Below are positions 1-64,000 of a stretch of 64,000 bases of DNA, piece after piece. Source of the stretch: Hydrogenophaga sp. (GTDB lineage Bacteria; Pseudomonadota; Gammaproteobacteria; Burkholderiales; Burkholderiaceae_C); the NCBI RefSeq assembly GCF_030656115.1, contig NZ_JAUSOO010000037.1:19025-83024 (forward strand). Reading direction: 5' to 3'. Position numbers and translations under genes: made by a program. Each line of letters begins with the position of its first letter. The stretch's first letter is position 1. A model generated the notes under the pieces. That model ran no database searches. It saw only the letters and a list, made by a program, of their open reading frames with translations, and had not been told where the DNA came from.

Positions 1-240
1 ACCAATGGTGTGGTCGGACTGCTGGGCTACGTCGAACCAACGCAGACCCTAGCGATGGTGAACGAAACGGAACGTTGCATGCAGGCGGACGTGCGCTTCA
101 ATCAGGTGGCTGCGCATGACTTGGTCGTCAACTCCATAGGGCCCAACCACCGGCCTCATATGGTTGTCGGACACATCGTCAATGCAGGGCCGAAGGTGTG
201 TATTGCCAACATGCTGCCGATTGAGCTGACGACGTCGTAG
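1..240 (+). CDS. 3' end of a hypothetical protein (partial, runs off the window start)
   Basis: Frame +1 is open from base 1 to TAG at 238-240. No recognisable motif, and the segment looks less GC-biased than the core genes. Confidence 0.35.
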   Translation, partial: TNGVVGLLGYVEPTQTLAMVNETERCMQADVRFNQVAAHDLVVNSIGPNHRPHMVVGHIVNAGPKVCIANMLPIELTTS

Positions 241-653
241 TCACCAGGGCTTCGAAATACCTTTCATTTCGCAACTCGGAGCGCTTGGCCGAAGCGAACC
301 TTCGGTCACCTGTGGGTGGCCGCGAGCTACGGCAACGCGCTGACCGAAACGATCAATGAGCTGTGCAAGGGGCGTAGATTAGCCGCTGGGACCTTGGAAA
401 AAACCAGGGAGTACGTGGAACACAGCGCCCCTGCGATGGGTGCACTGGTTCAAACACTTCGGACTGCTTGGGCCGATTGGTCGAAGGGCCGCAGTGGGTT
501 GAAATTCGCCATTGGTCTACAACCCACTTTGGTCACTGAAAATCCCTCTCGGGTCCAGGCGGTCAAAGCACGCCATCGACGAGGGCGCACATGCAAGCGC
601 TCACCCGCTCCCCTCCGAGTCGGCGGAGGGTTTAAAGGACCATTGGACGCGGG

Positions 654-1192
654 TCACCGCGCCAACCAAGCCCGCCAACTCCCCAACTCCGGGATCTCGG
701 TCCCGCCCTCCACCCCGATCGCCTCGCACACAAACCCGCTCACCCACGCCCCATCGGCCAGCTTTACCTTGCCGATGCCCAGCGGCGCGGGGATGCCGTC
801 GACGAAGCTGCCGAAGTGTTCGGCGGGCAGCTCCCAGACTTCCATGTCAATGGCGGCGCCTCCTTCGGCCACGCGCACCATGCCGGGCCGCTGCACCGGG
901 CCGCCGGCGAGTGCGTAGAACTTGTATTCGGGCGCGGACTTCACCGCGCCGAGCAGACGCGCGCCGCGTTGGGTGAGCTGCCAGTTGAGGGCAGGCCGCT
1001 GAGGTGTGCGCCGCAGACCGCGACCTTGACGGTGCCGGCGGTGTTGCTGCCTTTGGGCAGGACGGCAGTGCCGATGGCCGGGGTGTTGACCAGCGGCGTG
1101 GCCGTGGCGCCCAGTGACAACACCTGCGCGCGGTAGAAGCGGTCGGCCAGGCGCAGCAGGGGCAGGTCCTTGAACGCGGGTGCGGCCAGGGT
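654..1192 (-). pseudogene. Allophanate hydrolase (AtzF-like) C-terminal remnant, 5'-truncated and frameshifted
   Basis: Minus strand reads TLAAPAFKDLPLLRLADRF...VKVAVCGAHLSGLP, then shifts frame near 990 (CTG CCC TC AAC TGG) into LNWQLTQRGARLL...YKFYALAGGPVQRPGMVRV...GFVCE. The N-terminal amidase domain is absent; an in-frame TGA lies just upstream of about 1192. Confidence 0.85.
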
Positions 1193-1460
1193 GGGTCAAA
1201 TGCAGTTGGTCGGGCAGCTTGAAAATTTGCCAAATACCAGCTCGGAAAATCCCGTGTGTCGGTCAAGACACATGCGTCTATTTACCTTGACCGGTAACGA
1301 TAGGCCGGTGGGCCCAATCACAGTAAACCACCTCTGGCTGCATACGTCAGAACCCTGTGAGCAGTCCCGTTGCAAAAACCGCCCGTCACCTTGCAGCAAA
1401 CCCCACGACCATGAAGCGGCCAGCGCAGCGGCGCGAGCGCCAACCGCAGGCGCCCCAGCT

Positions 1461-3131
1461 TCACCCGCCCTGCAGCATCCAGCGCGCTGCTTTCTCCGCC
1501 ACCATCAGCGTGGGGCTGTTGGTGTTGCCGCTGGTGATGGTGGGCATGGCGCCCGCATCCACCACGCGCAAGCCGGCCACGCCGCGCACGCGCAGGTGGC
1601 TGTCCAGCACGGCCAGCGGGTTGTCGGCGCGGCCCATCTGGGTGGTGCCCACGGGGTGGAAGATGGTGCTGGCGATGTCGCCGGCCAGGCGGGCCAGTTC
1701 TTCGTCGGTCTGGAACTGCACGCCGGGCTTGAATTCTTCGGGCCGGTAGCGGGCCAGCGCCGGTTGCGCCACGATGCGCCGGGTGACGCGCAGGCTGTCG
1801 GCGGCCACTTGCCGGTCTTCGGGGGTGCTGAGGTAGTGGGGTGCAATGGCGGGCGCGTCTTGCGGGCGCGGGCTGGTGATGTGCACATGGCCCCGGCTGG
1901 TGGGGTTGAGGTTGCACACGCTGGCGGTGAACGCGGGGAAGCTGTGCAGCGGCTCGCCAAAGGCGTCCAGGCTGAGCGGCTGCACGTGGTATTCGATGTT
2001 GGGCCAGGGCTGGGCCGGGTCGCTGCGGGTGAAGGCGCCGAGCTGGCTGGGCGCCATGCTCATGGGGCCGGTGCGCTTCAGGGCGTATTCGAGCCCAATT
2101 TTGGCCTTGCCCCAGAGCGAGCTGGCCAGGGTGTTGAGCGTGGTGGCGCCCTGCACCTTGAACACGGTGCGGATTTGCAGGTGGTCTTGCAAATTGGCGC
2201 CCACGCCGGGCAGCTCGTGCTGCACCGCAATGCCGTGGCGCTGCAGCAATGCCGCCGGGCCGATGCCCGAGAGCTGCAAAATCTGCGGCGAATTGATGCT
2301 GCCCGCGCTCAACACCACCTCGCGCGCCGCGCGCACGTGCACCACCTGGCCTTCGCGCAGCAGTTCGGCCCCGATGCAACGCAGTTCGCCGCTGGCCGTG
2401 CGTTCCAGCATCAGGCGCTGCACCTGGGTTTGTGTCCACACGGTCAGGTTGCGGCGCCGCTGCGCCGGGCGCAAAAAGGCTTTGGACGCGTTCCAGCGCC
2501 AGCCGGCTTTTTGGTTGACCTCAAAGTAGCCCACGCCTTCGTTGTTGCCGGTGTTGAAGTCGGTGCTGGCGGGTATGCCGGCGTGCTGGGCGGCCTGCGC
2601 AAAGGCGTCGAGCAGGTCCCAGCGCAGGCGCTGTTTTTCAATGCGCCATTCGCCGGTGCTGCCGCGGTTTTTGTGGCCGTGCAGGGCGACAAACGCGGGG
2701 TCGATGGCGGGGTCGTTGTGCAGGTCCAGGCGGTGGTGGTCTTCGTGCGCCATGAAGTCGGGCAAGCAGCGGTCCCAGCGCCAGTCGTCGTCGCCGGTGC
2801 GTTGCGCCCACTGGTCGTAGTCGCGCGCCTGGCCGCGCATGTAGATCATGCCGTTGATGCTGGAGCAGCCGCCCAGGGTTTTGCCGCGCGGGTAGCGCAG
2901 GCGGCGGCCATTGAGCCCGGGGTCGGGCTCGGTTTGGTACAACCAGTCGGTGCGCGGGTTGCCAATGCAATACAGGTAGCCCACGGGAATATGAATCCAG
3001 TGGTAGTCGTCTTTGCGGCCGGCTTCCACCAGCAGCACGCGCATACCCGGGTGGGCGCTGAGCCGGTTGGCCAGCAGGCAACCGGCGGTGCCGGCGCCGA
3101 TGACGATGAAGTCGAAGGTGGTGTCGCTCAT
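1461..3131 (-). CDS. GMC family oxidoreductase (choline dehydrogenase-like)
   Basis: FDFIVIGAGTAG FAD motif, RGKTLGGCSSINGMIY, NLQDHLQ, FHPVGT, GNTNSPT. AGGAG RBS precedes the ATG at 3131. Confidence 0.93.
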   Translation of the reverse strand: MSDTTFDFIVIGAGTAGCLLANRLSAHPGMRVLLVEAGRKDDYHWIHIPVGYLYCIGNPRTDWLYQTEPDPGLNGRRLRYPRGKTLGGCSSINGMIYMRGQARDYDQWAQRTGDDDWRWDRCLPDFMAHEDHHRLDLHNDPAIDPAFVALHGHKNRGSTGEWRIEKQRLRWDLLDAFAQAAQHAGIPASTDFNTGNNEGVGYFEVNQKAGWRWNASKAFLRPAQRRRNLTVWTQTQVQRLMLERTASGELRCIGAELLREGQVVHVRAAREVVLSAGSINSPQILQLSGIGPAALLQRHGIAVQHELPGVGANLQDHLQIRTVFKVQGATTLNTLASSLWGKAKIGLEYALKRTGPMSMAPSQLGAFTRSDPAQPWPNIEYHVQPLSLDAFGEPLHSFPAFTASVCNLNPTSRGHVHITSPRPQDAPAIAPHYLSTPEDRQVAADSLRVTRRIVAQPALARYRPEEFKPGVQFQTDEELARLAGDIASTIFHPVGTTQMGRADNPLAVLDSHLRVRGVAGLRVVDAGAMPTITSGNTNSPTLMVAEKAARWMLQGG

Positions 3132-3165
3132 GGGCGTGCTCCTGTTCGGTGGATCTGCGGATACA

Positions 3166-3456
3166 TCAAGGATCAAGGGGTGGGGGTTCGTCATCGGGCA
3201 AGGCGAAGTCGCCACGGTGGTAGGCCGCCACCACCGCTTCGGCCTCGGCCAGGCGGTGCGCGGGCACCATCACGCGCACCGGGATGGCGCTGGCCAGCAG
3301 CGAGTGGGTTTGCACCAGATGGGCGTCGGCCACCACCGCCGGCACGCCGCCGGCTTGCAGGCAGCCGCGCAGCACATAGGCTTCGGTGGGGCTGAAAAAG
3401 GTCACCAGCGTCTGCCAGTCGCCTTGGTCCGGGTCGTAGGGGCTGTCGCCGTGCAT
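3166..3456 (-). CDS. DUF2007-like small protein
   Basis: WQTLVTFFSPTEAYVLRGCLQAGGVPAVVAD...VRVMVP...AEAEAVV pattern; GGAG RBS before the ATG at 3456. Confidence 0.7.
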   Translation of the reverse strand: MHGDSPYDPDQGDWQTLVTFFSPTEAYVLRGCLQAGGVPAVVADAHLVQTHSLLASAIPVRVMVPAHRLAEAEAVVAAYHRGDFALPDDEPPPLDP

Positions 3457-3576
3457 GGGTCTCCGATCGTTATTTGTCTGCCTCATGGTCTTGCGCCATT
3501 GACGGGTGCAGTGTGAAAGAGTTTTAACCAAAAATCCAATGAGATCGGACCGCGCTCGGCATAAGCCGGGCAAATA

Positions 3577-4539
3577 ATGGCCGCCATGACGAAGCCCGAA
3601 TCCCAGCGCCCCCACCCGCCCAGGCAAGCCACACGAAGCGCTGCCCTGCCCACGGTGGAGCCGCAAACCCTGCGCGCCTTTGCCGCCGTGGCGCGCGAAG
3701 GTCATGTGTCGCGCGCCGCCCAGCGCCTGCACCTGAGCCAGCCGGCGGTGAGTCTGCAGCTCAAAACCCTGGCCGAGGCCACCGGGCTGCAGCTGTTTGC
3801 CCGCACGCCACAGGGCATGGCACTCACCCGCGACGGCGCCGCCCTGCTGCCGCTGGCCGACAAGGCGCTGGCCGACTTTGGCCAGGCCGCTGCCGCGCTG
3901 CACACCACGGTGCGCGGCACGCTGCGCATCGGCACCATTCTCGACCCCGAGTTCACCCGCCTGGGCGCTTTTTTGAAGCAGCTGGTGGAAACCAGTCCGC
4001 AGGTGGGCACCGAGCTGAGCCAGAGCATGAGCGGCGATGTGCTGGCGCGCCTGGGGCGGCGCGAACTGGACGTGGGCTTTTTTCTGGATCTGCCGCACGA
4101 CCCGCTGGACGCCACCTACCGCCTGCGCCCGCTCACCCGCTTCACCTACTGCGTGCTGGCCCCGGCGGGTTGGGGGCCGCAGGTGCGCGGCAAAGACTGG
4201 AAGGCGCTCGCCGCCCTGCCCTGGCTGGCCACCCCGCCCGCCAGCGCGCACCACCGGCTGCAGCGCCGCGTGTTCGGCCCCGGCTCCCTCACCGGGCTGG
4301 AGCCCCGGCGCGTGGCGCTGGTGGACCAGGAAGCTTCGATGCTGGACCTGGTGAAAAGCGGGGTGGGCCTGAGCCTGGTGCGCGACTCGATTGCCATGCG
4401 CGAAGCGCAGGCGCGCGGCCTGGTGGTGGCCGACCAGGTGGCGCTGGAATGTGACCTGAGCTTCATCTGCCTGGCCGAGCGTGCCGGCGAACCGGTGCTG
4501 GCCAGCGCCTGGGCCGCGCTGGAAGCGGTGTGGGGCTGA
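3577..4539 (+). CDS. LysR family transcriptional regulator
   Basis: N-terminal HTH LRAFAAVAREGHVSRAAQRLHLSQPAVSLQLKTL plus substrate-binding domain; divergent from the GMC/DUF2007 genes. Confidence 0.93.
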   Translation: MAAMTKPESQRPHPPRQATRSAALPTVEPQTLRAFAAVAREGHVSRAAQRLHLSQPAVSLQLKTLAEATGLQLFARTPQGMALTRDGAALLPLADKALADFGQAAAALHTTVRGTLRIGTILDPEFTRLGAFLKQLVETSPQVGTELSQSMSGDVLARLGRRELDVGFFLDLPHDPLDATYRLRPLTRFTYCVLAPAGWGPQVRGKDWKALAALPWLATPPASAHHRLQRRVFGPGSLTGLEPRRVALVDQEASMLDLVKSGVGLSLVRDSIAMREAQARGLVVADQVALECDLSFICLAERAGEPVLASAWAALEAVWG

Positions 4540-4583
4540 GGAACTTCGATATCCAGACGGTGGTTCTGCTGGGCAGGCCCACC

Positions 4584-6224
4584 TTACCCGGCGCGCTCTT
4601 TCTCAGCGTTTTCTGGCGGCGACTGCCGGACCCACACCACCCGGTTGCGACCGCCTTGTTTGGCGGCGTACAAAGCCGCATCGGCGCAGGCCAGCATCGC
4701 GTCTACCCCATGCACAGAGCCCGCCTGCGATGGAACACCACCGATGCTCACCGTGATGGCGATGCGGGTGGTGCCGAACAGGGCGGGCGAGGCTTCCACC
4801 GCAGCGCGCAGGCGTTCTGCCATCATCGCGCCGCCGTCTTCCGACGTTTGTGGCAGCAAGATGGAGAACTCCTCGCCACCCAAACGGCCCAGCAGATCGG
4901 TACCGCGCAGATGGCTCTGGATGGTGGCCACAAAGTGCCTGAGCACCTCGTCACCGGCGGCATGGCCGTAGGTGTCGTTGACCCGCTTGAAGTGGTCAAT
5001 GTCCGCGCTCAGTACACAGAAATCCACCCCATAGCGGCTGGATCGGTGGAACTCCTGGTTCAGCGCGTGCATGAAATGGCGCCGGTTGGCGCAACCGGTC
5101 AAGGCATCGGTGTTGGCCTGGTGGGCAAGAACCTGGTTGAGGGTCTGCAGGGCAATCTGCTGTTGCTGCGTGGTGATCACGTACTGCGCTGCACCGGCGG
5201 CCAGGGCTGCGCTGAGCCACACCATCGCGCCGACCAGGCCAAACCACCACAGCTGATCGCGCTCGCTGCGGGCCAACAAGGCACCCAGGTCTCGCAGCAC
5301 GTAAACACGCAGGGCGCCGTCGCTGGTGGGGTGGTTTCCCATGACGTGTGGCCGCCCGAGGTAGTGCCATTGGGCCCGCGACGGCGACCCGTCCGCCGCT
5401 GTGGGGATCAGGTCCACGGCCTCGAACTGTTGGCGCCTGTAGCGCAGATCCCGCTTCCCGGCCGGAAGGGCGCCGACGGTGGCGCCCGGCATGGTTCGCA
5501 TCAGGAGCGCAGGGTCATGGGCCAGCACGACCACGCCCAGGTCGTCCGTGACCACGGCGTTCAGTTCCTTAATATCAATGACAGGGCTGAGTTTGGACAC
5601 GGCAAGCCCCGCACCGACGATGCCGACAAACTGGCCATCAACCAACACCGGGGAGGAAAAAAACAAGCCATACAGGTTGCTCACCCGCCCCACCGCAAAT
5701 TGGTGCCCGTCCAGGCCCTGCTGAGCGGCTTTGAAATAGGCACGGTCTGCGTAGTTGGTTCCTGTGAAGGGGTGAATATCCGGGATGTGGCCTTCCATCA
5801 CGGTATCGCCAGCGGCGTTGGTGACCCACAGCATGGTGAGGCCAAACTTTTCCACCGTCTGCGCCAAGCCCCGGGCCAAGGGCTGAAGCACCGGATCTGC
5901 GCGCCACCGGTCACCGCGTTCTTGCAACGGCAAAGGGGATGGCTGGACGTGGGGACCGAACCGACCCAACACGGCCTGAATGGTTTGGTACTGGGCCAGC
6001 GTCGAGGCGATGCTGCGCGCCTGCACCAACCGCTGGCTCAGGTTGGCGCTGGCGAGCTCCGCCTTTGCCTGGGCCTGCGCTTGCTCCCGTTCAATGAGCT
6101 GCGCCAGACGCGCCTCGGCAAACTGCACCGAACCCACCCAGGCCAGAGCGCAAGCGGCCATGCTGCCCACCAGCAGCAGCCACAGAATCGGGCGGATCCC
6201 AAAGCGAATGATCAGAGGCGTCAT
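4584..6224 (-). CDS. Membrane-anchored diguanylate cyclase (Cache-like sensor plus GGDEF)
   Basis: Two hydrophobic segments flank a Cache-like domain (YADRAYFKAA); DALTGCANRR, DIDHFKRVNDTYGH, GRLGGEEF. Confidence 0.92.
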   Translation of the reverse strand: MTPLIIRFGIRPILWLLLVGSMAACALAWVGSVQFAEARLAQLIEREQAQAQAKAELASANLSQRLVQARSIASTLAQYQTIQAVLGRFGPHVQPSPLPLQERGDRWRADPVLQPLARGLAQTVEKFGLTMLWVTNAAGDTVMEGHIPDIHPFTGTNYADRAYFKAAQQGLDGHQFAVGRVSNLYGLFFSSPVLVDGQFVGIVGAGLAVSKLSPVIDIKELNAVVTDDLGVVVLAHDPALLMRTMPGATVGALPAGKRDLRYRRQQFEAVDLIPTAADGSPSRAQWHYLGRPHVMGNHPTSDGALRVYVLRDLGALLARSERDQLWWFGLVGAMVWLSAALAAGAAQYVITTQQQQIALQTLNQVLAHQANTDALTGCANRRHFMHALNQEFHRSSRYGVDFCVLSADIDHFKRVNDTYGHAAGDEVLRHFVATIQSHLRGTDLLGRLGGEEFSILLPQTSEDGGAMMAERLRAAVEASPALFGTTRIAITVSIGGVPSQAGSVHGVDAMLACADAALYAAKQGGRNRVVWVRQSPPENAEKERAG

Positions 6225-6650
6225 GTGGCAGCCGGTGGGAACGCTGCGCGCGCCACGCAGCGTTCAAAGGCAGACAAGTCTGGGGCACACGTGCACCGTG
6301 TGGCTCGGTTGTTTTGCTGCACAGATTCACGCTGCAGAGTAATGAAATGATATTACAGCGGACGGCGGTCTTGTTCCGGTGCCCGGCTACCGCCTTCACC
6401 TCCGCGCCTTCACCACCGCCCCTTCACCCGTTCTCAGCCTCTCAGGCCAGCGCCATGGGTTCGCTGGCAGACGCCGATGAGGTGGTGGCCACGCTGCGGG
6501 TGGTGGCTGTGTGTGATCCGCATCGCACCGGTGCTGGTGGACGGGGCGCTCGGTGGGCGACGTGGTACACCACGCCAGCACATGATGGCAGGCACACAAG
6601 AAAACCACCGGGCGCGCGGCCTGGTGCTCCCCTGGTGCCTGGCGGTCCGA

Positions 6651-7604
<954 letters not shown>

Positions 7605-7657
7605 GGGACGTTTCTTTCAGAAGAGGGGGCTGGGCGGTGTGGCGGGTGAACGGCCCT

Positions 7658-8080
7658 TCACTGGGCGGCGCGTTCCATTTCCTGGCGCAGCACCCGGTTG
7701 CCTTCGCGCAGCTCGGTGGCGGCTTGGGCGGCCTGCGCGTTGCGGGCCTTGGCTTCGGCCAGACGGGCATCGACCAGGGCGGCCTCGGCCAGCATCTGGG
7801 CACGTTCGTATTTTTCTTCCACCATGGAGGCGTTGGCGCGGGCCAGCTTGTCGCGGGCCAGGGCCATTTCGGCGGGTGCCAGCGCCACGGCGCCGGCCCG
7901 TTCGGCGCTGGCCACGGCGGCGGTGGTGACCGCCATTTGTTCGGTGGGCGCGGGCAGGCTGGCACAACCCATTTGCAGCGCTGCGGCCACCAGCACCACC
8001 AGGGACAACCCCGGCAGGGTGTGGCGGGCGGCAGCGGGCAGCGTGGCAGGGCGGGCGGCGGGCTTGAAAGAGGCGTTCAT
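7658..8080 (-). CDS. DUF4398-family lipoprotein
   Basis: LQMGC lipobox-like motif; ELARDKLARA...AEAALVDARLAEAKA helical pattern; usual partner of the downstream OmpA. Confidence 0.8.
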   Translation of the reverse strand: MNASFKPAARPATLPAAARHTLPGLSLVVLVAAALQMGCASLPAPTEQMAVTTAAVASAERAGAVALAPAEMALARDKLARANASMVEEKYERAQMLAEAALVDARLAEAKARNAQAAQAATELREGNRVLRQEMERAAQ

Positions 8081-8161
8081 CGTGGGGGCTCCGTGGCCAT
8101 CAATAAGGGGGATGGGTTTCGGTTGCGGATGGCCCGCAGCGTCAAGGAAACCCACCCGCGG

Positions 8162-8204
8162 AGCTTGCGCGCTTGCGGCCTGGGCGTCGGTGCTCTGGCG
8201 CACA
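8162..8204 (-). promoter_or_regulatory. Putative Crp/Fnr box and promoter for DUF4398-ompA
   Basis: Minus strand TGTGCGCCAGAGCACC-GACGC (8204-8184); weak -10-like CAAGCT 17 nt later. Confidence 0.6.
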
Positions 8205-8305
8205 TAGAGCGCCTGTCGGGCCGGACAATCGTTGGCGGCACAGCGGTTGCACGGGCGCGCGGTCCGGCACGCCCTGCGGTGGTTCGGGCCGTGGGCGGGT
8301 GGGGT

Positions 8306-8866
8306 TCAGCCCCGCAGCCAGCGGCTGGCCGCGGTCCGGAACACGCCGTCCCAGACCCGGGTGGTCACGCCGTAGCCGCTCACGGGGTACACATGGTGGT
8401 GCTGGGCGTGCCAGCGTTTGCGCTGGCGCAGCCAGGCGGTGTCCAGCGTCCAGTGGTGGATGGCGTGGTGCACCGTGGAATACAACAGGTAGCCCACCAG
8501 CAGCCCCAGCGTGAACGCGGCCGCCGGCCACGGGCCCAGTGCCCAGCGAGCGGGCAGGTACACCCCGCACAGGAAGAGCGTGGCGCTCACCAGCGTGGGC
8601 GTGCTGATCAGGGCCTCGGGGCGGCGGTGGTGCTCCTGGTGCCAGCGGTTGAAGGGCGGCAGCCCGTGCAGCACAAAGCGGTGCAGCGCGTATTCAAGCG
8701 CCGTCCAGGCCAGCAGCCCCCACAGCGCCCAGGCCGCCAACGGCCCCCAGGCGCCCACCGGCGCCCGCACCCCCAGGTAGGCCAGCAACGCCAGGCAGGC
8801 GGCGCCGTAGAGCACAAAGTCCAGGACATAGGCCAACGGGCTGTGCTCGGTGTTCAACAGTTTCAT
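8306..8866 (-). CDS. Sterol desaturase / fatty acid hydroxylase family protein
   Basis: His boxes EYALHRFVLH, HQEHH, HHAIHH, HAQHHH plus transmembrane segments. Confidence 0.88.
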   Translation of the reverse strand: MKLLNTEHSPLAYVLDFVLYGAACLALLAYLGVRAPVGAWGPLAAWALWGLLAWTALEYALHRFVLHGLPPFNRWHQEHHRRPEALISTPTLVSATLFLCGVYLPARWALGPWPAAAFTLGLLVGYLLYSTVHHAIHHWTLDTAWLRQRKRWHAQHHHVYPVSGYGVTTRVWDGVFRTAASRWLRG

Positions 8867-8959
8867 ACGCTCCCTTGAATGGGCCGGGCCAGCCGCCCCA
8901 AGCGGCCAACGGGTACGCCCGGTCTGCCCAACGACCCATCGTGACGGGTGGTGTTGCCA

Positions 8960-8980
8960 GGGTCTGTGCGCTGGCCCACG
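8960..8980 (-). promoter_or_regulatory. Putative Crp/Fnr box facing the desaturase gene
   Basis: Plus strand GGGTC-TGTGCGCTGGCCCACG; the -10 match at the expected spacing is weak (CACGAT). Confidence 0.5.
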
Positions 8981-8985
8981 GTGCG

Positions 8986-9028
8986 CGTTCGATAGCGCAC
9001 AGACGCCCGACAGGGCTTGGCCTACAAA
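8986..9028 (+). promoter_or_regulatory. Putative Crp/Fnr box and class II promoter for csbD
   Basis: CGTTCGATAGCGCACA (8986-9001), GACGC, then TACAAA at 9023-9028. Confidence 0.7.
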
Positions 9029-9073
9029 GGGCTGTGGCGGGCGTTTTCTGCCCACCCCAACCAAAGGATTCAC

Positions 9074-9289
9074 ATGAACTGGGACACCATTCAAGGCAAC
9101 TGGAAGCAACTGACCGGCCAGGCCAAGCAGCAGTGGGGCAAGCTGACCGACGACGACCTGGAAGTGGTGGCGGGCCACCGCGAACAGCTCGCCGGCAAGA
9201 TCCAGGAGCGCTACGGCATTGCCAAAGACGAAGCCGAGAAGCAGCTCAAGGCGTGGGAAGACCGCGCCGACGACAGCTGGCTGAAATAA
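9074..9289 (+). CDS. CsbD/YjbJ family stress protein
   Basis: MNWDTIQGNWKQLTGQAKQQWGKLTDDDL...LAGKIQERYGIAKDEAEKQ; AAGGA RBS. Confidence 0.93.
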   Translation: MNWDTIQGNWKQLTGQAKQQWGKLTDDDLEVVAGHREQLAGKIQERYGIAKDEAEKQLKAWEDRADDSWLK

Positions 9290-9392
9290 GCCACCGTTCG
9301 ACCGCTGAAGACGGCAAGGCCCTGGGTGGGCAACCCCCCAGGGCCTTGCCATGTGGGTCGGGTGCGTCGCGGCGCTGGGCCGATCAGAACGT

Positions 9393-9422
9393 TCTCAGCC
9401 TCTCAGCCTCTCAACCTCTCAG
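9393..9422. repeat. 8-bp tandem repeat (TCTCAGCC) overlapping a stop codon
   Basis: TCTCAGCC TCTCAGCC TCTCAACC TCTCAG; related copies at 6432-6445, 11584-11598 and 23743-23766. Confidence 0.8.
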
Positions 9423-10120
9423 TGCCGGTGCGCCGTCAATTCGGCGTGAATCTGTTTGTCCGCCACGTAGCAGCTGCAGGCCTCGGCCTCCAGGGCGGTG
9501 CGGTTGAGCACCGTCACCTCACCGCGGTGGTATTCGATCAGGCCGCTGTCCTGAAACCCGCCGGCCGCCATGGTGATGCCCACGCGGCGCACCCCCAGCA
9601 TCAGCGCGATGAACTCCTGGGTGACGTGGAAGGTGTCGGACTGCGCGCGGTCCTGGCTCATGAGCAGCCAGCGCGCCAGGCGCGGGCCGATCGGGTGAAA
9701 GCGCTCGCACGCCGACGCCAGCGCTTGCTGGTGCAAGCGCACCAGCAAGCTGGCCTGCACCACGTCCAGCAACGCGGGCATGTCCGCCAGACTGTTGCGC
9801 AGCGCCTCGGCACCGATGCGCCAGCCGCTGCCCGCCCCCTGCACCAGCGCCCGCCAGGGCGTTTTGGCCAGCCCCAGCACCAACTCGGAACCCAGCATCG
9901 ACTCGCGCCCGACCATGCCCACCTCCAGCGGCGGGTGGCTGTCCACATCGATCACCAGCGAAATAAAGCCCGTGCGGGGAAAGCAGGCGTGGGTCAGCGG
10001 CTGGCCGCGCACGCTGAGTTCGGCGGACAGCACCAGGTCAAAGGGTTCGCAGCGGTCCAGAAAACGGCGGCGCACCTCCACGGGCAGCTGCTGGATGAGG
10101 CGGTTTTCGGCGGAAGCCAT
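9419..10120 (-). CDS. Crp/Fnr family transcriptional regulator (paralog 1)
   Basis: cNMP-binding-like domain (FPRTGFISL, EVGMVGRESMLG) and HTH VTQEFIALMLGVRRVGIT; C-terminal ACSCY. Confidence 0.9.
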   Translation of the reverse strand: MASAENRLIQQLPVEVRRRFLDRCEPFDLVLSAELSVRGQPLTHACFPRTGFISLVIDVDSHPPLEVGMVGRESMLGSELVLGLAKTPWRALVQGAGSGWRIGAEALRNSLADMPALLDVVQASLLVRLHQQALASACERFHPIGPRLARWLLMSQDRAQSDTFHVTQEFIALMLGVRRVGITMAAGGFQDSGLIEYHRGEVTVLNRTALEAEACSCYVADKQIHAELTAHRH

Positions 10121-10280
10121 GTGGGGGTGTCTCGGTGAATACGAAGGGCCAAGAACTCCACAGCACCCAGACCGAAGCGGGCCACAGGCGCCATAGAGGC
10201 TGAAAAACATGATGGCCTGTTTGGGTCTGCCCGACCGTCTGCCAGCGCACATGGGGAGCGGCTGCAGCCTGAGCGCCACA

Positions 10281-10323
10281 TGTTCGTCAGCGCACGGACG
10301 CCTGCATGCCTCAGGCCTAAAAC
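10281..10323 (+). promoter_or_regulatory. Putative Crp/Fnr box and class II promoter for ompA
   Basis: TGTTCGTCAGCGCACG (10281-10296), GACGC, then TAAAAC at 10318-10323; same spacing as the csbD promoter. Confidence 0.7.
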
Positions 10324-10378
10324 CCATAGGTGCATTTCGCGCAAAGCGTCTCCCCCTCAGAAAACCCGAAAGACCGTC

Positions 10379-11575
10379 ATGAAAAACCATTCGCTTCCCC
10401 GCCCCACCCTGCGCCCCACCATCGGGCTGCTGTGCCTGGCCGGCCTGGGCACCTTTCTCGCTGTGCCCGCCTTGGCGCAGGACACCAGCCACTACTACGG
10501 TGGTGTGTCCGTGGGCCAGTCCAAAACCCAGACCGATGCGGCGGGTCTGACCTCGGGCCTGCTGCCGGGCGTGGGTGTGCTCAACAGCACGACGGACGAA
10601 AAAGACACGGCCTACAAGCTGTTTGGCGGCTACCAGTTCAACCGCAACATCGCGCTCGAAGGTGGTTATTTCGACCTGGGCAAAAACAGCTTCAACGCCA
10701 ACACCGTGCCCGCCGGCACACTGGCCGGCGAGTCCCGGGTGCACGGCCTGAACCTGGACCTGGTGGGCACCCTGCCCTTCACCGAGCGCTTCTCGGCCCT
10801 GGCCCGCGTGGGTGTGCAACACGCCTGGAGCAAAAGCACCGCCAGCGGCACCGGCGCCGGCGCACTGGTGGCACCGAACAGCAAACACAACGACAGCGGC
10901 GCGAAGGTGGGCTTCGGCTTGCAATACGAAATGAGCCCGGCGGTGTGGATTCGCGGTGAGGTCGAGCGCTACCGCATCAAGAACGCGGTGGGCCAGCGCA
11001 ACAACGTGGACGTGGCCACCCTGAGCCTGGTGTTCCCGTTTGGCCGGGCCCCGGTGCAGCGTGTGGCCGCAGCACCGGCCTATGTGGCACCGGCACCCGC
11101 TTATGTGGCGCCCGCACCGGTGTATGTGACACCGGCACCGCAGGTGGTGATCGTGACGCCGCCACCCGCACCGGTGGTGGTCACACCGGCGCCCCAGCGC
11201 GTGAACTTCTCGGCCGACACGCTGTTTGGTTTTGACACCGCCAACGTGCGCCCCGAAGGCCGCGCCGCGCTGGACAAGTTCAGCAACCAACTGGCCGGCA
11301 CCCGGTACGACACGATCACGGTGGAAGGCCACACCGACCGCAAGGGTTCGGCCGCCTACAACCAGACGCTGTCCACCGAGCGCGCCGAATCGGTCAAGGC
11401 CTACCTGGTGAACAGCGGCCGGCTGGACCCGGCCAGGATCAGCGCCGTGGGCAAAGGGGAAAGCATGCCCATCACGACCGCGGCCGACTGCTCGGACAAG
11501 CTGCCGCGCGCGCAGCTGATCGCCTGCCTGCAGCCCGACCGCCGGGTGGACGTGGAAGTGACCGGCACCCGCTGA
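10379..11575 (+). CDS. OmpA family outer membrane protein (beta-barrel plus peptidoglycan-binding domain)
   Basis: Signal peptide, AYKLFGGYQFNRNIALEGGYFDLG barrel, Pro/Ala repeat linker (APAYVAP)n, VEGHTDRKGS...PDRRVDVEV. Confidence 0.92.
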   Translation: MKNHSLPRPTLRPTIGLLCLAGLGTFLAVPALAQDTSHYYGGVSVGQSKTQTDAAGLTSGLLPGVGVLNSTTDEKDTAYKLFGGYQFNRNIALEGGYFDLGKNSFNANTVPAGTLAGESRVHGLNLDLVGTLPFTERFSALARVGVQHAWSKSTASGTGAGALVAPNSKHNDSGAKVGFGLQYEMSPAVWIRGEVERYRIKNAVGQRNNVDVATLSLVFPFGRAPVQRVAAAPAYVAPAPAYVAPAPVYVTPAPQVVIVTPPPAPVVVTPAPQRVNFSADTLFGFDTANVRPEGRAALDKFSNQLAGTRYDTITVEGHTDRKGSAAYNQTLSTERAESVKAYLVNSGRLDPARISAVGKGESMPITTAADCSDKLPRAQLIACLQPDRRVDVEVTGTR

Positions 11576-11592
11576 CCCAGGCGCTCAGCCTC

Positions 11593-12147
11593 TCAGCCCC
11601 TGCACAGGGGCTGTGGCCAGCCCGAAGCGGCCAGCCCGGTTGAACCAACGGGGTGGGTCGCGCGGCGCAGCACCGGGGTCTGCGCCTGTTGTTCCCGGCG
11701 CCACTGCGCCATGTGCCGGCCCAGCGCGAGCGTGTCCAGCCCGGCCAGGCGCACCGCCAGAAACAGGCCGCCCGGGGCAGCGTTCATCCACGGCACCACG
11801 CAGCCGTCCATGTCGGCCACCAGGGCGTCGCAAGCCCGGTCGCCGGGGGGCATTTCGTCGAGCTGGGCGATCAGGCTGCGCAGCTGGGCATGGTCGCAAA
11901 AATCCGCCGGTGTCGGCGGGTTGTCGCGCAGCACCTGCCACGCGGCGGGGTAAAAAAAGCGTTCTTCCAGGTGCGCGAGCAGGGTGAGCGCGTCGCACAG
12001 GCTGTCGAGCAATGCCGCCCGGTCTGCGGCCCGTTCGTCCACCAGACGCACCCGCTCGTATTGGCGCAGCAGCGCACGCACGCGCCCATGCTCCAGCAAC
12101 AACTGGTCGAGCGCGTCGCGTGCGCGAGGAAGGCACTTGGGACGCAT
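11593..12147 (-). CDS. Hemerythrin-like domain protein (degenerate)
   Basis: DALDQLLLEH...AHLEERFFYP...DHAQ; the final H/EE ligand segment is not evident. Confidence 0.65.
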   Translation of the reverse strand: MRPKCLPRARDALDQLLLEHGRVRALLRQYERVRLVDERAADRAALLDSLCDALTLLAHLEERFFYPAAWQVLRDNPPTPADFCDHAQLRSLIAQLDEMPPGDRACDALVADMDGCVVPWMNAAPGGLFLAVRLAGLDTLALGRHMAQWRREQQAQTPVLRRATHPVGSTGLAASGWPQPLCRG

Positions 12148-12163
12148 ACCGGCACCCAGGGGT

Positions 12164-12889
12164 TCAAACCGCCTGCGTGGGGGGCAACAAGCGGTCGTAC
12201 TCGCTCTTCACCACCTGGTAGCACTCGCAGGTGCGCTGCTCCAGGCCCGGCCGGTCCAACACCTTGATGTGGCCGCGTGCGTAGCGGATGAGCCCGGCCT
12301 TTTGCAGGCTCAGCGCGGCCTCGGTCACGCCTTCGCGGCGCACACCGAGCATGTTGGCGATCAGCTCCTGCGTCATGACCAGGTTGTCGCCCGGCAGACG
12401 GTCCAGGCTCAGCAACAGCCAGCGGCAGAGCTGCTGGTCCAGCGAATGGTGGCGGTTGCACACCGCCGTTTGCGACATCTGCGTGATGAGCGCCTGGGTG
12501 TAGCGCAGCAGCAGGTGCATGACCGGGCTGGAGCGGCCGAACTCGTCTTTCATGGCGCCCGCGCGCAAGCGCAGGGCTTTGCCGGCGCTTTGCACCACCG
12601 CCCGGCTGGGGGTGGAGCCGCCGCCCATGAAGATGGAAATGCCCACAATGCCCTCGTGGCCCACCACGGCGATTTCGGCCGACGCACCGTTTTCCAGCAC
12701 GTACAGCAGCGACACGATGGCGGTGGTGGGAAAGTACACGGCGCTCATCTGGGAACCCGATTCGTACAGCACCATGCCCAGCGGCAGGTCCACGGGTTCC
12801 AGCTGCGGTTGCCAGCGCAGCCATTCGGCGTCGGGCAGGACGTCCAACAACTGGTTCCCGCGTGTCGGGTGGGCGGCGGCGGCGGTCAT
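12164..12889 (-). CDS. Crp/Fnr family transcriptional regulator (paralog 2)
   Basis: VYFPTTAIVSLLY...AEIAVVGHEGIVG; HTH MTQELIANMLGVRREGVTEAA; C-terminal CECY. Confidence 0.93.
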   Translation of the reverse strand: MTAAAAHPTRGNQLLDVLPDAEWLRWQPQLEPVDLPLGMVLYESGSQMSAVYFPTTAIVSLLYVLENGASAEIAVVGHEGIVGISIFMGGGSTPSRAVVQSAGKALRLRAGAMKDEFGRSSPVMHLLLRYTQALITQMSQTAVCNRHHSLDQQLCRWLLLSLDRLPGDNLVMTQELIANMLGVRREGVTEAALSLQKAGLIRYARGHIKVLDRPGLEQRTCECYQVVKSEYDRLLPPTQAV

Positions 12890-12953
12890 CGGCGGTCCTT
12901 CATAGGTCGTGTGTATTGGAGATTGCAGGGCAAAGCCTTATGGTAATTTGTGA

Positions 12954-12996
12954 ATTTTTTCACGCAGAGGCGCCTGCGTCTGTACGGTATCGCACC
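12954..12996 (-). promoter_or_regulatory. Putative Crp/Fnr box upstream of the Crp/Fnr gene itself
   Basis: Plus strand GCGTC-TGTACGGTATCGCACC (12976-12996); AAAAAT on the minus strand 17 nt beyond GACGC. Confidence 0.65.
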
Positions 12997-13075
12997 AACG
13001 TCGGTCCCGGTCGGCCCACCCAGCAGCGTGGGTGGGCGCCGTACGGCAGGGCCTTTCAGCCTCTCTCGCAGGCAG

Positions 13076-16000
13076 CTAGGCGCTGGGCGGTAGCGGGATC
13101 ACAAAGCAGCCGTCCCCCGGCCAATCGGCCCAGCGCAGCCGCTCGGCCACGGGCAACAAGCGCCCGCCCATCTGGGTGCAGGCCGCCTGCGCGGCCGCCG
13201 GCGTGGCCCGCAGCAGCACGAAGCGCAGGGTGCGCCCGTCGCGCGTCAGGCGCAGTTCGGCGCGGGGCCAGTGCGACGGCAGGCACGGCACGAAGCGCAG
13301 CCCGTCGGCGCGCAGTTGCAAACCCAACAGGGACTCCACCGCCGCGCGGTGCATCCAGCCGGCGGCGCCGGTGTACCAGCTCCAGCCGCCGCGCCCGGCG
13401 TAAGGGGGCTGGCTGTACACGTCGGCGGCCATCACATAGGGCTCCAGGCCGTAGGCGGCGCCTCCATCCGCGTGCTGGGCCCGGTGGGCCGGGCTGAGGT
13501 AGGTGAAGTAGCGGTAGGGCGTGTCGCCGGCGGCGTGGTCGTGGCCGGGCTCGGTGGGGCCTGGTGCGCGCTCGCGCACCGCCAGGGCGGCGGCGGCCAT
13601 CAGGGCCCACACGCCTGCGTGGGCGTATTGGCCGCCGTTTTCACGCACCCCCGGCGGGTAGGCCTGGATGTAACCAGCGCTGGGCGTGGCCTGGGCCAGC
13701 GGGGGTGCAAGCAACTGGATCAACCCGTTCTGCGCGTCCACCAGGTGGTGTTCAACCGCGTCCATGGCCAGGCGCTGGCGCTCCAGCAGCCGCCTGGAAT
13801 GCGACATGCCCGACAGCACCGACCAGGCCTGCGCGATCAGGTCGATGCGCGCTTCGGCGTTGCGGTGGGAGCCGAGGGCGCTGCCGCCGTCAAAGTAGGC
13901 GCGCGCGTACCAGCCGCCGTCCCAGGCGGTGGTTTGCAGGGCGTCGCCCCAGCACTGCAAAGCAACGTGCCAGCGCGCGGCGCGCAGGTGTTCACCGCGG
14001 TGGCGCGCCAGCGGTATCCAGTCGGTGACGATGGCGCACAGAAACCACGCCAGCCACACCGATTCGCCGCGCCCTTCGTGGCCCACGCGGTTCATGCCGT
14101 CGTTCCAGTCGCCCGTGCCCATGAGCGGCAGGCCGTGCACGCCCACGGCCAGGCTGCGGTCGATGGTGCGGGCGGCGTGTTCGTACACGCTGGCCGTGGC
14201 TTCGCTGGTGCGCGGCGTGTCGTAGGCGTCTTCGGCGCCCTCGGGCACGGGCGGGCCGTCCAGAAAGGGCACGCGGTGGTCCAGCACCGCCGTGTCGCCC
14301 GTGACGCGCAGGTAGTGGGCGCAGGCAAAGGGCAGCCACAGCAGGTCGTCTGAGAAATGGGTGCGCACACCGGCGCCGCCAGGGTCGTGCCACCAGTGCT
14401 GCACGTCGCCGGCCTCGAACTGGCGCGAGGCGCAGAGCACGATCTGGTCGCGCAAGATGCCGGGCTGCGCCCACACCAGGGCCATGGCGTCTTGCAGCTG
14501 GTCGCGAAAGCCGGTGGCGCCGCCGGCCTGGTAGAAGCCGGCCTTGGCCCACAGGCGGCTGGACACGGTCTGGTAGAGCAGCCAGCGGTTGACCAGCGCA
14601 TCGAGCAGCGGGTCGGGGGTGCTGACCTGGGTGGCGCCCAGCAGCGCGTCCCACTGCGCCCGCACACAGCGCTCGCGCTCGGCTGCGGTGGTGCGCACGG
14701 CTTGCAGCGCCAGCGCCTGGGCCTCGGCAGGGCTGGCGGCGTAGCCCAGCAGGAACCGCTGCTCCTGGCTCGCGCCGGGTCGCAGGGTGATCAGGCGGCT
14801 GATGGCCGCGCAGGGGTCGAGCCCGTCGCCGCTGCGCTGGCCCAGGTGCTCGGGCAGCACCAGTTGGCCCTGGGGGTCAAAAAAGGCGCCCCGGTCGCAG
14901 GTCCAGTCCAGGCCGTCGTTGAGCCCTGGGCTGTCGGCGTCGGGGGACCCATTGGCGGTGTGTGCTCCGGCGGCCACGGCGCAGAAAAAGGCGGTGCCGC
15001 CCCCGAAGCCTTGGCCGGCTTCGGTCTGGGTGCACAGCAAGCCCAGCAGGTCGGTGCTGGCGGGGTCGGTGTGGTGGGCCTGGGTGTGCAGCGTGGCGCG
15101 GTCGCTGCGCTTCTCGCCCATCATCCATTCCACCAGGCCGGTCAACCGCAGGTAGGCCGTGCGGGTGCCGTGGTTCACCAGCCGCACGCTCACCTGCTTC
15201 ACGGCGGTGTGGGCGTCCACACACCAGCGCAGTTCCACCGCCAGCGGCCCGTGGCGGTGGCCGATGCGGGTGTAGCCCTGGCCGTGCTCCACCTGGTACA
15301 CCGCCTGCGGGTGGCCCCAGGCCGAGGGCGCGAGGCTCCAGGCCTCGCCGGTGCGCCGGTCTTGCAGCAAAAACCACTCGGCGGGCGGGTCGGCCACCGG
15401 GTCGTTGGACCAGGCGGTGAGCTGGTTCAGCCGGCTGTTCAGGGCCCAGGTGTTGCCGGCACCGCTCTCGGACACCTGCGTGCCCAGGGCGGGGTTGGCG
15501 AGCACGTTGATCCAGGGTTTGCCAGGGCGCTGGGCCGGGCCCACGTCAAAACGGAAGGCCCCGCTGTCGGGATCAAAGTGGCCCACGGCGGCGGTGCGGG
15601 TGTCTGGCTGGTGGCAGGGCACCCGCACCGCCGCAGCGCCATGCCAGCGCAGCGACGGAGGCCTTTCGTGCTGAGCACACCAGGCGGTGATCTGCGGCAG
15701 CAGCGGGTGGCCATCGGTCCTGATCCGCACCCGGGCCAGGGCTTGCAGCGCGCCGAACTGCTCGGAGGACAAGGTGTCTGCCCGCAGCAGGTGCAGGCCG
15801 GTCACCGCCGGGCCTTGGCGGCCCAGCTGGTCGTTCGCGTGCTGCGCTTGCAACGCCACCAGTTCGCGCTGCAGGGGCATCAGGTACGAATGGGGTTCGC
15901 TGCTGAGCAGCACCAGGTCGCAGGCCACACCGCAGCGCGACCACTCGCGCAGCGCTTGCACCAGCGCGCGCAGCACGGCCAGGCCTTCGGGCACGCCGGC

Positions 16001-19000
16001 CGTCACCAGCAGCAGCGGTCGGTCGCCCGAGATGCCGAGCGGCCACAGCACGCGGCGGTCGCAGGCCGCGGGGGGCGTGGGCTTGCGGTGGCCCGCAGCC
16101 GGCCCCTGCTTGGGCAGGGTGAGCACCATCGCGGTGGTGAGCGCCTGCAGCGCGCACAGGTGGTCCGCATGCAGGCGCTGCGAGGGCGAGGGAATGCCCG
16201 CCACCGTGGCCGACATCACCGAGGCCCGCTCCACATAGCTGGGCTGGCGGTACTTGTCGAGCACCGCCATGAGGGTGGCGGCGTCGTCGGAAACGGCGGT
16301 GGCGAAGGTGACGCGGGCTTGCGCACCGGGCGCCACGCGCAGCGTCACGCCCAGGGCGGCCACCGGGTCCAGACCGGTGGGCAGCACCCCGGCCGCACCC
16401 GGCACCGGCACCAGGTGGGCGCGCGGCTGGCTGGGCGCGTGGTTGCGCCCCAGCCAGGCCAGGCGGTCGGTCTGGCAGCGCAGGCCCAGCACCTCGCCCT
16501 CGGTGTCGGCCACAAAATGCACCGCCTGCACGGTGGTTTCGGTGGGCAGGCGCGGGCGGCGTTCAAAGCGCAGCGCCTGCTGCCCGGGCAACCAGTCGGC
16601 CTGCACAAACAGGTTGGAAAAAGCCGGGTGGGCCTCGTCGGCGGCGTGGCTGGCCAGCGTCACCTCCCAGCAGGCGATCAACTCCACCTCCACCGCCCGG
16701 TCGCTGAGGTTGGTGAACACGAGCTTGCGGAATTCAATGTCGTCTTCGGGGCTCACCCACACGGTGCACAGCGTGTGCTGCTCGGGCCAATGGGCTTCGA
16801 AACACACGCGGTCGGTCTGGAACCGGCTCTGGTAGGTGGCGCCGGGGTCGGGCGCCGGGTGGCTGGTGAGCGACACCGGGGTACCGGCCTGCCCCTGGCG
16901 CAGGTAGACGAAGTGGCCACAGGCGTCGCGCAGCGCGTCGTCGCGCCAGCGGCTGATGCCGGTGCTGCCCCAGCGGCTCCAGCCCGCGCCGTTGGCCCGC
17001 AGCGTGACGCTGTAGCGCCCGTTGGAAAGCAGTTGCGTGGGCTCCAGCGCCTGCGCGCCGGGCACCACGGTGCGGCTGGCTTCGTGGCGGTGCCGGTGCG
17101 ATATGGGCAGCGGCCGCTGGGGGTGCTCTTGCAGCCGGGGCAGGTCGCGCGGTGCGCGCTCGTGCAGCAGCGCGGCCACGGCTTCGATGCGGGCGTTGGC
17201 CGCGCCCCAGCGCTGTGCCACGCCGCCCAGCAACACATTGGCCAGCGCCACGATGCTCATGCCCTGGTGGTGCGCCATGTAGGTGCTCACCAGCGTGAAG
17301 CCCTGGCCGTGGCTCTGGCGGGTGTGGGTGTAGTCCAGCGCTTCCACAAAGCCGTAGCGCCCGCGCGCGGCCAGCGCGCTCAGGGCGCGCAGGTTCTGGC
17401 ACGCCAGAGCGGGGTCGATCTGGGCGGCCAGGGCGGTGGCGTAGGGAGCGATCACGCACTCGGCCGCGGGGGTGGTGCGCAACGCCAGGTTGGGCACGCC
17501 CTGCGGTGCGTACTGGTAGGCCAGGGTGTGGTCGCGCCCGGCGTGCGCGCTTTCGGAAATGCCCCAGGGTATGCCGCGCTCGCGCACAAACGCCCGCTGC
17601 GCCTGCAGGGCCGAGCGCCCGGCCTCGTGCAACACGCTGCCCTGTGGCTCGGCCAGCACCAGGGTGGGCATGAGGTATTCGAACATCGAGCCCGACCAGG
17701 AACGCAGCACCGCCAGGGTGCCGCTGGCAAAAAACGGGCGGCCCAGCGCGCTCCAGTGGCGCACCGGCACATCGCCTTTGGCCATGGCCAGCAGGCTGGT
17801 GGTGCGCGACTCGGACGCCAGCAGGTCGTAAAACGAGGTGTCGAGCTGCTGCTCCAGCACCCGGTAACCAATGTGCAGCAGGTGGCGCCGGGGGTGGTAC
17901 AGAAACCGGAAGTCGGGCGCCCAGGCCAGTTGCTCCAGCGCGTCGGCCATCGCCAGCAAACGCTGGGTGGTCTGCGCGCTCTGCCCGGCATGGGCCGCCA
18001 GCGCGTCCAGGCTGGCCGATTGCACGGTGGCGATGTGGTCGCCCAGCAACCAGGCCAGCTCGTCGCAGTCGGTGGGCTCGGTGCCCACCGTGAGCGGGTT
18101 GTGCGGCGGCGTCACCGCGTCCAGCTCGCCACGGGCCTGGCGCAGCAGGGTCTGAACGTGCTCAAACGCGGGCGTGCCGGGCACCATGGCGGGGGCCAGG
18201 GCCAACAACCGGCCGGTGGCCGACTCAGGACCCGCCCGGTGCAGCAGGCGCGGCAGCAGGCCCACCTGCGGCCGCAGCCGCGCCAGGGAGCACTGCACCG
18301 CCCGCTCGTTGGCCAGCGCCGCAAAGGGGTCGCGCGCCAGCGCCGCGCAGGCCTGCGCCACCGCCAGCAGGTGGGCGCTGAGGTTGCCGCTGTCCACGGT
18401 GGACACGTAGCGCGGCAGCAGGGGCTGCAGGGTCTGGGTGCCGTACCAGTTCAAAAAATGGCCGTGGTGGCGCTCCATCTGGTGCAGCGTGGCCAGCGTG
18501 GCGTCCAGCCGCGCCAGCAGGTCCTGGGTACCGATCCAGCCGAACTGGCGCGCACACGCGGCGCTGAGCAGGTAGAGCCCGATGTTGGTGGGCGAGGTGC
18601 GGTGCGCCACCGTCTCAAACGGTACGGTCTGCAGGTTGTCGGGCGGCAGGTGGTTGTTTGGCGCGTCCACGCAGCGCTCGAACAGCCGCCAGGTGTCGCG
18701 CGCCACACCGGCGAGCAGGTCGCGGTCGGCGGGGGCCAGCGCCGCACCGGGCTGCGCTGGCCAGGGCCGGTTGGCCAGCCACACCAGCAGCGGTGTGACG
18801 GCCCACAACGCGAGCAAAACCAACGCCAGGGCACCGGGCGCGGGGGTGCTCAGGCCCAGCACCAGCAGCAACACCAGCGCGGTCACCGGTGCGCTGCGGT
18901 GGCGCACCAGGGTGGCGCGCAGCGCGGTCTTCAGGCTGGCCTGCGCGGCGTCGGCGGTGGTCCATTCGAGCAGGTGGCGCCGGCTCACGGCCAGGCGGTA

Positions 19001-21757
19001 GAGCGCGCGCACGGCGGCGTCGGTGAACAGCACGGCCTGGCGCGGCAGCAGCGCCAGCTGCCACAAGCCCCCGCCCAGGGCACGCAAACCGTCCAGCGCG
19101 CCAGCGCGCACAAAACGCGGCCCCAGCACCTGGGCGCGCGCGGGCACACACCCGGCCAGCGCGCCCATGATCGGACCACCCGCGTAGGCCGCCAGCACCA
19201 GCGCCAGGGCGCTCCACAACGGCAGGCCCTGGCCGGCGCTGGCCAGCCCGATCAACAGCAACGAGGCCGGCGCCACCAGCGAGCGGCGCAGGTTGTCCAG
19301 CAACTTCCAGCGGTTGATGGGCGTGAGCGGCCAGCGCCGGCGTTGCAGCAGAAACGGCAGCAACTGCCAGTCGCCCCGGGCCCAGCGGTGCAACCGCGCG
19401 GCGGCAGCGTCCACATGCTCGGGCTCGGGCTCGATCAGCGTCACGTCGGACACCACGCCACAACGCACCAGCGCGCCTTCGAGCAGGTCGTGGCTGAGCA
19501 CCTGTTCGGTGGGCAGGCGCGCACCCAGCACGGCGTGCAGCGTGGCCACGTGCAGCAGGCCCTTGCCGGTGAAGCTGCCTTCGCCCAGCAGGTCCTGGTA
19601 CACGTCGGAGGTGGTGGCGCTGTAGGGGTCGATGCCTTGCTGCCCGGCCATGAGCCACTGCCACGGCGTGGGCCGTGCCTGCGCGGGCAGCGGTGCCACC
19701 ACGCGCGGCTGCAAGATGCCGTAGCCCTGCACCACGCGCTGGCCGCTGGCGTCCAGCCGGGGCTGGTTTTCAGGGTGCAGGGCCACACCCACCAGCGCGC
19801 GCAGGCGCCCGGGGGGCAACTGGGTGTCGCTGTCCAGCGTCAGCAGGTAGCGGGTGTCGGCGGCCATGTGCGAGAGCGCGCCCAGATCCAGAAACGGGCC
19901 TGGCGTGTGGCTGACCAGGGCGGCCACCAGCTGCTCCAGCTTGCCGCGCTTGCGCTCCCAGCCGATCCACTGGCGCTGGGTTTCGCTGTAGCTGCGGGCG
20001 CGGTGCAACAGCACAAAGCGGGGAGCGTCGCCGGGCAGCGCGGGGTAGCGCTCGTTCAGCGCACTCAGCAGGCTGTGTGCCTGCGCCAGCAGCGCGGCAT
20101 CGCTGGCTTGCTCGGGGGTGTCGGCGTCGGCCCAGTCGCTCAGCAGGGCGAATTGGGCGCAGGGTTCGGGGTTGGCCAGGTAATGCAGGTGCAGCCGGTG
20201 CACCGCTTGCGCGATGGCCTGGGAGTGGCTCAGCAAGGCGGGCACCACCACCATGACGCGGGCCGTGGCCGGTATGCCCTGGGCCAGCGCAAAGCGCGGC
20301 AGGTGCACGGGCCGGGCCGACTCGGTGATCAGGCGGTTCACCACCGAGCCTACCGCTTCGGACGCGGGCAGCAGCATCAGCGCGCCCACCAGCAGCCCCA
20401 GCCAGGTGCTGGCAGCGGAGAAGGCGGGGTTCGAAGGGTCCACGCGCCAGCCGGCCGCGTGCAGCAGCCCGGCCACCAGCAGCACGGTGCCCAGCGCCAG
20501 CGCGCCGAGGTAGCCCGGTGTGCGTCCCCTGCGCACGGCCAGGCGCCAGACACGGGCGGCCACCGATGCGCGGTGCCCCATGCCCAGCGCCTGCTCCAGC
20601 GCAGGGCGGCCGTCACCGGCCAGCGCGTGTTGGGCCAGGCCGGCGGGGCCGCTGGCGGCGGTCATGGCGGCGAGCAGCACCCGGGCCACGGTGGCTTCGT
20701 CGTGGCCGCTGCGCAGCGCCAGCCGCTCAATGCCGTGCAGCGTGGCGCTGCGGGTGGCGTCGTCTTCGGCCACGAACACGGGCGAGGCCAGCATCACGCG
20801 CATCACCCGGCTGGTGCGGGCGATGGTGTCGGGCCAATCGGCGGCCCCGATCAGGCGCAGCGCCGTCACGGCGTTGCCCACGCTCAGGCTGTCGGCCGCC
20901 TGGTCGGCGTGCAGCTGCATCTGCAGCGCCGCCCAGTCAGGCAGCGTCTGTTGCAACCAGGCCTGGATGTTCGCCAGCGGGGCCTGCTCGGGCGTGGCGC
21001 GCTGGGTGGCAAGCCCTTGCGCCAGGTGCGCCAGAAACACCAGCCCCACGCCACGGCGGTTCATCAGCTTGTGCATGGCCTGCACCGCCTCCAGATCCAG
21101 CGTCTGAATGCGCTGGACACACAGCGTGGCCAGCGCGCGTGCGGCTTTGTGGCTGGCCAACCGGTCGGCCAGGCGCCGCAGGTTTTCCACCAGCACCACG
21201 CGCAAGGTGGTGGGCAGCGCCCACAGCTCGCCCTGGGTCAGGGCGCGCTCGTCCTGGTAGGCGTTCAGAAAATGGATCAGCAGGGCTTCGTCGAACGCGC
21301 TGTCGGTGTGGGCCACAAAGGCCCAGGCCACGCCGTAAATGCGCGGCAAGCCCACCAGGGGCGCGTCTTGCAGCACCGGCAAGCTGGCGTAGTAGCGGGC
21401 GGGCAGACCTTCGTGGATTTCCCGCAACTGGTCTTCAATCAGGTGGAAGTTGTCCAGCAGCCACTCGGCCGCCGGGCTGAGGTCGTGCCCGTCGTCGGCC
21501 TGTGCGGCGATGTAGCGAAACGAGGCGCGCAGCGTGCGGATGTTGCTTTGCAGGCGGGGGTAAAAGGTGGCCCGGCCAAAGGCCGCCTTGCCGGCGTGCT
21601 GCGACAGCGCCAGGCAACGGCCGTGCGCCTCCAGTCGGGTGGGGCCCAGAATTTCAGCCCGGATCGGGTCCAGCGCAGAGCCTTGCCGCGCATCCAGCAT
21701 GCGCTCGATCTGCTGCGGAACCCAAGCCCAGCGGGCGCGCAACAGATCAACGGCCAT
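13076..21757 (-). CDS. ndvB: Cyclic beta-1,2-glucan synthase (NdvB/ChvB/Cgs type; glycosyltransferase, glucoamylase-like and GH94 domains)
   Basis: 2893 aa. AAEWLLDNFHLI, WIGWERKRGKL, LLSHDLLEG-like, HRTSPTNIGLYL, YDLLASESR, SWSGSMFEY, PWGISESA, FYQAGGATGFRDQLQD, GTGDWNDGMN, YPPGVRENGGQYAH, GWSWYTGAAGW. Confidence 0.93.
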   Translation of the reverse strand: MAVDLLRARWAWVPQQIERMLDARQGSALDPIRAEILGPTRLEAHGRCLALSQHAGKAAFGRATFYPRLQSNIRTLRASFRYIAAQADDGHDLSPAAEWLLDNFHLIEDQLREIHEGLPARYYASLPVLQDAPLVGLPRIYGVAWAFVAHTDSAFDEALLIHFLNAYQDERALTQGELWALPTTLRVVLVENLRRLADRLASHKAARALATLCVQRIQTLDLEAVQAMHKLMNRRGVGLVFLAHLAQGLATQRATPEQAPLANIQAWLQQTLPDWAALQMQLHADQAADSLSVGNAVTALRLIGAADWPDTIARTSRVMRVMLASPVFVAEDDATRSATLHGIERLALRSGHDEATVARVLLAAMTAASGPAGLAQHALAGDGRPALEQALGMGHRASVAARVWRLAVRRGRTPGYLGALALGTVLLVAGLLHAAGWRVDPSNPAFSAASTWLGLLVGALMLLPASEAVGSVVNRLITESARPVHLPRFALAQGIPATARVMVVVPALLSHSQAIAQAVHRLHLHYLANPEPCAQFALLSDWADADTPEQASDAALLAQAHSLLSALNERYPALPGDAPRFVLLHRARSYSETQRQWIGWERKRGKLEQLVAALVSHTPGPFLDLGALSHMAADTRYLLTLDSDTQLPPGRLRALVGVALHPENQPRLDASGQRVVQGYGILQPRVVAPLPAQARPTPWQWLMAGQQGIDPYSATTSDVYQDLLGEGSFTGKGLLHVATLHAVLGARLPTEQVLSHDLLEGALVRCGVVSDVTLIEPEPEHVDAAAARLHRWARGDWQLLPFLLQRRRWPLTPINRWKLLDNLRRSLVAPASLLLIGLASAGQGLPLWSALALVLAAYAGGPIMGALAGCVPARAQVLGPRFVRAGALDGLRALGGGLWQLALLPRQAVLFTDAAVRALYRLAVSRRHLLEWTTADAAQASLKTALRATLVRHRSAPVTALVLLLVLGLSTPAPGALALVLLALWAVTPLLVWLANRPWPAQPGAALAPADRDLLAGVARDTWRLFERCVDAPNNHLPPDNLQTVPFETVAHRTSPTNIGLYLLSAACARQFGWIGTQDLLARLDATLATLHQMERHHGHFLNWYGTQTLQPLLPRYVSTVDSGNLSAHLLAVAQACAALARDPFAALANERAVQCSLARLRPQVGLLPRLLHRAGPESATGRLLALAPAMVPGTPAFEHVQTLLRQARGELDAVTPPHNPLTVGTEPTDCDELAWLLGDHIATVQSASLDALAAHAGQSAQTTQRLLAMADALEQLAWAPDFRFLYHPRRHLLHIGYRVLEQQLDTSFYDLLASESRTTSLLAMAKGDVPVRHWSALGRPFFASGTLAVLRSWSGSMFEYLMPTLVLAEPQGSVLHEAGRSALQAQRAFVRERGIPWGISESAHAGRDHTLAYQYAPQGVPNLALRTTPAAECVIAPYATALAAQIDPALACQNLRALSALAARGRYGFVEALDYTHTRQSHGQGFTLVSTYMAHHQGMSIVALANVLLGGVAQRWGAANARIEAVAALLHERAPRDLPRLQEHPQRPLPISHRHRHEASRTVVPGAQALEPTQLLSNGRYSVTLRANGAGWSRWGSTGISRWRDDALRDACGHFVYLRQGQAGTPVSLTSHPAPDPGATYQSRFQTDRVCFEAHWPEQHTLCTVWVSPEDDIEFRKLVFTNLSDRAVEVELIACWEVTLASHAADEAHPAFSNLFVQADWLPGQQALRFERRPRLPTETTVQAVHFVADTEGEVLGLRCQTDRLAWLGRNHAPSQPRAHLVPVPGAAGVLPTGLDPVAALGVTLRVAPGAQARVTFATAVSDDAATLMAVLDKYRQPSYVERASVMSATVAGIPSPSQRLHADHLCALQALTTAMVLTLPKQGPAAGHRKPTPPAACDRRVLWPLGISGDRPLLLVTAGVPEGLAVLRALVQALREWSRCGVACDLVLLSSEPHSYLMPLQRELVALQAQHANDQLGRQGPAVTGLHLLRADTLSSEQFGALQALARVRIRTDGHPLLPQITAWCAQHERPPSLRWHGAAAVRVPCHQPDTRTAAVGHFDPDSGAFRFDVGPAQRPGKPWINVLANPALGTQVSESGAGNTWALNSRLNQLTAWSNDPVADPPAEWFLLQDRRTGEAWSLAPSAWGHPQAVYQVEHGQGYTRIGHRHGPLAVELRWCVDAHTAVKQVSVRLVNHGTRTAYLRLTGLVEWMMGEKRSDRATLHTQAHHTDPASTDLLGLLCTQTEAGQGFGGGTAFFCAVAAGAHTANGSPDADSPGLNDGLDWTCDRGAFFDPQGQLVLPEHLGQRSGDGLDPCAAISRLITLRPGASQEQRFLLGYAASPAEAQALALQAVRTTAAERERCVRAQWDALLGATQVSTPDPLLDALVNRWLLYQTVSSRLWAKAGFYQAGGATGFRDQLQDAMALVWAQPGILRDQIVLCASRQFEAGDVQHWWHDPGGAGVRTHFSDDLLWLPFACAHYLRVTGDTAVLDHRVPFLDGPPVPEGAEDAYDTPRTSEATASVYEHAARTIDRSLAVGVHGLPLMGTGDWNDGMNRVGHEGRGESVWLAWFLCAIVTDWIPLARHRGEHLRAARWHVALQCWGDALQTTAWDGGWYARAYFDGGSALGSHRNAEARIDLIAQAWSVLSGMSHSRRLLERQRLAMDAVEHHLVDAQNGLIQLLAPPLAQATPSAGYIQAYPPGVRENGGQYAHAGVWALMAAAALAVRERAPGPTEPGHDHAAGDTPYRYFTYLSPAHRAQHADGGAAYGLEPYVMAADVYSQPPYAGRGGWSWYTGAAGWMHRAAVESLLGLQLRADGLRFVPCLPSHWPRAELRLTRDGRTLRFVLLRATPAAAQAACTQMGGRLLPVAERLRWADWPGDGCFVIPLPPSA

Positions 21758-21760
21758 GCG

Positions 21761-22003
21761 TTACAGCGCCATCAGAGAAGCACCCACCAGCAGCGTGACC
21801 ACCAAGGCGGCGGTGACAAAGCGCCCGGCCACCAGACGGCGCAGGGAGCCAGCCCCGTTTTCCAGGCGCTGCAGGCGGCCCCGCTGCGCGCTGCACTGCG
21901 CCAGGTGGTCGCCCAGCGCGGCATGCTGGGGCGCTGCGGCATCGGCCGGGCAGCCCAACGACGAGGTGACCCAGTGGGGCGCAAGTGAGGCGTATTTGGA
22001 CAT
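21761..22003 (-). CDS. Small hypothetical membrane protein, first gene of the ndvB operon
   Basis: 80 aa with a C-terminal hydrophobic helix; stop codon 3 nt before the ndvB ATG. Confidence 0.6.
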   Translation of the reverse strand: MSKYASLAPHWVTSSLGCPADAAAPQHAALGDHLAQCSAQRGRLQRLENGAGSLRRLVAGRFVTAALVVTLLVGASLMAL

Positions 22004-22062
22004 GGTGGGCTCCGGTGGCAGCCGGCAGGCAAGCCAGCAGGCGGGTGAAAACAGCAGGCTTG

Positions 22063-22105
22063 TTTATAGCGGCGGGCTCGGTGGGCGTCTGTTCGCTGAC
22101 GAACA
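22063..22105 (-). promoter_or_regulatory. Putative Crp/Fnr box and promoter for the ndvB operon
   Basis: Plus strand GCGTC-TGTTCGCTGACGAACA (perfect arms TGTTCG/CGAACA); TATAAA on the minus strand at 22068-22063. Confidence 0.75.
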
Positions 22106-22152
22106 TTCGCACCCGACGCCGGCCCCGCGACCCAGGGCGTGCACGGCCGGTG

Positions 22153-22195
22153 TGCGCGCCAGCGAACAGACGGGGTGCAGCGGGCCACGTAAGGT
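22153..22195 (+). promoter_or_regulatory. Putative Crp/Fnr box and promoter for the glycine-zipper lipoprotein
   Basis: TGCGCGCCAGCGAACA, GACGG, then TAAGGT at 22190-22195. Confidence 0.65.
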
Positions 22196-22282
22196 GGGTT
22201 TCCACCCGGTTTTGGGTGCAGGGGCCCAGCGCCCCCAGCACCCAACCCCACGCACCACCCCGCTGCCACGCTCAGGAACCCC

Positions 22283-22891
22283 ATGCACCACACCCCCACC
22301 CGTTTCCCCTGGACCCTCAGCCTCACCGCCGTGGCGGTGCTGGCCCTGGCCGGCTGCGCCGCGCCCTACCCGGTGTACGACCAGCCGGTGGTGCAGGCCG
22401 CACCGGCACGGGTCTACACCCACCCCAGCCAGCCGGCACCCGCACGCGACTACCGCCGCCGCAACAACGAGCCGCTCTACCAGGCCGACGTAACGTCGGT
22501 GCGCGCCGTGATGGGTGCGCCCGAACAGCGTTGCTGGATCGAGCGCGAAGCCGTGCCGGAGCGGCCCGCGGCGAACGTGCCGGGGGCACTGATCGGCGCG
22601 CTGATCGGCGGCGTGCTGGGCCACCAGGTGGGCGGCGGCAGCGGGCGCGACCTGGCCACCGTGGGCGGTGCGGTGGCGGGTGCCGCCATCGGCTCCAGCG
22701 TGGGCACCGACCGCTACGGCAACACCGTGGGCACGCAAGATGTGCAACGCTGCACGCCAGAAACCGGCCGCAGCACGCCCGCTTACTGGGACGTGACCTA
22801 CACCTTCCGGGGCATCAGCCACCGCGCGCAGACGACCTCGGCACCGGGACGCACCATCACCGTGAACAGCGCGGGCGAACCCCGCACCTGA
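22283..22891 (+). CDS. Glycine zipper 2TM lipoprotein
   Basis: LAGC lipobox; GALIGALIGGVLGHQVGGGSGRDLATVGGAVAGAAIG. Confidence 0.88.
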   Translation: MHHTPTRFPWTLSLTAVAVLALAGCAAPYPVYDQPVVQAAPARVYTHPSQPAPARDYRRRNNEPLYQADVTSVRAVMGAPEQRCWIEREAVPERPAANVPGALIGALIGGVLGHQVGGGSGRDLATVGGAVAGAAIGSSVGTDRYGNTVGTQDVQRCTPETGRSTPAYWDVTYTFRGISHRAQTTSAPGRTITVNSAGEPRT

Positions 22892-22918
22892 GCGGCTGAC
22901 ATATTCATGGCCTATGCT

Positions 22919-22960
22919 GCGTGGGCCCACCCCTGTGCGGGTGGCCCACGCGGCTTTTTT
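22919..22960 (+). terminator. Probable intrinsic terminator
   Basis: GCGTGGGCCCACCC...GGGTGGCCCACGC hairpin followed by GGCTTTTTT. Confidence 0.55.
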
Positions 22961-22988
22961 CGTCTCCCTGTTTTTCAGGAAACACAAC

Positions 22989-23738
22989 ATGCTCAAGAAC
23001 AAAGTGGTTTTGATCACCGGTGCCGCCTCCGGCATTGGCCGTGCCGTGGCGCTGGCCTGTGCGCGCGAAGGGGCGTCGGTGCTGGTGTCCGACCGCGACG
23101 ACGCCGGCCTGCAAGAAACCGCCGCTCTGGTGCGTACCGAGGGCTGCGAAGCCCTGGCCGTGACCGCCGACGTGGGCAACCCCGCCGACTGCCAGAACCT
23201 GGTGGACCGCTGCTGTGCCCACTTTGGGCGGCTCGATGTGGCGGTGAACAACGCCGGCATTGGCGGCCCCAGCGCGCGCACCGCCGACTACCCGCTGGAC
23301 GGCTGGGCGCAGGTGATCCAGGTCAACCTCTCGGGCGTGTTCTACGGCATGAAGTACCAGATCGAGGCGATGCTGCGCACCGGCGGCGGCGCCATCGTGA
23401 ACGTGGCGTCCATCCTGGGCGCGGTGGGCTTTGCGTCGGCACCGGCCTACGCGGCGGCCAAACACGGCGTGGTGGGCCTCACGCAAACCGCCGCGCTGGA
23501 ATACGGCGCCGAGGGTGTGCGCATCAACGCGGTGGGGCCGGGCTTCATCCGCACGCCCATGATTGCCGCGCTGGACGAAGACCCGGCGGTGCACGGCATG
23601 CTGGTGGCGGCCCACCCCATGGGGCGGCTGGGCGAGTCGGAAGAGGTGGCCGAGTTGGTGGTGTGGCTGGCCTCGCCCCGGGCCTCGTTCGTGACCGGGG
23701 CTTATTACCCGGTGGACGGCGGCTACCTGGCGCGCTGA
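22989..23738 (+). CDS. Short-chain dehydrogenase/reductase (glucose 1-dehydrogenase-like)
   Basis: TGAASGIG, NNAG, YAAAKHG (YxxxK), VDGG. Confidence 0.93.
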   Translation: MLKNKVVLITGAASGIGRAVALACAREGASVLVSDRDDAGLQETAALVRTEGCEALAVTADVGNPADCQNLVDRCCAHFGRLDVAVNNAGIGGPSARTADYPLDGWAQVIQVNLSGVFYGMKYQIEAMLRTGGGAIVNVASILGAVGFASAPAYAAAKHGVVGLTQTAALEYGAEGVRINAVGPGFIRTPMIAALDEDPAVHGMLVAAHPMGRLGESEEVAELVVWLASPRASFVTGAYYPVDGGYLAR

Positions 23739-23759
23739 GCGGCTCAACCCCTCAGCGGC

Positions 23760-24574
23760 TCAGCCCAGAATCTCGACCCCGAAGCCCCGGTAGCCGACAA
23801 AGTTGCAGGCGCCATCGAACATGGGCGTGCCGCTGACGCGGTATTCCTTGTGCAGACCGTCGGCACACCGGCGGCTCAGGCGCACGTCCAGAAACGGCGT
23901 GCGCGCACTGATGCGGGCCTGCAGCGCCTGGCGCTGCGCCTCGTCCCAGCCGTCGTCGGCAGGCGCCACGGCATCGTCGGCCAGTGCGTCCACGCGGATG
24001 CCCAGCATCTCCAGCACCGGGCCCGACACCTTGGTGAAGTGCCCTTCGCGGTCTTGCTCCCAATACCAGTCGGTGGCCAGCTCGGTCAGGCTGCGGTAGC
24101 GCGCTTCGCTCTCGCGCAGTTCGGCGGTGCGCTCCAGCACCTCGGCTTCCAGCAGTTTGTTCTGGTGGGCCAGACGCTGGTAGAGCAGGCGCACCTCCAC
24201 CAGGTTGTGAATGCGCGTCTTCACCTCCACCAGGTCAAACGGCTTGCTCACAAAGTCTTTGGCACCGGCCTGCAGCGCACGCAGTTTGTGGCCCGGCTGG
24301 GCCGTGATCACCAGCACCGGCAGGTAGTCGTTGGCGTTGTTGGCTTTCAGGCCTTCCATCACCTGAAAACCGTCCATCACCGGCATCTGCAGGTCCAGCA
24401 AGATCAGGTCAAACGGCTGGCGGCGGTGCATGGCGCACACGGTGGTCGGGTCCTGTGTGCTGAACACCTGGGTGTAGCCCGCCGCCGCCAGCATGTCTTC
24501 GAGCAGGAGCACATTGGCGGCCTGGTCGTCAACGATGAGAATGCGGGCGCTGAGCAGGTCGTGGGCGGCAAGGG

Positions 24575-24578
<4 letters not shown>
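23760..24578 (-). CDS. Response regulator with C-terminal PAS domain and no evident output domain
   Basis: ILIVDD...LILLDLQMPVMDG...DFVSKPF receiver, coiled coil, then DWYWEQD PAS. Confidence 0.88.
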
Positions 24579-26272
<1,694 letters not shown>

Positions 26273-26319
26273 CGTGTGTGGGGTTTGAGGTCAGCGCCCA
26301 GATCCGTGCGCAGCCTGCT

Positions 26320-26363
26320 ACCGTACATTGGGCCCGTGTGCGGCGTCTGTGCGCCAACCCACA
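26320..26363 (-). promoter_or_regulatory. Putative Crp/Fnr box and promoter for the kinase-regulator operon
   Basis: Plus strand GCGTC-TGTGCGCCAACCCACA; TACGGT on the minus strand 18 nt beyond GACGC. Confidence 0.65.
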
Positions 26364-26381
26364 CAACAGGTTACAAAAAAT

Positions 26382-26531
26382 TCAGAACGGCTTGCGCCCG
26401 CTGATCACGCGCAACAGGACCACCACCACGGCAATGACCAGCAGCACATGGATGAAGCCGCCCAAGGTGGTCGAGGTGACAAGGCCCAGCAACCACAAGA
26501 TGAGCAGCACGACGGCGAGGGTGTAAAGCAT
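26382..26531 (-). CDS. lmo0937-family small membrane protein
   Basis: Manual translation MLYTLAVVLLILWLLGLVTSTTLGGFIHVLLVIAVVVVLLRVISGRKPF (49 aa, below the ORF-track cutoff). Confidence 0.85.
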   Translation of the reverse strand: MLYTLAVVLLILWLLGLVTSTTLGGFIHVLLVIAVVVVLLRVISGRKPF

Positions 26532-26546
26532 GGGATGGCTCCAGGG

Positions 26547-26990
26547 TCAGGTGGGGGGAGATGAAGGCGGGGTGCGCTGGCGCCAGCGCGCCCAGAACAC
26601 CGTGGTCACCGCGAGTGCCGCCGCGACCAACACGGTTTTGGGGTGGCGGCGCAGCACCGACGCTGCCGTGCCCAGCACCAGCACCTGCAAGGCCGGCGCC
26701 GTGCCACCGGGGGCGGGGCGCAGCCAGGCGCGCGCCAGCGCACCCAGGGCCAGCACAGCCAGCGGGTGGTGGCGCCAGCGGTTGAGCACAGGCAGGGCGG
26801 CCAGCGCCTCCCAACCCGCGCCGGGTGCGGTGCGGGTGGCACGGTCGTGGTCCAGCCAGCTGGCCAGTTGCGCGCGGCTCAGGGCCAGACGTTCGCTGGC
26901 GCTGAGCGCCACCGGGGCGGGCCAGACGGCAGGCGCGTGCAATGCTGGCGCGGCGGCTTCGGTGGCGGGCGTGTGCGGCGCCGTGCTCAT
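26547..26990 (-). CDS. Hypothetical membrane-associated protein
   Basis: In operon with the upstream gene (4-nt overlap); hydrophobic C-terminal helices. Confidence 0.65.
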   Translation of the reverse strand: MSTAPHTPATEAAAPALHAPAVWPAPVALSASERLALSRAQLASWLDHDRATRTAPGAGWEALAALPVLNRWRHHPLAVLALGALARAWLRPAPGGTAPALQVLVLGTAASVLRRHPKTVLVAAALAVTTVFWARWRQRTPPSSPPT

Positions 26991-27370
26991 GGTGTGCCCG
27001 TGCGGCGCAGCAAGGCGGCGTCTTCGGCCAGTTGCAGGCGCAGCACGGCGAACGGTTCACCCGGGTGGCGGTTTTGCCCCAGCCACAGGCTGCCAGCGCC
27101 CAGCAGCGCGGGCACCAGCGGCGTGAGCAGCAGCGGCCAGGGGTTGCGCGTGGCCGCCTCGGGCAGCGCGGCCCACAGCATCACCGCCACACCCGCCAGC
27201 ACCGCAGCGACCGCCAGGCAGGCCGCACCGGCCAGCAAAAATGCCGCCCGCTTCTGCCAGCGGGCGCTGCTGGCCGCGAGGGCTTCAGACAGCAGGCTGG
27301 CGTAGCCCGCAGCATGCTCGGCCAGCAATTGGGGCTGCGCCGCAGCCAGACGAAACACCGGGTGGATCAT
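26987..27370 (-). CDS. YqjE / phage-holin-family-like membrane protein
   Basis: Two TM helices (AAFLLAGAACLAVAAVLAGVAVMLWA); located downstream of DUF883, as in elaB/yqjDE-type operons. Confidence 0.7.
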   Translation of the reverse strand: MIHPVFRLAAAQPQLLAEHAAGYASLLSEALAASSARWQKRAAFLLAGAACLAVAAVLAGVAVMLWAALPEAATRNPWPLLLTPLVPALLGAGSLWLGQNRHPGEPFAVLRLQLAEDAALLRRTGTP

Positions 27371-27388
27371 GCGCGCGGACTCCAGCGC

Positions 27389-27745
27389 TCAGCGACCCGG
27401 GCCGCTGTGCTTGCTCAGCAAGGCCACCAGGCCCATGAGGGCCGCGCCCACGGCAGCAGCCATCAGCACCGACTTGATCGGCTCGTGCTGGATGTAGTGG
27501 GTGGTGGTGTCTTTGGCGTGCAGCGAACGCTCGCGCAGCTGGTCGGCACCGTCGCGCACGGCGTCCATGCCGCGGTGGGCCAGCGTCTCGGTGTCGTGGG
27601 CGAACTGCTTGAGCGCGGCGCTGGTGTGCGAGCGGGCGTCTTCCAGGCTGTCCAGGCCTTGCTGGGCCGCACGCTCGGTGCTGTGGGCCACCGAACGGGC
27701 CAGGGCGGTGGCGTCGTCGCTCAGATTTTGAATGGGGTTGCTCAT
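27389..27745 (-). CDS. DUF883 (ElaB/YqjD) family protein
   Basis: C-terminal YIQHEPIKSVLMAAAVGAALMGL anchor. Confidence 0.8.
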   Translation of the reverse strand: MSNPIQNLSDDATALARSVAHSTERAAQQGLDSLEDARSHTSAALKQFAHDTETLAHRGMDAVRDGADQLRERSLHAKDTTTHYIQHEPIKSVLMAAAVGAALMGLVALLSKHSGPGR

Positions 27746-27808
27746 GGAAAGCTTTCGAAAAAAAGGAAGCAGTGGCACCGCAAAGCAGCGCCACCGCCGG
27801 TTGTTTTG

Positions 27809-28045
27809 TTATTTCTTGGTGTCCACCTGGTTGCCAATGAGGCCACCAATGGCCGCACCGCCCAGGGTGCCGATGGTGCTGCCACCGGTCAGCACAGCGC
27901 CACCGACGGCACCAGCGCCGGCACCGATGGCCGTGTTCTGGTCCTGGCGCGACATGTTGCCGCAGGCACCCAGGCTGGCAGCCAGGGTCAGCGCGGCGGC
28001 CAGGGCCAGGCCGCGAGACAGGCGTTGCGTGTGTTGTGTGTTCAT
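27809..28045 (-). CDS. OsmB-like glycine zipper lipoprotein
   Basis: LGAC lipobox; NTAIGAGAGAVGGAVLTGGSTIGTLGGAAIGGLIG. Confidence 0.85.
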   Translation of the reverse strand: MNTQHTQRLSRGLALAAALTLAASLGACGNMSRQDQNTAIGAGAGAVGGAVLTGGSTIGTLGGAAIGGLIGNQVDTKK

Positions 28046-28113
28046 GGAGAAACCTCTGAGCAATAGGGGAGCTGAAACCGTGCGGCACCGGTTCGGGCGC
28101 CGCCTGGGGCCGC

Positions 28114-28428
28114 TTACTTCAGGCGCATGTCGTTCTTGACCGAACGCACACCGCTCACGGCCTGCGTCACGACCACGGCCTTGTTGATGTCGGCCTGGCT
28201 GTTCACAAAGCCGCTCAGCTGCACAGCGCCTTTGAAGGTTTCGACGTTGATCTCGGCCGACTTCAGGGTGGGCTCGTTGAAAATCGCGGCCTTCACCTTG
28301 GCGGTGATGGCGGTGTCGTCCATGTACTGGCCGGTGCTTTCCTGCGTGGCGCTGGAGGCGCAGCCACCCAGCGTGGTGAAGGCAGCAGCGGCGAGCAAGA
28401 GAATGGAGAAACGGTGGTTGATGCGCAT
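28114..28428 (-). CDS. BON domain lipoprotein (OsmY-like)
   Basis: LGGC lipobox; DDTAITAKVKAAI...INVETFKGAVQLSGFV...GVRSVKNDM. Confidence 0.92.
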   Translation of the reverse strand: MRINHRFSILLLAAAAFTTLGGCASSATQESTGQYMDDTAITAKVKAAIFNEPTLKSAEINVETFKGAVQLSGFVNSQADINKAVVVTQAVSGVRSVKNDMRLK

Positions 28429-28517
28429 GGTGAACTTTCTTGGGGAGTTGAACGGACGGTGCGGCCCAAGGCAACACCGCTTGGCGAACCGGTTCAGTGT
28501 CCAGCGCCAATGGGCCA

Positions 28518-28560
28518 ACAGTAGGGCTTGGGGCGCGGCGCGTCTGTGCGCTGGCGCACG
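28518..28560 (-). promoter_or_regulatory. Putative Crp/Fnr box and promoter for the BON-osmB-DUF883 operon
   Basis: Plus strand GCGTC-TGTGCGCTGGCGCACG; TACTGT on the minus strand at 28523-28518 (17 nt spacing). Confidence 0.75.
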
Positions 28561-28696
28561 TTGGTTGTGCGGTGCGGTCCCCGCCAGCGTGCCCGATCAA
28601 GGCGCAACGCACCGCCACAGCGCGGGCCAGTGCAGCGCCTTTGCAACGCAGAGCGGCTGCGTTTGGGGGGGGTGAGCAGGTAGGCGCGAAAGACGC

Positions 28697-29596
28697 TCAG
28701 CGCCCCGATCCGCCCATGCCCTGGCCCAAACGCTCGCTCATCCAGCGCAGCAGGTCGATCCACATCTGGCGCATTTCGGCGTCTGACGGCGTGACCAGCG
28801 CGCTGGTGAGTTCAATGGTGACCACCGGCATGCCTTTGTGCACGCCACCGTAGTTGCCCAGACTGCCCGGAAAAATGCCCACCTGGTCGAGGTACAGCCG
28901 GCCCAGCTGGGGTGGCGGCACGCCGGGGCCGTCAAAGTCGAGCATGCCATAGGGCGCATGGATGCTGACGATCAAATCGGGTTGAAAGCGTTGCATCTCG
29001 TCGTGCAGGTATTTCGATTCGGGCTCCGAGAGTGGGCTGGGACCGGGCCAGCGGCGCGGGTCTTTTTTGGTGCGTTGCTCCCAGTACACCTTGGCATCGC
29101 GCGCCCAGTTGGGTGTGGGAAAGTTGCGGTTCAGGTCCACGCCGCGGGCGTTCATGCGCCGGGCCGGGCGGGCCATCAGGCCGTCGGGGTTGAGCGCGGG
29201 AATGAAGCGCCAGTGCGCGTTGGACGGTGTTTCGGTGGCGCGCTGAATCCAGTGCAGCGCCAGCGAGGCCGACGACAGCTCGTCGCCGTGCATGGCACCC
29301 ACCACCAGCACGCGCAGCTTGGCATCGGACGCCACCACGTCGCGGTGGTACAGGGTGCGGCCCTGCACCGAACGGCCCACGGTGGGCTTGAGCTGGGCCG
29401 CTGTGCACAAAGACGCCGTCACATGGGGCAAGCGGGCCACCCACTCGCGGCACGGGCCGCTGCCCGGCACATCGGCCAAAGGATGGCCGGGCCCACGGGG
29501 CATGGGCGACAGGGCCAGGGCCGGTGTCAGCCAGGCCAGGGCCAGGGCCCACAGCGCCAGGCGCCAGGGAAATCGGGGCATGAAAGTTCCAAACAT
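28697..29596 (-). CDS. M14 family zinc carboxypeptidase, murein peptide amidase A (MpaA)-like
   Basis: HGDE, RMNARGVDLNRNFP, SIHAP motifs; N-terminal signal peptide. Confidence 0.85.
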   Translation of the reverse strand: MFGTFMPRFPWRLALWALALAWLTPALALSPMPRGPGHPLADVPGSGPCREWVARLPHVTASLCTAAQLKPTVGRSVQGRTLYHRDVVASDAKLRVLVVGAMHGDELSSASLALHWIQRATETPSNAHWRFIPALNPDGLMARPARRMNARGVDLNRNFPTPNWARDAKVYWEQRTKKDPRRWPGPSPLSEPESKYLHDEMQRFQPDLIVSIHAPYGMLDFDGPGVPPPQLGRLYLDQVGIFPGSLGNYGGVHKGMPVVTIELTSALVTPSDAEMRQMWIDLLRWMSERLGQGMGGSGR

Positions 29597-29777
29597 GCCG
29601 GCATTCTAGGAGCCCGCCTGGGCAGCGTTTTTTCGCGAACCCGACACAGAGTGAGCCATCAACCGCTGGCTCAGAGTCGGTGAGTTTTTCAGGCGTGCCT
29701 CATCCAGGCGTACAGCGCAGCCATTGCCGGGCTGGGGCTTGCGGCCCCAGGGGACCGGAGCTGCCACCGCAACCGCT

Positions 29778-31046
29778 TCAAGCGTCTTTCTCGCCCGCCT
29801 CGTACAGCGTCTCGCGGCCCATGCGGTCCAGAATCAGCTCGGCCGTCCAGGGCAGCATGAGGGCGCCGCAGCGGCTGTCGCGGTACAGGCGCTCCAGCGG
29901 CAGGTGCTTGAGCATGCTCTGGCCGCCGCAGGTGCGGATGGCCAGGCGGGCGATGTCGTTGGCGCCTTCCATGACGCTGTAGTGCGCGGCGTACAGGCGC
30001 AGCTTTTCGTCTTTGCTGGGGTTGGGCTTGGCCTCGGCAATGGCGCGGGCAAAGATGCTCTTCATGTTCTCCAGCTGGATGCGCATTTGCGCCACCGTGA
30101 TCTGTTTGGTGGGGAACTGGCGGCGCTTGATGGGCGGCTCGCCCTCCACTTCACCGCGCAGGTACTTCACGGTGAAGTCGTAGGCCGCGTTGGCCAGGCC
30201 CAGGTAGGTGGGCGAGAGCGTGAAGAACATGGCGGGCCAGGTTTGCGCGCCTTTGAAATAGATGCCGCGCGGCATGAGCTGTTCGGCGTCGCTCACGAAC
30301 ACGTCTTTGAACGCCAGGTTGCGGCTCACCGTGCCGCGCATGCCCAGCGGGTCCCAGTCGCCGCTGATGCTGAAACCGGCCGCCGTGGCGGGCACGCTGA
30401 TGTAGAGCGTATCGCGCGCGTCGGGGTGCTGGTCGCCCTTGTCTTCGGTGCAGAGCACGCCGTAATAGTCGGCCGCGCCGGAGAGGCTGGCCCAGATTTT
30501 CCGGCCGTTGACGAGCCAGCCACCGTCCACTTTTTTGGCGGTGGTGCCGAAGGGCGCGCGCCCGGCGGCGGCGGCCGTGCCTTCGCTGAAGGGCTGGGCG
30601 TAGATGGCGCCGTCGTTCACGATGCGCTTGAAATGCAGTTCGCGCCGGGCCAGGTGCTCAGTGCGCTGCTCGTCGGTCATGTCAATGCCGTCGGCCAGCA
30701 CACCGGTCCATAGGGTGCTGCAGATGTGCATGTTCCAGGTGAGCGCGGTGGCGCCGCAGAAGCGGCCGATTTCGGCGGCCACCATCATGTAGGTGGTGTA
30801 GTCGGCGCCCAGGCCGCCGTGGGCGGTGGGCACGCAGAGTTTCAGAAAACCGGCGTCGCGCAGGTCGTCGTAGTTGGCGAACGGAAAGCTGGCCTCGCGG
30901 TCCCACTGCGGGGCGCGGGCGGCAAACTGGTCGCGACCCAGGGCGTGCGCCTGGGCCAACAGCTCGCGTTGCAGCGGGGTGAAGGGCATGTCGCCCACGG
31001 CGGGGGTGAAGTCCAGGCCGGTGGTCGGGTTGATGGGCTGGTTCAT
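29778..31046 (-). CDS. Acyl-CoA dehydrogenase family protein (possibly a flavin-dependent monooxygenase component)
   Basis: PFSEG, VNGRKIWASLSG, WDPLGMRGTVS, GGQSMLKHLPLERLYRDSR. Confidence 0.85.
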   Translation of the reverse strand: MNQPINPTTGLDFTPAVGDMPFTPLQRELLAQAHALGRDQFAARAPQWDREASFPFANYDDLRDAGFLKLCVPTAHGGLGADYTTYMMVAAEIGRFCGATALTWNMHICSTLWTGVLADGIDMTDEQRTEHLARRELHFKRIVNDGAIYAQPFSEGTAAAAGRAPFGTTAKKVDGGWLVNGRKIWASLSGAADYYGVLCTEDKGDQHPDARDTLYISVPATAAGFSISGDWDPLGMRGTVSRNLAFKDVFVSDAEQLMPRGIYFKGAQTWPAMFFTLSPTYLGLANAAYDFTVKYLRGEVEGEPPIKRRQFPTKQITVAQMRIQLENMKSIFARAIAEAKPNPSKDEKLRLYAAHYSVMEGANDIARLAIRTCGGQSMLKHLPLERLYRDSRCGALMLPWTAELILDRMGRETLYEAGEKDA

Positions 31047-31075
31047 GGGGCTTGTCTCCTCGGGTTCGGGTGTGG

Positions 31076-31888
31076 TCAGTGGGTGTCTGGCAGCGGCTTG
31101 GGCGTGGGCTCGCGCAGAAAGTCGAGCAGCAGCGCATCAAACTCGTCGGGCGCTTCCAGGTTCATCAGGTGGCCGATGCCGGCGAGTTCGGCGTAGCGCG
31201 CGCGCGGGATCGCCGCCGCCATCTGGCGCATCACGGCGGGCGCGGCCACGCGGTCGAACTCGCCGCCGATCAGCAGCGTGGGCACGCGGATGTGGGCCAG
31301 ATCGGCCTGCCGGTCGAACGTGACCAGGCATTCCAGCGCACGCCGGTAGGTGGCTGCGGGCACGCTGGCCATGCAGTGCTCGGCCAGCTTCAGCCCCTCG
31401 GGCAGCGAGCCGGGGCCGACCATCTGCGGCACCAGCCGGGCGGCCATGTCGGCCATGGTCTGGCCCGCGTCCAGCGGCGCGGTGCGCTGGGCAATGAACT
31501 GCTGCGCCCAGGCCTCGGCGCTGCGCCCGTCGGTGCGCTTGCCGAACGCGGCCGAAGTGCCGCACAAGATGAGCTTGTTCACTTTGTCCGGGCGGCGGGC
31601 GATGACTTCTTGCGCCACCATGCCGCCCATGCTGTGGCCCAACAACGTCACGTTGTCGCACTGCAAGGCGTCGATCAAGTCCACGCAGCGCTGCGCCAGG
31701 CCTTTGAAGCCGTACGGCTCAATGGGCGCGCTGCGGCCATAGCCGGGCATGTCCCAGGCCACGGCGCGAAAGCCCAGGCTGGCCAGCGTTTCCACCTGCG
31801 GCGCAAAGGCGCGGTGACCGCCGCCAATGCCGTGCAGCATGAGCACGGTGGGGCCACTGCCCAGGGTGGTGAATTTGGGCAAAGTCAT
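31076..31888 (-). CDS. Alpha/beta hydrolase
   Basis: LHGIGG, WDMPGYGRS, GHSMGG nucleophile elbow, GEFD, GHLMNLE. Confidence 0.9.
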   Translation of the reverse strand: MTLPKFTTLGSGPTVLMLHGIGGGHRAFAPQVETLASLGFRAVAWDMPGYGRSAPIEPYGFKGLAQRCVDLIDALQCDNVTLLGHSMGGMVAQEVIARRPDKVNKLILCGTSAAFGKRTDGRSAEAWAQQFIAQRTAPLDAGQTMADMAARLVPQMVGPGSLPEGLKLAEHCMASVPAATYRRALECLVTFDRQADLAHIRVPTLLIGGEFDRVAAPAVMRQMAAAIPRARYAELAGIGHLMNLEAPDEFDALLLDFLREPTPKPLPDTH

Positions 31889-31991
31889 AAGGCCCCCTTG
31901 CGTTCCGGGCTTCCGCCCGGCCCGGGGCTGGTCGCTTCGCGTACTGCGCTGCCCCCCGAGGGGGCTGGCCTTGCTTGGGGCGGCCCGGCGC
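31889..31991. repeat. Intercistronic structured repeat element, copy 1
   Basis: CCCCCCGAGGGGG hairpin and TGGGGCGGCCCGGCGC tail; related copy at 59796-59868. Confidence 0.6.
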
Positions 31992-32000
31992 GGCGGCTGG

Positions 32001-33053
32001 TCATGCTGCCACCACCCGGCCCGCGTCCACCACCACCGTGCCGTCCAGCGTCACGGTGCAGCCGCGCAGGGGCCAGTCGAAATGGCCGCGGGTGTAGCGG
32101 CCGGCGGTTTCGTTGGCGCCGGTGCTGTAGAGAAAGTTGCCGGCAAAAGCGCGCAGTTCGGTGCCGTTGAAGTCGCGCTTGTCGTACAGCGCCATGCTGT
32201 CCCAGCGCGCGGCGTCGTTCAGGCCGTAACCCACGTGCGACACGGCGTAGGCCTCTGGCTCGTCCCAGGCGGCGAAGTGCGAGCGCAGCAACTCGGCGTC
32301 CACGCCCGTGCCGTCGATCCGGGTCACGTAGTCGTTTTCAATCGTCAAGGTGATGGCGCGTTCGATGTAGCGCTTGAAGGTCAGGTTCACGTCGCCTTCG
32401 GCCAGCACCAGGGTGCCGTTCACGCTGCCCGCCGCCGGGAACGCCAGCACCAGGCCGCCGGGCCAGTGGGTGAGCGTGCCGGGGCGGGTGGTGCTGCCCC
32501 AGTTGCCGCCAGCCACCGCGCCGGGCAGTGCGATCGACAGGTCGGTGCCCGCCGGCGAGGTCACGCGCATGGCCTGGGCCGCGCGCAGGCGTTTCACATG
32601 CGCTTTCACGCGGGCTTCGGTGGCGTCGTCGGGCAGCAGCCGGGCCAGCGCTTCGGGGTGTTCGTTGCTGATGTACACCACGCGCGGCTGGGTGATGCCG
32701 TTGCCCTGCAAAATGGCGGGCAGCTCGGGCGCGTGCATGAGGCCCTCCACCGTGCAGTCCACCACCAGGGTGCAGGCGGCCAGCGCGGCCACCACCGGCG
32801 CCAGTTGCTGAATGGCGGGCGTGGCGCCGGTGGAGCGCGTCACCGGCTCACCGGCGCTGAACACCGAGGGCAGCGTGAGCGTGAAACTGTAGGCGCCCAC
32901 CCGGGCCACGGCCAGGCGCGCCAATTCCATCAGCACCGGGCGGCTTTGGGTTTCACCGAGAATGGCAACGGTGTCACCGGGTTGCAACGCACAGCGGCAC
33001 AACACGGTCTCAAACGCATCGATCCAGGCGGGTTCGGTCCGCTCTTGCAACAT
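32001..33053 (-). CDS. NicX-family (2,5-dihydroxypyridine 5,6-dioxygenase-like; often annotated M29/leucyl aminopeptidase) protein
   Basis: LMHAPE, HWPGG, SHVGYGL, RAFAGNFLYSTGANE and GHFDWPLRGC match NicX motifs recalled from P. putida, including the His/His-x-Asp iron ligands. Confidence 0.8.
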   Translation of the reverse strand: MLQERTEPAWIDAFETVLCRCALQPGDTVAILGETQSRPVLMELARLAVARVGAYSFTLTLPSVFSAGEPVTRSTGATPAIQQLAPVVAALAACTLVVDCTVEGLMHAPELPAILQGNGITQPRVVYISNEHPEALARLLPDDATEARVKAHVKRLRAAQAMRVTSPAGTDLSIALPGAVAGGNWGSTTRPGTLTHWPGGLVLAFPAAGSVNGTLVLAEGDVNLTFKRYIERAITLTIENDYVTRIDGTGVDAELLRSHFAAWDEPEAYAVSHVGYGLNDAARWDSMALYDKRDFNGTELRAFAGNFLYSTGANETAGRYTRGHFDWPLRGCTVTLDGTVVVDAGRVVAA

Positions 33054-33174
33054 AAAAGGCTCCTTGAGAAATGCACGCCCCACGCACCGGAGCGTTGACC
33101 GGGTGGTGCCCCGCTGGCTTGATGCCGGGCAGGACACCGCCTATTATTGATGAATTTTCATATAAATAACACCC

Positions 33175-33696
33175 ATGTCCCCTGCCCGTTCTGCCGGCCA
33201 CCAGGCCCGACCCCCCGACTTTTCATCGCGCGAATTCCGTGCCTCGCTGGGCATGTTTGCCACCGGCGTCACCATCGTCACGGCGCGCACCGCGGCGGGT
33301 GAGCTGGTGGGCCTGACCGCGAATTCGTTCAACTCGGTCTCGCTGGCCCCGCCGCTGGTGCTCTGGAGCCTCGGCCGCGCGGCGGGCTCCATGGCCGCGT
33401 TTTCCAACGGCAGGCACTACGCCATCAACGTGCTGGCGGCCGACCAGCAAGCCCTGGCCGAGCAGTTCGCCGCCAAGGGCACCGACCGCTGGGCCGGCGT
33501 GGCGTTCACCGAAGGCATCAGCGGCGCACCGCTGCTGGCCGGCGCGGCCGCCACGTTTGAATGCTTCAACCGCAGCCAGTACGCCGAGGGCGACCACGTG
33601 ATTTTTGTGGGCGAAGTGGAGCGCTGCGCCCACCGCGCCGAGGCGTCGCCCCTGCTGTACCACGGCGGCAAGTTCTACACCGAGCACCCCCTCTGA
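33175..33696 (+). CDS. Flavin reductase (HpaC-like)
   Basis: FRASLGMFATGVTIVT, TANSFNSVSLAPPLVLWS, GDHVIFVGEV, PLLYHGG. Confidence 0.93.
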   Translation: MSPARSAGHQARPPDFSSREFRASLGMFATGVTIVTARTAAGELVGLTANSFNSVSLAPPLVLWSLGRAAGSMAAFSNGRHYAINVLAADQQALAEQFAAKGTDRWAGVAFTEGISGAPLLAGAAATFECFNRSQYAEGDHVIFVGEVERCAHRAEASPLLYHGGKFYTEHPL

Positions 33697-33725
33697 ACAT
33701 GGCCATTCTCCGAAACGCGCGCAGT

Positions 33726-33842
33726 GCCCCCATCCCCACCTGCCCCCAGCGGGGGACGGGGTCAGACATCCTCACGGTCAAACGCCTGGGTGCGCACATG
33801 TCTTGGCTCCCTCCCCCGCTGGGGGAGGGCTGGGGTGGGGGC
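33726..33842. repeat. Inverted pair of 36-bp REP-like palindromes
   Basis: GCCCCCATCCCCACCTGCCCCCAGCGGGGGACGGGG (33726-33761) and the reverse complement of 33807-33842, GCCCCCACCCCAGCCCTCCCCCAGCGGGGGAGGGAG. Confidence 0.8.
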
Positions 33843-33895
33843 CTGCGTCACCAGACGGCGGTTGATCGTGATGTGTTTTGGCGGCCCTTTTCAAA

Positions 33896-34354
33896 ATGAG
33901 GATGGCCGCTCTGAACTCGCCCCCTACCAGCAGCCCCCGCTTTGTGGACGACTACCTGGGCTACCTGCTGGGCCAGGCCAACCACGCGCTGTTCAAAGAC
34001 TTTGAGGCCGTGGTGCGCGCTGCCGGGCTGGGCTCGCTGGAATGGCGCGTGCTGGCCACACTGAGCGGCCAGGCGCCCATGCCCGTGGGCCAGTTGGCGC
34101 ACGAGGTGCTGAGCCAGCAACCCACCGTCACCAAACTGCTGCAGCGCCTGAGCGCGCAAGGCTGGGTGCACCTGAGCGACGACCCGCAAGACCAACGCCG
34201 CACGCTGGTGGCCATCACCGCCGAGGGGCTCGACAAAGTGCTCCCCCTGATGGCGCAAGCGCGCGAACACGAAGCCCAGACCCTCAGCGGCCTGAGCGCC
34301 GCCGAGGTGCGGCAACTCAAAAACCAGTTGCGCCGCCTCGCCCGCGCGGGTTGA
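33896..34354 (+). CDS. MarR family transcriptional regulator
   Basis: YLGYLLGQAN, EWRVLATL, QPTVTKLLQRL, DQRRTLVAIT. Start codon uncertain (33896 or 33902). Confidence 0.88.
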   Translation: MRMAALNSPPTSSPRFVDDYLGYLLGQANHALFKDFEAVVRAAGLGSLEWRVLATLSGQAPMPVGQLAHEVLSQQPTVTKLLQRLSAQGWVHLSDDPQDQRRTLVAITAEGLDKVLPLMAQAREHEAQTLSGLSAAEVRQLKNQLRRLARAG

Positions 34355-34426
34355 GCGCCCAACGCCCGCTCATGGCGTTCCCGCCAGCGACAGCCTGCGC
34401 CGGGCGCGCCGCCTACCATTGCAGCC

Positions 34427-35329
34427 ATGACCGCCGTTCAACGCAAAGACCACCTCGACACCTTCGCCATCACCCTGCTGGTGGCGTGCTGCGCCTTCTG
34501 GGGCTTCCAGCAAATTCTCATCAAATTCGCCAGCCGCGAAATACCCCCGCTGTGGCAAGCCTCCATCCGCATGTGGGGCGCCACCGCCCTGCTCTGGCTG
34601 TGGTGCCAATACCGGGGCGTGCCGCTGTTCAAACGCGACGGCACGCTCTGGGGCGGCCTGCTGGTGGGCCTGCTGTTTGCGGGCGAGTTTTGCTTCATCT
34701 ACCTGGGCCTGCAGCACACCAGCGCCTCGCGCCTCACGGTGTTTTTGTACACCAGCCCGTTCTGGGTGGCGCTGCTGCTGCCGCGCTTTGTGGCCGCCGA
34801 AAAGCTGCGCCGCATCCAGTGGGTGGGCCTGTGTGTGGCCTTTGGCGCGGTGGCCGTGGCCTTCAGCGAAGGGTTTATGCACAGTTCCCCCGTGGCCGGG
34901 CAGTGGATGGGCGACGCCATGGGCCTGGCCGCCGGCATGCTCTGGGGCCTGACCACGCTGGCCATTCGCACCACCAAAATTGCCACCGTTTCAGCAGAAA
35001 AATCGCTGTTTTACCAACTCGGCGTCACCGCGGCCGTCACGCCCTTGCTGTCGCTCGCACTCGGCGAAACCTGGAGCTTGAATTATTCCGCCTTGGCCTG
35101 GGGCTCGATTTTTTTACAAACCGCCGTGGGCGCCTTCGCCAGCTACCTGGCCTGGATGTGGATGCTGCGCCACTACCCGGCCACGCAAATGGCCACCTTC
35201 ACCTTTTTGACGCCGGTGTTTGCGCTGGTGTTCGGCGTGGTGCTGCTGAGCGAGCCGCTCACGCTGCAACTGGTGCTGGCGCTGCTGGGCGTGGCGGCGG
35301 GGATTGTGTTGGTTAGTCGGAAGGGGTGA
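34427..35329 (+). CDS. DMT/EamA family transporter
   Basis: About 10 TM helices in two EamA repeats. Confidence 0.9.
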   Translation: MTAVQRKDHLDTFAITLLVACCAFWGFQQILIKFASREIPPLWQASIRMWGATALLWLWCQYRGVPLFKRDGTLWGGLLVGLLFAGEFCFIYLGLQHTSASRLTVFLYTSPFWVALLLPRFVAAEKLRRIQWVGLCVAFGAVAVAFSEGFMHSSPVAGQWMGDAMGLAAGMLWGLTTLAIRTTKIATVSAEKSLFYQLGVTAAVTPLLSLALGETWSLNYSALAWGSIFLQTAVGAFASYLAWMWMLRHYPATQMATFTFLTPVFALVFGVVLLSEPLTLQLVLALLGVAAGIVLVSRKG

Positions 35330-35370
35330 GGTGTTTGACGCATGCGCCTGCGTGGCGGCAGATATAGGCT

Positions 35371-35771
35371 GTTATGCGCAGGCCTCGGTTATGAACAGTT
35401 GCCGAGATCGATTGAGCTGAGTGCTTTGATTTGTCTATGCCACTGACAGCAGCAGCCCTGGTGAACTGGACATAAGCTCGGTGCTGCGGCAAGACTGGTG
35501 ATCACATATTTGAAGATCACAGCACACCGTGCGTCACTCGACAACAATGCATCTTGGTTGCAGTCGGGCGTGGACATCAGCGGGATCACGCTGTGGCTCA
35601 GCCACTGGTGTCCGACGATGACCCAGCGGTACATCGAAGCCGATCACGCGATGAAGGAGAAGGCGCTGTCCCGGCTGTAGTATCCCGGCGTCGTCGCATG
35701 CCGGTTCCGAGCAGATGACTCGCTCTTCGACTTCCTCAGGACCAACCTTTATGTAAATCTCTACATAAAGG
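35371..35771. mobile_element. Degenerate tyrosine-recombinase (RIT-like) element remnant
   Basis: Recombinase C-terminal fragment flanked by TTATG/CATAA inverted motifs (35388-35400 versus 35464-35476) and a perfect 10-bp inverted repeat CCTTTATGTA-N6-TACATAAAGG (35746-35771). Confidence 0.5.
35555..35743 (+). pseudogene. Tyrosine recombinase C-terminal fragment with an internal stop
   Basis: WLQSGVDISGITLWLSHWCPTMTQRYIEADHAMKEKALSRL*YPGVVACRFRADDSLFDFLRT; the rest of the gene is missing. Confidence 0.75.
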
Positions 35772-35858
35772 CTGATAGCAGCTCTTCAGGTTTCGGGAAG
35801 GAAAGGCAACAGATCCTGTTACTAGACATCGGGCTACTTAAGCGTGTTCACAATCCGA

Positions 35859-37850
35859 CTACTGGGTTTGCGAGGTGCTGCCGTAACCCTTGACAAGGCG
35901 TGGCGCCATTTCAGGAAAAAGCACGCTTATCACAGGGTCGTAGTGCGCAGGCCGCAGGTGTGTCTCGTCGCCTGAGTTCACCTTGTTGATGACGCCTTGC
36001 CGCCAGGAGGCATAGCGCTCGGCTTGCTTTGGGGTGAATTGGGCCTCCAATCTATAGGCCTTGACGCCCATGAGGTACAGCGAGTGCCACTGCTGGTGGC
36101 CGTGCGTGCTTTGCATGATGGCATTGAGCACTTGGTAACCGGTATTGAATGCATAGCCGATACCTCGATTGTGTTGGATCGACAGCAATCGCGAGATGAT
36201 GCCTGCCCCCCCCACCATCTCGGGGTCGGCGGCGCCCGGGTATCCGTGCGCAGCTAGGGCTTCTGCAGCTTCCACGAGTTGCAGCCAAGGCTTGCTGCTA
36301 TTCCCAAGTAGCTCGGGTTTCGGGTCAGGACCCCGATGTGCCCGCCGGGCTTTGTCGATGCGGGTGTTGGCGTCGTGGAACTCTGTGGCGGCGACAAGAT
36401 AAATTTTGGCCCATTCCGATGCCGGCGTCGCAAGCAAACGGGGACGCCTCAGTTCGGCGAGGCGCGCTTGAAACCGAACCGATACCGGATGCTGATCCAA
36501 TTCCGTTTCGAGTAGTTGGCGGCGCAACCGCAAGGCCGGGTGATGCAACCAGCGCTTGCCGATGGTTTCGTCTAATACCAAATGGCGTAGACCTTCCCGA
36601 GTTACGCGTCCGCCGAGCGAGCCTATGTCGATTTCCAGCGTCGGCATGTTGAGTTCTTGAATGCGACGCAGCTTCTCCTGATCGATGCCATGGGTTACTG
36701 TGACCTCAATCAGTAAGGTCCGTGGCCAGCTCTGGCTGCTGTGGGTGTCTTCGACCAACTCTTCGAAGGCATCATCGAGCCAGGTTTCGGTGACACCGAA
36801 GATAAAAGGCTGAGGTTCGCGGAGGGAACAGATCACGTCTGGGACGATGCTGCCCTTGTGTTGCTCCAACTGGATCTTCTCCAGCGACAGCATTGTGGAT
36901 TCTGTCCACCACTCAATTCGAAGGGTATTGCCTTCCCATTCGCCGCTGAACTCGTCCGGGGCATTGCGGATCACTTTGACTACGAGGCTGGGTGTCGCTA
37001 TTTGCGAAGCATGTGCCAGGATTCTCTTGACTTCGCTGTGCAACAGCGTCTCGCGACGTAATTGCTGGGCTACGGATGGCTCTAGGCCAGGGGGTAGTTG
37101 CTGTCGGAACTGTGCCTCTTCAATGTCCTCCCAGGCATCCATGGCTTCGCGAGCCAACTGCTGGGCCTGCACATTTGCGGCTGATTGCAATGCCATGTCG
37201 TCCCAATGCGCGCACCAGCGAATGTCCGGAAACAGACGAAGCCGCGCACGGATCTCGTCGGGCGACATCATCGCAATGGCGGGATCGGAAAGGAATAGCG
37301 TGACAATCGCCCGCCCCTGGCCATCGCTACCGGCAACTCGTTCCCCCGTGAGGTCGACTAGGAATTCACGACCATCGTCCAGCGTCAACAGTGCCGTAGC
37401 GTGGTCGTGGAGTACTGCGCTGATGATGGATACGCGCTCTGCGGGTTTCTCGGCCCACCCTTCATAGCCCTGACCGCTGAAGCCGATGGCGTTGGCGGAC
37501 ATCCGGCGTCTCGGCAGATCAATGAAGCCGCGATCCTGCAGGTGCCGGATCGCGGCCAGCCGAGCGGCAACTATGGTGCAGTCGTCCTTCTGCGCCCCCT
37601 TAGGATGGCGGAAATGCGCGGTGGGGTTCTTGCGCAACGGTTGCCCAGCCAACACTGGCGTCAGTGAGAGGTCGCATGCTGGACATTGGCATTCAGCGTT
37701 TCCATCGATGACTTCATGGTCGTGGATGTAGCGCGGCTCGCCGGTGCGCGCATCGTTCGCCCACGTCAGCGGCACTGTGTTCGCATCGGGCGTGGGACGA
37801 TCTGGTGCGGTATGGGTGTCTACCTGCCAGTTGCTAGATTTGTGTGTCAT
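35859..37850 (-). CDS. Hypothetical protein with CoiA-like Zn-ribbon N-terminus and a putative PD-(D/E)xK-type nuclease motif
   Basis: CQCPACD...AHFRH; IVPDVIC...LLIEVTVTH...EKLRRI...PTLEIDI. Codon usage differs from the core genes. Confidence 0.7.
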   Translation of the reverse strand: MTHKSSNWQVDTHTAPDRPTPDANTVPLTWANDARTGEPRYIHDHEVIDGNAECQCPACDLSLTPVLAGQPLRKNPTAHFRHPKGAQKDDCTIVAARLAAIRHLQDRGFIDLPRRRMSANAIGFSGQGYEGWAEKPAERVSIISAVLHDHATALLTLDDGREFLVDLTGERVAGSDGQGRAIVTLFLSDPAIAMMSPDEIRARLRLFPDIRWCAHWDDMALQSAANVQAQQLAREAMDAWEDIEEAQFRQQLPPGLEPSVAQQLRRETLLHSEVKRILAHASQIATPSLVVKVIRNAPDEFSGEWEGNTLRIEWWTESTMLSLEKIQLEQHKGSIVPDVICSLREPQPFIFGVTETWLDDAFEELVEDTHSSQSWPRTLLIEVTVTHGIDQEKLRRIQELNMPTLEIDIGSLGGRVTREGLRHLVLDETIGKRWLHHPALRLRRQLLETELDQHPVSVRFQARLAELRRPRLLATPASEWAKIYLVAATEFHDANTRIDKARRAHRGPDPKPELLGNSSKPWLQLVEAAEALAAHGYPGAADPEMVGGAGIISRLLSIQHNRGIGYAFNTGYQVLNAIMQSTHGHQQWHSLYLMGVKAYRLEAQFTPKQAERYASWRQGVINKVNSGDETHLRPAHYDPVISVLFPEMAPRLVKGYGSTSQTQ

Positions 37851-37874
37851 TGCCGCCTTTGCGCTGCCGATACA

Positions 37875-38684
37875 TCACTTGGCACCTTCGCGTTCGCGTT
37901 GACGCAGACGCTTCACGTAGGGGCCATCGACCATGCTATCCGCGTCTAGATCGAGCGCGCAGTTCACCAAGATGGCGAACGTGCTGTCGCTGATCTGTAG
38001 CCCGTAGGGAAGGTGGCCGAAACTCCGGGCGCTGTTCTCTTCGATGCTCGCAAACAGTGCTTTGAAGAAATCGGCGAGAGAAGCCCGGGACGCTGCCGTA
38101 GCCGCCGCCGTCAAAGGGTCGGAGGCCTGCGCAACTGCGGTCGCAGCATCGTGAGCCAGTTCCCGGACGAAGTCGCTCAGCCTGGGCCAGTACTTGAGGT
38201 CGAACTGTCTCCGCAGATCTTCGAGGCGCTCCCGTACATGGCGTGTGAACCCATAGTTCTCTTGAGATGATGCTTGGATCACGTCGCAGACATGGTAGTG
38301 CGTATCCGTCCTGAAGCCTGACGTGTTGCCGAGGTCCGAGCGCTGCTGCAGCAGTTCAGCCAGTTCGGTGGCCTGCTTGGCAATTTGCTGGTTCACCTTG
38401 GTGAGTTCACTCCGCGCGTTGCGCGCTTCCGCAATCCTCTCGGGATTCCAAAGCGCTGCCGCTGTCAAAACCAGCCCTAGAAACGTCTTCAGGGCGTGCG
38501 GATGCTGATGTAACTTGCTGTGCAACTCCTCGTAGGCCGGAGTCATTTCCAGGCCTCTGGCCAGAAGGCGATCCACCACTGTGCTTTCACTGGGCAGGAT
38601 GTTGTATTCGGCGTTGTAGCGCTTTTCCTCCATGAGAAGGTTTTCGCAAACGTTTTTTGGAGAAACCGGTGTGTGCAAACTCAT
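37875..38684 (-). CDS. Hypothetical all-helical protein, co-oriented upstream of the CoiA-like gene
   Basis: Long ORF in the atypical islet with a coiled-coil stretch and FDLKYWPRLSDF; 24-nt gap to the next gene. Confidence 0.7.
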   Translation of the reverse strand: MSLHTPVSPKNVCENLLMEEKRYNAEYNILPSESTVVDRLLARGLEMTPAYEELHSKLHQHPHALKTFLGLVLTAAALWNPERIAEARNARSELTKVNQQIAKQATELAELLQQRSDLGNTSGFRTDTHYHVCDVIQASSQENYGFTRHVRERLEDLRRQFDLKYWPRLSDFVRELAHDAATAVAQASDPLTAAATAASRASLADFFKALFASIEENSARSFGHLPYGLQISDSTFAILVNCALDLDADSMVDGPYVKRLRQREREGAK

Positions 38685-38987
38685 GGTGTGTCGTGGCAGA
38701 TGAACATGCTTGCAGCATAGTGATGAACTCGCGTTCTGTCGGTACCTCAAGTGCTGAGGCAAAGTCTGGTTTTAGGTACCACGCCTTTCAAGGTGTTAGG
38801 GCTACGCTGAATAAGTCGAAAGCGCCAAAATTGAGCCTTTGTAAATCAATGACTTACGCGAGCCATTTCCATAAATCAGGCACTTGTTCAGCGTTGCCTT
38901 AGGTTGTCCTCGGCATTGTTGACGAATTGCGGTCGAGCCGCGTGCCACGCTGGACTGCTTATGGTGGCATTTTTAATACCATTCGCC

Positions 38988-39314
38988 ATGCGTGCAGTGA
39001 TTGATACCCATGTGTTTGTCGGCGCCTGTATGGGCACGGGAGCTTGCAATGCCGTTATCCACGCCTGCCCATTGAGCGCGCAAGAGCGCAACACCTTGCT
39101 CGACATTTTTTTGGTCCGTTGTGAATGGACCCGGGTGTATTACCTGTGGCGCCCCAACCTGCGTGACGAGGGTGACAACCACCTGATCGAACTGGCTGTG
39201 GCAGCCGGTGCCGACCTCATCATCAGCCGCAATGTGCGCGACCTGCGCAGCGGGCAGTTGCCCTTTGCCAGGTTGCGGGTCATGACACCCGAAGCGTTTC
39301 TGAAGGAGATTTAA
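38988..39314 (+). CDS. PIN-domain toxin, apparently with an in-frame internal deletion
   Basis: MRAVIDTHVFV...WRPNLRDEGDNHLIELAVAAGADLIISRNVRD; only 108 aa. Confidence 0.8.
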   Translation: MRAVIDTHVFVGACMGTGACNAVIHACPLSAQERNTLLDIFLVRCEWTRVYYLWRPNLRDEGDNHLIELAVAAGADLIISRNVRDLRSGQLPFARLRVMTPEAFLKEI

Positions 39315-39315
39315 C

Positions 39316-39549
39316 ATGGCAGCACTCACCGTCCGGTTGCCTGACGACAAACACCGTCGGCTCAAAGCCCTGGCGGCCAGTCGGGGCACACCGCTCAACC
39401 GACTGATTGACGAAATGACCACCCTGATGCTGGCCGAGTTCGATGCCGAAACCCGTTTTCGGCTGCGTGCCAGCCAAGGCATGGGCAAAGAAGCCGAGGG
39501 CTTGGCTTTGCTGGACAAGGCTTTGCACAAGCAAGAAAAAAACCTATGA
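39316..39549 (+). CDS. Ribbon-helix-helix antitoxin (HicB-like annotation)
   Basis: MAALTVRLPDDKHRRLKALAASRGTPLNRLIDE; starts 1 nt after the PIN stop. Confidence 0.85.
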   Translation: MAALTVRLPDDKHRRLKALAASRGTPLNRLIDEMTTLMLAEFDAETRFRLRASQGMGKEAEGLALLDKALHKQEKNL

Positions 39550-39671
39550 ACAAGGCCGCATAAAGACGCGACGTGGCTTAAGACTTCACAGGGCCGGATA
39601 CATCACCGGCGCGCCCAGCCGACAACCGTGCTTTGGCCATGCTGCACCGCATGAAATGAATCCAGGGGATG

Positions 39672-40706
39672 TCACACAGTCGGTGGCTCCACCTCAAGCA
39701 CCGCCTCGACATAAAGCTTCTCGATCAGCACGATCAGTACCACCATCAAAGGCGTGGCCAGGATGACGCCCGGCAACCCAAACAGCAGGCCAAAGATGAC
39801 GGCTGCGATGATGCCCAGCACAGCCGGCAGGTCCACCGCCCAGCGCTGCACGAAGGGCATCAACAGGTTGCCTTCCACCTGCTGGATGGCAATGCACAGC
39901 CCGGCCACATACAGCGCCTGTTGGGGCCCTTGCATGAAGGCCAGCAGCACGGCCAGAATGCCCGATGCAATGGGCCCGAAAAAGGGGACGAAGGCCAACA
40001 CGCCAGCGATGACGCCGATGGTTGCCGCCAGCGGTATGCCGAGCATGGCCAGCCCGATGGCCGTGGTGGAGCCGACAAACAGCATGGAGATGCCCTGCCC
40101 CAGCAGCCAACGCGACAGCGCCTGTGCGCTGGCCAGCAGCGCGCCGTCGACGCGCGCGCGCCAGGCGGGCGGCACCAGCCGGACCAGACCCCGGCGGTAC
40201 AACTGCGGGTCGGCCGCCAGGTACACACCCAGCACCAACACCAGGCCGATGCTGCCCAAAGCGCCCAGCGTGCGCGTGGCCGCATTGGCCACGCGGGCCC
40301 AGGGCATGTCTTCGGCGTTGAGGCCTTCCCACACCTTCAGCGCAGCCAGGCCCAGCGAGTGACCGCGGGCCCAGGACACCAAGGCGGCCATGGCTTCGGG
40401 TATGCGCTGGCGAAGGTCCTCGGTCTGCGCCAAGAGGCGGTCACCCGCCAGCCACGAACCCAGCACCACCACCGCCAACGTCAGCACCACAGCGGCTGCG
40501 ACAGCCAACTGGTGTTTCACGCGCAGAAAGCGTTCCAGCGGTGCCGCAAATGCCTGCAAGGCCACGGCAACGATCACGGCGCCGAACATCAGCACCAGCA
40601 CGTCCGACAGCCGCCAAGCCAGCAGGCCCAACACCATGAGCAGCGCTCCCAGCGCCAAGATACGGGTGCTCGGAGCAACTCGGGTGGGTGGGTGTTTGAT
40701 CGTCAT
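39672..40706 (-). CDS. AI-2E family transporter
   Basis: Multi-TM protein; FVPFFGP, QQVEGNLLMP, GLPGVILATP. Confidence 0.9.
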   Translation of the reverse strand: MTIKHPPTRVAPSTRILALGALLMVLGLLAWRLSDVLVLMFGAVIVAVALQAFAAPLERFLRVKHQLAVAAAVVLTLAVVVLGSWLAGDRLLAQTEDLRQRIPEAMAALVSWARGHSLGLAALKVWEGLNAEDMPWARVANAATRTLGALGSIGLVLVLGVYLAADPQLYRRGLVRLVPPAWRARVDGALLASAQALSRWLLGQGISMLFVGSTTAIGLAMLGIPLAATIGVIAGVLAFVPFFGPIASGILAVLLAFMQGPQQALYVAGLCIAIQQVEGNLLMPFVQRWAVDLPAVLGIIAAVIFGLLFGLPGVILATPLMVVLIVLIEKLYVEAVLEVEPPTV

Positions 40707-40925
40707 CGGTGGACCGTTTGGGTGAAGGCTGGAACCGGACGAGGCCCGGTGCGACGAGACAGCCGTTCACAGCGGTGATTGCCAAAACCACCGAAACGCC
40801 AAGCAAGTGGGTACAGATGGGGCTGATCGCTCGTTTACCCATCCCCATTCAGTCTCGCCACAGAAATAAAGTGCCTCCGGGTTGTGCGCCACGACCCCGC
40901 CAAGCGGATGAGCACCTTCGCCTGT

Positions 40926-42119
40926 TTACTGGGTGTTTGGCAGCAGGGCGCCCTGTCGGGTCAACGGTGGCCAGGTACCGGCTGCGGCCCGGGTTTCGTA
41001 CCACCGGTGCATGGCCGCGTCCTCCACGGCGTATTCGCCCCGTGCCGATTTCCACACCAGCGCAGGCATGCGCTGGCGCAGCGATTCCAGCGCGTTCTGC
41101 GCTTGAGGCGGCGTCACCGCCTTGTCGCGCCCGGTTTTCTCGCGGTAGAAGCGCAGCGCTTCAGCGTCATACGGCCTGAAGCGGGGGCCTTGTTCCAGCA
41201 TGCGCCACAGCACCGCCTGCTCCAGCGGCTTCAGGCCCAGGTAGTCCGACTCCATCTGGCCCTCGTCGTCTTGCTGGCGCTGTGCGGCGGCCTGCAACAT
41301 GGCGGGCTCAAAGCGGCCCGTCAGCGCCGCCAGCGGGCTGAGCACTTGGCCCAGTGCTTCCATGAAGAATTGCGGCCGGTTGCCAAAACCTTCAAACGCG
41401 GCCTGTAGCGTGGCTGGGTCCACCGGCGCCAGCTCGGGGCGCTGCGCCTCAATCAGTTGAACGATGTGCGCCATGAAGTCCTGCCCCAGCATCGGCATGG
41501 TCTTGATCTGTGAGCCATAAAACGGCGAACTGTTGGTATTCACCAGGCGCAGCAGCTTGTCACGGTCCGATCCCGACATCACCAGCATCAGGTTCACCAC
41601 ACCCGGTCGGTTCAGCTGGTCGCGGGCCGACTTGAGCGCTGTCATGGACGCCTCGCCCGCTTCGCTGGTCAGCGCGTGCTGGGCTTCGTCAATCACCAGC
41701 GCCACCGGTTTGTTGGCCGTTTCATGCAGGGCGCGCAAGGCGTCTACCAGCGTCAGCCCGTCCAGCCTGCCGATGCGGCTGGTGTCAACGTCCAGCCACC
41801 CAGCCAGGCTCACCTTGTTCAGCCCGGTTTTCTTCGCGGCGCGGGCGATCACACCCAGGTGCGGCTGCAGGGCACGGCCCATAGCGTCGGCAATCAGCAC
41901 GCCAGGGTCGCGCGTGATGTCGGCCCAGAGGTCCACATACACCACCACCACACCCGCTTTTTCCAGCGCCGGGCACAGGTCGCCGCGCAAGAAGGTGGTT
42001 TTTCCCGTGCGCCGGGGCGCAGCCAGAAACAAGCCATTGTGGGCGTCACCAAAGGCGGTCTTGCCCTGGAGCTGGCGCACCAGTTCATCGGCCAGGGCGG
42101 TGCGGGGGTAGGCGATCAT
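40926..42119 (-). CDS. P-loop ATPase (AAA_16/archaeal ATPase-like) with probable C-terminal winged helix
   Basis: Walker A LAAPRRTGKTT, Walker B LVIDEAQH, MSGS, C-terminal QAQNALESL...LVWKSARGEY. Confidence 0.82.
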   Translation of the reverse strand: MIAYPRTALADELVRQLQGKTAFGDAHNGLFLAAPRRTGKTTFLRGDLCPALEKAGVVVVYVDLWADITRDPGVLIADAMGRALQPHLGVIARAAKKTGLNKVSLAGWLDVDTSRIGRLDGLTLVDALRALHETANKPVALVIDEAQHALTSEAGEASMTALKSARDQLNRPGVVNLMLVMSGSDRDKLLRLVNTNSSPFYGSQIKTMPMLGQDFMAHIVQLIEAQRPELAPVDPATLQAAFEGFGNRPQFFMEALGQVLSPLAALTGRFEPAMLQAAAQRQQDDEGQMESDYLGLKPLEQAVLWRMLEQGPRFRPYDAEALRFYREKTGRDKAVTPPQAQNALESLRQRMPALVWKSARGEYAVEDAAMHRWYETRAAAGTWPPLTRQGALLPNTQ

Positions 42120-42283
42120 ATTTATCTCGTTTTATTTTGATTTTGATAATTTATCGAGATCGAGATAAAAGTCAATAAAAGAGCGTCTAGCTGCTCAGGT
42201 TTCTTCAGCTACGAAAGCAGGGTCTGGATGCGCATACGGTAAGTAGGGCTGCGCTTTTAACTCGCCCGTGCATGGCCAGCACC

Positions 42284-43186
42284 TCAAGTCTTGCGCCGGA
42301 TGCGCCCACCGCCCATGGGCCAGCGCACCAGGTTCAGCACGTTCCCAGACAAGATCAGACCGACCCCTAACAAGGTGAACAGATCCAATCCTTCCGAGTA
42401 CGCCAGCCAGCCCACGAGCGCGGTCAATGGCACGCGCAGGAAGTCCATCGGCACGACCACGGTGGCATCTGCATGCTGCATCGCCCTGGCGAAGCAGTAG
42501 TGTGAGTAGGTGCCGCAGAACGCCACCACCACCACCCAACCCCAGGCCTGGGCGGAGGGCCATTGCCAGACCATGAGCCCGGGTACCAGCCCGATGGCGC
42601 TTTGCACCACCAGCATCCAGAAGCTGATCGCGACGGCGGCGTCCGTGCGGGTGAGGGACTTCACCAACACGACGGAGATGGCGAACCCGAAGGCTGAGGC
42701 CAGCGCAATCAGCTGCCCCATGTCGATCTCGCCCGCGCCTGGACGCACGATCACCGCCACGCCCACGAGCCCCAGCAGCACCGCGAACCACTTCCGTCCG
42801 CTCATCCGCTCACCGAGAAAGACCACGGCCAGGGCCGCCGACCATATCGGCATGGTGAATTCAATGGAAACCACCTGTGCGAGCGGGATCAGTGTGAGGG
42901 CCACAAACCAGCCGTACTGCGCGGCATAGTGAACGACATTGCGCAGCATGTGCTGGGGCAGCCGTTGGGTACGGACGGCGCTGAAACCACCCGCTGCGCG
43001 CACCAGCGGCCAGAGCATGAGCATGCCGAGGGTGGAGCGCAGCAGCATGATCTGGAAGACCGAGAGTTCTTGCGCGGCCTCGCGCCCGGCCACGGCGATC
43101 ACCACCATCAGCGTGAGCCAGCCGGCCATCCAGACGGCGGCGCGAGCGATGGGTGTATGGAGGTGGAACGGCATCGGCTTGAACAT
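42284..43186 (-). CDS. DMT/EamA family transporter
   Basis: About 10 TM helices; SIEFTMPIW, PMDFLRVP. Confidence 0.9.
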   Translation of the reverse strand: MFKPMPFHLHTPIARAAVWMAGWLTLMVVIAVAGREAAQELSVFQIMLLRSTLGMLMLWPLVRAAGGFSAVRTQRLPQHMLRNVVHYAAQYGWFVALTLIPLAQVVSIEFTMPIWSAALAVVFLGERMSGRKWFAVLLGLVGVAVIVRPGAGEIDMGQLIALASAFGFAISVVLVKSLTRTDAAVAISFWMLVVQSAIGLVPGLMVWQWPSAQAWGWVVVVAFCGTYSHYCFARAMQHADATVVVPMDFLRVPLTALVGWLAYSEGLDLFTLLGVGLILSGNVLNLVRWPMGGGRIRRKT

Positions 43187-43207
43187 GGGAGCCGTGGCTT
43201 TTTGATT

Positions 43208-45382
43208 TCAAATGGGTTGTCTGGCCTGGTGTTCGGCCGCAAAAGCCACGTACCAGTCCAGGCAACCCGGGTTGGCCATGGCTTCCTTGTTGATCACCTT
43301 CTCCAGCGGCTGGCCGAGCAGCAGCTTCTTGATCGGCAGCTCCTGCTTCTTGCCTGAGAGCGTGCGCGGAATCTCGGCCACCTGAAAGATGGCGTTGGGC
43401 AGGAAGCGCGGCGACAGCGCGGTGCGGATGGCGCCGTTGATCTTGGCCGTCATCGGATCGTCCAGCGAGAGCCCCGGGCGCAGCACCACGAACAGCGGCA
43501 TGTAGCTCTCGCGCCCGAGATATTCGAGGTCGACCACCATCGAGTCCAGCACCTCGGGCAGGGCCTCGACCGCGCTGTAGAGCTCGCTGGTGCCCATGCG
43601 CAGGCCGTGGCGGTTGATGGTGGCGTCGGAGCGGCCGTAGATGACGCAGGAACCGTCGGGATGGATGCGCAGCCAGTCGCCGTGGCGCCAGACGGCGCCG
43701 GCTTCTGCGGCGAGATCACCGCCACCCGGTTTGCGGCCGTGGCCGGGCGGGTACATGTCGAAGTAGCTGCCGAGCAGGCGGCGGTTGTCGGTATCGCCGA
43801 CGAAGTACAGCGGCATGGACGGGATGGGTTGTGCGCAGACCAGTTCGCCCACTTCGTCGATGACCGGCTGGCCCTGCTCGTTCCACGCCTCGACCGCGCA
43901 GCCCATCAGGCGGCACTGCATGCGGCCGGGGGTTTGAGGCAGTTCGCGGTTGCCGCCGATGAAGGCGCCGGCGAAGTCGGTGCCGCCGGAGATGTTGCAC
44001 CACCAGATGTCGCCGGGTTGTTGTCCCATGTGCGAGAGGCTGGGTTCGGGGAGGCCCTCACCCCTGCCCTCTCCCAGGGGGAGAGGGAGTGAAGACCCCC
44101 GCAACTGGCGAAACTGCGCTGTGCCCCAGTTCTGCGCGTCTTCCGACAGCGGCGAACCGGTGGTGCCGAGCGCGCGCACCTTGGACAGATCGCCACAGGT
44201 CGACAGGTCCACCCCCGCTTTCAGGCAGTTTGCAAAAAACGCCGCACCGGCGCCGAAGAAGGTCACGCCCTGTTCGGCGGCGAAGCGCCAGAGCGTGGTC
44301 CAGTCGGGCTGGTCTTTGCTGCCGCCAGGGTTGCCGTCAAAGATGACGCAGGTGGTGCCGTTGAGCAGGCCGCTGGTCTGCGCGTTCCACATCACCCAGC
44401 CGGTGGAGCTGTACCAGTGGTAGCGCTCGCCCCAGCTGTTGGGGCGGTAGCTGCAGCCCACGTCGTTGTGCAGGATTTTGAGCGCCAGCGCGACGATCAT
44501 GGTGCCGCCGTGGCCGTGCACGATGGGCTTGGGCAGGCCGGTGGTGCCGCTGCTGTACACGATCCACAGCGGGTGGTCGAATGGCAGCCACAGCGGCTCA
44601 AAGGCGGCGGTGTCAGCATCAACGCGCGCGGTGGCGGTGCTAAACGCGGTGCAGGGCTGGGCCGCTTCGAGCGCGCGGTCCACGGCGGCGGGCTCTTCGG
44701 CCAGGTTGGTGTGCAAGATCACATGGCGCACCGTGGGCAAGGCGGCGCGCAACTCGGCCACCACGGCCAGGCGGTCGAAGTCGCGTCCGCCGTAGGTCAC
44801 GCCGTCGCACGCAATCAGCGCCACAGGTTCGATCTGTTTGAAGCGGTCGAGCACAGCATGCGTGCCCATGTCGGGCGCACACACGCTCCACACCGCGCCG
44901 ATGCTCACCACCGCCAGAAAGGCCACCATGGTTTCGGGAATGTTGGGCAGGTAGGCGGCCACGCGGTCGCCGGGCTTCACACCCTGCGCCTGCAGGTGCA
45001 GCGCCAGCGCCGCCACCTGGCGGCGCAGCTCGGGCCAGCTCAGCTCCACCGCGCGGCCCTTTTCGTTGCGGCTGACCACTGCCGAAAAACCCGCCGCGTG
45101 CGCGGGCTGCACGTGGCGAAACACCTGCTGCGCGTAGTTCACCTGGGCGCCCGGGAACCACGTCGCGCCGGGCATCACGTTGCGCTGCAGCACCGCGGTG
45201 TGCGGCGTGGGCGAGCGCAGGTCGAAGTAATCCCAGATGCTTTGCCAGAACGCGTCCAGCTCGGTGGTGGACCAGCGCCAGAGCGCGTCGTAGTCATCGA
45301 ACTGCAGGCCTCGGTGTTCGGCCAGCCAGTGCTGGTACAGGCGAATCTGGGGCGTGAAGGGGGCGGTTGGCGCGGTGCTCAT
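43208..45382 (-). CDS. Acetoacetate-CoA ligase
   Basis: YSSGTTGLPKPIVHGHGG, WYSSTGWVMWN, ISGGTDF, WRHGDW, GRSDATINRHGLRMGTSE, GKKQELPIK. Confidence 0.92.
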   Translation of the reverse strand: MSTAPTAPFTPQIRLYQHWLAEHRGLQFDDYDALWRWSTTELDAFWQSIWDYFDLRSPTPHTAVLQRNVMPGATWFPGAQVNYAQQVFRHVQPAHAAGFSAVVSRNEKGRAVELSWPELRRQVAALALHLQAQGVKPGDRVAAYLPNIPETMVAFLAVVSIGAVWSVCAPDMGTHAVLDRFKQIEPVALIACDGVTYGGRDFDRLAVVAELRAALPTVRHVILHTNLAEEPAAVDRALEAAQPCTAFSTATARVDADTAAFEPLWLPFDHPLWIVYSSGTTGLPKPIVHGHGGTMIVALALKILHNDVGCSYRPNSWGERYHWYSSTGWVMWNAQTSGLLNGTTCVIFDGNPGGSKDQPDWTTLWRFAAEQGVTFFGAGAAFFANCLKAGVDLSTCGDLSKVRALGTTGSPLSEDAQNWGTAQFRQLRGSSLPLPLGEGRGEGLPEPSLSHMGQQPGDIWWCNISGGTDFAGAFIGGNRELPQTPGRMQCRLMGCAVEAWNEQGQPVIDEVGELVCAQPIPSMPLYFVGDTDNRRLLGSYFDMYPPGHGRKPGGGDLAAEAGAVWRHGDWLRIHPDGSCVIYGRSDATINRHGLRMGTSELYSAVEALPEVLDSMVVDLEYLGRESYMPLFVVLRPGLSLDDPMTAKINGAIRTALSPRFLPNAIFQVAEIPRTLSGKKQELPIKKLLLGQPLEKVINKEAMANPGCLDWYVAFAAEHQARQPI
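44054..44089. repeat. 36-bp REP-like palindrome inserted in-frame in the ligase gene
   Basis: GCCCTCACCCCTGCCCTCTCCCAGGGGGAGAGGGAG, about 5 mismatches to the 33807-33842 copy; encodes LPLPLGEGRGEG. Confidence 0.85.
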
Positions 45383-45601
45383 GGGTTCGCTCTTTCATCG
45401 GGCCCTGGGGGCCGGTTGTCTCCGTCGAGCACGAGGGTAGCAGCGCCCCACAAGCGCAGCCGTTGCCGGTGCGACAGCCTGCGGTGCTGCGCGCCCGCAC
45501 CAATGCGAATGCCCACCCGGCACGGAACCTGAGCGTTTTTGTTGCGGCCCCGTGGCAGCGGGCGATGTCCAGATCCGACCGCCTGCTCGACTCTCAGACT
45601 C

Positions 45602-45997
45602 TCACATACCGGCAATGCGGGAGCGGGTCGATTGCAGCACGTGGAGCACCACGCCCAACGGACTGGCCGCCGCCACCATGAGCACCAGATCGCCACCTTG
45701 CTGCCGCTGGATGCGCGCGGTGGCGACATGAACGCCCCCGGCCTCCATGGTCATGACATTGAGTCCACCGCTGCCCTCGCCCGAACCCAGTGGCAGGCCG
45801 TCGATCGCGGAGGCACCGACCGCCATCAGCGAGCTCGACAACGCCGCCATCTTGCCGACCTGCTTCTCATCCAGTCCGATCGATGCGATGTTGAAGCCGT
45901 CCGGCGTGCACAACACAGCGCAGCGGACCTTGGGCAGACTGGCCACCATGTCCTGCAGCACCGGGAGAAAAAAATGGCCCATGGCCAAGGAATCCAT
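45602..45997 (-). CDS. Roadblock/LC7 (MglB-like) protein
   Basis: VRCAVLCTPDGFNIAS...KMAALSSSLMAVG; AAGGA RBS before the ATG at 45997. Confidence 0.85.
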   Translation of the reverse strand: MDSLAMGHFFLPVLQDMVASLPKVRCAVLCTPDGFNIASIGLDEKQVGKMAALSSSLMAVGASAIDGLPLGSGEGSGGLNVMTMEAGGVHVATARIQRQQGGDLVLMVAAASPLGVVLHVLQSTRSRIAGM

Positions 45998-46059
45998 TTG
46001 CCATCCTTTGCTGTTCAAAAATTGGGCCTTGGCCGAACGTGCCACGTTGGGACACTCCC

Positions 46060-46647
46060 TCAGGCTTGCAAAGCGGTGTAGGGCGTCACCAGCGCCATGG
46101 TGACGGCCTGCAACACGTCAGCAGGCTCTCTGGGGTCGGCGCTGAGCACGGGCGCCAGCGGGTGGAAACGGGTCACCAGTTCGCGCACCGAATCCAGCAC
46201 CTGCTGCTCCTGCCCGTCGGGCACCCGTGTCACCGCCACCGCCAACCGCGCCACCGCCTTGCGCTGGGCCAAGGCTTGCAGCCACTTGCGGCATTCCAGG
46301 CGGATCGGGTCGCGGTCACCGTAGATCCAGAGCACGATCGCCGAGCTGCGCGGCAGCAACGCGTCCCACATGGCGTCAAAGCGGTCCTGACCCGGCACAC
46401 CGATCAGTGCAACCACTTTGCCATCGGGGAAACGCCATTCGCCATAGTCCAGGCCCACGGTCGTGGTCGTCTTGCCGGACTGCTGCAGCGTGCGATGGCC
46501 AATGGCCTCGGCACTGACCACATCGGTATTGACCACCGGCACATCTGAAATGGCGCGCAAGGCGGTGGTCTTGCCAACGCCAAAAGGACCGACGAACGCG
46601 ACCTGCTGTTCGACTTGATGACCGAGAACGACGGGCAGTTTGTTCAC
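46060..46647 (-). CDS. Small GTPase (MglA/CvnD-like ATP/GTP-binding protein)
   Basis: G1 GPFGVGKTT, TTTVGLDYG, GVPGQDRFDAMWD; GTG start overlaps the upstream stop (GTGA). Confidence 0.88.
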   Translation of the reverse strand: MNKLPVVLGHQVEQQVAFVGPFGVGKTTALRAISDVPVVNTDVVSAEAIGHRTLQQSGKTTTTVGLDYGEWRFPDGKVVALIGVPGQDRFDAMWDALLPRSSAIVLWIYGDRDPIRLECRKWLQALAQRKAVARLAVAVTRVPDGQEQQVLDSVRELVTRFHPLAPVLSADPREPADVLQAVTMALVTPYTALQA

Positions 46648-47288
46648 GTGAATTTGCTCAGTAGGCGCGTGACCAGGCCCCAGCCCAATCCGCTGGCCGA
46701 CAACTGTGTCGGTTTGGGTGCTTCGTTCGGCCGGGTCTGGCCGGACACGCGGGGTGCGATCTTGGGTTCCATCGTCAAAATACCCTGCTGCTGCGCATCG
46801 GCCAGCAGCGCATCCAGGGCCAGCAGAGCGTGGGGACACGCCAACCGGAGATCTGGGTAGCTGCACGGTTTGGCCAACATCTGCCCGCAGGCGGCGGCCA
46901 GTTCAATGGCGCCGCTCTTGCCATCGAGCAAGCCGTTGTAGCGAGACACGTTGGGCCAAACCTTCAGGCGCACCGGCTGCTCAGGGGCCGTCCAGGCACC
47001 GATCGGAACCGGTCGGTCCGGGAAGCAATGATCGATCCAGCCAAACACCTTGTCCATTTGCAGCGGCACTTTGAGAAAAGTCCATCCGCCCTGCACGGCC
47101 TGGGCCGGAAAATGGCTCGCCAGCACGACACCTTGGTAGGCGCCCTGCTTTTTGTGCTCTTGCAGCAGCTGGCTCAAGCCGGCCGGCTCCAGACAGCTGG
47201 CATCAATCACCCACAAGGCCGCCGCGTTGGGCTCTTCCCGCCATTCCCAGCGGCGCTCGTTCATGCCCAAGAGCGACTTGAACGCCAT
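46644..47288 (-). CDS. Hypothetical protein in the Roadblock/GTPase operon
   Basis: Translationally coupled to the GTPase. N-terminal receiver-like alpha/beta pattern (ALWVID...GWTFLKVPL) and C-terminal VRLKVWPN domain. The start could lie as far upstream as 47402. Confidence 0.65.
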   Translation of the reverse strand: MAFKSLLGMNERRWEWREEPNAAALWVIDASCLEPAGLSQLLQEHKKQGAYQGVVLASHFPAQAVQGGWTFLKVPLQMDKVFGWIDHCFPDRPVPIGAWTAPEQPVRLKVWPNVSRYNGLLDGKSGAIELAAACGQMLAKPCSYPDLRLACPHALLALDALLADAQQQGILTMEPKIAPRVSGQTRPNEAPKPTQLSASGLGWGLVTRLLSKFT

Positions 47289-47448
47289 GACATGCGGGGA
47301 TTGCCGGTGCGGCGACCACAGACCGCACCCGAGCGGTTCGGTGCGTGCGGCCTGAGACGGTTGACTGGAGGTCAATGGGCTGGACAAGTGAAGATGTTGC
47401 AAACAAGGCGGGGCGTGCCGACACCGCCTACACCACCGACACCGGCGT

Positions 47449-47832
47449 TCAACGACCGCCAGCCACCGCCGTCAGCATTTTGGGAATGGCCACCGACAGC
47501 AACATGCCCATGTTGGTCTTCTGGCTGTTGAGCAGGATCCCTTGCAACACGTCGTTGCCGTGGCGAAGAATCACGACCAAGTGATCGCCCTCCAGTTCCA
47601 GCATGTAGTAACGCCGCAGTTTGGGGAAGCCCGAATCCGACAGGGTGCTCATGAGCGATGTGGTCAATTCCGTAAACAGTGCCACGGCCGCAGGCTGGGA
47701 GTTGTATCCCGCGATGGAGAGCCCCACGCCCAGCTCCCAGATGTCGGTCGCGACAAGACCCTCTTTGAGCGTATTGCGCAACTCTTGAACGGCAGTGTTC
47801 AGTTTTTCAGTATCAATGACCATGTACTCCAC
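47449..47832 (-). CDS. Hypothetical Roadblock-like protein
   Basis: 127 aa, helix then LVATDIWELGVGLSIAG...AAVALF...YYMLELEGDHLVVIL...NMGMLL, a roadblock-like pattern. Confidence 0.65.
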   Translation of the reverse strand: MEYMVIDTEKLNTAVQELRNTLKEGLVATDIWELGVGLSIAGYNSQPAAVALFTELTTSLMSTLSDSGFPKLRRYYMLELEGDHLVVILRHGNDVLQGILLNSQKTNMGMLLSVAIPKMLTAVAGGR

Positions 47833-48082
47833 CTTGTTTGAGAACCAAAAGATTCAGATCTTCCGGGCAGCAGTTGTAACCAAAAACACCCGCAAGAAGT
47901 CTGACACCGACATCTACCATGGTAAAGCGCCTGAAAGCACGGTCGGGCCCAGTAGAAACCCGAATTGACCCCCCCGGGGTATCGGCCCCACCGGCGTGTC
48001 TCGCACCGGATCGGTGCACGCGCGCGTTCAAGCGCAAAATGTGGCGCGTTTCAACCGACACCAAGACCAACAAGGATTTTCC

Positions 48083-49369
48083 ATGGGCCTCTTCAACTGG
48101 ACAGAAAAACCGGCCTCCACCCTCGCCCGCGGCGGTGTGGTGGGCCCCGACGAGCGTCTGCCCTGGCCGCAAACCACGGTGATGGGTGTGCAGCACCTGA
48201 TCGCCATGTTTGGCGCCACCGTGCTCGCGCCCATCCTCATGGGGTTTGACGCCAACGTGGCCATTCTCATGAGCGGCATCGGCACGCTCATCTTCTTCGT
48301 CATGACGCAGGGCAAGGTGCCCAGCTACCTGGGTTCGAGCTTTGCCTTCATTGGCGTGGTGATCGCCGCCAGCGGCTACGCCGGCCCGGGGCCCAACGCC
48401 AACATCGGTGTGGCGCTGGGCGGCATCATCGCCTGCGGCGTTGTGTACACGCTCATCGGCGCCGTGGTGCAGGCCGTGGGCACGGGCTGGATCGAGCGCT
48501 TCATGCCGCCGGTGGTCACCGGCTCGGTGGTGGCGGTGATCGGCCTGAACCTGGCGGGCATTCCCATCAAGAACATGGCACCGACCAACTTCGATGCCTG
48601 GATGCAGGGCGTCACCTTCGTCTGCGTGGCGCTGGTGGCGGTGTTCAGCAGCGGCATGCTGCAGCGCCTGCTGATTCTCATGGGCCTGATCGTGGCCAGC
48701 GTGGTGTACGCCGTGCTCACCAACGGCCTGGGCCTGGGCAAGCCGATGGACCTGTCGGGCCTGGTCAGTGCCCCCTGGTTCGGCATGCCCCACTTCAGCG
48801 CGCCGGTGTTTGAAGCCAACGCCATGCTGCTCATTGCGCCGGTGGCGGTGATTCTGGTGGCGGAAAACCTGGGCCACATCAAGGCCGTGACGGCCATGAC
48901 CGGCAAGAACCTGGACAGGTACATGGGCCGCGCCTTCATGGGCGACGGCGTGGCCACCATCGTGGCCGGCAGCGTGGGCGGCACGGGTGTGACCACCTAC
49001 GCGGAAAACATCGGCGTGATGGCGGCCACCAAAATCTACTCCACCGCCATCTTTCTGGTGGCGGGCATCATGGCCATTGTGCTGGGCTTCAGCCCCAAGT
49101 TCGGCGCGCTGATCCAGGCCATTCCGCTGGCCGTGATGGGCGGCGTGTCGATTGTGGTGTTCGGCCTGATCGCCGTGGCCGGCGCCAAGATCTGGGTCGA
49201 CAACAAGGTCGATTTTTCGAACAACAAAAACCTGCTGGTCGCCGCCATCACGCTGGTGCTGGGCACCGGCGACTACACGCTGAAGTTCGGTGAGTTTGCG
49301 CTGGGCGGCATCGGAACCGCCACCTTCGGCGCGATCTTGCTGCACGCGCTGCTCAACCGCAAAGCCTGA
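48083..49369 (+). CDS. rutG: NCS2 uracil/pyrimidine permease (RutG-like)
   Basis: PDERLPWPQT...QHLIAMFGATVL, PSYLGSSFAF, TTYAENIGVM. Confidence 0.88.
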   Translation: MGLFNWTEKPASTLARGGVVGPDERLPWPQTTVMGVQHLIAMFGATVLAPILMGFDANVAILMSGIGTLIFFVMTQGKVPSYLGSSFAFIGVVIAASGYAGPGPNANIGVALGGIIACGVVYTLIGAVVQAVGTGWIERFMPPVVTGSVVAVIGLNLAGIPIKNMAPTNFDAWMQGVTFVCVALVAVFSSGMLQRLLILMGLIVASVVYAVLTNGLGLGKPMDLSGLVSAPWFGMPHFSAPVFEANAMLLIAPVAVILVAENLGHIKAVTAMTGKNLDRYMGRAFMGDGVATIVAGSVGGTGVTTYAENIGVMAATKIYSTAIFLVAGIMAIVLGFSPKFGALIQAIPLAVMGGVSIVVFGLIAVAGAKIWVDNKVDFSNNKNLLVAAITLVLGTGDYTLKFGEFALGGIGTATFGAILLHALLNRKA

Positions 49370-49379
49370 TCGTTTGGGG

Positions 49380-50288
49380 TCAGGGCAACGGGATCAGCCG
49401 CTGCGGCACAAAAGCCTGTTGCTCCTGTTTTTCGGCATACCCCAGCGGATTGGCCACGATGCGGCAGCGGCCCACCTGCACATCGGTGGGGCAGTGCAAA
49501 TGGCCATGCAGCCACAGATCGGCCATCGGCAGCAGGTCGTCAAGCCCATTGCAAAAACCTGCCGTGCCGGGGCTCAGGCCGTAACGCGGGTCGGCGCTGT
49601 GCAGGGTGGGCGCGAAATGCGTGACCACCACGGTCGGGCCGTCAAAGGGCTGGGCCAGCGTGTTGCGCAGCCAGTGCTGGCATTCCAGCGCCAGCGCGCG
49701 CATGGCCTCGGCGTCAAACAGCCGGCCGTGGCGCTGGCCAGCCATTTTGGTGAGGTAAAAGTTGGCGGCGCGAAACGCTTTTTCGCGTTGGCGCAAGCGG
49801 TGGGTGAGTGGGTCGGTGGCCGCAGAGGCCGTGGGGGTCGCAAACGCCGCATGTGCGCCTTGCCGGGTGGAGCGCGTCGCCTTGGCGGGTTGGGCTTTCA
49901 CACCACCCAGGGCGTCGTAATCGCTCCACAAGGTGGTGCCTACAAACCGCACACCGCTCACCACCAGCGTCTCGCGCTCCAGCCAGGCAATGCCCAGGCG
50001 CTCGCAGGTGGCACGCAAGCGCTGGTGGGCCTCGTCCACATCCAGCGCGTCGTATTCGTGGTTGCCGGGCACAAACAGCACCGGCACCGGCCAGCCGGCG
50101 TATTGCGGCAGGGGCGAAAAGCGCTGCAAACCCCAGTCTGGCTCGTCCATGGCGCCACCGTCCCGGCGGTGTTGGTACGAGCCAATGTCACCAGCCAACA
50201 CCAACACGTGAGCACCCGGTGCGGGGCTGGCCATGAATTCAGGGTTGGCTTCGAGGTGCAGGTCGCTCAGCAGCTGGATATTCATCAA
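49380..50288 (-). CDS. Metallophosphoesterase
   Basis: SDLHLE, LAGDIG, PGNHEYD, VTHFAP, LHGHLH. Confidence 0.9.
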   Translation of the reverse strand: MMNIQLLSDLHLEANPEFMASPAPGAHVLVLAGDIGSYQHRRDGGAMDEPDWGLQRFSPLPQYAGWPVPVLFVPGNHEYDALDVDEAHQRLRATCERLGIAWLERETLVVSGVRFVGTTLWSDYDALGGVKAQPAKATRSTRQGAHAAFATPTASAATDPLTHRLRQREKAFRAANFYLTKMAGQRHGRLFDAEAMRALALECQHWLRNTLAQPFDGPTVVVTHFAPTLHSADPRYGLSPGTAGFCNGLDDLLPMADLWLHGHLHCPTDVQVGRCRIVANPLGYAEKQEQQAFVPQRLIPLP

Positions 50289-50333
50289 TGGATTGTGGGC
50301 CAGATTGCACAGACAGGGGCCCGTCGAACGCTC

Positions 50334-50720
50334 TCAGCGAATCACCAGCACCGGCACATGCGAAGACGCCAGCACCTCGGTGGTCACGGAGCCCATAACC
50401 GCCGTTTCCAAGGCCGACAGGCCCCGGCACCCCATCACAATCATGTTGCTCTGCAACTGGTTGGCAGCACGCACCAACTCCGCCGCCGGCGTACCCTGGC
50501 GCAGCATGCGCAGGGGGGTGAAACCTTGGGTTTCCAAAAAAAGGCTGGACTCGTCCAGAACTGTTGCGCTGGCCGCCGTATCAAGACCCTTATCCGCTTT
50601 TGGCGGGACATGGAACAACACATATTCGTAGTGCGGCCGAAACAACAATTCATTGGAGACGATGTAGGTGAGCATGCGCCGGGTGTAGCGGCTTCCGTCT
50701 ACGGCGAGCAGAAATTTCAT
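50334..50720 (-). CDS. Universal stress protein
   Basis: MKFLLAVDGS...GTPAAEL...IVMGCRG...MGSVTTEVL...PVLVIR. Confidence 0.88.
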   Translation of the reverse strand: MKFLLAVDGSRYTRRMLTYIVSNELLFRPHYEYVLFHVPPKADKGLDTAASATVLDESSLFLETQGFTPLRMLRQGTPAAELVRAANQLQSNMIVMGCRGLSALETAVMGSVTTEVLASSHVPVLVIR

Positions 50721-51146
50721 GGTGGGAATGGATGGACTCTCAGTTGGCTGTGGGATGCGATTTTCAACCCAGAAAAGGCCTGTGACCGCGGGTGTGCACG
50801 CACAGGCGCCGATAGCGAAAACCGCAGGTTTCATCAAACCCGGCCCCAGCGAGGACAGTTTTTGCCGGATTCGCAGACCTACAGCCCCGCGATGGGTCAA
50901 GAAGACGGTTGCAACGAAGCTCCATTCAACCTGGAAACGGCAGTTGGACCGGTCCAAGTCGGCTGTCAGGGGGTGGGCTGGCAAGGCGCAGACGCAGCGG
51001 GCTACTGCCCACCAGGAGGAGCAACGCCGCCAGCGCGGCCGGCGGCGATCCGGTGGGCCTCGTCGGCGCCGCACCGCGGGGCCTCCGTCCACCGCTTGCA
51101 GCAGGCCGGCGACCAGCACCGCACACGGTCCTGCAGCGCAGGAAGT

Positions 51147-52106
51147 TCAGGAACCCGCCACCCAGCCCGCTCCGTGCGCCGCCGTCAACCCAATGCGTGC
51201 CACCAGCCGGTGTTCACCACCGGGTGGCACACTCACCACCTCGTGGGCTGCGTTGGCGGTTTCCACGCACACAAAATGCCGGTACCCCCCGCTCGGCAGG
51301 TCGGCCATGCCCGCTGCCACGGCGTCGCCCGGGTTCCAGACCACGGCGGTGCGGCTGCCCGCACTGGCAATGCGCAGCGTGCGCTGTCTGGCGCCGTCCA
51401 CCAGCGCCAGTTCGGCGGGGGCATCGGTGTAGATGCGGTCCACTTCGGCGTCAAACCGCACACCGCCCACCTGCTGGCGCACCGCGCCACGGGCGCCGGT
51501 GGCGTTGTCGATGTACGCGCAGCCATCGAGCCCGGTCACCGTGACCTGCGCGATGTCGCCCACCGCGAAGTAGCTGTGCAGCGCCTGCGTGATCTGCAGC
51601 GGTGCATCGCCCGTGTTGCGCGTGCTCAGCGCCAGATCCAGCGTGGCGCCCACGCTGATCTCCAGCGTGAGTTCAAAGGCGTGCGGCCAGACCGCGCGCG
51701 TCTCGGGCGTGTCCGCCAGGACGAGGACGATGCGCGTGGCGCCCTCGGCGGTGGTGGCCGTGTGTTGCAGCGTCCACAGCCGGGTGCGCGCAAAACCATG
51801 GTTGGGCCGCCCCAGCCCTTGCGGGTCGGGGCCAAACCAGGGCCAGCACACCGGCACCCCTCCGCGGATGGCCTTGCCGCTTTGGTAAAGCGCTTGTGGG
51901 CTCAAAAACAGCACATCGGCATCGGCCGCGCGCGGCCGGAACGCCAGCACCTGCGCGCCGTACAGCGAAATCTGTGCGCGGGCGTGGGCGTTGTGCACGT
52001 TGATGATGGGCAGACCGCCGGGCCCCTCCTCCAGCCGCAGTTGTCCGGGCTGTCCGTGGGTGGCGTTCAGGGTATCGAGCAGGTGGGCGATGCGGGGCAC
52101 GTTCAT
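51147..52106 (-). CDS. D-hexose-6-phosphate mutarotase (YeaD-like)
   Basis: GAQVLAF, AIRGGVPVCWPWFG, HGFART, QALHSYF, VVWNPG, FVCVE. Confidence 0.92.
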   Translation of the reverse strand: MNVPRIAHLLDTLNATHGQPGQLRLEEGPGGLPIINVHNAHARAQISLYGAQVLAFRPRAADADVLFLSPQALYQSGKAIRGGVPVCWPWFGPDPQGLGRPNHGFARTRLWTLQHTATTAEGATRIVLVLADTPETRAVWPHAFELTLEISVGATLDLALSTRNTGDAPLQITQALHSYFAVGDIAQVTVTGLDGCAYIDNATGARGAVRQQVGGVRFDAEVDRIYTDAPAELALVDGARQRTLRIASAGSRTAVVWNPGDAVAAGMADLPSGGYRHFVCVETANAAHEVVSVPPGGEHRLVARIGLTAAHGAGWVAGS

Positions 52107-52155
52107 GGCAAGGACTATAGCGAGCCGGTGCCTGCGTTGTATGCCGGGCGGGGTT

Positions 52156-52431
52156 TCAGGTGGAGCGGCGGCCACCGCGCCCGGCCGTCTTCCAGTAGCC
52201 GAACTCATCCTCGTGCACCTCAATGTCGAGTTCCTGCACGCGCGCCAGCAAACGCTCTTGCGCGTCGGCCACGGCGCGGTTGTACACGCTGGGGCCCACT
52301 TCCTGCAGAAAGAAGTTCAGCAGACCGCCTGCGGCCACGTTGCCAATGGGCTCGTCCATGTGTTCGCGAAAGTAGCGCTCAATGGACGCGATCGCCTGCT
52401 GGCGGGCTTCTTTAGGGAGTTCGATGGGCAT
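52156..52431 (-). CDS. DUF2164 family protein
   Basis: IELPKE...SIERYF...LLNFFLQEVGPSVYNRAVADA. Confidence 0.85.
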   Translation of the reverse strand: MPIELPKEARQQAIASIERYFREHMDEPIGNVAAGGLLNFFLQEVGPSVYNRAVADAQERLLARVQELDIEVHEDEFGYWKTAGRGGRRST

Positions 52432-52659
52432 GGCGGTCGGCGTCGGCGAATGGTCTTCGCAGTCTGCCCGAAAATCGTGCTGCCTTGTGCTTTCGGTACC
52501 CGACCCGCCCAACAACGCGCCCCCAGGCAGTCGACCAAAGGGCCCGGAATCCCCCTGTAAGGTATGGAAATGTGCATGCTTGCTCAGTAAACTTCTGGGA
52601 AAACGTTTTGTTGCACGGCTGCCCAAAACCACTTTTCAACGGCGATCGAAGGGGGAAAA

Positions 52660-53136
52660 ATGATACGGAACGTGGCAGGCTTGACGGCACCCAGGCACCT
52701 GTGGCTGCTTGGCCTGTTGGGGGTTTTCATGAACCCAGTGTTCGCGGTCAGCCCGCCAGCGCCAGAGCTCAAATACATGAGTCCCAAGTGCGTCTCCATG
52801 CTGGAGGCCCAGCGCACGGCACCCAATGCGGTGCGCTACCAGCCGTCGTTTGCCGAACTTCGCAGAAATTACCAAGAGCAGTGCAGCGAAAACCAGGCGG
52901 AGGCTCGGCGGCGCCTGTACGAAGAAAAGCGCAAGAGCCAGCAACAAACGGCGGAGCAGGAGCGCGAGATGAAGAAGCAACAGCTGCTCAGTGACAATGC
53001 GGCGAAGCTCAAGTCGGCACAGTGCATAGAGATGCGCGAAGCCCTGGAAGCACGGAAAAGGCGCACCCATATGACCGATGGCGAGATTCGCGATCTTGGC
53101 CTGTTTGAGACCCGGTACAAAGAGCGCTGCCCCTGA
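52660..53136 (+). CDS. Hypothetical exported protein
   Basis: Signal-peptide-like N-terminus, four Cys, charged helical body. Confidence 0.6.
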   Translation: MIRNVAGLTAPRHLWLLGLLGVFMNPVFAVSPPAPELKYMSPKCVSMLEAQRTAPNAVRYQPSFAELRRNYQEQCSENQAEARRRLYEEKRKSQQQTAEQEREMKKQQLLSDNAAKLKSAQCIEMREALEARKRRTHMTDGEIRDLGLFETRYKERCP

Positions 53137-53154
53137 GCGCAGCGAGGCCGAACC

Positions 53155-53541
53155 CTACTCCAGGCGCTGAAACACGCTCGTGCTCTGGTCCTTCTCGCGC
53201 AGGCTGAATGCATTCTTCGAGGCCGAGAGCACCGCGTTGGCTTCGTGGCCCACATGGTCGCCCACCTTGAAGGTCCAGACGATGCGGTGCCCCTGGTATT
53301 GCCAGACGCCAAACTGAAGTACCTCGCCGTTGTCTCGTCGGATTTCCCATTCCCCGTTTTCGTACAAATGGATCGGAATGCTGGATCGGGACGACTGCCA
53401 TTTCCCCACAAACGTTTTCTGGCTCAGTGCATCGTCACCCGAACAGGCGACCAACAACCCCGCAACCAGCAGGCCGGTCAGGCCCGCACCCACCGCACGG
53501 CGTCCCGCCGCGACCAGAAAGGCGGTGCGGTATCTGTTCAT
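53155..53541 (-). CDS. Hypothetical lipoprotein
   Basis: LLVAC lipobox; FVGKWQS and GVWQY beta-rich lipocalin-like pattern. Confidence 0.65.
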   Translation of the reverse strand: MNRYRTAFLVAAGRRAVGAGLTGLLVAGLLVACSGDDALSQKTFVGKWQSSRSSIPIHLYENGEWEIRRDNGEVLQFGVWQYQGHRIVWTFKVGDHVGHEANAVLSASKNAFSLREKDQSTSVFQRLE

Positions 53542-54314
53542 GGCTGGGCCAGAGCCTTTCGCAGCGCTTCCTCTTCCGAGCGCCGCAGCGCGGCAGACAC
53601 TTCGTCGGCCCGGCGTCGGGTTTCCTGTTCAAAGCGACGCTGCTCCAGTTCGGCTTGCTGCTGCTTGCGTTTCGCTTCGTTGGCCTCGCTGGACTTGCGC
53701 TGGTTTTCGCGCTCCAGCAGGTCGACTTCCTCGCGGCTTGCGGGTCGCACGCCGTGCGTCTGGTAATACTCCTGAATCACCACCTTGTCTTCGGCAGAGC
53801 GCTGGAAAGCACTGGGCTGGTTCGTCACGGCCATACGCATAAAGATCATTTGCAGCACCATGCCCATCACGGACAGAAGGCCAATGAAAACCAGCGATTT
53901 GGTCACCGACGACTTGAGGTTGGACAGCAACCAGACCACCGGTGACTGGCGTTCCTCTTCCGGGATCTGGGTGTGGCGGGCTTGGCGCAACACCGCTTGT
54001 GCCGGGAACCCGCGGTCCCAGGCGTTGGAGGCCTCCAGACTTCCCCGCGTGGATTCGGTGCCCGTGGTCCGGGCGTTCTGCGCACGGTCATGGGCCAGTT
54101 TGGCGTCGTAGGCCAGGCGCGATACGGGGCTCGACAGCGTGTTGAGCGCTACTTTCAGCGCCTGCACCCGAACGTCAAGGTCGGCTGCACGGTCGGCCGA
54201 CCGCTGAGCAATCAGCTGCGCCACCAGGTGGTCGTGGGCCTGCTGGATATCCTCCACAGAGGCGTCCGGATCCACTTGCAGCAATTCATAAAGGGATTTT
54301 TTGGCTGGCTTCAC
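53538..54314 (-). CDS. J-domain-like protein with a TM segment and coiled-coil C-terminus
   Basis: SLYELLQVDPDAS.EDI...TLSSPVSRLAYD, but no HPD motif. Confidence 0.7.
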   Translation of the reverse strand: MKPAKKSLYELLQVDPDASVEDIQQAHDHLVAQLIAQRSADRAADLDVRVQALKVALNTLSSPVSRLAYDAKLAHDRAQNARTTGTESTRGSLEASNAWDRGFPAQAVLRQARHTQIPEEERQSPVVWLLSNLKSSVTKSLVFIGLLSVMGMVLQMIFMRMAVTNQPSAFQRSAEDKVVIQEYYQTHGVRPASREEVDLLERENQRKSSEANEAKRKQQQAELEQRRFEQETRRRADEVSAALRRSEEEALRKALAQP

Positions 54315-54413
54315 AGGGGGAACTCGCGGTGAATGCAGGGACTTTTGATGTTACCTGCCCACCGCTGGCCCGGCACCATGCCGACAGGTTGCGGAAAAGC
54401 AACACGCATCTTT

Positions 54414-55973
54414 TCACCCACCCTGCCGCAGTGCCCGCCTGTATTGCACCGCTTCGGCCACATGGCCCACACCCACCGCATCCGACTCCGCCAGGTCGGC
54501 AATGGTGCGTGCCACACGCAGCGCGCGGTGCGTGCTGCGGGCGCTCCAGCCCAGGCGGGCGGCGGCGGTGTTGAGGAACTTGAGGGCGGCGGGCTCGGGG
54601 TGCACGTGTTCGTCCAGCGCCTGGCCGGCCAAAGCCTGGTTGTGCTGGCCTTGGCGGGCGTGGGCACGGGCGCGGGCAGCTTGCACGCGTTCGCGCACGG
54701 TGTCGCTGGGTTCACCGGCCACGCCGTGCAGCAGGTCGTCGGGTGGCAGGGTCGGCACTTCCACATGCAGGTCGATGCGGTCGAGCAGCGGGCCGCTGAG
54801 CTTGCTCTGGTAGCGGTTGATCTGGTCGGGCGTGCAGCGACAAGCTTTGGTGGTGTGGCCCAGAAAGCCGCAGGGGCAGGGATTCATGGCGGCAATCAGC
54901 TGAAAGCGCGCCGGGAACTCACTTTGCATGGCTGCCCGCGAAATGCGGATGTGGCCGCTCTCCAGCGGCTCGCGCAGAGCTTCCAGCGCGGCCCGGGGAA
55001 ATTCGGGCAATTCGTCCAGAAACAGCACGCCGTGGTGTGCCAGCGAGATTTCGCCCGGACGGGGCGGCGAGCCGCCTCCCACCAGGGCCACGGCGCTGGC
55101 GGTGTGGTGCGGCGCGCAGGTGGGGCGCAGGCCCCAACGCTCCAGGCTGAAGCGGCCGGCGAGCGAAGCCACGGCGGCCGATTCGAGCGCTTCTTGCGTG
55201 TCCATGGGCGGAAGCAGGCCGGCGAAGCGCTGGGCCAGCATGCTTTTGCCCGAGCCGGGCGGCCCCATCATCAGCAGGCTGTGGCCGCCAGCGGCGGCAA
55301 TTTCCAGGGCACGCTTGGCGGCAGCCTGGCCTTTCACGTCGGCCAGGTCGGCGTAGCGGGGAGCTCGGCCGAGCTGGGTGGGGGCCAGACGCACCCAGCC
55401 GCCGTCGTCGGGCGGGGTATCGCCTGGGGCGTTGGCGTTTTCGGGCAGAAAATGCGCCACCACGTCGAGCAGGTGGCGGGCGCGGTGCACTTGGGCTTGC
55501 GGCACCAGGGCAGCTTCTTCCGCGCTGCCCGGGGGCAGCACCAGCCGGGTTGGCGCGGTGGCATCAAGTCCCGTGGCACGGTGCAGCGCCAGGCTCATGG
55601 CCAGGGCGCCGCGCACCGGGCGCAGTTCGCCGCCGAGCGAGAGCTCACCAGCAAATTCCCAACCCACCAGACGGGCCGCGTCGATCTGACCACTGGCGGC
55701 CAGGATGCCCACGGCAATCGGCAAGTCAAAGCGGCCCGAGTCTTTGGGCAGATCGGCCGGGGCCAGGTTGACCGTGATGCGCTTGTTGGAGGGGAATTCG
55801 AGCCCCGAATTGGCGATGGCCGAGCGCACGCGTTCTCGCGCTTCTTTCACCTCGGTGTCGGCCAGACCCACCAGGGTGAAACTGGGCAACCCGTTGGCCA
55901 AATGGACTTCGACCTGAACGGGCCGCGCATCCAGTCCCAGCAAGGCGCGGCTGTGTACCAATGACAGACCCAT
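54414..55973 (-). CDS. comM: YifB/ComM family Mg-chelatase-like AAA+ ATPase
   Basis: ITVNLAPADLPKDSGRFDLPIA, GPPGSGKS, PHHTAS, LFLDELPEF, AMNPCPCG, SGPLLDRID. Confidence 0.95.
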   Translation of the reverse strand: MGLSLVHSRALLGLDARPVQVEVHLANGLPSFTLVGLADTEVKEARERVRSAIANSGLEFPSNKRITVNLAPADLPKDSGRFDLPIAVGILAASGQIDAARLVGWEFAGELSLGGELRPVRGALAMSLALHRATGLDATAPTRLVLPPGSAEEAALVPQAQVHRARHLLDVVAHFLPENANAPGDTPPDDGGWVRLAPTQLGRAPRYADLADVKGQAAAKRALEIAAAGGHSLLMMGPPGSGKSMLAQRFAGLLPPMDTQEALESAAVASLAGRFSLERWGLRPTCAPHHTASAVALVGGGSPPRPGEISLAHHGVLFLDELPEFPRAALEALREPLESGHIRISRAAMQSEFPARFQLIAAMNPCPCGFLGHTTKACRCTPDQINRYQSKLSGPLLDRIDLHVEVPTLPPDDLLHGVAGEPSDTVRERVQAARARAHARQGQHNQALAGQALDEHVHPEPAALKFLNTAAARLGWSARSTHRALRVARTIADLAESDAVGVGHVAEAVQYRRALRQGG

Positions 55974-56037
55974 GTGCATTCTCCCTTTTTTGGTGCAAAA
56001 ACCGGCCTCGGTTGCTGGGAAGCGCCCGGCTTGGGTA

Positions 56038-56054
56038 TGCACCGATTTGGTGCT
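56038..56054. promoter_or_regulatory. NtrC-type binding site
   Basis: TGCACCGATTTGGTGCT versus consensus TGCACC-N5-GGTGCA, upstream of the sigma54 promoter. Confidence 0.7.
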
Positions 56055-56197
56055 CACGCTGTGGGTGTGACAACCGCCGAGCGTGGCCATGAGTCTTCAT
56101 GATGGCACACAGCGTCCCTGCGGCGTGCACACGTCTGGGGGATGAAGGTGCTTTTGCAACACCTGAGAGGGGTGTTCTGGCCCTGCATTGAGAAATA

Positions 56198-56215
56198 TTG
56201 GCACGGTCTGTGCTT
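56198..56215 (+). promoter_or_regulatory. Sigma54 (-24/-12) promoter of glnK-amtB
   Basis: TTGGCACGGTCTGTGCTT, with GG-N10-GC spacing. Confidence 0.8.
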
Positions 56216-56282
56216 AAAAACGAAGGCAATCGAATCCAACCCGTGGTGTGGGCCTGACGGCCTGATCACCTTCCTGATCTAG

Positions 56283-56636
<354 letters not shown>

Positions 56637-56667
56637 TCACCGCCACAGCTCAAGAAAGATCACGGAC

Positions 56668-58110
56668 ATGAAAAAACTACTTGCAACCCTGTTGTTGGGC
56701 GTGGGCCTGGCCTTTGGCGGCCTGACCGCCGTGGCCCAGACCACGACCGAAGCGCCCGCCGCTGTGGCCGCACCGGCCGATGCGGCGCCTGCTGCCGATG
56801 CAGCCGCACCGGCTGCCGCAGAGACGCCCGCTGTTGAGGCCCCAGCCGCCGCGGTGGCGGCCGAAGAAGAAGCCAAGCCGACCGTGGACAAAGGCGACGT
56901 GGCCTGGATGATGCTCTCCACCCTGCTGGTGGTCATGATGGCGGTTCCCGGCCTGGCCCTGTTCTACGGTGGTCTGGTGCGCAGCAAGAACATGCTGTCG
57001 GTGCTGATGCAGGTGATGGTGGTGTTCTCGCTGATCACCGTGCTGTGGGCCGTTTACGGTTACAGCCTGGCGTTTGGCGGTGAAGGGCTGATCATCGGCA
57101 ACCTCGACAAGGTGTTCCTGATGGGCATCACGATGGATTCGCTGGCCGACACCTTCACCGAAGGCGTGAAGATCCCCGAGTTCATCTTCATTGCCTTCCA
57201 GGCCACGTTTGCCGGCATCACCTGCGCCCTGATCGTGGGTTCGTTCGCCGAACGCATGAAGTTCAGCGCCGTGCTGCTGTTCTCGGCCATCTGGTTCACC
57301 TTCAGCTACCTGCCAATCGCCCACATGGTGTGGGGTGCCGGTGGTTACTTGCTGGACAAAGGCGCGCTGGACTTCGCTGGCGGCACCGTGGTGCACATCA
57401 ACGCGGCCATGGCCGGCCTGGTGGGTGCCTACATGCTGGGCAAGCGCATTGGCTACGGCAAGGAATCGATGGCGCCTCACAGCCTGACGCTGACCATGGT
57501 CGGTGCCTCGCTGCTGTGGGTGGGCTGGTTCGGTTTCAACGCCGGTTCCAACCTGGAATCCAACGGTGGTGCCACCCTGGCCTTCATCAACACCCTGGTG
57601 GCCACGGCTGCTGCGGTGCTGGCCTGGTCGGTCGGTGAAGCGCTGGGCAAGGGCAAAGCGTCCATGCTGGGTGCGGCTTCGGGTGCGGTGGCTGGCCTGG
57701 TGGCCATCACCCCGGCCTGCGGTTCGGTGGGCCCCATGGGCGCCATCATCATCGGCCTGATCTCTGGCTTCCTGTGCCTGTGGGGCGTGTCGGGTCTGAA
57801 GAAGATGCTGGGTGCTGACGACTCGCTGGACGTGTTCGGTGTGCACGGTGTGGGCGGTATCGTGGGTGCCATTCTGGTGGGTGTCTTTGCAGCACCGTCC
57901 CTGGGCGGTACGGGCGCCGAAGACTTCTCCATCGGTAGCCAGGTTCTGATCCAGGCCGAAGGCGTGGTCATCACCATGGTGTGGTCGGCTGTGGTGGCTT
58001 TCGTGGCCTACAAAATTGTGGACATGATGATCGGTCTGCGTGTGTCGGAAGAAGCCGAGCGCGAAGGTCTGGACATCACCTCCCACGGCGAAACGGCCTA
58101 CAACCGTTAA
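56668..58110 (+). CDS. amtB: Ammonium transporter
   Basis: ALFYGGLVRSKN, DFAGGTVVHINA, WFGFNAGS, DDSLDVFGVHG. Confidence 0.97.
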   Translation: MKKLLATLLLGVGLAFGGLTAVAQTTTEAPAAVAAPADAAPAADAAAPAAAETPAVEAPAAAVAAEEEAKPTVDKGDVAWMMLSTLLVVMMAVPGLALFYGGLVRSKNMLSVLMQVMVVFSLITVLWAVYGYSLAFGGEGLIIGNLDKVFLMGITMDSLADTFTEGVKIPEFIFIAFQATFAGITCALIVGSFAERMKFSAVLLFSAIWFTFSYLPIAHMVWGAGGYLLDKGALDFAGGTVVHINAAMAGLVGAYMLGKRIGYGKESMAPHSLTLTMVGASLLWVGWFGFNAGSNLESNGGATLAFINTLVATAAAVLAWSVGEALGKGKASMLGAASGAVAGLVAITPACGSVGPMGAIIIGLISGFLCLWGVSGLKKMLGADDSLDVFGVHGVGGIVGAILVGVFAAPSLGGTGAEDFSIGSQVLIQAEGVVITMVWSAVVAFVAYKIVDMMIGLRVSEEAEREGLDITSHGETAYNR

Positions 58111-58185
58111 ACGTGTTCCCAGGGGTGCGCCGCGGGCTCAGCCGGTGGTCACCCCGTTGTTTCTGAGTGTCTCCTTTGGATGTTG

Positions 58186-58220
58186 AACCCGCGTTGCCGC
58201 AAGGCACGCGGGTTTTTTTT
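58186..58220 (+). terminator. Intrinsic terminator after amtB
   Basis: AACCCGCGT-TGCCGCAAGGC-ACGCGGGTT followed by a T run. Confidence 0.85.
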
Positions 58221-58307
58221 CAGGGCATGGCGCCGGCGCTGCCGTAAGATGGTTTTCGTCACACACCGTCCAAACCCCACCGGGGGGACGTACCGGAGGA
58301 AACCACC

Positions 58308-58550
58308 GTGAACCATGCTCCCTGCGCCGCGTCCTGCCGGCATTTCTGGATCTCTGTCGCGCTGGGCTGCGCTGCGCTGCCCGTGCTGGCCACCAGCAAC
58401 AGCACCGCCAGAGAAGCCCCGCGCAAGCCCGCCAAGGTCACCTTTATCGACGCCCCGTCCAGCGAAACGCCCGCCGCGCGCAAGCAGCGGCTCAAGCGCG
58501 AATGCAAAGGCCGCCCCAACGCGGGCATGTGCCTGGGCCACACGCGCTGA
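58308..58550 (+). CDS. Small exported hypothetical protein
   Basis: GGAGG RBS, signal-like segment, C-terminal RLKRECKGRPNAGMCLG. Confidence 0.65.
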   Translation: MNHAPCAASCRHFWISVALGCAALPVLATSNSTAREAPRKPAKVTFIDAPSSETPAARKQRLKRECKGRPNAGMCLGHTR

Positions 58551-58658
58551 AGCCAGCCTGAAAGCCCCGCCAACCGCGGGTTTACCCGTTCAGGCGCGTC
58601 GGCATTTGCAGCCCGGTGTGCAAAAAATTCAAAGCCGGTTGAGAGCCCCACCGCTACC

Positions 58659-59795
58659 ATGGCGGCCATGAGCCCCAACCCTTTTGAACACCCCAGCGCC
58701 GTCATCGACCAGGTGCGCGCGGCGGCGGCCGACCGCCGGCCGCTGCGCACCGTCGGCGGCGACACCAAAGCCTTTTATGGCCACCCCACCACCGGCACGC
58801 CGCTGGTCATGTCCAGCTGGTCGGGCATTGTGAGCTTTGAGCCCACCGAGCTGGTGGTGACGGTGCGCGCCGGCACCCCGCTGGCCGAGCTGGAAGCCGT
58901 GCTGGCCGACAAAGGCCAGTGCTTCCCGTTTGAGCCGCCGCACTTTGGTGCGGGTGGCACGGTGGGCGGCATGGTGGCCGCCGGCCTGGCGGGCCCGGCC
59001 CGCGCCTGTGTGGGCAGTGTGCGCGACTTCGTGCTGGGCGCGCAATTCATCAACGGCCGGGGTGAACTGCTCACCTTTGGTGGGCAGGTCATGAAAAACG
59101 TGGCGGGTTACGACGTCAGCCGTGTCATGGCCGGATCGCTGGGTACGTTGGGTGTGCTGACCGAGCTCAGTCTGAAGGTGCTGCCGGTGGCCCCGGCCGA
59201 AGCCACGCTGGTGTTTGAACTCGGCCAGGCCGACGCGCTGGAGCAACTGCACCGCTGGGGCGGCCAGCCCTTGCCCATCAATGCCTCCTGTTGGGTGCGC
59301 GACGACACCGCGCCCGGCGCACCCGAGCTGCTGTTTGTGCGCCTGCGCGGCGCGGTGGCTGCCGTGGAAGCGGCCTGCACCCGCATGACCCAGGAAGCCG
59401 GCGGCCGCCGCATGGACAACGCCCAGGCCGGCCCTGACTGGACCGCCTGCCGCAACCAGACCTTGCCGTTTTTCACGCCACCGGCCCAGGACCTGTGCCT
59501 GTGCCTGTGGCGCCTGTCGCTGCCGCAAACCGCACCGGTACTGGCGCTGCCTTATGCCCAGCTGGTGGAATGGCAAGGCGCCCAGCGCTGGTTGTGGGCA
59601 CCCGCGTCCGCCGCCACCGAACTGCGTGCTGCAGCCGCTGCGGTCAACGGCCACGCCACCCTGTTCCGCGCAGGCGCCGACGGCGCACCCGGCGTGCCCC
59701 GCTTCAGCCGCCAAACCCCGGCCATTGAAACCATCACCCAGCGCCTGCGCCAGCAATTCGACCCGGCAGGCATCTTCAACCCCGGCAGAACATAA
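58659..59795 (+). CDS. glcE: Glycolate oxidase FAD-binding subunit
   Basis: EPTELVVTVRAGTPL, PFEPPHF, GGQVMKNVAGYDVSR, FDPAGIFNPGR. Confidence 0.95.
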   Translation: MAAMSPNPFEHPSAVIDQVRAAAADRRPLRTVGGDTKAFYGHPTTGTPLVMSSWSGIVSFEPTELVVTVRAGTPLAELEAVLADKGQCFPFEPPHFGAGGTVGGMVAAGLAGPARACVGSVRDFVLGAQFINGRGELLTFGGQVMKNVAGYDVSRVMAGSLGTLGVLTELSLKVLPVAPAEATLVFELGQADALEQLHRWGGQPLPINASCWVRDDTAPGAPELLFVRLRGAVAAVEAACTRMTQEAGGRRMDNAQAGPDWTACRNQTLPFFTPPAQDLCLCLWRLSLPQTAPVLALPYAQLVEWQGAQRWLWAPASAATELRAAAAAVNGHATLFRAGADGAPGVPRFSRQTPAIETITQRLRQQFDPAGIFNPGRT

Positions 59796-59868
59796 GCCCC
59801 CATGCTCCGCCGTTGCGCGGGTTGCGGCCTCCAAGGAGGTGCAACCCCAGCGTGGGACGGCCCGGCGC
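59796..59868. repeat. Intercistronic structured repeat element, copy 2
   Basis: CCTCCAAGGAGG hairpin and TGGGACGGCCCGGCGC tail; related to 31889-31991. Confidence 0.55.
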
Positions 59869-59892
59869 CAGGTTTTTTTGAGCTGAACACAC

Positions 59893-61122
59893 ATGCAAAC
59901 CAACCTCTCCCCCGAATACCAGGCCCGTGCCGATGGACGTGCCGCCGAGGCGATTTTGCGCAAGTGCGTGCACTGCGGTTTTTGCACCGCCACCTGCCCC
60001 ACCTACCAGCTGCTGGGCGACGAGCTGGACGGCCCGCGTGGGCGCATCTACCTGATGAAGCAGGTGCTGGAAGGCGCCGAGCCCACGCGCAAAACCCAGA
60101 TGCATCTGGACCGGTGCCTGACCTGCCGCAACTGCGAAAGCACCTGCCCCAGCGGCGTGGACTATGGCCACCTGATCGACATTGGCCGCAAACTGGTGGA
60201 CGAAAAAGTGCCGCGCCCGGCGGGCGAGCAAGCGGTGCGCTGGCTGCTGAAAGAAGGTCTGCCATCGCCGCTGTTTGGGCCCGCCATGAAGCTCGGTCAG
60301 ATGGTGCGACCGCTGATGCCTGCGGCGCTGAAAAACAAGGTGCCTGCCAAGCAAAACGCTGGGCGCTGGCCCACGCAAACGCACGCACGCAAGGTGCTGA
60401 TGCTGGCGGGCTGCGTGCAGCCGGCCATGATGCCCAACATCAACAGCGCCACCGCCCGCGTGTTGGACGCGGCCGGCATCCAGACCGTGATCGCGCCCAA
60501 GGCGGGTTGCTGCGGTGCGGTGAAGTTCCACCTGAACGACCAGGACGGAGGACGCGCCGAGATGCGCGCCAACATCGACGCCTGGTGGCCGCTGATCGAG
60601 GGCGGTGTGGAGGCCATCGTCATGAACGCCTCGGGCTGTGGCGTCACGGTGAAGGAATACGGCCACATCCTGGCCGACGACCCGGCCTATGCCGCGAAGG
60701 CGGCCCGCATCAGCGGCTTGACGAAAGACCTGAGCGAGCTGCTGCCGGCCCTGGTGCCGGTGCTCAAGCCCAAGCTGGCCCGCCAGCCCGATGCGAACAA
60801 GGTGATCGGCTTTCACCCGCCCTGCACGCTGCAGCACGGGCAACAGCTCAAGGGCGGCGTTGAGCAGCACCTGGCCGCGCTGGGCTTCACGGTGCAGGTG
60901 GCCAAAAACGAAGCGCATCTGTGTTGCGGCTCGGCCGGCACGTATTCGGTGCTCAACCCCACACTGTCGTACCAGCTGCGCGACCGCAAGCTCGGCCACT
61001 TGAGCGAACTCAAGCCCGCCGTGATCACCAGCGCCAACATCGGCTGCATCACCCACCTGCAAAGCGGCACCGAGACGCCGGTGCGGCACTGGGTGGAAAT
61101 TCTGGACGACGCACTGGCCTGA
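59893..61122 (+). CDS. glcF: Glycolate oxidase iron-sulfur subunit
   Basis: CVHCGFCTATCPTY, CLTCRNCESTCPSG, CCG motifs. Confidence 0.95.
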   Translation: MQTNLSPEYQARADGRAAEAILRKCVHCGFCTATCPTYQLLGDELDGPRGRIYLMKQVLEGAEPTRKTQMHLDRCLTCRNCESTCPSGVDYGHLIDIGRKLVDEKVPRPAGEQAVRWLLKEGLPSPLFGPAMKLGQMVRPLMPAALKNKVPAKQNAGRWPTQTHARKVLMLAGCVQPAMMPNINSATARVLDAAGIQTVIAPKAGCCGAVKFHLNDQDGGRAEMRANIDAWWPLIEGGVEAIVMNASGCGVTVKEYGHILADDPAYAAKAARISGLTKDLSELLPALVPVLKPKLARQPDANKVIGFHPPCTLQHGQQLKGGVEQHLAALGFTVQVAKNEAHLCCGSAGTYSVLNPTLSYQLRDRKLGHLSELKPAVITSANIGCITHLQSGTETPVRHWVEILDDALA

Positions 61123-61276
61123 CATCCAGCGGGATTTGTCCACATCGGTGCGCTTTTCTGGGCATTCGTGTGGTCGGTCGGGTCGCTTTGTCTTCCGGGC
61201 GCGCTAAGCTGCGCCCAGCGGAGCCACCGGCGTCTGGCCTCGCGCTTCCTGTACCCGACGCCATTGGAGAGTTCAC

Positions 61277-61687
61277 ATGGGTTTTTTCAGCAACATTTTG
61301 GAGAAGCTGGGCATGAAAGAGGCGGCTGCGGCACCGGTGATCACGCCGCCCCCTGCCGCCGCATCACCCGCCCCCGAGCCCGCTCCGGTGGCTGCGGCCC
61401 CTGCTGAGCCGGTGGTACAACCCATTGCCATGGTGGACGTGGTCGCGCTGCTCACCGAGAAGGCTGCCAAGCACCCGGAAAAGCTCAACTGGAAAACCTC
61501 CATCGTCGACCTGCTCAAGCTGCTGGGCCTGGACAGCAGCCTGGCCGCGCGCAAGGAGCTGGCCAAAGAGCTGTATTGCCCCGACGACAAAATGGCCGAC
61601 TCTGCCCAGATGAACATGTGGCTGCACAAGCAGGTGCTGGGCCACATCGCCGCCAACGGCGGCAACATCCCCAAAGAGCTGCTCTGA
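61277..61687 (+). CDS. DUF3597 family protein
   Basis: LNWKTSIVDLLKLLGLDSSLAARKELAKEL...DSAQMNMWLHK. Confidence 0.9.
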   Translation: MGFFSNILEKLGMKEAAAAPVITPPPAAASPAPEPAPVAAAPAEPVVQPIAMVDVVALLTEKAAKHPEKLNWKTSIVDLLKLLGLDSSLAARKELAKELYCPDDKMADSAQMNMWLHKQVLGHIAANGGNIPKELL

Positions 61688-61700
61688 CCGGCGCAGACCG

Positions 61701-62075
61701 ATGATCCCCGCGCTCGCCACCCTGCTTGTTTTTCAGCTGCTCGGCGAGGCGCTGGTTTTTACGCTCGCCGCGCCCGTGCCCGGCCCGGTGGTCGGTTTGG
61801 CGCTGCTGTTGTTGGTGCTGGTGCTGAAGCCGGCCTGGCTGCAGGCCATCAGGCCCACGGCACAAACGCTGTTGCAACACCTGTCGCTCCTGTTTGTGCC
61901 GGCGGGTGTCGGCGTCATGCTGCACTTGCAGCGCCTGGGCGACGAGGCGCTGGCCATTGGCGTGGCGCTGGTGCTGAGCACGCTGGTGGGCCTGGCCAGT
62001 GCCGCGCTCACCATGGCCTGGCTCATGCAACGCGTGGCGCGCCCGCCCCAGCCGGTTGACGGAGAGCCGCCATGA
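61701..62075 (+). CDS. CidA/LrgA family protein
   Basis: FQLLGE...PGPVVGL...LSLLFVPAGVGV. Confidence 0.9.
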   Translation: MIPALATLLVFQLLGEALVFTLAAPVPGPVVGLALLLLVLVLKPAWLQAIRPTAQTLLQHLSLLFVPAGVGVMLHLQRLGDEALAIGVALVLSTLVGLASAALTMAWLMQRVARPPQPVDGEPP

Positions 62076-62821
62076 ACCCGGTGTTGCCGGCCGCTGCCGA
62101 GCGCCTGGCCGATGTCTGGGTTTACCTCGCCACCACACCGCTGCTGGGCCTGACGGTGACGCTGCTGGTGTACCAGGGTGCCTTCATGCTCTACCAGCGC
62201 AGCGGTTTTCACCCGCTGGCCAACCCGGTGGCCATGGCCGTGGTGGCGCTGGGCACTTTGCTGTGGGCCACCGGCACGCCCTACGCGACGTACTTTGAGG
62301 GCGCACAATTCGTCCACTTTCTGCTGGGTCCGGCCACGGTGGCGCTGGCGGCGCCGCTGTTTGAACAGCTGCCGCGCCTGAAACGCCTGTGGCTGCCCAT
62401 GCTGGGTGCCTTGGTCGTGGGCACGCTGGCGGCCACGGTCACGGCCATTGGGGTGGGCTGGGCGCTCGGTGCGTCCAAAGCCACACTGGCATCGCTGGCG
62501 CCCAAGTCGGTCACCACACCGGTGGCCATGGGCATTGCCGAAAAAATGGGGGGGCTGCCCTCGCTCACCGCCGTGCTGGTGGTGTGCACCGGCATTGTGG
62601 GTGCGGCCAGCGCCCGCTTTTTGTTCGATGCCTTGCGCATCACCGACCCCACCGTGCGCGGCTTTGCGCTGGGCACCGCCGCCCACGGCATTGGCACCGC
62701 GCGGGCGTTTCAGGTGAGCCAGGAAATGGGCGCTTTCGCGGGCCTGGCCATGGGCTTGAGCGCGCTGTTCAGTGCGCTGGCCTTGCCGCTGGTGGCGGGG
62801 CTGTTGCTGCGCTGGGTCTGA
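62072..62821 (+). CDS. LrgB family protein
   Basis: LLGPATVALA, LAPKSVTTPVAM, GTAAHGIGTARA. Confidence 0.92.
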   Translation: MNPVLPAAAERLADVWVYLATTPLLGLTVTLLVYQGAFMLYQRSGFHPLANPVAMAVVALGTLLWATGTPYATYFEGAQFVHFLLGPATVALAAPLFEQLPRLKRLWLPMLGALVVGTLAATVTAIGVGWALGASKATLASLAPKSVTTPVAMGIAEKMGGLPSLTAVLVVCTGIVGAASARFLFDALRITDPTVRGFALGTAAHGIGTARAFQVSQEMGAFAGLAMGLSALFSALALPLVAGLLLRWV

Positions 62822-62920
62822 CCGCCACGGGGTTCATGCGCCCCGCAGGCCTCCACCGCCGACTGGCGGCGTTGCGCCTCCTTGCCAGCCTTTCGTCGGG
62901 GAAGGCCCTGGTGGGTGGGG

Positions 62921-63655
62921 TCAATAGTCGCTGTTCTGCCTTGCACTGGAAGGCAACAGACCCAGCGAGGCGGCCTTGAACACCGCCTCGGCCCGTGTTG
63001 TCACGTCCAGTATTTTGAAGGCTGCCGTGACATGCGTTTTGACGGTGCTTTCGGCCAGAAACAACTCGGAGGCAATGAGCCGGTTCGATTTGCCCTGCGC
63101 AACCATCAGCAGGCAGTCGATCTGGCGTTTGGACAACTGGCGAAGTGGTGCCCCGGTTTCGCTATCGGGACCGTCAGCCAGCGCGGGGCTGCTCTGCTGA
63201 AAATCGGCATGCTCGCCCACGAAGGCCATTGCGTTGTGCTCGCGGGTCCGTGCGTGTGTGGGTACGTACCGGAGGGCGAAGGTGGGCACATAGATGCCAC
63301 CGGCCAGAATGGTGCGCAGGGCATGGAGCAAGGTCTCCACATCCACCGCTTTGGGCACAAAGCCAGCCGCCCCTCGGGCGATGAGTTGGTGCACCAGTTG
63401 CGGGCTGTCTTCGCCCGACACCATGACGATGGTGGCGTCTGTGTGGGCTTTGCGCATGCGCTCCAGTCCGTTGGCGGAGTGGCTTTCTCTGGGAAAACTG
63501 TAGTCCAGCAAAATCAGATCGAAAGGGCCTGGCTTCGCCACTGCGCCGGCCAGGGTGCTGGCGGTTTCGCAGGCCATGCCGGGGTGCAGGTCTTCCAGCA
63601 GGAATTTCAGGCTTTGACCAAACAGGGTCTGGTCATCAACGATGAGTGTTCGCAT
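62921..63655 (-). CDS. NarL/LuxR family response regulator
   Basis: TLIVDD...ILLDY...FVPK receiver; LSKRQ...GKSNRLIASELFLAESTVKTHV HTH. Confidence 0.92.
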   Translation of the reverse strand: MRTLIVDDQTLFGQSLKFLLEDLHPGMACETASTLAGAVAKPGPFDLILLDYSFPRESHSANGLERMRKAHTDATIVMVSGEDSPQLVHQLIARGAAGFVPKAVDVETLLHALRTILAGGIYVPTFALRYVPTHARTREHNAMAFVGEHADFQQSSPALADGPDSETGAPLRQLSKRQIDCLLMVAQGKSNRLIASELFLAESTVKTHVTAAFKILDVTTRAEAVFKAASLGLLPSSARQNSDY

Positions 63656-63682
63656 GGTTCAGTCTAAAGAACAAGACGCTCG

Positions 63683-64000
63683 TCAAACTGACGCACCCGC
63701 ACCGTATTTTCCAGCATCCTGGTCCGGCTCATCTGGATCGGCAAACGCCAAGGCAACCGCCTGGAATTCGCTTTGCACACGGAGGAATGCCGCCACCACA
63801 TCGGGATCGAAATGGCTGGCGCTGCCCGCTTCAATCATGTGCACCGCCTGCGTGTGGGAGAACGGGGGTTTGTAGACGCGGCGGCTGATGAGCGCGTCGT
63901 ACACATCGGCCAGTGCCATGAGGCGGGCGGCAATCGGAATGGCATCGCCAGCCAGCCCCTGCGGGTAGCCGCTGCCGTCCCACTTTTCCTGGTGTGAATA
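63683..64000 (-). CDS. HD-GYP phosphodiesterase domain protein (3' end, partial)
   Basis: [35 protein letters not shown]...HFDPDVV. Confidence 0.88.

What the first reader, a model, noticed from the sequence alone, without database searches (positions are those of the whole stretch)
8162..28560. Nine-site Crp/Fnr-type promoter signature defining a self-contained stress regulon
Seen: a 16-bp imperfect palindrome TGT[G/T/A]CG-N4-CG[C/A]ACA, flanked on one side by GACGC (or GACGG/GACCC), occurs at 8189-8204, 8965-8980, 8986-9001, 10281-10296, 12981-12996, 22090-22105, 22153-22168, 26348-26363 and 28545-28560. In each case the GACGC side points at the nearest gene start. A TA-initiated -10-like hexamer follows at fixed distance in six of them: TACAAA, TAAAAC, TATAAA, TAAGGT and TACTGT at 17 nt, TACGGT at 18 nt. 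If +1 lies 7 nt after the hexamer, the box centre falls at -41.5. Established: CRP binds TGTGA-N6-TCACA (also 16 bp) and activates class II promoters from -41.5. Inference: one of the two resident Crp/Fnr proteins reads this variant box and co-activates csbD, ompA, DUF4398-ompA, ndvB, the lipoproteins, the BON/DUF883 operon and the kinase operon. Homologs of several of these genes are RpoS or SigB regulon members elsewhere, so this may be a Crp-driven general or osmotic stress response. I do not recognise this box from described regulons, but I cannot confirm it is novel.
Basis: partly seen in the sequence, partly recalled or inferred. Interest (0 to 1): 0.88.

Follow-up and report, generated by a model that had tools for sequence, protein, structure and literature searches.

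The report
Crp-family stress regulon promoter box
A 16-bp palindrome sits at a fixed position in ten promoters of a Hydrogenophaga-like gene cluster; it is most likely the binding site of an unstudied but very widespread Crp/Fnr-type regulator that switches on envelope and general-stress genes and its own genes.

Summary
The nine sites exist, all in promoters and all pointing at the adjacent gene. Each held-out site still ranks in the top 10 of 128,000 positions.

- **Replication:** the box recurs in 80 other genomes (217 hits against about 7 expected). A TAnnnT -10 hexamer, not used in the search, lies exactly 21 nt after it, which puts the box centre at -41.5.
- **Transcripts:** metatranscriptome contigs stop 4-25 nt inside the predicted start at seven promoters. 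At one promoter (8189) a contig runs through the box.
- **Which protein binds:** 67% of Crp#2-type genes carry the box upstream. A DNA-only metagenome scan finds Crp#1/Crp#2-type genes in 24 of 120 loci. Where the recognition helix is RRSG instead of RREG, box position 4 switches from G/T to C/A.
- **Additions:** I add a tenth, degenerate site before crp#1. The module also sits on plasmids, including pKLC102. Both paralogs carry conserved cysteines.
- **Limits:** "self-contained" is not supported, and no binding experiment exists.

I found no description in the literature I could search. Verdict: a real, undescribed Crp/Fnr subfamily regulon using ordinary class II activation. Interest 0.62.

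The parts
8155..8204 (-). Promoter of the DUF4398 / DUF4398-OmpA operon: box 8189-8204 (TGTGCGCCAGAGCACC), GAC, -10-like CAAGCT at 8162-8167, predicted +1 about 8155
   Evidence: 22.5 bits. This is the weakest site: an RNA contig spanning 7620-8214 runs through the box, so this start site is not supported.
8931..8980 (-). Promoter of the fatty-acid hydroxylase gene: box 8965-8980, GAC, -10-like CACGAT at 8938-8943, predicted +1 about 8931
   Evidence: An RNA contig spans 8385-8917 and goes no further. The box centre is 21 bp from the csbD box centre.
8986..9035 (+). Promoter of csbD: box 8986-9001 (CGTTCGATAGCGCACA), GACGCC, -10 TACAAA at 9023-9028, predicted +1 about 9035
   Evidence: 28.6 bits. 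RNA contigs begin at 9070/9073 with depth about 100. This is compatible with the prediction but does not resolve it.
10202..10251 (-). Tenth site, not in the finding: degenerate box TGTGCGCTGGCAGACG (10236-10251) + GTC + N18 + CATCAT before crp#1, predicted +1 about 10202
   Evidence: The same variant (TGTGCGCTGGCAGACGGTC) lies about 100 nt upstream of Crp#1 orthologs in many genomes. An RNA contig reaches 10190.
10281..10330 (+). Promoter of the OmpA-like porin: box 10281-10296, GACGCC, -10 TAAAAC at 10318-10323, predicted +1 about 10330
   Evidence: RNA contigs begin at 10355 and 10382.
12947..12996 (-). Promoter of crp#2 (autoregulation): box 12981-12996, GACGCA, -10 AAAAAT at 12954-12959, predicted +1 about 12947
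   Evidence: RNA contigs reach 12928/12929 and depth is 0 beyond 12934. 81 of 121 Crp#2-type genes elsewhere have a box within 350 nt upstream.
22056..22105 (-). Promoter of the 80-aa gene and the cyclic beta-1,2-glucan synthase: box 22090-22105 (the only perfect palindrome), GACGCC, -10 TATAAA at 22063-22068, predicted +1 about 22056
   Evidence: 29.4 bits. RNA contigs reach 22044/22031/22005. One contig runs from the small gene into ndvB.
22153..22202 (+). Promoter of the glycine-zipper lipoprotein and SDR genes: box 22153-22168, GACGGG, -10 TAAGGT at 22190-22195, predicted +1 about 22202
   Evidence: RNA coverage is too low to judge.
26313..26363 (-). Promoter of the hybrid histidine kinase / REC-PAS operon: box 26348-26363, GACGCC, -10 TACGGT at 26320-26325 (one nt further out), predicted +1 about 26313
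   Evidence: An RNA contig reaches 26309.
28511..28560 (-). Promoter of the BON / Gly-zipper / DUF883-like / membrane-protein operon: box 28545-28560, GACGCG, -10 TACTGT at 28518-28523, predicted +1 about 28511
   Evidence: Contigs from four metatranscriptomes reach 28502/28497/28489/28464 and depth is 0 from 28522 upward.
12164..12889 (-). crp#2: Crp/Fnr-family regulator, recognition helix GVRREGVTE, conserved Cys144/155/221/223. Best candidate for the protein that reads the box
   Evidence: Pfam cNMP_binding + HTH_Crp_2; no NCBIfam family; AF2 pLDDT 83.9 with a CRP fold; cysteine conservation; co-variation with the box.
9419..10120 (-). crp#1: paralogous Crp/Fnr regulator, recognition helix GVRRVGIT, invariant Cys146/223/225
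   Evidence: A crp#2-then-crp#1 tandem is the common arrangement elsewhere.
11593..12147 (-). Hemerythrin-domain gene 16 nt downstream of crp#2, probably co-transcribed with it
   Evidence: Pfam. It is not a conserved neighbour elsewhere.
6651..8080 (-). DUF4398 lipoprotein (7658-8080) and DUF4398-OmpA lipoprotein (6651-7604)
   Evidence: Pfam.
8306..8866 (-). Fatty-acid hydroxylase family membrane protein
   Evidence: Pfam. Start codon placed.
9074..9289 (+). CsbD-family stress protein
   Evidence: Pfam.
10379..11575 (+). OmpA-like outer-membrane protein (beta-barrel + OmpA domain)
   Evidence: Pfam.
13076..22003 (-). 80-aa protein (21761-22003) and a 2893-aa GH94 / glucoamylase-domain protein, a cyclic beta-1,2-glucan synthase type (13076-21757)
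   Evidence: Pfam. Co-transcription.
22283..23738 (+). Glycine-zipper lipoprotein (22283-22891) and short-chain dehydrogenase (22914-23738)
   Evidence: Pfam.
23760..26272 (-). PAS-HisKA-HATPase-REC hybrid kinase (24575-26272) and REC-PAS protein (23760-24578)
   Evidence: Pfam. The hybrid kinase is a recurrent box target elsewhere.
26382..28428 (-). BON lipoprotein (28114-28428), Gly-zipper lipoprotein (27809-28045), DUF883-like (27389-27745), two membrane proteins (26987-27370, 26547-26990), DUF5670 (26382-26531)
   Evidence: Pfam, (DUF883_C is weak, E=0.076). Translations. One RNA contig spans 26957-28497.

Best explanation
The sites are operators of an undescribed, very widespread subfamily of Crp/Fnr transcription factors. 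The window encodes a pair of them: Crp#2 (recognition helix RREGVTE) and Crp#1 (RRVGIT).

Proposed mechanism:
1. A dimer binds the 16-bp box TGTGCGC-N2-GCGCACA, whose core TGTG-N8-CACA has the same spacing as the CRP site.
2. The box ends 21 nt before a TAnnnT -10 hexamer, so its centre lies 41.5 bp upstream of the start site.
3. On the promoter side the box abuts GAC, the remnant of a -35 element (cAGACn against TTGACA, 17-nt spacer).
4. From there the dimer activates a sigma70-type polymerase as a class II activator.

Targets here are ten transcription units for envelope, osmotic and general-stress proteins: CsbD, a BON lipoprotein, a DUF883-like protein, glycine-zipper lipoproteins, OmpA-type proteins, a cyclic beta-1,2-glucan synthase and a fatty-acid hydroxylase. 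A hybrid kinase/REC-PAS pair and both crp genes are also targets, which gives positive feedback.

Shown: the sites, their geometry, their conservation, their link to the regulator, and approximate transcript 5' ends. Inferred: binding, activation rather than repression, and the physiological role. The signal is unknown. cAMP is unlikely, and the conserved cysteines suggest redox or metal sensing.
For: **Sites are non-random.** Leave-one-out ranks are all 10 or better out of 128,000 positions. The nine score 22.5-29.4 bits with a matrix from other genomes, against a control maximum of 18.

**Replication.** 80 loci from other species give 217 hits at 14 bits or more against 6-10 in controls, and 61 against 0 at 20 bits or more. 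Both arms are equally conserved (G2 184/184, C15 182/184), as expected for a dimer.

**Geometry, from positions outside the search matrix.** TAnnnT peaks sharply at position 38 (31 cases), 39 (13) and 37 (4), and is near zero elsewhere.

**Transcripts.** RNA contig limits lie 4-25 nt inside the predicted +1 at seven promoters, and none crosses it:
- BON operon: 28502 against 28511
- kinase operon: 26309 against 26313
- hydroxylase: 8917 against 8931
- ndvB operon: 22044 against 22056
- ompA: 10355 against 10330
- crp#2: 12929 against 12947
- crp#1: 10190 against 10202
.

**Link to the regulator.**
- 81 of 121 Crp#2-type and 29 of 48 Crp#1-type genes have a box upstream.
- A scan of metagenomes with DNA alone finds Crp#1/Crp#2 homologs in 24 of 120 short loci, and BON, CsbD, NdvB, OmpA-DUF4398 and kinase genes in many others.
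- No other DNA-binding protein is encoded in the cluster.
- Arg185-Glu186 align with the Arg-Glu pair of GlxR.
- Loci whose regulator has RRSG instead of RREG have C/A instead of G/T at box position 4: 42/52 against 81/378 arms, and 5 of 5 against 1 of 50 loci.

**Fold.** The predicted structure is CRP-like (TM 0.72 to the M. tuberculosis CRP-DNA complex).
Against: - There is no binding or expression experiment.
- RNA evidence comes from assembled metatranscriptome contigs, not mapped 5' ends. Resolution is about 10-25 nt and DNA carry-over cannot be excluded.
- At site 8189 a contig runs through the box.
- The 80 genome loci were fetched through the regulator, so co-occurrence there is partly by construction. 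The metagenome scan has no scrambled-pattern control.
- All RRSG-type loci are Burkholderiaceae, so the co-variation may reflect a single evolutionary switch, and arms within a locus are not independent.
- Which paralog binds (Crp#2, Crp#1 or a heterodimer) is unresolved. G versus T at position 4 did not sort by target gene.
- A site overlapping the -35 region could also repress.
Confidence: 0.75

Rival explanations
1. The same Crp/Fnr protein binds the box but acts as a repressor. It sits over the -35 region and blocks polymerase until a stress signal releases it.
For: The box overlaps the -35 position. Autoregulatory sites are often negative. No expression data with and without the regulator exist.
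Against: The -35 elements are poor (only GAC is kept, and 94 of 207 boxes lack even that), as expected for activator-dependent promoters. The spacing is rigid at exactly the class II position, which repression does not require. In the metatranscriptomes crp#2 (depth 19-30) and its targets (csbD about 100, BON operon up to 75) are expressed together.
Confidence: 0.12
2. Another dimeric regulator encoded elsewhere in the genome reads the box, for example a LuxR/TraR-type protein. From memory, the tra box shares the outer arms TGTGC...GCACA. On this view the Crp genes are only targets.
For: The outer five bases of each arm resemble the TraR box (recalled, not tested). Only 64 kb of the genome is visible.
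Against: No LuxR/GerE-type HTH protein is encoded in the cluster. The box accompanies Crp#1/Crp#2-type genes in 24 of 120 loci found by DNA alone. Box position 4 changes together with the Crp recognition helix.
Confidence: 0.07
3. The conserved sequence is the -35 region of an alternative (ECF-type or RpoS-like) sigma factor promoter rather than a transcription-factor site.
For: It sits at a fixed distance from a -10-like element. The gene content resembles sigma-controlled stress regulons.
Against: The element is a two-fold symmetric palindrome with equally conserved arms. Boxes serve either strand, and 94 of 207 lack the GAC flank. The -10 is sigma70-like TAnnnT, with no marked C just upstream of it.
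Confidence: 0.04
4. The sites are chance matches, or copies of a dispersed repeat with no regulatory role.
For: A GC-rich 12-mer with two mismatches is not enriched (33 observed, 27 expected).
Against: Leave-one-out ranks, a 30-fold excess in other genomes, strictly intergenic and oriented placement, a fixed -10 distance, and flanks that are not conserved as a repeat would be.
Confidence: 0.02

Closest known systems
E. coli CRP (CAP) at class II promoters such as galP1
   Same: A dimeric Crp-family protein binds a 16-bp site with core TGTG-N8-CACA, centred at -41.5 and overlapping a weak -35. The Arg-Glu pair of the recognition helix is kept.
   Different: The inner positions are CGC..GCG instead of A-N6-T. 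The third contact, Arg185, is Glu here. The phosphate-binding cassette lacks the Gly-Glu motif, so cAMP is unlikely (inspection only). Sequence identity to any solved Crp-family structure is 15-20%. There is an extra C-terminal helix carrying a CxC motif. The targets are stress genes, not catabolic genes.
Thermus thermophilus SdrP and Deinococcus DdrI (stress-responsive Crp-family activators; recalled from memory)
   Same: Crp/Fnr-family activators that turn on stress-protection genes from CRP-like sites. SdrP does so without a cyclic nucleotide.
   Different: Distant lineages and different boxes. Neither has the cysteine set or the tandem paralog arrangement. No sequence relationship beyond the superfamily was seen. 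A related Thermus protein, 3b02, appears only at rank 43.
FixK/Anr-type control of the Burkholderia cenocepacia low-oxygen (lxa) stress locus
   Same: A Crp/Fnr-family regulator linked to a cluster of BON, USP and other stress genes in a Burkholderiales genome.
   Different: The lxa box is FNR-type, TTGAT-N4-ATCAA (PMC12973609). The regulator BCAM0049 is a FixK homolog under FixLJ. The B. cenocepacia ortholog of Crp#2 is a separate gene with its own TGTCCG-N4-CGGACA boxes.
Sinorhizobium meliloti Clr (cAMP/cGMP receptor; box recalled as TGTT-N8-AACA)
   Same: A CRP-like box in which position 4 can be T, as in several sites here (22090: TGTTCG...CGAACA). It is a structural neighbour (7pza).
   Different: Clr binds cyclic nucleotides and controls symbiosis-related genes. 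It is 17% identical and has no cysteine motif.
RpoS (E. coli), SigB (Bacillus) and EcfG (Alphaproteobacteria) general stress regulons
   Same: Overlapping gene content: csbD/yjbJ, osmY-type BON, elaB/yqjD-type DUF883, osmB-type glycine-zipper lipoproteins, cbpA, catalase, dps, osmC and hpf.
   Different: Those regulons are defined by a sigma factor and its promoter. Here the shared element is a palindromic activator site on sigma70-like promoters.

Membership tests
Crp/Fnr superfamily transcription factor (the regulators) | C-terminal Crp-type winged helix-turn-helix | tested here: met
   PF13545 HTH_Crp_2: Crp#2 E=2.5e-14, Crp#1 E=1.9e-13.
Crp/Fnr superfamily transcription factor (the regulators) | N-terminal beta-barrel effector domain, a long dimerisation helix, and the overall fold | tested here: met
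   PF00027 scores 28.1 bits against a cut-off of 27.5 for Crp#2; it is not detected for Crp#1. The AF2 model (pLDDT 83.9) has strands 31-109 and helix 122-147. Foldseek gives TM 0.65-0.72 to CRP, GlxR and FNR.
cAMP receptor protein (CRP/CAP) in the strict sense | Consensus site TGTGA-N6-TCACA | tested here: not met
   The core TGTG-N8-CACA and the 16-bp length are kept. Positions 5-7 are CGC (C5 162/184, G6 168/184), not A-N-N.
cAMP receptor protein (CRP/CAP) in the strict sense | cAMP-contacting residues of the phosphate-binding cassette (Gly-Glu ... Arg-Ser) | tested here: inconclusive
cAMP receptor protein (CRP/CAP) in the strict sense | Recognition helix Arg180-Glu181...Arg185 | tested here: inconclusive
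   Arg-Glu is kept in Crp#2 (aligned to the Arg-Glu of GlxR). The third position is Glu. Crp#1 has Val in place of Glu.
FNR/FixK subfamily | N-terminal cysteine cluster for a [4Fe-4S] centre | tested here: not met
   The first cysteine of Crp#2 is Cys144. The conserved cysteines are 144, 155, 221 and 223.
FNR/FixK subfamily | Box TTGAT-N4-ATCAA | tested here: not met
   The box consensus is TGTGCGCTAGCGCACA.
Class II activator-dependent sigma70 promoter | Activator site centred near -41.5, overlapping a weak -35, at a fixed distance from a -10 hexamer | tested here: met
   The hexamer sits at positions 38-43 in the window and in other genomes. RNA contig limits lie 4-25 nt inside the predicted +1 at seven promoters, with one exception. 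This is not nucleotide resolution.
Class II activator-dependent sigma70 promoter | Transcription depends positively on the bound protein | not testable with these tools
   This needs mutants, reporters or in-vitro transcription.
Sigma-factor general stress regulon (RpoS/SigB/EcfG type) | The shared promoter element is a sigma-specific -35/-10 pair | tested here: not met
   The shared element is a symmetric palindrome usable on either strand.
Sigma-factor general stress regulon (RpoS/SigB/EcfG type) | Typical gene content (CsbD, BON/OsmY, DUF883, catalase, Dps, CbpA, OsmC, HPF) | tested here: met
   This is a resemblance of function only.

The most novel reading that the evidence does not exclude
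The four conserved cysteines are Cys144 at the end of the dimer helix, Cys155, and the C-terminal Cys221-x-Cys223. They could hold an Fe-S cluster or metal, or form a disulphide switch, that couples the DNA-binding domain to redox or oxygen state. That would make this pair of paralogs a new sensory class of Crp/Fnr protein. It would be the master switch of a horizontally mobile general-stress module, found on chromosomes and on plasmids or ICEs such as pKLC102, acting beside or instead of RpoS in Burkholderiales and Xanthomonadales.
Probability: 0.3. Interest if true: 0.78.

Novelty: new member of a known kind. Interest (0 to 1): 0.62.

Why it matters
The regulator family is very large: at least 8000 clusters at 90% identity, all named only "Crp/Fnr family". 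It occurs in environmental Comamonadaceae, Oxalobacteraceae and Rhodanobacteraceae. It also occurs in Burkholderia cenocepacia and B. multivorans, Ralstonia solanacearum, Cupriavidus, and the Pseudomonas aeruginosa element pKLC102.

If the model is right, three things follow:
- Dozens of "hypothetical stress protein" genes gain a regulator, a binding site and a predicted start site.
- It would show how these bacteria switch on envelope and osmotic protection in groundwater, where these genes are expressed in the metatranscriptomes examined, at high contig depth for csbD and the BON operon.
- It offers a simple specificity rule to test: Glu goes with TGTG/TGTT, Ser with TGTC/TGTA.

Mechanistically it is an ordinary class II Crp-type activator, so it extends a known principle rather than changing it.

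Tried and rejected
- **Exact-consensus search.** Only one hit, so I replaced it with position weight matrices.
- **12-mer GCGCACAGACGC with two mismatches.** Not enriched, because it is too short and GC-rich.
- **Does G versus T at box position 4 sort by target gene, and so by paralog?** No pattern. Which paralog binds remains open.
- **Hemerythrin as a conserved sensor partner of Crp#2.** It is not a conserved neighbour.
- **Named families.** NCBIfam has no model for either Crp. The PDB sequence search gives only weak superfamily hits.
- **Literature.** Searches by sequence, by gene content, by taxa and by DAP-seq found no description of this box or regulator.
  - The B. cenocepacia lxa/FixK system uses an FNR-type box.
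  - The Rhodanobacter DAP-seq preprint discusses only canonical Clp among the Crp-family proteins.
  - The BerA (Bcam1349) search produced no binding motif to compare.
- **Rfam.** No RNA family in the window.
- **RNA at two stretches.** I replaced them with shorter stretches.
- **The hit at 40117-40138.** It lies inside the AI-2E transporter gene, has no -10 hexamer and scores within the control range, so I rejected it as a site.

Full report
**1. The observation**

The window is 64 kb with 66.6% G+C. Its closest relatives are Hydrogenophaga genomes, and groundwater metagenomes hold it almost intact. All nine sites are at the stated coordinates.

TGTNCG-N4-CGNACA matches exactly once, at 22090. 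Oriented towards the adjacent gene, the nine sites align as [T/C]GTGCGCnnGCGCACA-GAC-N18-TAnnnT.

Two tests show the sites are not chance:
- In leave-one-out tests every held-out site ranks in the top 10 of about 128,000 positions.
- A matrix built only from boxes of other genomes recovers the same nine at 22.5-29.4 bits. The next distinct site scores 13.4, and 50 Markov controls reach at most 18.

All nine lie between genes and face a gene start.

**2. The genes**

Pfam assigns the transcription units as follows:

| Coordinates | Strand | Product |
|---|---|---|
| 7658-8080 and 6651-7604 | - | DUF4398 lipoprotein and DUF4398-OmpA lipoprotein |
| 8306-8866 | - | fatty-acid hydroxylase |
| 9074-9289 | + | CsbD |
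| 9419-10120 | - | Crp/Fnr #1 |
| 10379-11575 | + | OmpA-like porin |
| 12164-12889 and 11593-12147 | - | Crp/Fnr #2 and a hemerythrin-domain protein |
| 21761-22003 and 13076-21757 | - | 80-aa protein and a 2893-aa GH94 cyclic beta-1,2-glucan synthase type protein |
| 22283-23738 | + | glycine-zipper lipoprotein and SDR |
| 23760-26272 | - | PAS-HisKA-HATPase-REC hybrid kinase and a REC-PAS protein |
| 26382-28428 | - | BON lipoprotein, Gly-zipper lipoprotein, DUF883-like protein (weak hit), membrane proteins, DUF5670 |

The only DNA-binding proteins in the cluster are the two Crp/Fnr paralogs.

**3. Replication in other genomes**

A search of one genome per species with Crp#2 found at least 582 relatives. 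The best 80 loci are 73-90% identical. They span Comamonadaceae, Oxalobacteraceae, Rhodanobacteraceae and Steroidobacteraceae.

The window-derived matrix hits these 1.28 Mb 217 times at 14 bits or more, against 6-10 in controls. At 20 bits or more the counts are 61 against 0. The 184 distinct boxes give the consensus T-n-TGTGCGCTAGCGCACA-GAC. Both arms are equally conserved (G2 184/184, C15 182/184), which is the signature of a dimer.

Positions that were not in the matrix show T(82) A(109) n n n T(108) at 38-43. With a box-only symmetric matrix (207 boxes against 14 in controls), TAnnnT peaks at offset 38 (31 cases), 39 (13) and 37 (4), and is essentially absent elsewhere. GAC flanks one side in 109 boxes, neither side in 94 and both sides in 4.

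So the box sits at a rigid distance from a sigma70-like -10. Its centre is 41.5 bp from a start placed 7 nt after the hexamer. The GAC falls where the GAC of TTGACA would lie with a 17-nt spacer.

**4. Transcripts**

Four groundwater or freshwater metatranscriptomes hold these genes as assembled contigs. The table compares the furthest-upstream contig limit with the predicted +1.

| Promoter | Contig limit(s) | Predicted +1 |
|---|---|---|
| BON operon | 28502 / 28497 / 28489 / 28464 | 28511 |
| kinase operon | 26309 | 26313 |
| hydroxylase | 8917 | 8931 |
| 80-aa/ndvB operon | 22044 | 22056 |
| ompA | 10355 | 10330 |
| crp#2 | 12929 | 12947 |
| crp#1 | 10190 | 10202 |

None of these contigs crosses the predicted start, and depth is zero over the boxes. 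For csbD the contigs begin at 9070, which is compatible with a start near 9035 but not informative.

The exception is site 8189. A contig spanning 7620-8214 runs through the box. This is either read-through from the hydroxylase gene upstream on the same strand or a different start. This site also has the poorest -10.

Contig ends are not mapped 5' ends, so this is supporting evidence, not proof.

**5. Which protein binds**

- *Autoregulation.* 81 of 121 Crp#2-type genes, and 29 of 48 Crp#1-type genes, have a box within 350 nt upstream. Many Crp#1 orthologs carry a conserved degenerate version, TGTGCGCTGGCAGACGGTC. The window has it at 10236-10251 with CATCAT at the right distance.
- *A scan that ignores the regulator.* Searching metagenome contigs for the DNA pattern alone gave 120 loci totalling 716 kb. 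Of these, 24 carry a Crp#1 or Crp#2 homolog. Many others carry BON, CsbD, NdvB, OmpA-DUF4398, Gly-zipper or hybrid-kinase genes. Downstream genes also include Dps/ferritin-like, PRC-barrel, DUF3309, catalase, CbpA and DUF883 proteins (compare).
- *The recognition helix.* It is GVRREGVTE in Crp#2-type proteins. Arg185-Glu186 align with the Arg-Glu pair of GlxR, which corresponds to Arg180-Glu181 of CRP (established knowledge). Glu181 reads the base pair that corresponds to position 4 of this box.
- *Co-variation.* In 70 loci whose regulator has RREG, position 4 is G 51%, T 28%, A 17% and C 4%. In the Burkholderiaceae loci whose regulator has RRSG (B. cenocepacia, B. multivorans, R. solanacearum, C. 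pauculus, Paraburkholderia) it is C or A in about 80% of arms. The Fisher test gives p=6e-17. By locus, the C/A majority holds in 5 of 5 RRSG loci against 1 of 50 RREG loci. Arms are not independent, and the Ser type may be a single clade. Even so, a whole regulon's sites changed together with the helix, which is what a cognate pair should show.

**6. The regulators**

Neither paralog matches an NCBIfam model.

The AF2 model (pLDDT 83.9) has a CRP fold plus an extra C-terminal helix. Solved relatives are only 15-20% identical. The best TM is 0.72, to the M. tuberculosis CRP-DNA complex.

Cysteine conservation:
- Crp#2 type: Cys144 123/123, Cys155 113/123, Cys221 118/120, Cys223 117/119.
- Crp#1 type: Cys146, Cys223 and Cys225, each 53/53.

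There is no N-terminal FNR-type cysteine cluster. By inspection the cyclic-nucleotide cassette lacks its Gly-Glu, so cAMP is an unlikely signal. What the proteins sense is unknown. A redox or metal switch is the most attractive guess, but it is untested.

A crp#2-then-crp#1 tandem is the usual arrangement.

**7. Mobility**

The module also sits on plasmids and integrative elements:
- P. aeruginosa pKLC102: Crp, a GH94 glucan synthase and a desaturase.
- R. solanacearum pRsT78: Crp, CsbD, DUF3309, a Gly-zipper protein and an AI-2E transporter.
- A B. multivorans plasmid: three Crp genes, PRC-barrel, CsbD and an NdvB-like protein.
- A C. pauculus plasmid: Mn catalase, hemerythrin, phasin and YihY.

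This probably explains the 75-80% identity across bacterial orders.

**8. Comparison and verdict**

The system works like a class II CRP-type activator. It is a member of the Crp/Fnr superfamily, but of neither the CRP nor the FNR/FixK subfamily. The gene content mirrors the RpoS, SigB and EcfG regulons, but the shared element is an activator site, not a sigma promoter.

The nearest published stress locus with a Crp-family regulator is the B. cenocepacia lxa/FixK system, which uses an FNR-type box. I found no description of this box or regulator in the searchable literature. Subscription-only papers could not be searched.

"Self-contained" is not supported. Other genomes place the box before gene families that are absent from this window, and the rest of this genome is unseen.

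I rate it a new member of a known kind: real, widespread and readily testable.

Noticed in passing
window 10236-10251 (minus strand): A degenerate box, TGTGCGCTGGCAGACG + GTC + N18 + CATCAT, lies before crp#1. The same variant, with its right arm changed to CAGAC, is conserved about 100 nt upstream of Crp#1 orthologs in many genera. This suggests a deliberately weaker or differently read site.
   Followed up: partly
window 8965-9001 and 22090-22168: There are two divergent promoter pairs. The boxes at 8965 and 8986 are 21 bp apart centre to centre (two helical turns), serving the hydroxylase gene and csbD. The boxes at 22090 and 22153 are 63 bp apart, serving ndvB and the lipoprotein gene.
   Followed up: no
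window 35700-39600: A stretch with atypical codon composition was missed by the GC3 gene caller. It encodes a 663-aa and a 295-aa protein with no Pfam match, plus a PIN-domain protein (38904-39314). It may be an inserted island or a toxin-antitoxin/defence locus.
   Followed up: partly
window 40117-40138 (inside the AI-2E transporter gene 39672-40706): This is the best box-like hit outside the cluster (13-20 bits). It lies inside a coding region, has no -10 hexamer and scores within the control range. AI-2E transporter genes do sit next to the Crp gene on the R. solanacearum and C. pauculus plasmids (L202, L205).
   Followed up: partly
window 4584-6224 (minus strand): A dCache-GGDEF diguanylate cyclase is encoded just outside the cluster. 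It has no box. It would be relevant only if the Crp proteins turn out to bind c-di-GMP, as Clp and BerA do.
   Followed up: no
window 11593-12147: The hemerythrin-domain protein downstream of crp#2 has a faint NCBIfam match to the PA2171 ribosome-binding persister protein family (E=3.9e-4, far below the cut-off).
   Followed up: no
L204 (P. aeruginosa pKLC102), L202, L203, L205, L206: The Crp gene and its stress genes (glucan synthase, CsbD, DUF3309, PRC-barrel, Mn catalase, CbpA/CbpM) are carried on plasmids and integrative conjugative elements of clinical and plant-pathogenic species. The stress module is therefore horizontally mobile.
   Followed up: partly
L084, L121 (metagenome loci, 44-46% G+C): The box and a Crp#2 homolog (80% identical over its best segment in L084) occur in low-GC contigs. 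The system is therefore not confined to high-GC Burkholderiales, and the GC-rich box is kept against the genome's composition.
   Followed up: no
Every sub-stretch tried was accepted: 7620-8300, 8250-9400, 10150-11650 and 12700-13075. The offending part therefore probably lies in 12100-12700, inside crp#2. The reason is unknown.
   Followed up: no

Follow-up and report, generated by a model that had tools for sequence, protein, structure and literature searches.

The window, by which we mean the whole 64,000-nt stretch of Hydrogenophaga sp. DNA analysed here, may contain a MarR-controlled catabolic module for an aromatic or N-heteroaromatic acid, which would be related to, but distinct from, the branch of nicotinate degradation that runs through 2,5-dihydroxypyridine and maleamate; we give this reading about as much belief as doubt. 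The acid is probably handled partly as a CoA thioester. Our search of the literature on NicX or 2,5-dihydroxypyridine (2,5-DHP) in combination with a flavin reductase, an acyl-CoA dehydrogenase (ACAD) or Hydrogenophaga found no paper describing the module.

Layout and conservation of the locus

The features of the locus are collected in Table 1. The six genes named in a sequence-only reading of this DNA are all present at or near the places it gave, with the DMT transporter gene lying just past the end of its interval.

Table 1. Genes and putative regulatory site of the locus (positions counted from the first nucleotide of the window)
Feature	Position	Strand	Remarks
NicX-subfamily Fe(II) ring-cleavage dioxygenase (predicted), 350 aa	32001-33053	-	start taken as Met29 of ORF 32001-33137
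Alpha/beta-fold serine hydrolase, PcaD-like, 270 aa	31076-31888	-	PF00561, E=1.8e-30
ACAD-fold flavoprotein without catalytic base, putative reduced-flavin-dependent oxygenase, 422 aa	29778-31046	-	Acyl-CoA_dh N, M and C domains
Operator-like palindrome (putative), consensus CATGAA-NN-TTCATG	33149-33162		divergent NicX/flavin-reductase promoter region
NAD(P)H:flavin reductase, 173 aa	33175-33696	+	PF01613, E=1.5e-39
MarR-family regulator, HpaR-like, 158 aa	33878-34354	+	PF01047, PF12802
EamA/DMT transporter, 300 aa	34427-35329	+	two EamA domains
M14/MpaA-like zinc peptidase, 299 aa	28697-29596	-	PF00246

The gene order on the minus strand is NicX, hydrolase, ACAD, with gaps of 29 and 112 nt among the three genes, which overlap in relatives. 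The cluster arrangement is retained across all 80 Comamonadaceae loci retrieved, wherever the contig extends far enough. Three further Burkholderiales families contributed 11 loci, and the NicX-hydrolase-ACAD triad recurs in ten of these (the eleventh has no NicX match), so that the grouping is not a matter of chance. The triad is also found, with a different gene order and different flanks, on plasmids of Ensifer and Aminobacter (the alphaproteobacterial form). Among the module carriers are the culturable Hydrogenophaga taeniospiralis, H. palleronii, H. flava, H. intermedia S1 and Caenimonas sedimenti.

The genes might be neighbours by descent only and form no pathway, as the backbone of DMT, MarR, reductase and M14 genes stays together in relatives that lack NicX and ACAD. 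We regard this as very improbable, given the retention of the triad amid different flanks in four Burkholderiales families and on the alphaproteobacterial plasmids, the short spacing or overlap of its genes, and the joint loss in relatives of NicX, ACAD and an AMP-forming ligase encoded elsewhere in the genome (see below). The DMT transporter gene adjoins marR in most Comamonadaceae loci, and does so in two relatives without NicX and ACAD as well. In roughly two thirds of the loci the M14 peptidase gene comes next after the ACAD gene, and two module-less relatives retain it; its product scores 84 bits against the MpaA model (cut-off 157), and it is probably a neighbour rather than a member of the pathway.

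The palindrome is conserved in all 24 of the other Comamonadaceae loci aligned (25 with the window) and overlaps a sigma-70-like TTGATG-17-TATTAT site. As a putative operator it tracks marR, being kept in a relative with MarR and absent from one that has lost it. The palindrome core occurs twice in the whole 4.8-Mb genome, and the second copy (C65:65861), which lies between GST and BKACE genes, has no evident link. An inverted-repeat scan showed no REP element between the reductase gene and marR. The regulator itself matches the HpaR model TIGR02337 with E=3e-15, which is under the cut-off.

The NicX homologue and the hydrolase

The predicted dioxygenase is encoded by a single-copy gene and found no match in the copies of Pfam and NCBIfam that were searched; its family was assigned through its PDB match (E=4e-56 to Pseudomonas putida NicX, 7CN3) and precomputed PF26233 labels. 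The structure model (pLDDT 91.4) superposes on 7CN3 and 7CUP with TM scores of 0.88-0.89, i.e., it has an M29-like fold. All four Fe(II) ligands (H265, S302, H318 and D320) are present, here as in each of the module relatives, and since fold and ligands are retained, the enzyme looks catalytically competent. H105 and H189 are retained as well, while the His105-Glu177-His189 network, which hydrogen-bonds the substrate in NicX, is incomplete because Glu177 is replaced by Asn; in addition, Val175-Thr176 has become Gly-Gly and Leu104 Met. In NicX, Glu177 forms hydrogen bonds with N1 and O1 of 2,5-DHP, and its exchange for Ala (E177A) leaves no more than 2.7% of the activity (PMC7910607). Other module relatives carry Val or Gly (other Burkholderiales) or Thr (the alphaproteobacterial form) at this position, whereas Glu177 is present in both canonical NicX sequences (L113 and L114) and in several representatives of their branch. 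Judged from the alignment and the model, the iron site is intact and the substrate pocket remodelled.

Relatives of NicX are numerous (about 1,500 clusters at 50% identity in a search of representatives). In a quick tree of the family with SH-aLRT support, the window protein branches apart from canonical NicX, with which it shares 40-42% identity. The nearest relatives outside the module (P0125, P0130, P0136 and P0137) have neighbours of other kinds (TctABC, a molybdopterin enzyme, or just a hydrolase) and give no clue to the substrate. To our knowledge, NicX is the only characterised ring opener of its fold, and it reportedly accepts 2,5-DHP alone.

The hydrolase has a GHSMGG nucleophile elbow together with Asp and His motifs, i.e., an intact Ser/Asp/His triad. 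Its best PDB match is 2XUA, a 3-oxoadipate enol-lactonase, and the PcaD model TIGR02427 reaches 133 bits (cut-off 255). These outscore the two canonical NicD proteins, with which it shares 22.6-22.8% identity; it is closer to PcaD and is not a NicD orthologue.

The sequence-only reading correctly noted that the window has no nicAB, nicC, nicE or nicF, and nicD is missing too: when a canonical nic cluster was compared with the whole genome by tblastn, NicX alone matched this contig. The best matches in the genome are 25% for NicD, 30% for NicF, 35% for NicC and 64-66% for NicE. A search for maleamate amidase and maleate isomerase, which had been proposed as a check, yielded one of the two, namely an unlinked nicE orthologue (C5:38511-39254) that has a TctC gene as its partner. 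Isochorismatase genes on contig C92, considered as nicF candidates, are BiuH-like and were rejected as nic partners, as was a nicC candidate on C92 that adjoins a bicupin gene and looks like part of a gentisate-type route.

These results bear on the model put forward by the sequence-only reading, in which the ACAD-fold oxygenase and the adjacent reductase hydroxylate a free pyridine-type heterocycle to 2,5-DHP or a close analogue, the NicX homologue opens the ring, and the hydrolase deformylates or deacylates the N-acyl-maleamate product, all without CoA. The hydrolase gene always follows NicX, as expected for an N-acyl amide product, the genome has the maleate isomerase orthologue, and we infer that the Asn which replaces Glu177 might yet make paired contacts with the N-H and C=O of a lactam. 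Set against this are the loss of a residue needed to bind 2,5-DHP (with Val or Gly in the nearest outgroup forms), the distance of the hydrolase from NicD, and the failure to find a nicF orthologue in the genome. We consider the model unlikely. The difference from the canonical nic route stands; a pyridine-type substrate, given the replacement of Glu177 by Asn, Val, Gly or Thr, is possible but not indicated.

The ACAD-fold protein, the flavin reductase and the ligase

The ACAD-fold protein is the best conserved member of the cluster (78-96% identity in Comamonadaceae). It has Ala at the position of the catalytic base in MCAD (Glu376) and SCAD (Glu368), and Met at the LCAD/IVD-type position. 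As both base positions are vacant, it is predicted that the protein cannot act as an ordinary acyl-CoA dehydrogenase, and the missing base fits a flavin-dependent oxygenase. By sequence, its closest PDB entry is 5Z8T, which bears the title "Flavin-containing monooxygenase", and no NCBIfam equivalog comes near its cut-off (best 131 bits against 600). A Foldseek search with the model did not separate dehydrogenases from oxygenases, all matches having TM scores of 0.67-0.75, and a look-up in the ESM Atlas returned generic ACAD clusters only.

The best NCBIfam match of the flavin reductase is the N-terminal half of C1, the reductase of Acinetobacter p-hydroxyphenylacetate hydroxylase (175 bits; PDB 5ZC2, E=1.5e-37). 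Its gene is adjacent and divergent in every Comamonadaceae locus, and flavin reductases have entered the operon independently in the alphaproteobacterial form (Ensifer, Aminobacter) and in locus L099. On the other hand, two relatives with neither NicX nor ACAD still have orthologues of it (89% and 75% identity), so the reductase does not appear to be a dedicated partner of the ACAD-fold protein, and a close orthologue is absent from most outgroup genomes. The signs of a dedicated partnership are mixed. For the two-component monooxygenase that had been proposed, the base-less ACAD and the adjacent reductase speak in favor, and the reductase's persistence speaks against a dedicated partnership. 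The free-pyridine model draws on the same two points in its favor and meets the same objection.

On gene content, the AMP-forming ligase is a more faithful partner of the module than the flavin reductase. This feruloyl-CoA-synthetase-like gene follows the ACAD gene in six of the eight outgroup loci inspected (other Burkholderiales), where the operon order is NicX, hydrolase, ACAD, ligase. In this genome its reciprocal best match (50-54% identity) lies outside the window on another contig (C174:8066-9511). Across 151 genera of the family, the ligase was found in 20 of 25 ACAD-positive and 5 of 126 ACAD-negative genomes, counts that overstate the link because of kinship. It is present in all 13 genomes whose ACAD has at least 74% identity, and five relatives without the module are also without the ligase. 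This co-occurrence and joint loss point to CoA chemistry, and run counter to the CoA-free scheme of the sequence-only reading. The alphaproteobacterial form has a glutamine-synthetase-like (GS-like) ligase in place of the CoA ligase, so CoA would not be universal. Counting against an explanation through a CoA module are this GS-like ligase, the unlinked position of the ligase gene in this genome, upstream of which no copy of the palindrome was found, and the survival of the reductase on its own.

A further alternative, which we find still less likely than the free-pyridine model, is that the para-diol ring is made elsewhere, e.g., by an SdgC/ACMR-type aryl-CoA 5-hydroxylase cluster on contig C183. 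Ring opening and trimming would then fall to the NicX homologue and the hydrolase, the ligase and the ACAD-fold protein would act afterwards on the aliphatic product as a CoA ester, and the reductase would be an unrelated neighbour. The genome does carry such a cluster at C183, and one Burkholderiales family has an FAD-binding plus OYE fusion, with a second ligase, back to back with the module; this domain make-up, seen elsewhere in the Hydrogenophaga genome too, is that of SdgC/ACMR-type hydroxylases. A hydroxylase of this type occurs in all 25 ACAD-positive genera and in 66 of the 126 others, although it is so common in the family that the nesting is weak evidence. The outgroup operon order and the retention of the reductase without the module would also agree with this alternative. 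However, the known mechanism of acyl-CoA dehydrogenation is closed to an ACAD with neither catalytic base, two other forms of the operon each acquired a reductase independently, and a ligase, a hydratase and a true ACAD already belong to the C183 cluster itself.

Relation to known systems and proposed route

As canonical nic clusters we used L113 (a plasmid of Pseudomonas sp. BYT-5) and L114 (a plasmid of Cupriavidus pauculus), with the nicX-nicD pair of P. putida KT2440 (7CN3) for structure. The module resembles nicX-nicD in the fold, the His/Ser/His/Asp iron site, His105 and His189 of its dioxygenase, in the serine hydrolase gene adjoining the dioxygenase gene, and in a MarR-type regulator nearby. 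It differs in the separate branch and altered pocket of the dioxygenase (Glu177 to Asn, Val175-Thr176 to Gly-Gly), in a hydrolase that is not NicD (23%), in the partners, here an ACAD-fold protein and an AMP ligase, and in having no nicC, nicAB or nicF and an unlinked nicE orthologue.

A second likeness is to the p-hydroxyphenylacetate 3-hydroxylase of Acinetobacter baumannii (C2 plus C1), given the candidate ACAD-fold oxygenase and the reductase nearest to the N-terminal half of C1. The gene after the reductase encodes a MarR protein that weakly matches the MarR-like C-terminal half of C1. The ACAD-fold protein has the same length as C2 (422 aa). Unlike in C2/C1, reductase and MarR are separate genes, the oxygenase candidate matches the C2 model weakly (E=7e-13 over about 95 residues), and a para-diol would be expected as the product instead of a catechol.

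CoA-dependent aromatic 5-hydroxylation is known from SdgC, the salicylyl-CoA 5-hydroxylase of Streptomyces sp. WA46, and from the 2-aminobenzoyl-CoA monooxygenase/reductase of Azoarcus evansii. The logic proposed for the module (ligation, hydroxylation on the thioester, thioester hydrolysis, cleavage of a para-diol ring) is like that of these routes, but its hydroxylase candidate is ACAD-fold and not an FAD+OYE fusion, and its ring opener is of the NicX type and not a cupin gentisate dioxygenase. We know of no characterised ACAD-fold hydroxylase of aryl-CoA esters. Finally, the hca cluster of Acinetobacter baylyi ADP1 comprises the ligase HcaC, the ACAD HcaD, the MarR regulator HcaR and the esterase HcaG, and the module has a similar set, with its feruloyl-CoA-synthetase-like ligase, its protein of the ACAD family, its hydrolase of the esterase type and MarR. 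Unlike hca, it has an ACAD without catalytic base, no enoyl-CoA hydratase/aldolase, and a ring-cleavage dioxygenase.

In our preferred reading of a catabolic module for an aromatic or N-heteroaromatic acid, the ligase would activate the acid as a CoA thioester, and ring hydroxylation by the ACAD-fold protein, with reduced flavin from the neighbouring reductase or another one, would yield a para-dihydroxy or hydroxy-pyridone form. The hydrolase would remove the thioester or hydrolyse the ring-fission product, and the NicX-like enzyme would open the ring with O2, these two steps occurring in either order. MarR would keep the two divergent promoters repressed, and binding of the substrate or of its thioester would lift the repression.

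More tentatively, and with more doubt than belief, we suggest an aerobic "hybrid" route. The acid would be tethered to CoA (Burkholderiales) or to glutamate (by the GS-like ligase of the alphaproteobacterial form), hydroxylated on the tether by the ACAD-fold reduced-flavin-dependent oxygenase, released by the serine hydrolase, and opened by a NicX-subfamily dioxygenase with a substrate other than 2,5-DHP. If this is true, enzymes of the NicX type would form a general class that opens para-diol rings, and aryl thioesters would be substrates of ACAD-fold oxygenases. In the NicX subfamily described here, the residue that senses the pyridone nitrogen is missing, and an ACAD-fold flavoprotein and a hydrolase always accompany the enzyme. 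Identification of the substrate would assign a function to a module that is common among Burkholderiales of fresh water and soil and on plasmids of rhizobia, would test NicX-type cleavage of non-pyridine rings, and might bring to light an oxygenase of the ACAD fold whose substrate is an aromatic ring tethered to CoA.

Gene content and distribution of the module

The window belongs to a Hydrogenophaga genome, and its closest protein matches carry the name Hydrogenophaga sp. The module consists of three closely spaced minus-strand genes, for a NicX homologue, an alpha/beta hydrolase and a protein of the acyl-CoA dehydrogenase (ACAD) fold, which stand opposite three plus-strand genes. The sequence-only reading had described this gene set and layout, without the remaining nicotinate pathway genes, and its description is correct, since all six genes were located in that arrangement and a tblastn search of the whole genome with the canonical nic cluster of a Pseudomonas sp. 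BYT-5 plasmid (L113) matched the window contig through NicX alone. The flanks contain an M14 peptidase, an OsmB-like lipoprotein, a two-component system and, on the right, an inserted islet; no catabolic-looking genes were seen in them. On another contig, the stretch C5:37480-39257 (L109) encodes a TctC-type binding protein and, directly 3' of it, an orthologue of maleate cis-trans isomerase; the latter is 64-66% identical to NicE and has just weak NCBIfam matches, to models of EutA and arylmalonate decarboxylase. A search of this genome for a NicF orthologue gave none.

Features of the module locus in the window, and of hydrolase genes inserted in related loci
Feature	Location	Strand	Remark
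ACAD-fold protein	29778-31046	-	
alpha/beta hydrolase	31076-31888	-	
NicX homologue	32001-33053	-	start at Met29 of ORF
palindrome	33149-33162		GATGAATTTTCATA
flavin reductase	33175-33696	+	
MarR regulator	33878-34354	+	
EamA/DMT transporter	34427-35329	+	
beta-lactamase-fold serine hydrolase	L015 9866-11107		PF00144
beta-lactamase-fold serine hydrolase	L052 9826-11076		PF00144

The Comamonadaceae form occurs in Hydrogenophaga, Ramlibacter, Caenimonas, Polaromonas, Rhodoferax and Acidovorax, and in all 80 loci, as far as the contig reaches, MarR and the reductase lie opposite NicX, the hydrolase and the ACAD-fold protein. Eleven further ACAD orthologues were found in three other Burkholderiales families, in a sample of 300 genomes. 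Here the hydrolase adjoins the ACAD gene in every locus (11/11), and ten of these loci yielded a NicX homologue. An AMP-forming ligase follows the ACAD gene in six of the eight loci inspected, and a reductase is adjacent in only one. On plasmids of Ensifer and Aminobacter (the alphaproteobacterial form), a 50%-identical NicX homologue is the first gene of an operon that continues with an ACAD-family protein, a longer hydrolase, TetR, a glutamine-synthetase-like ligase and a flavin reductase, and is followed by an APC permease. NicX, the hydrolase and the ACAD-fold protein form the invariant core, with a flavin reductase and an ATP-dependent conjugating enzyme as recurrent accessories.

Active sites of the core enzymes

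The NicX homologue, present in one copy in the whole genome, matches P. putida NicX (7CN3) with E=4e-56, and its model (pLDDT 91) superposes on 7CN3 with TM scores of 0.88-0.89. With residues numbered as in 7CN3, the protein retains the iron ligands His265, Ser302, His318 and Asp320 together with His105 and His189; Leu104 is replaced by Met, Cys76 by Thr, and Val175-Thr176-Glu177 by Gly-Gly-Asn. In NicX, Glu177 is hydrogen-bonded twice to 2,5-dihydroxypyridine (2,5-DHP), at N1 and at O1, the E177A mutant has 2.7% activity left, and the strict specificity was credited to a His105-Glu177-His189 network (PMC7910607). Glu177 is present in both canonical NicX sequences (L113 and L114, the latter from a Cupriavidus pauculus plasmid) and in several representatives of their branch, and the corresponding residue in the module relatives is Asn, Val, Gly or Thr. 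A quick maximum-likelihood tree places the module sequences in a group of 26 rows (SH-aLRT 93) nested in a 37-row group (SH-aLRT 98) that contains no canonical NicX; the canonical enzymes fall in a separate group (support 98). PGAP labels the module proteins "peptidase M29", whereas the canonical proteins are labeled "2,5-dihydroxypyridine 5,6-dioxygenase". We read the NicX homologue as a predicted competent, O2-dependent ring opener, for which plain 2,5-DHP is probably not the substrate. A homologue 58% identical to that of the window, in the stretch 4756-9050 of L088, has neither hydrolase nor ACAD beside it, and lies directly 3' of a tctCBA tripartite tricarboxylate transporter operon; it forms a long branch within the Comamonadaceae clade of the tree and has Gln at His189.

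The ACAD-fold protein, the most highly conserved of the cluster proteins, has all three ACAD domains, and reaches none of the NCBIfam equivalog cut-offs. Among solved structures, its closest sequence match is 5Z8T/5GJ7 (E=4e-33), titled "Flavin-containing monooxygenase", with short-chain ACADs close behind. In an alignment with rat SCAD, Ala takes the place of the catalytic Glu368 (MCAD Glu376), and Met stands at the alternative LCAD/IVD base position (MCAD Thr255); because both are replaced, a classical dehydrogenase mechanism is excluded at the level of this alignment. The most economical reading is that of a putative reduced-flavin-dependent oxygenase.

The alpha/beta hydrolase has the features of a serine hydrolase (a GHSMGG elbow, with Asp and His motifs). 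A NicD orthologue is ruled out, as identity to NicD of the two canonical clusters is only 22.6-22.8% and the top scores, all below curated cut-offs, are to 3-oxoadipate enol-lactonase models and 2XUA; the enzyme could be a deacylase, thioesterase or lactonase. Some Comamonadaceae loci have an additional gene between those for the hydrolase and the ACAD-fold protein, encoding a beta-lactamase-fold serine hydrolase of ~415 aa, so the natural substrate may enter in ester or amide form.

The sequence-only reading favored a route for a pyridine-type N-heterocycle that would be hydroxylated by a two-component monooxygenase. Such a CoA-free hydroxypyridine route is unlikely on balance, and keeps a minor share of our confidence because pairing with a lactam is still open to Asn and the hydrolase always lies 3' of NicX.

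An unlinked ligase and loss of the module

The ligase that accompanies the module in other Burkholderiales has a reciprocal best hit (50-54% identity) on another contig of this genome (C174:8066-9511), and its best solved relative is feruloyl-CoA synthetase (8WEV, E=1e-92). Among 151 genera of the family, each represented by one genome, the ACAD is present in 25 and the ligase in 25, with both in 20. All 13 genomes with an ACAD of at least 74% identity have the ligase, which in seven of these lies at a distance of 85-206 kb on the same contig; it is also missing in five family members that lack NicX and ACAD. One such relative (G197) retains MarR, the reductase, an operator-like palindrome, the hydrolase and M14. 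Where NicX would lie, this genome has just a short frame, MLQDPNVPAWL...GRFDFPL (L120, contig C12, 8938-9123), which resembles the first 13 and last residues of NicX, with a weak match (13 codons, E=7), and may be a NicX remnant, as if from an internal deletion. In the same-genus genome G058, only DMT, reductase and M14 are kept at the site. The reductases of these two relatives are 89% and 75% identical to that of the window. The pattern, in which NicX, ACAD and ligase are lost together while reductase, transporter and M14 survive, is suggestive only, because related genomes are not independent. A model in which the ACAD-fold protein and the ligase act after ring cleavage seems to us improbable.

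An SdgC/ACMR-type hydroxylase is present in 91 of the 151 genera, including all 25 that are ACAD-positive, which hints weakly at the module being an extension of the CoA-dependent metabolism of aromatic acids. In one Burkholderiales family, such a FAD+OYE fusion and a second ligase adjoin the marR of the module. In the present genome, C183:2043-10311 (L117) encodes TctC, a 794-aa FAD_binding_3+OYE fusion, MarR, an enoyl-CoA hydratase, a true ACAD and an AMP ligase; the fusion shares its domain architecture with salicylyl-CoA 5-hydroxylase and 2-aminobenzoyl-CoA monooxygenase/reductase, and the cluster is likely a CoA-dependent aerobic anthranilate or salicylate route. Routes of gentisate type and of amide hydrolysis may be united in a separate stretch (C92:45472-52606, L110), which encodes a C-N hydrolase, two BiuH-like amidohydrolases of the isochorismatase family, an ABC ATPase, GntR, a NicC-like FAD monooxygenase and a bicupin dioxygenase.

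Regulation and the proposed route

In the divergent region between the NicX and flavin reductase genes (121 nt), the palindrome CATGAA-NN-TTCATG lies in a conserved AT-rich element. The palindrome overlaps a sigma-70-like promoter match and is kept in every one of the 24 further Comamonadaceae loci that were aligned. It is retained in G197, together with marR, and missing in G058, which has no marR. Its core (ATGAA-NN-TTCAT) occurs only twice in the genome. The palindrome is a good candidate for the MarR operator. The other copy (C65:65861) is situated between genes for a glutathione S-transferase and a beta-keto acid cleavage enzyme (BKACE). A single NCBIfam model, NF045919, for the Acinetobacter p-hydroxyphenylacetate hydroxylase reductase C1, matches both the flavin reductase (model positions 5-156, the N-terminal half) and the marR product (180-308, the C-terminal half) across 33175-34354 of the window. 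Judged by this match, the pair looks like an unfused form of the two-domain C1 reductase.

The reading to which we give about even credence is a route under MarR control, in which the ligase would activate an aromatic or heteroaromatic acid, the ACAD-fold oxygenase would hydroxylate the activated acid using reduced flavin, the hydrolase would free or trim the product, and the NicX-subfamily enzyme would open the ring. A literature search found no paper describing the NicX-hydrolase-ACAD gene combination. New here are the comparison, residue by residue, with NicX and NicD of the canonical clusters, the conserved candidate operator, the persistence of the reductase after loss of the module, and a ligase that is unlinked yet co-inherited with the module in its Comamonadaceae form.
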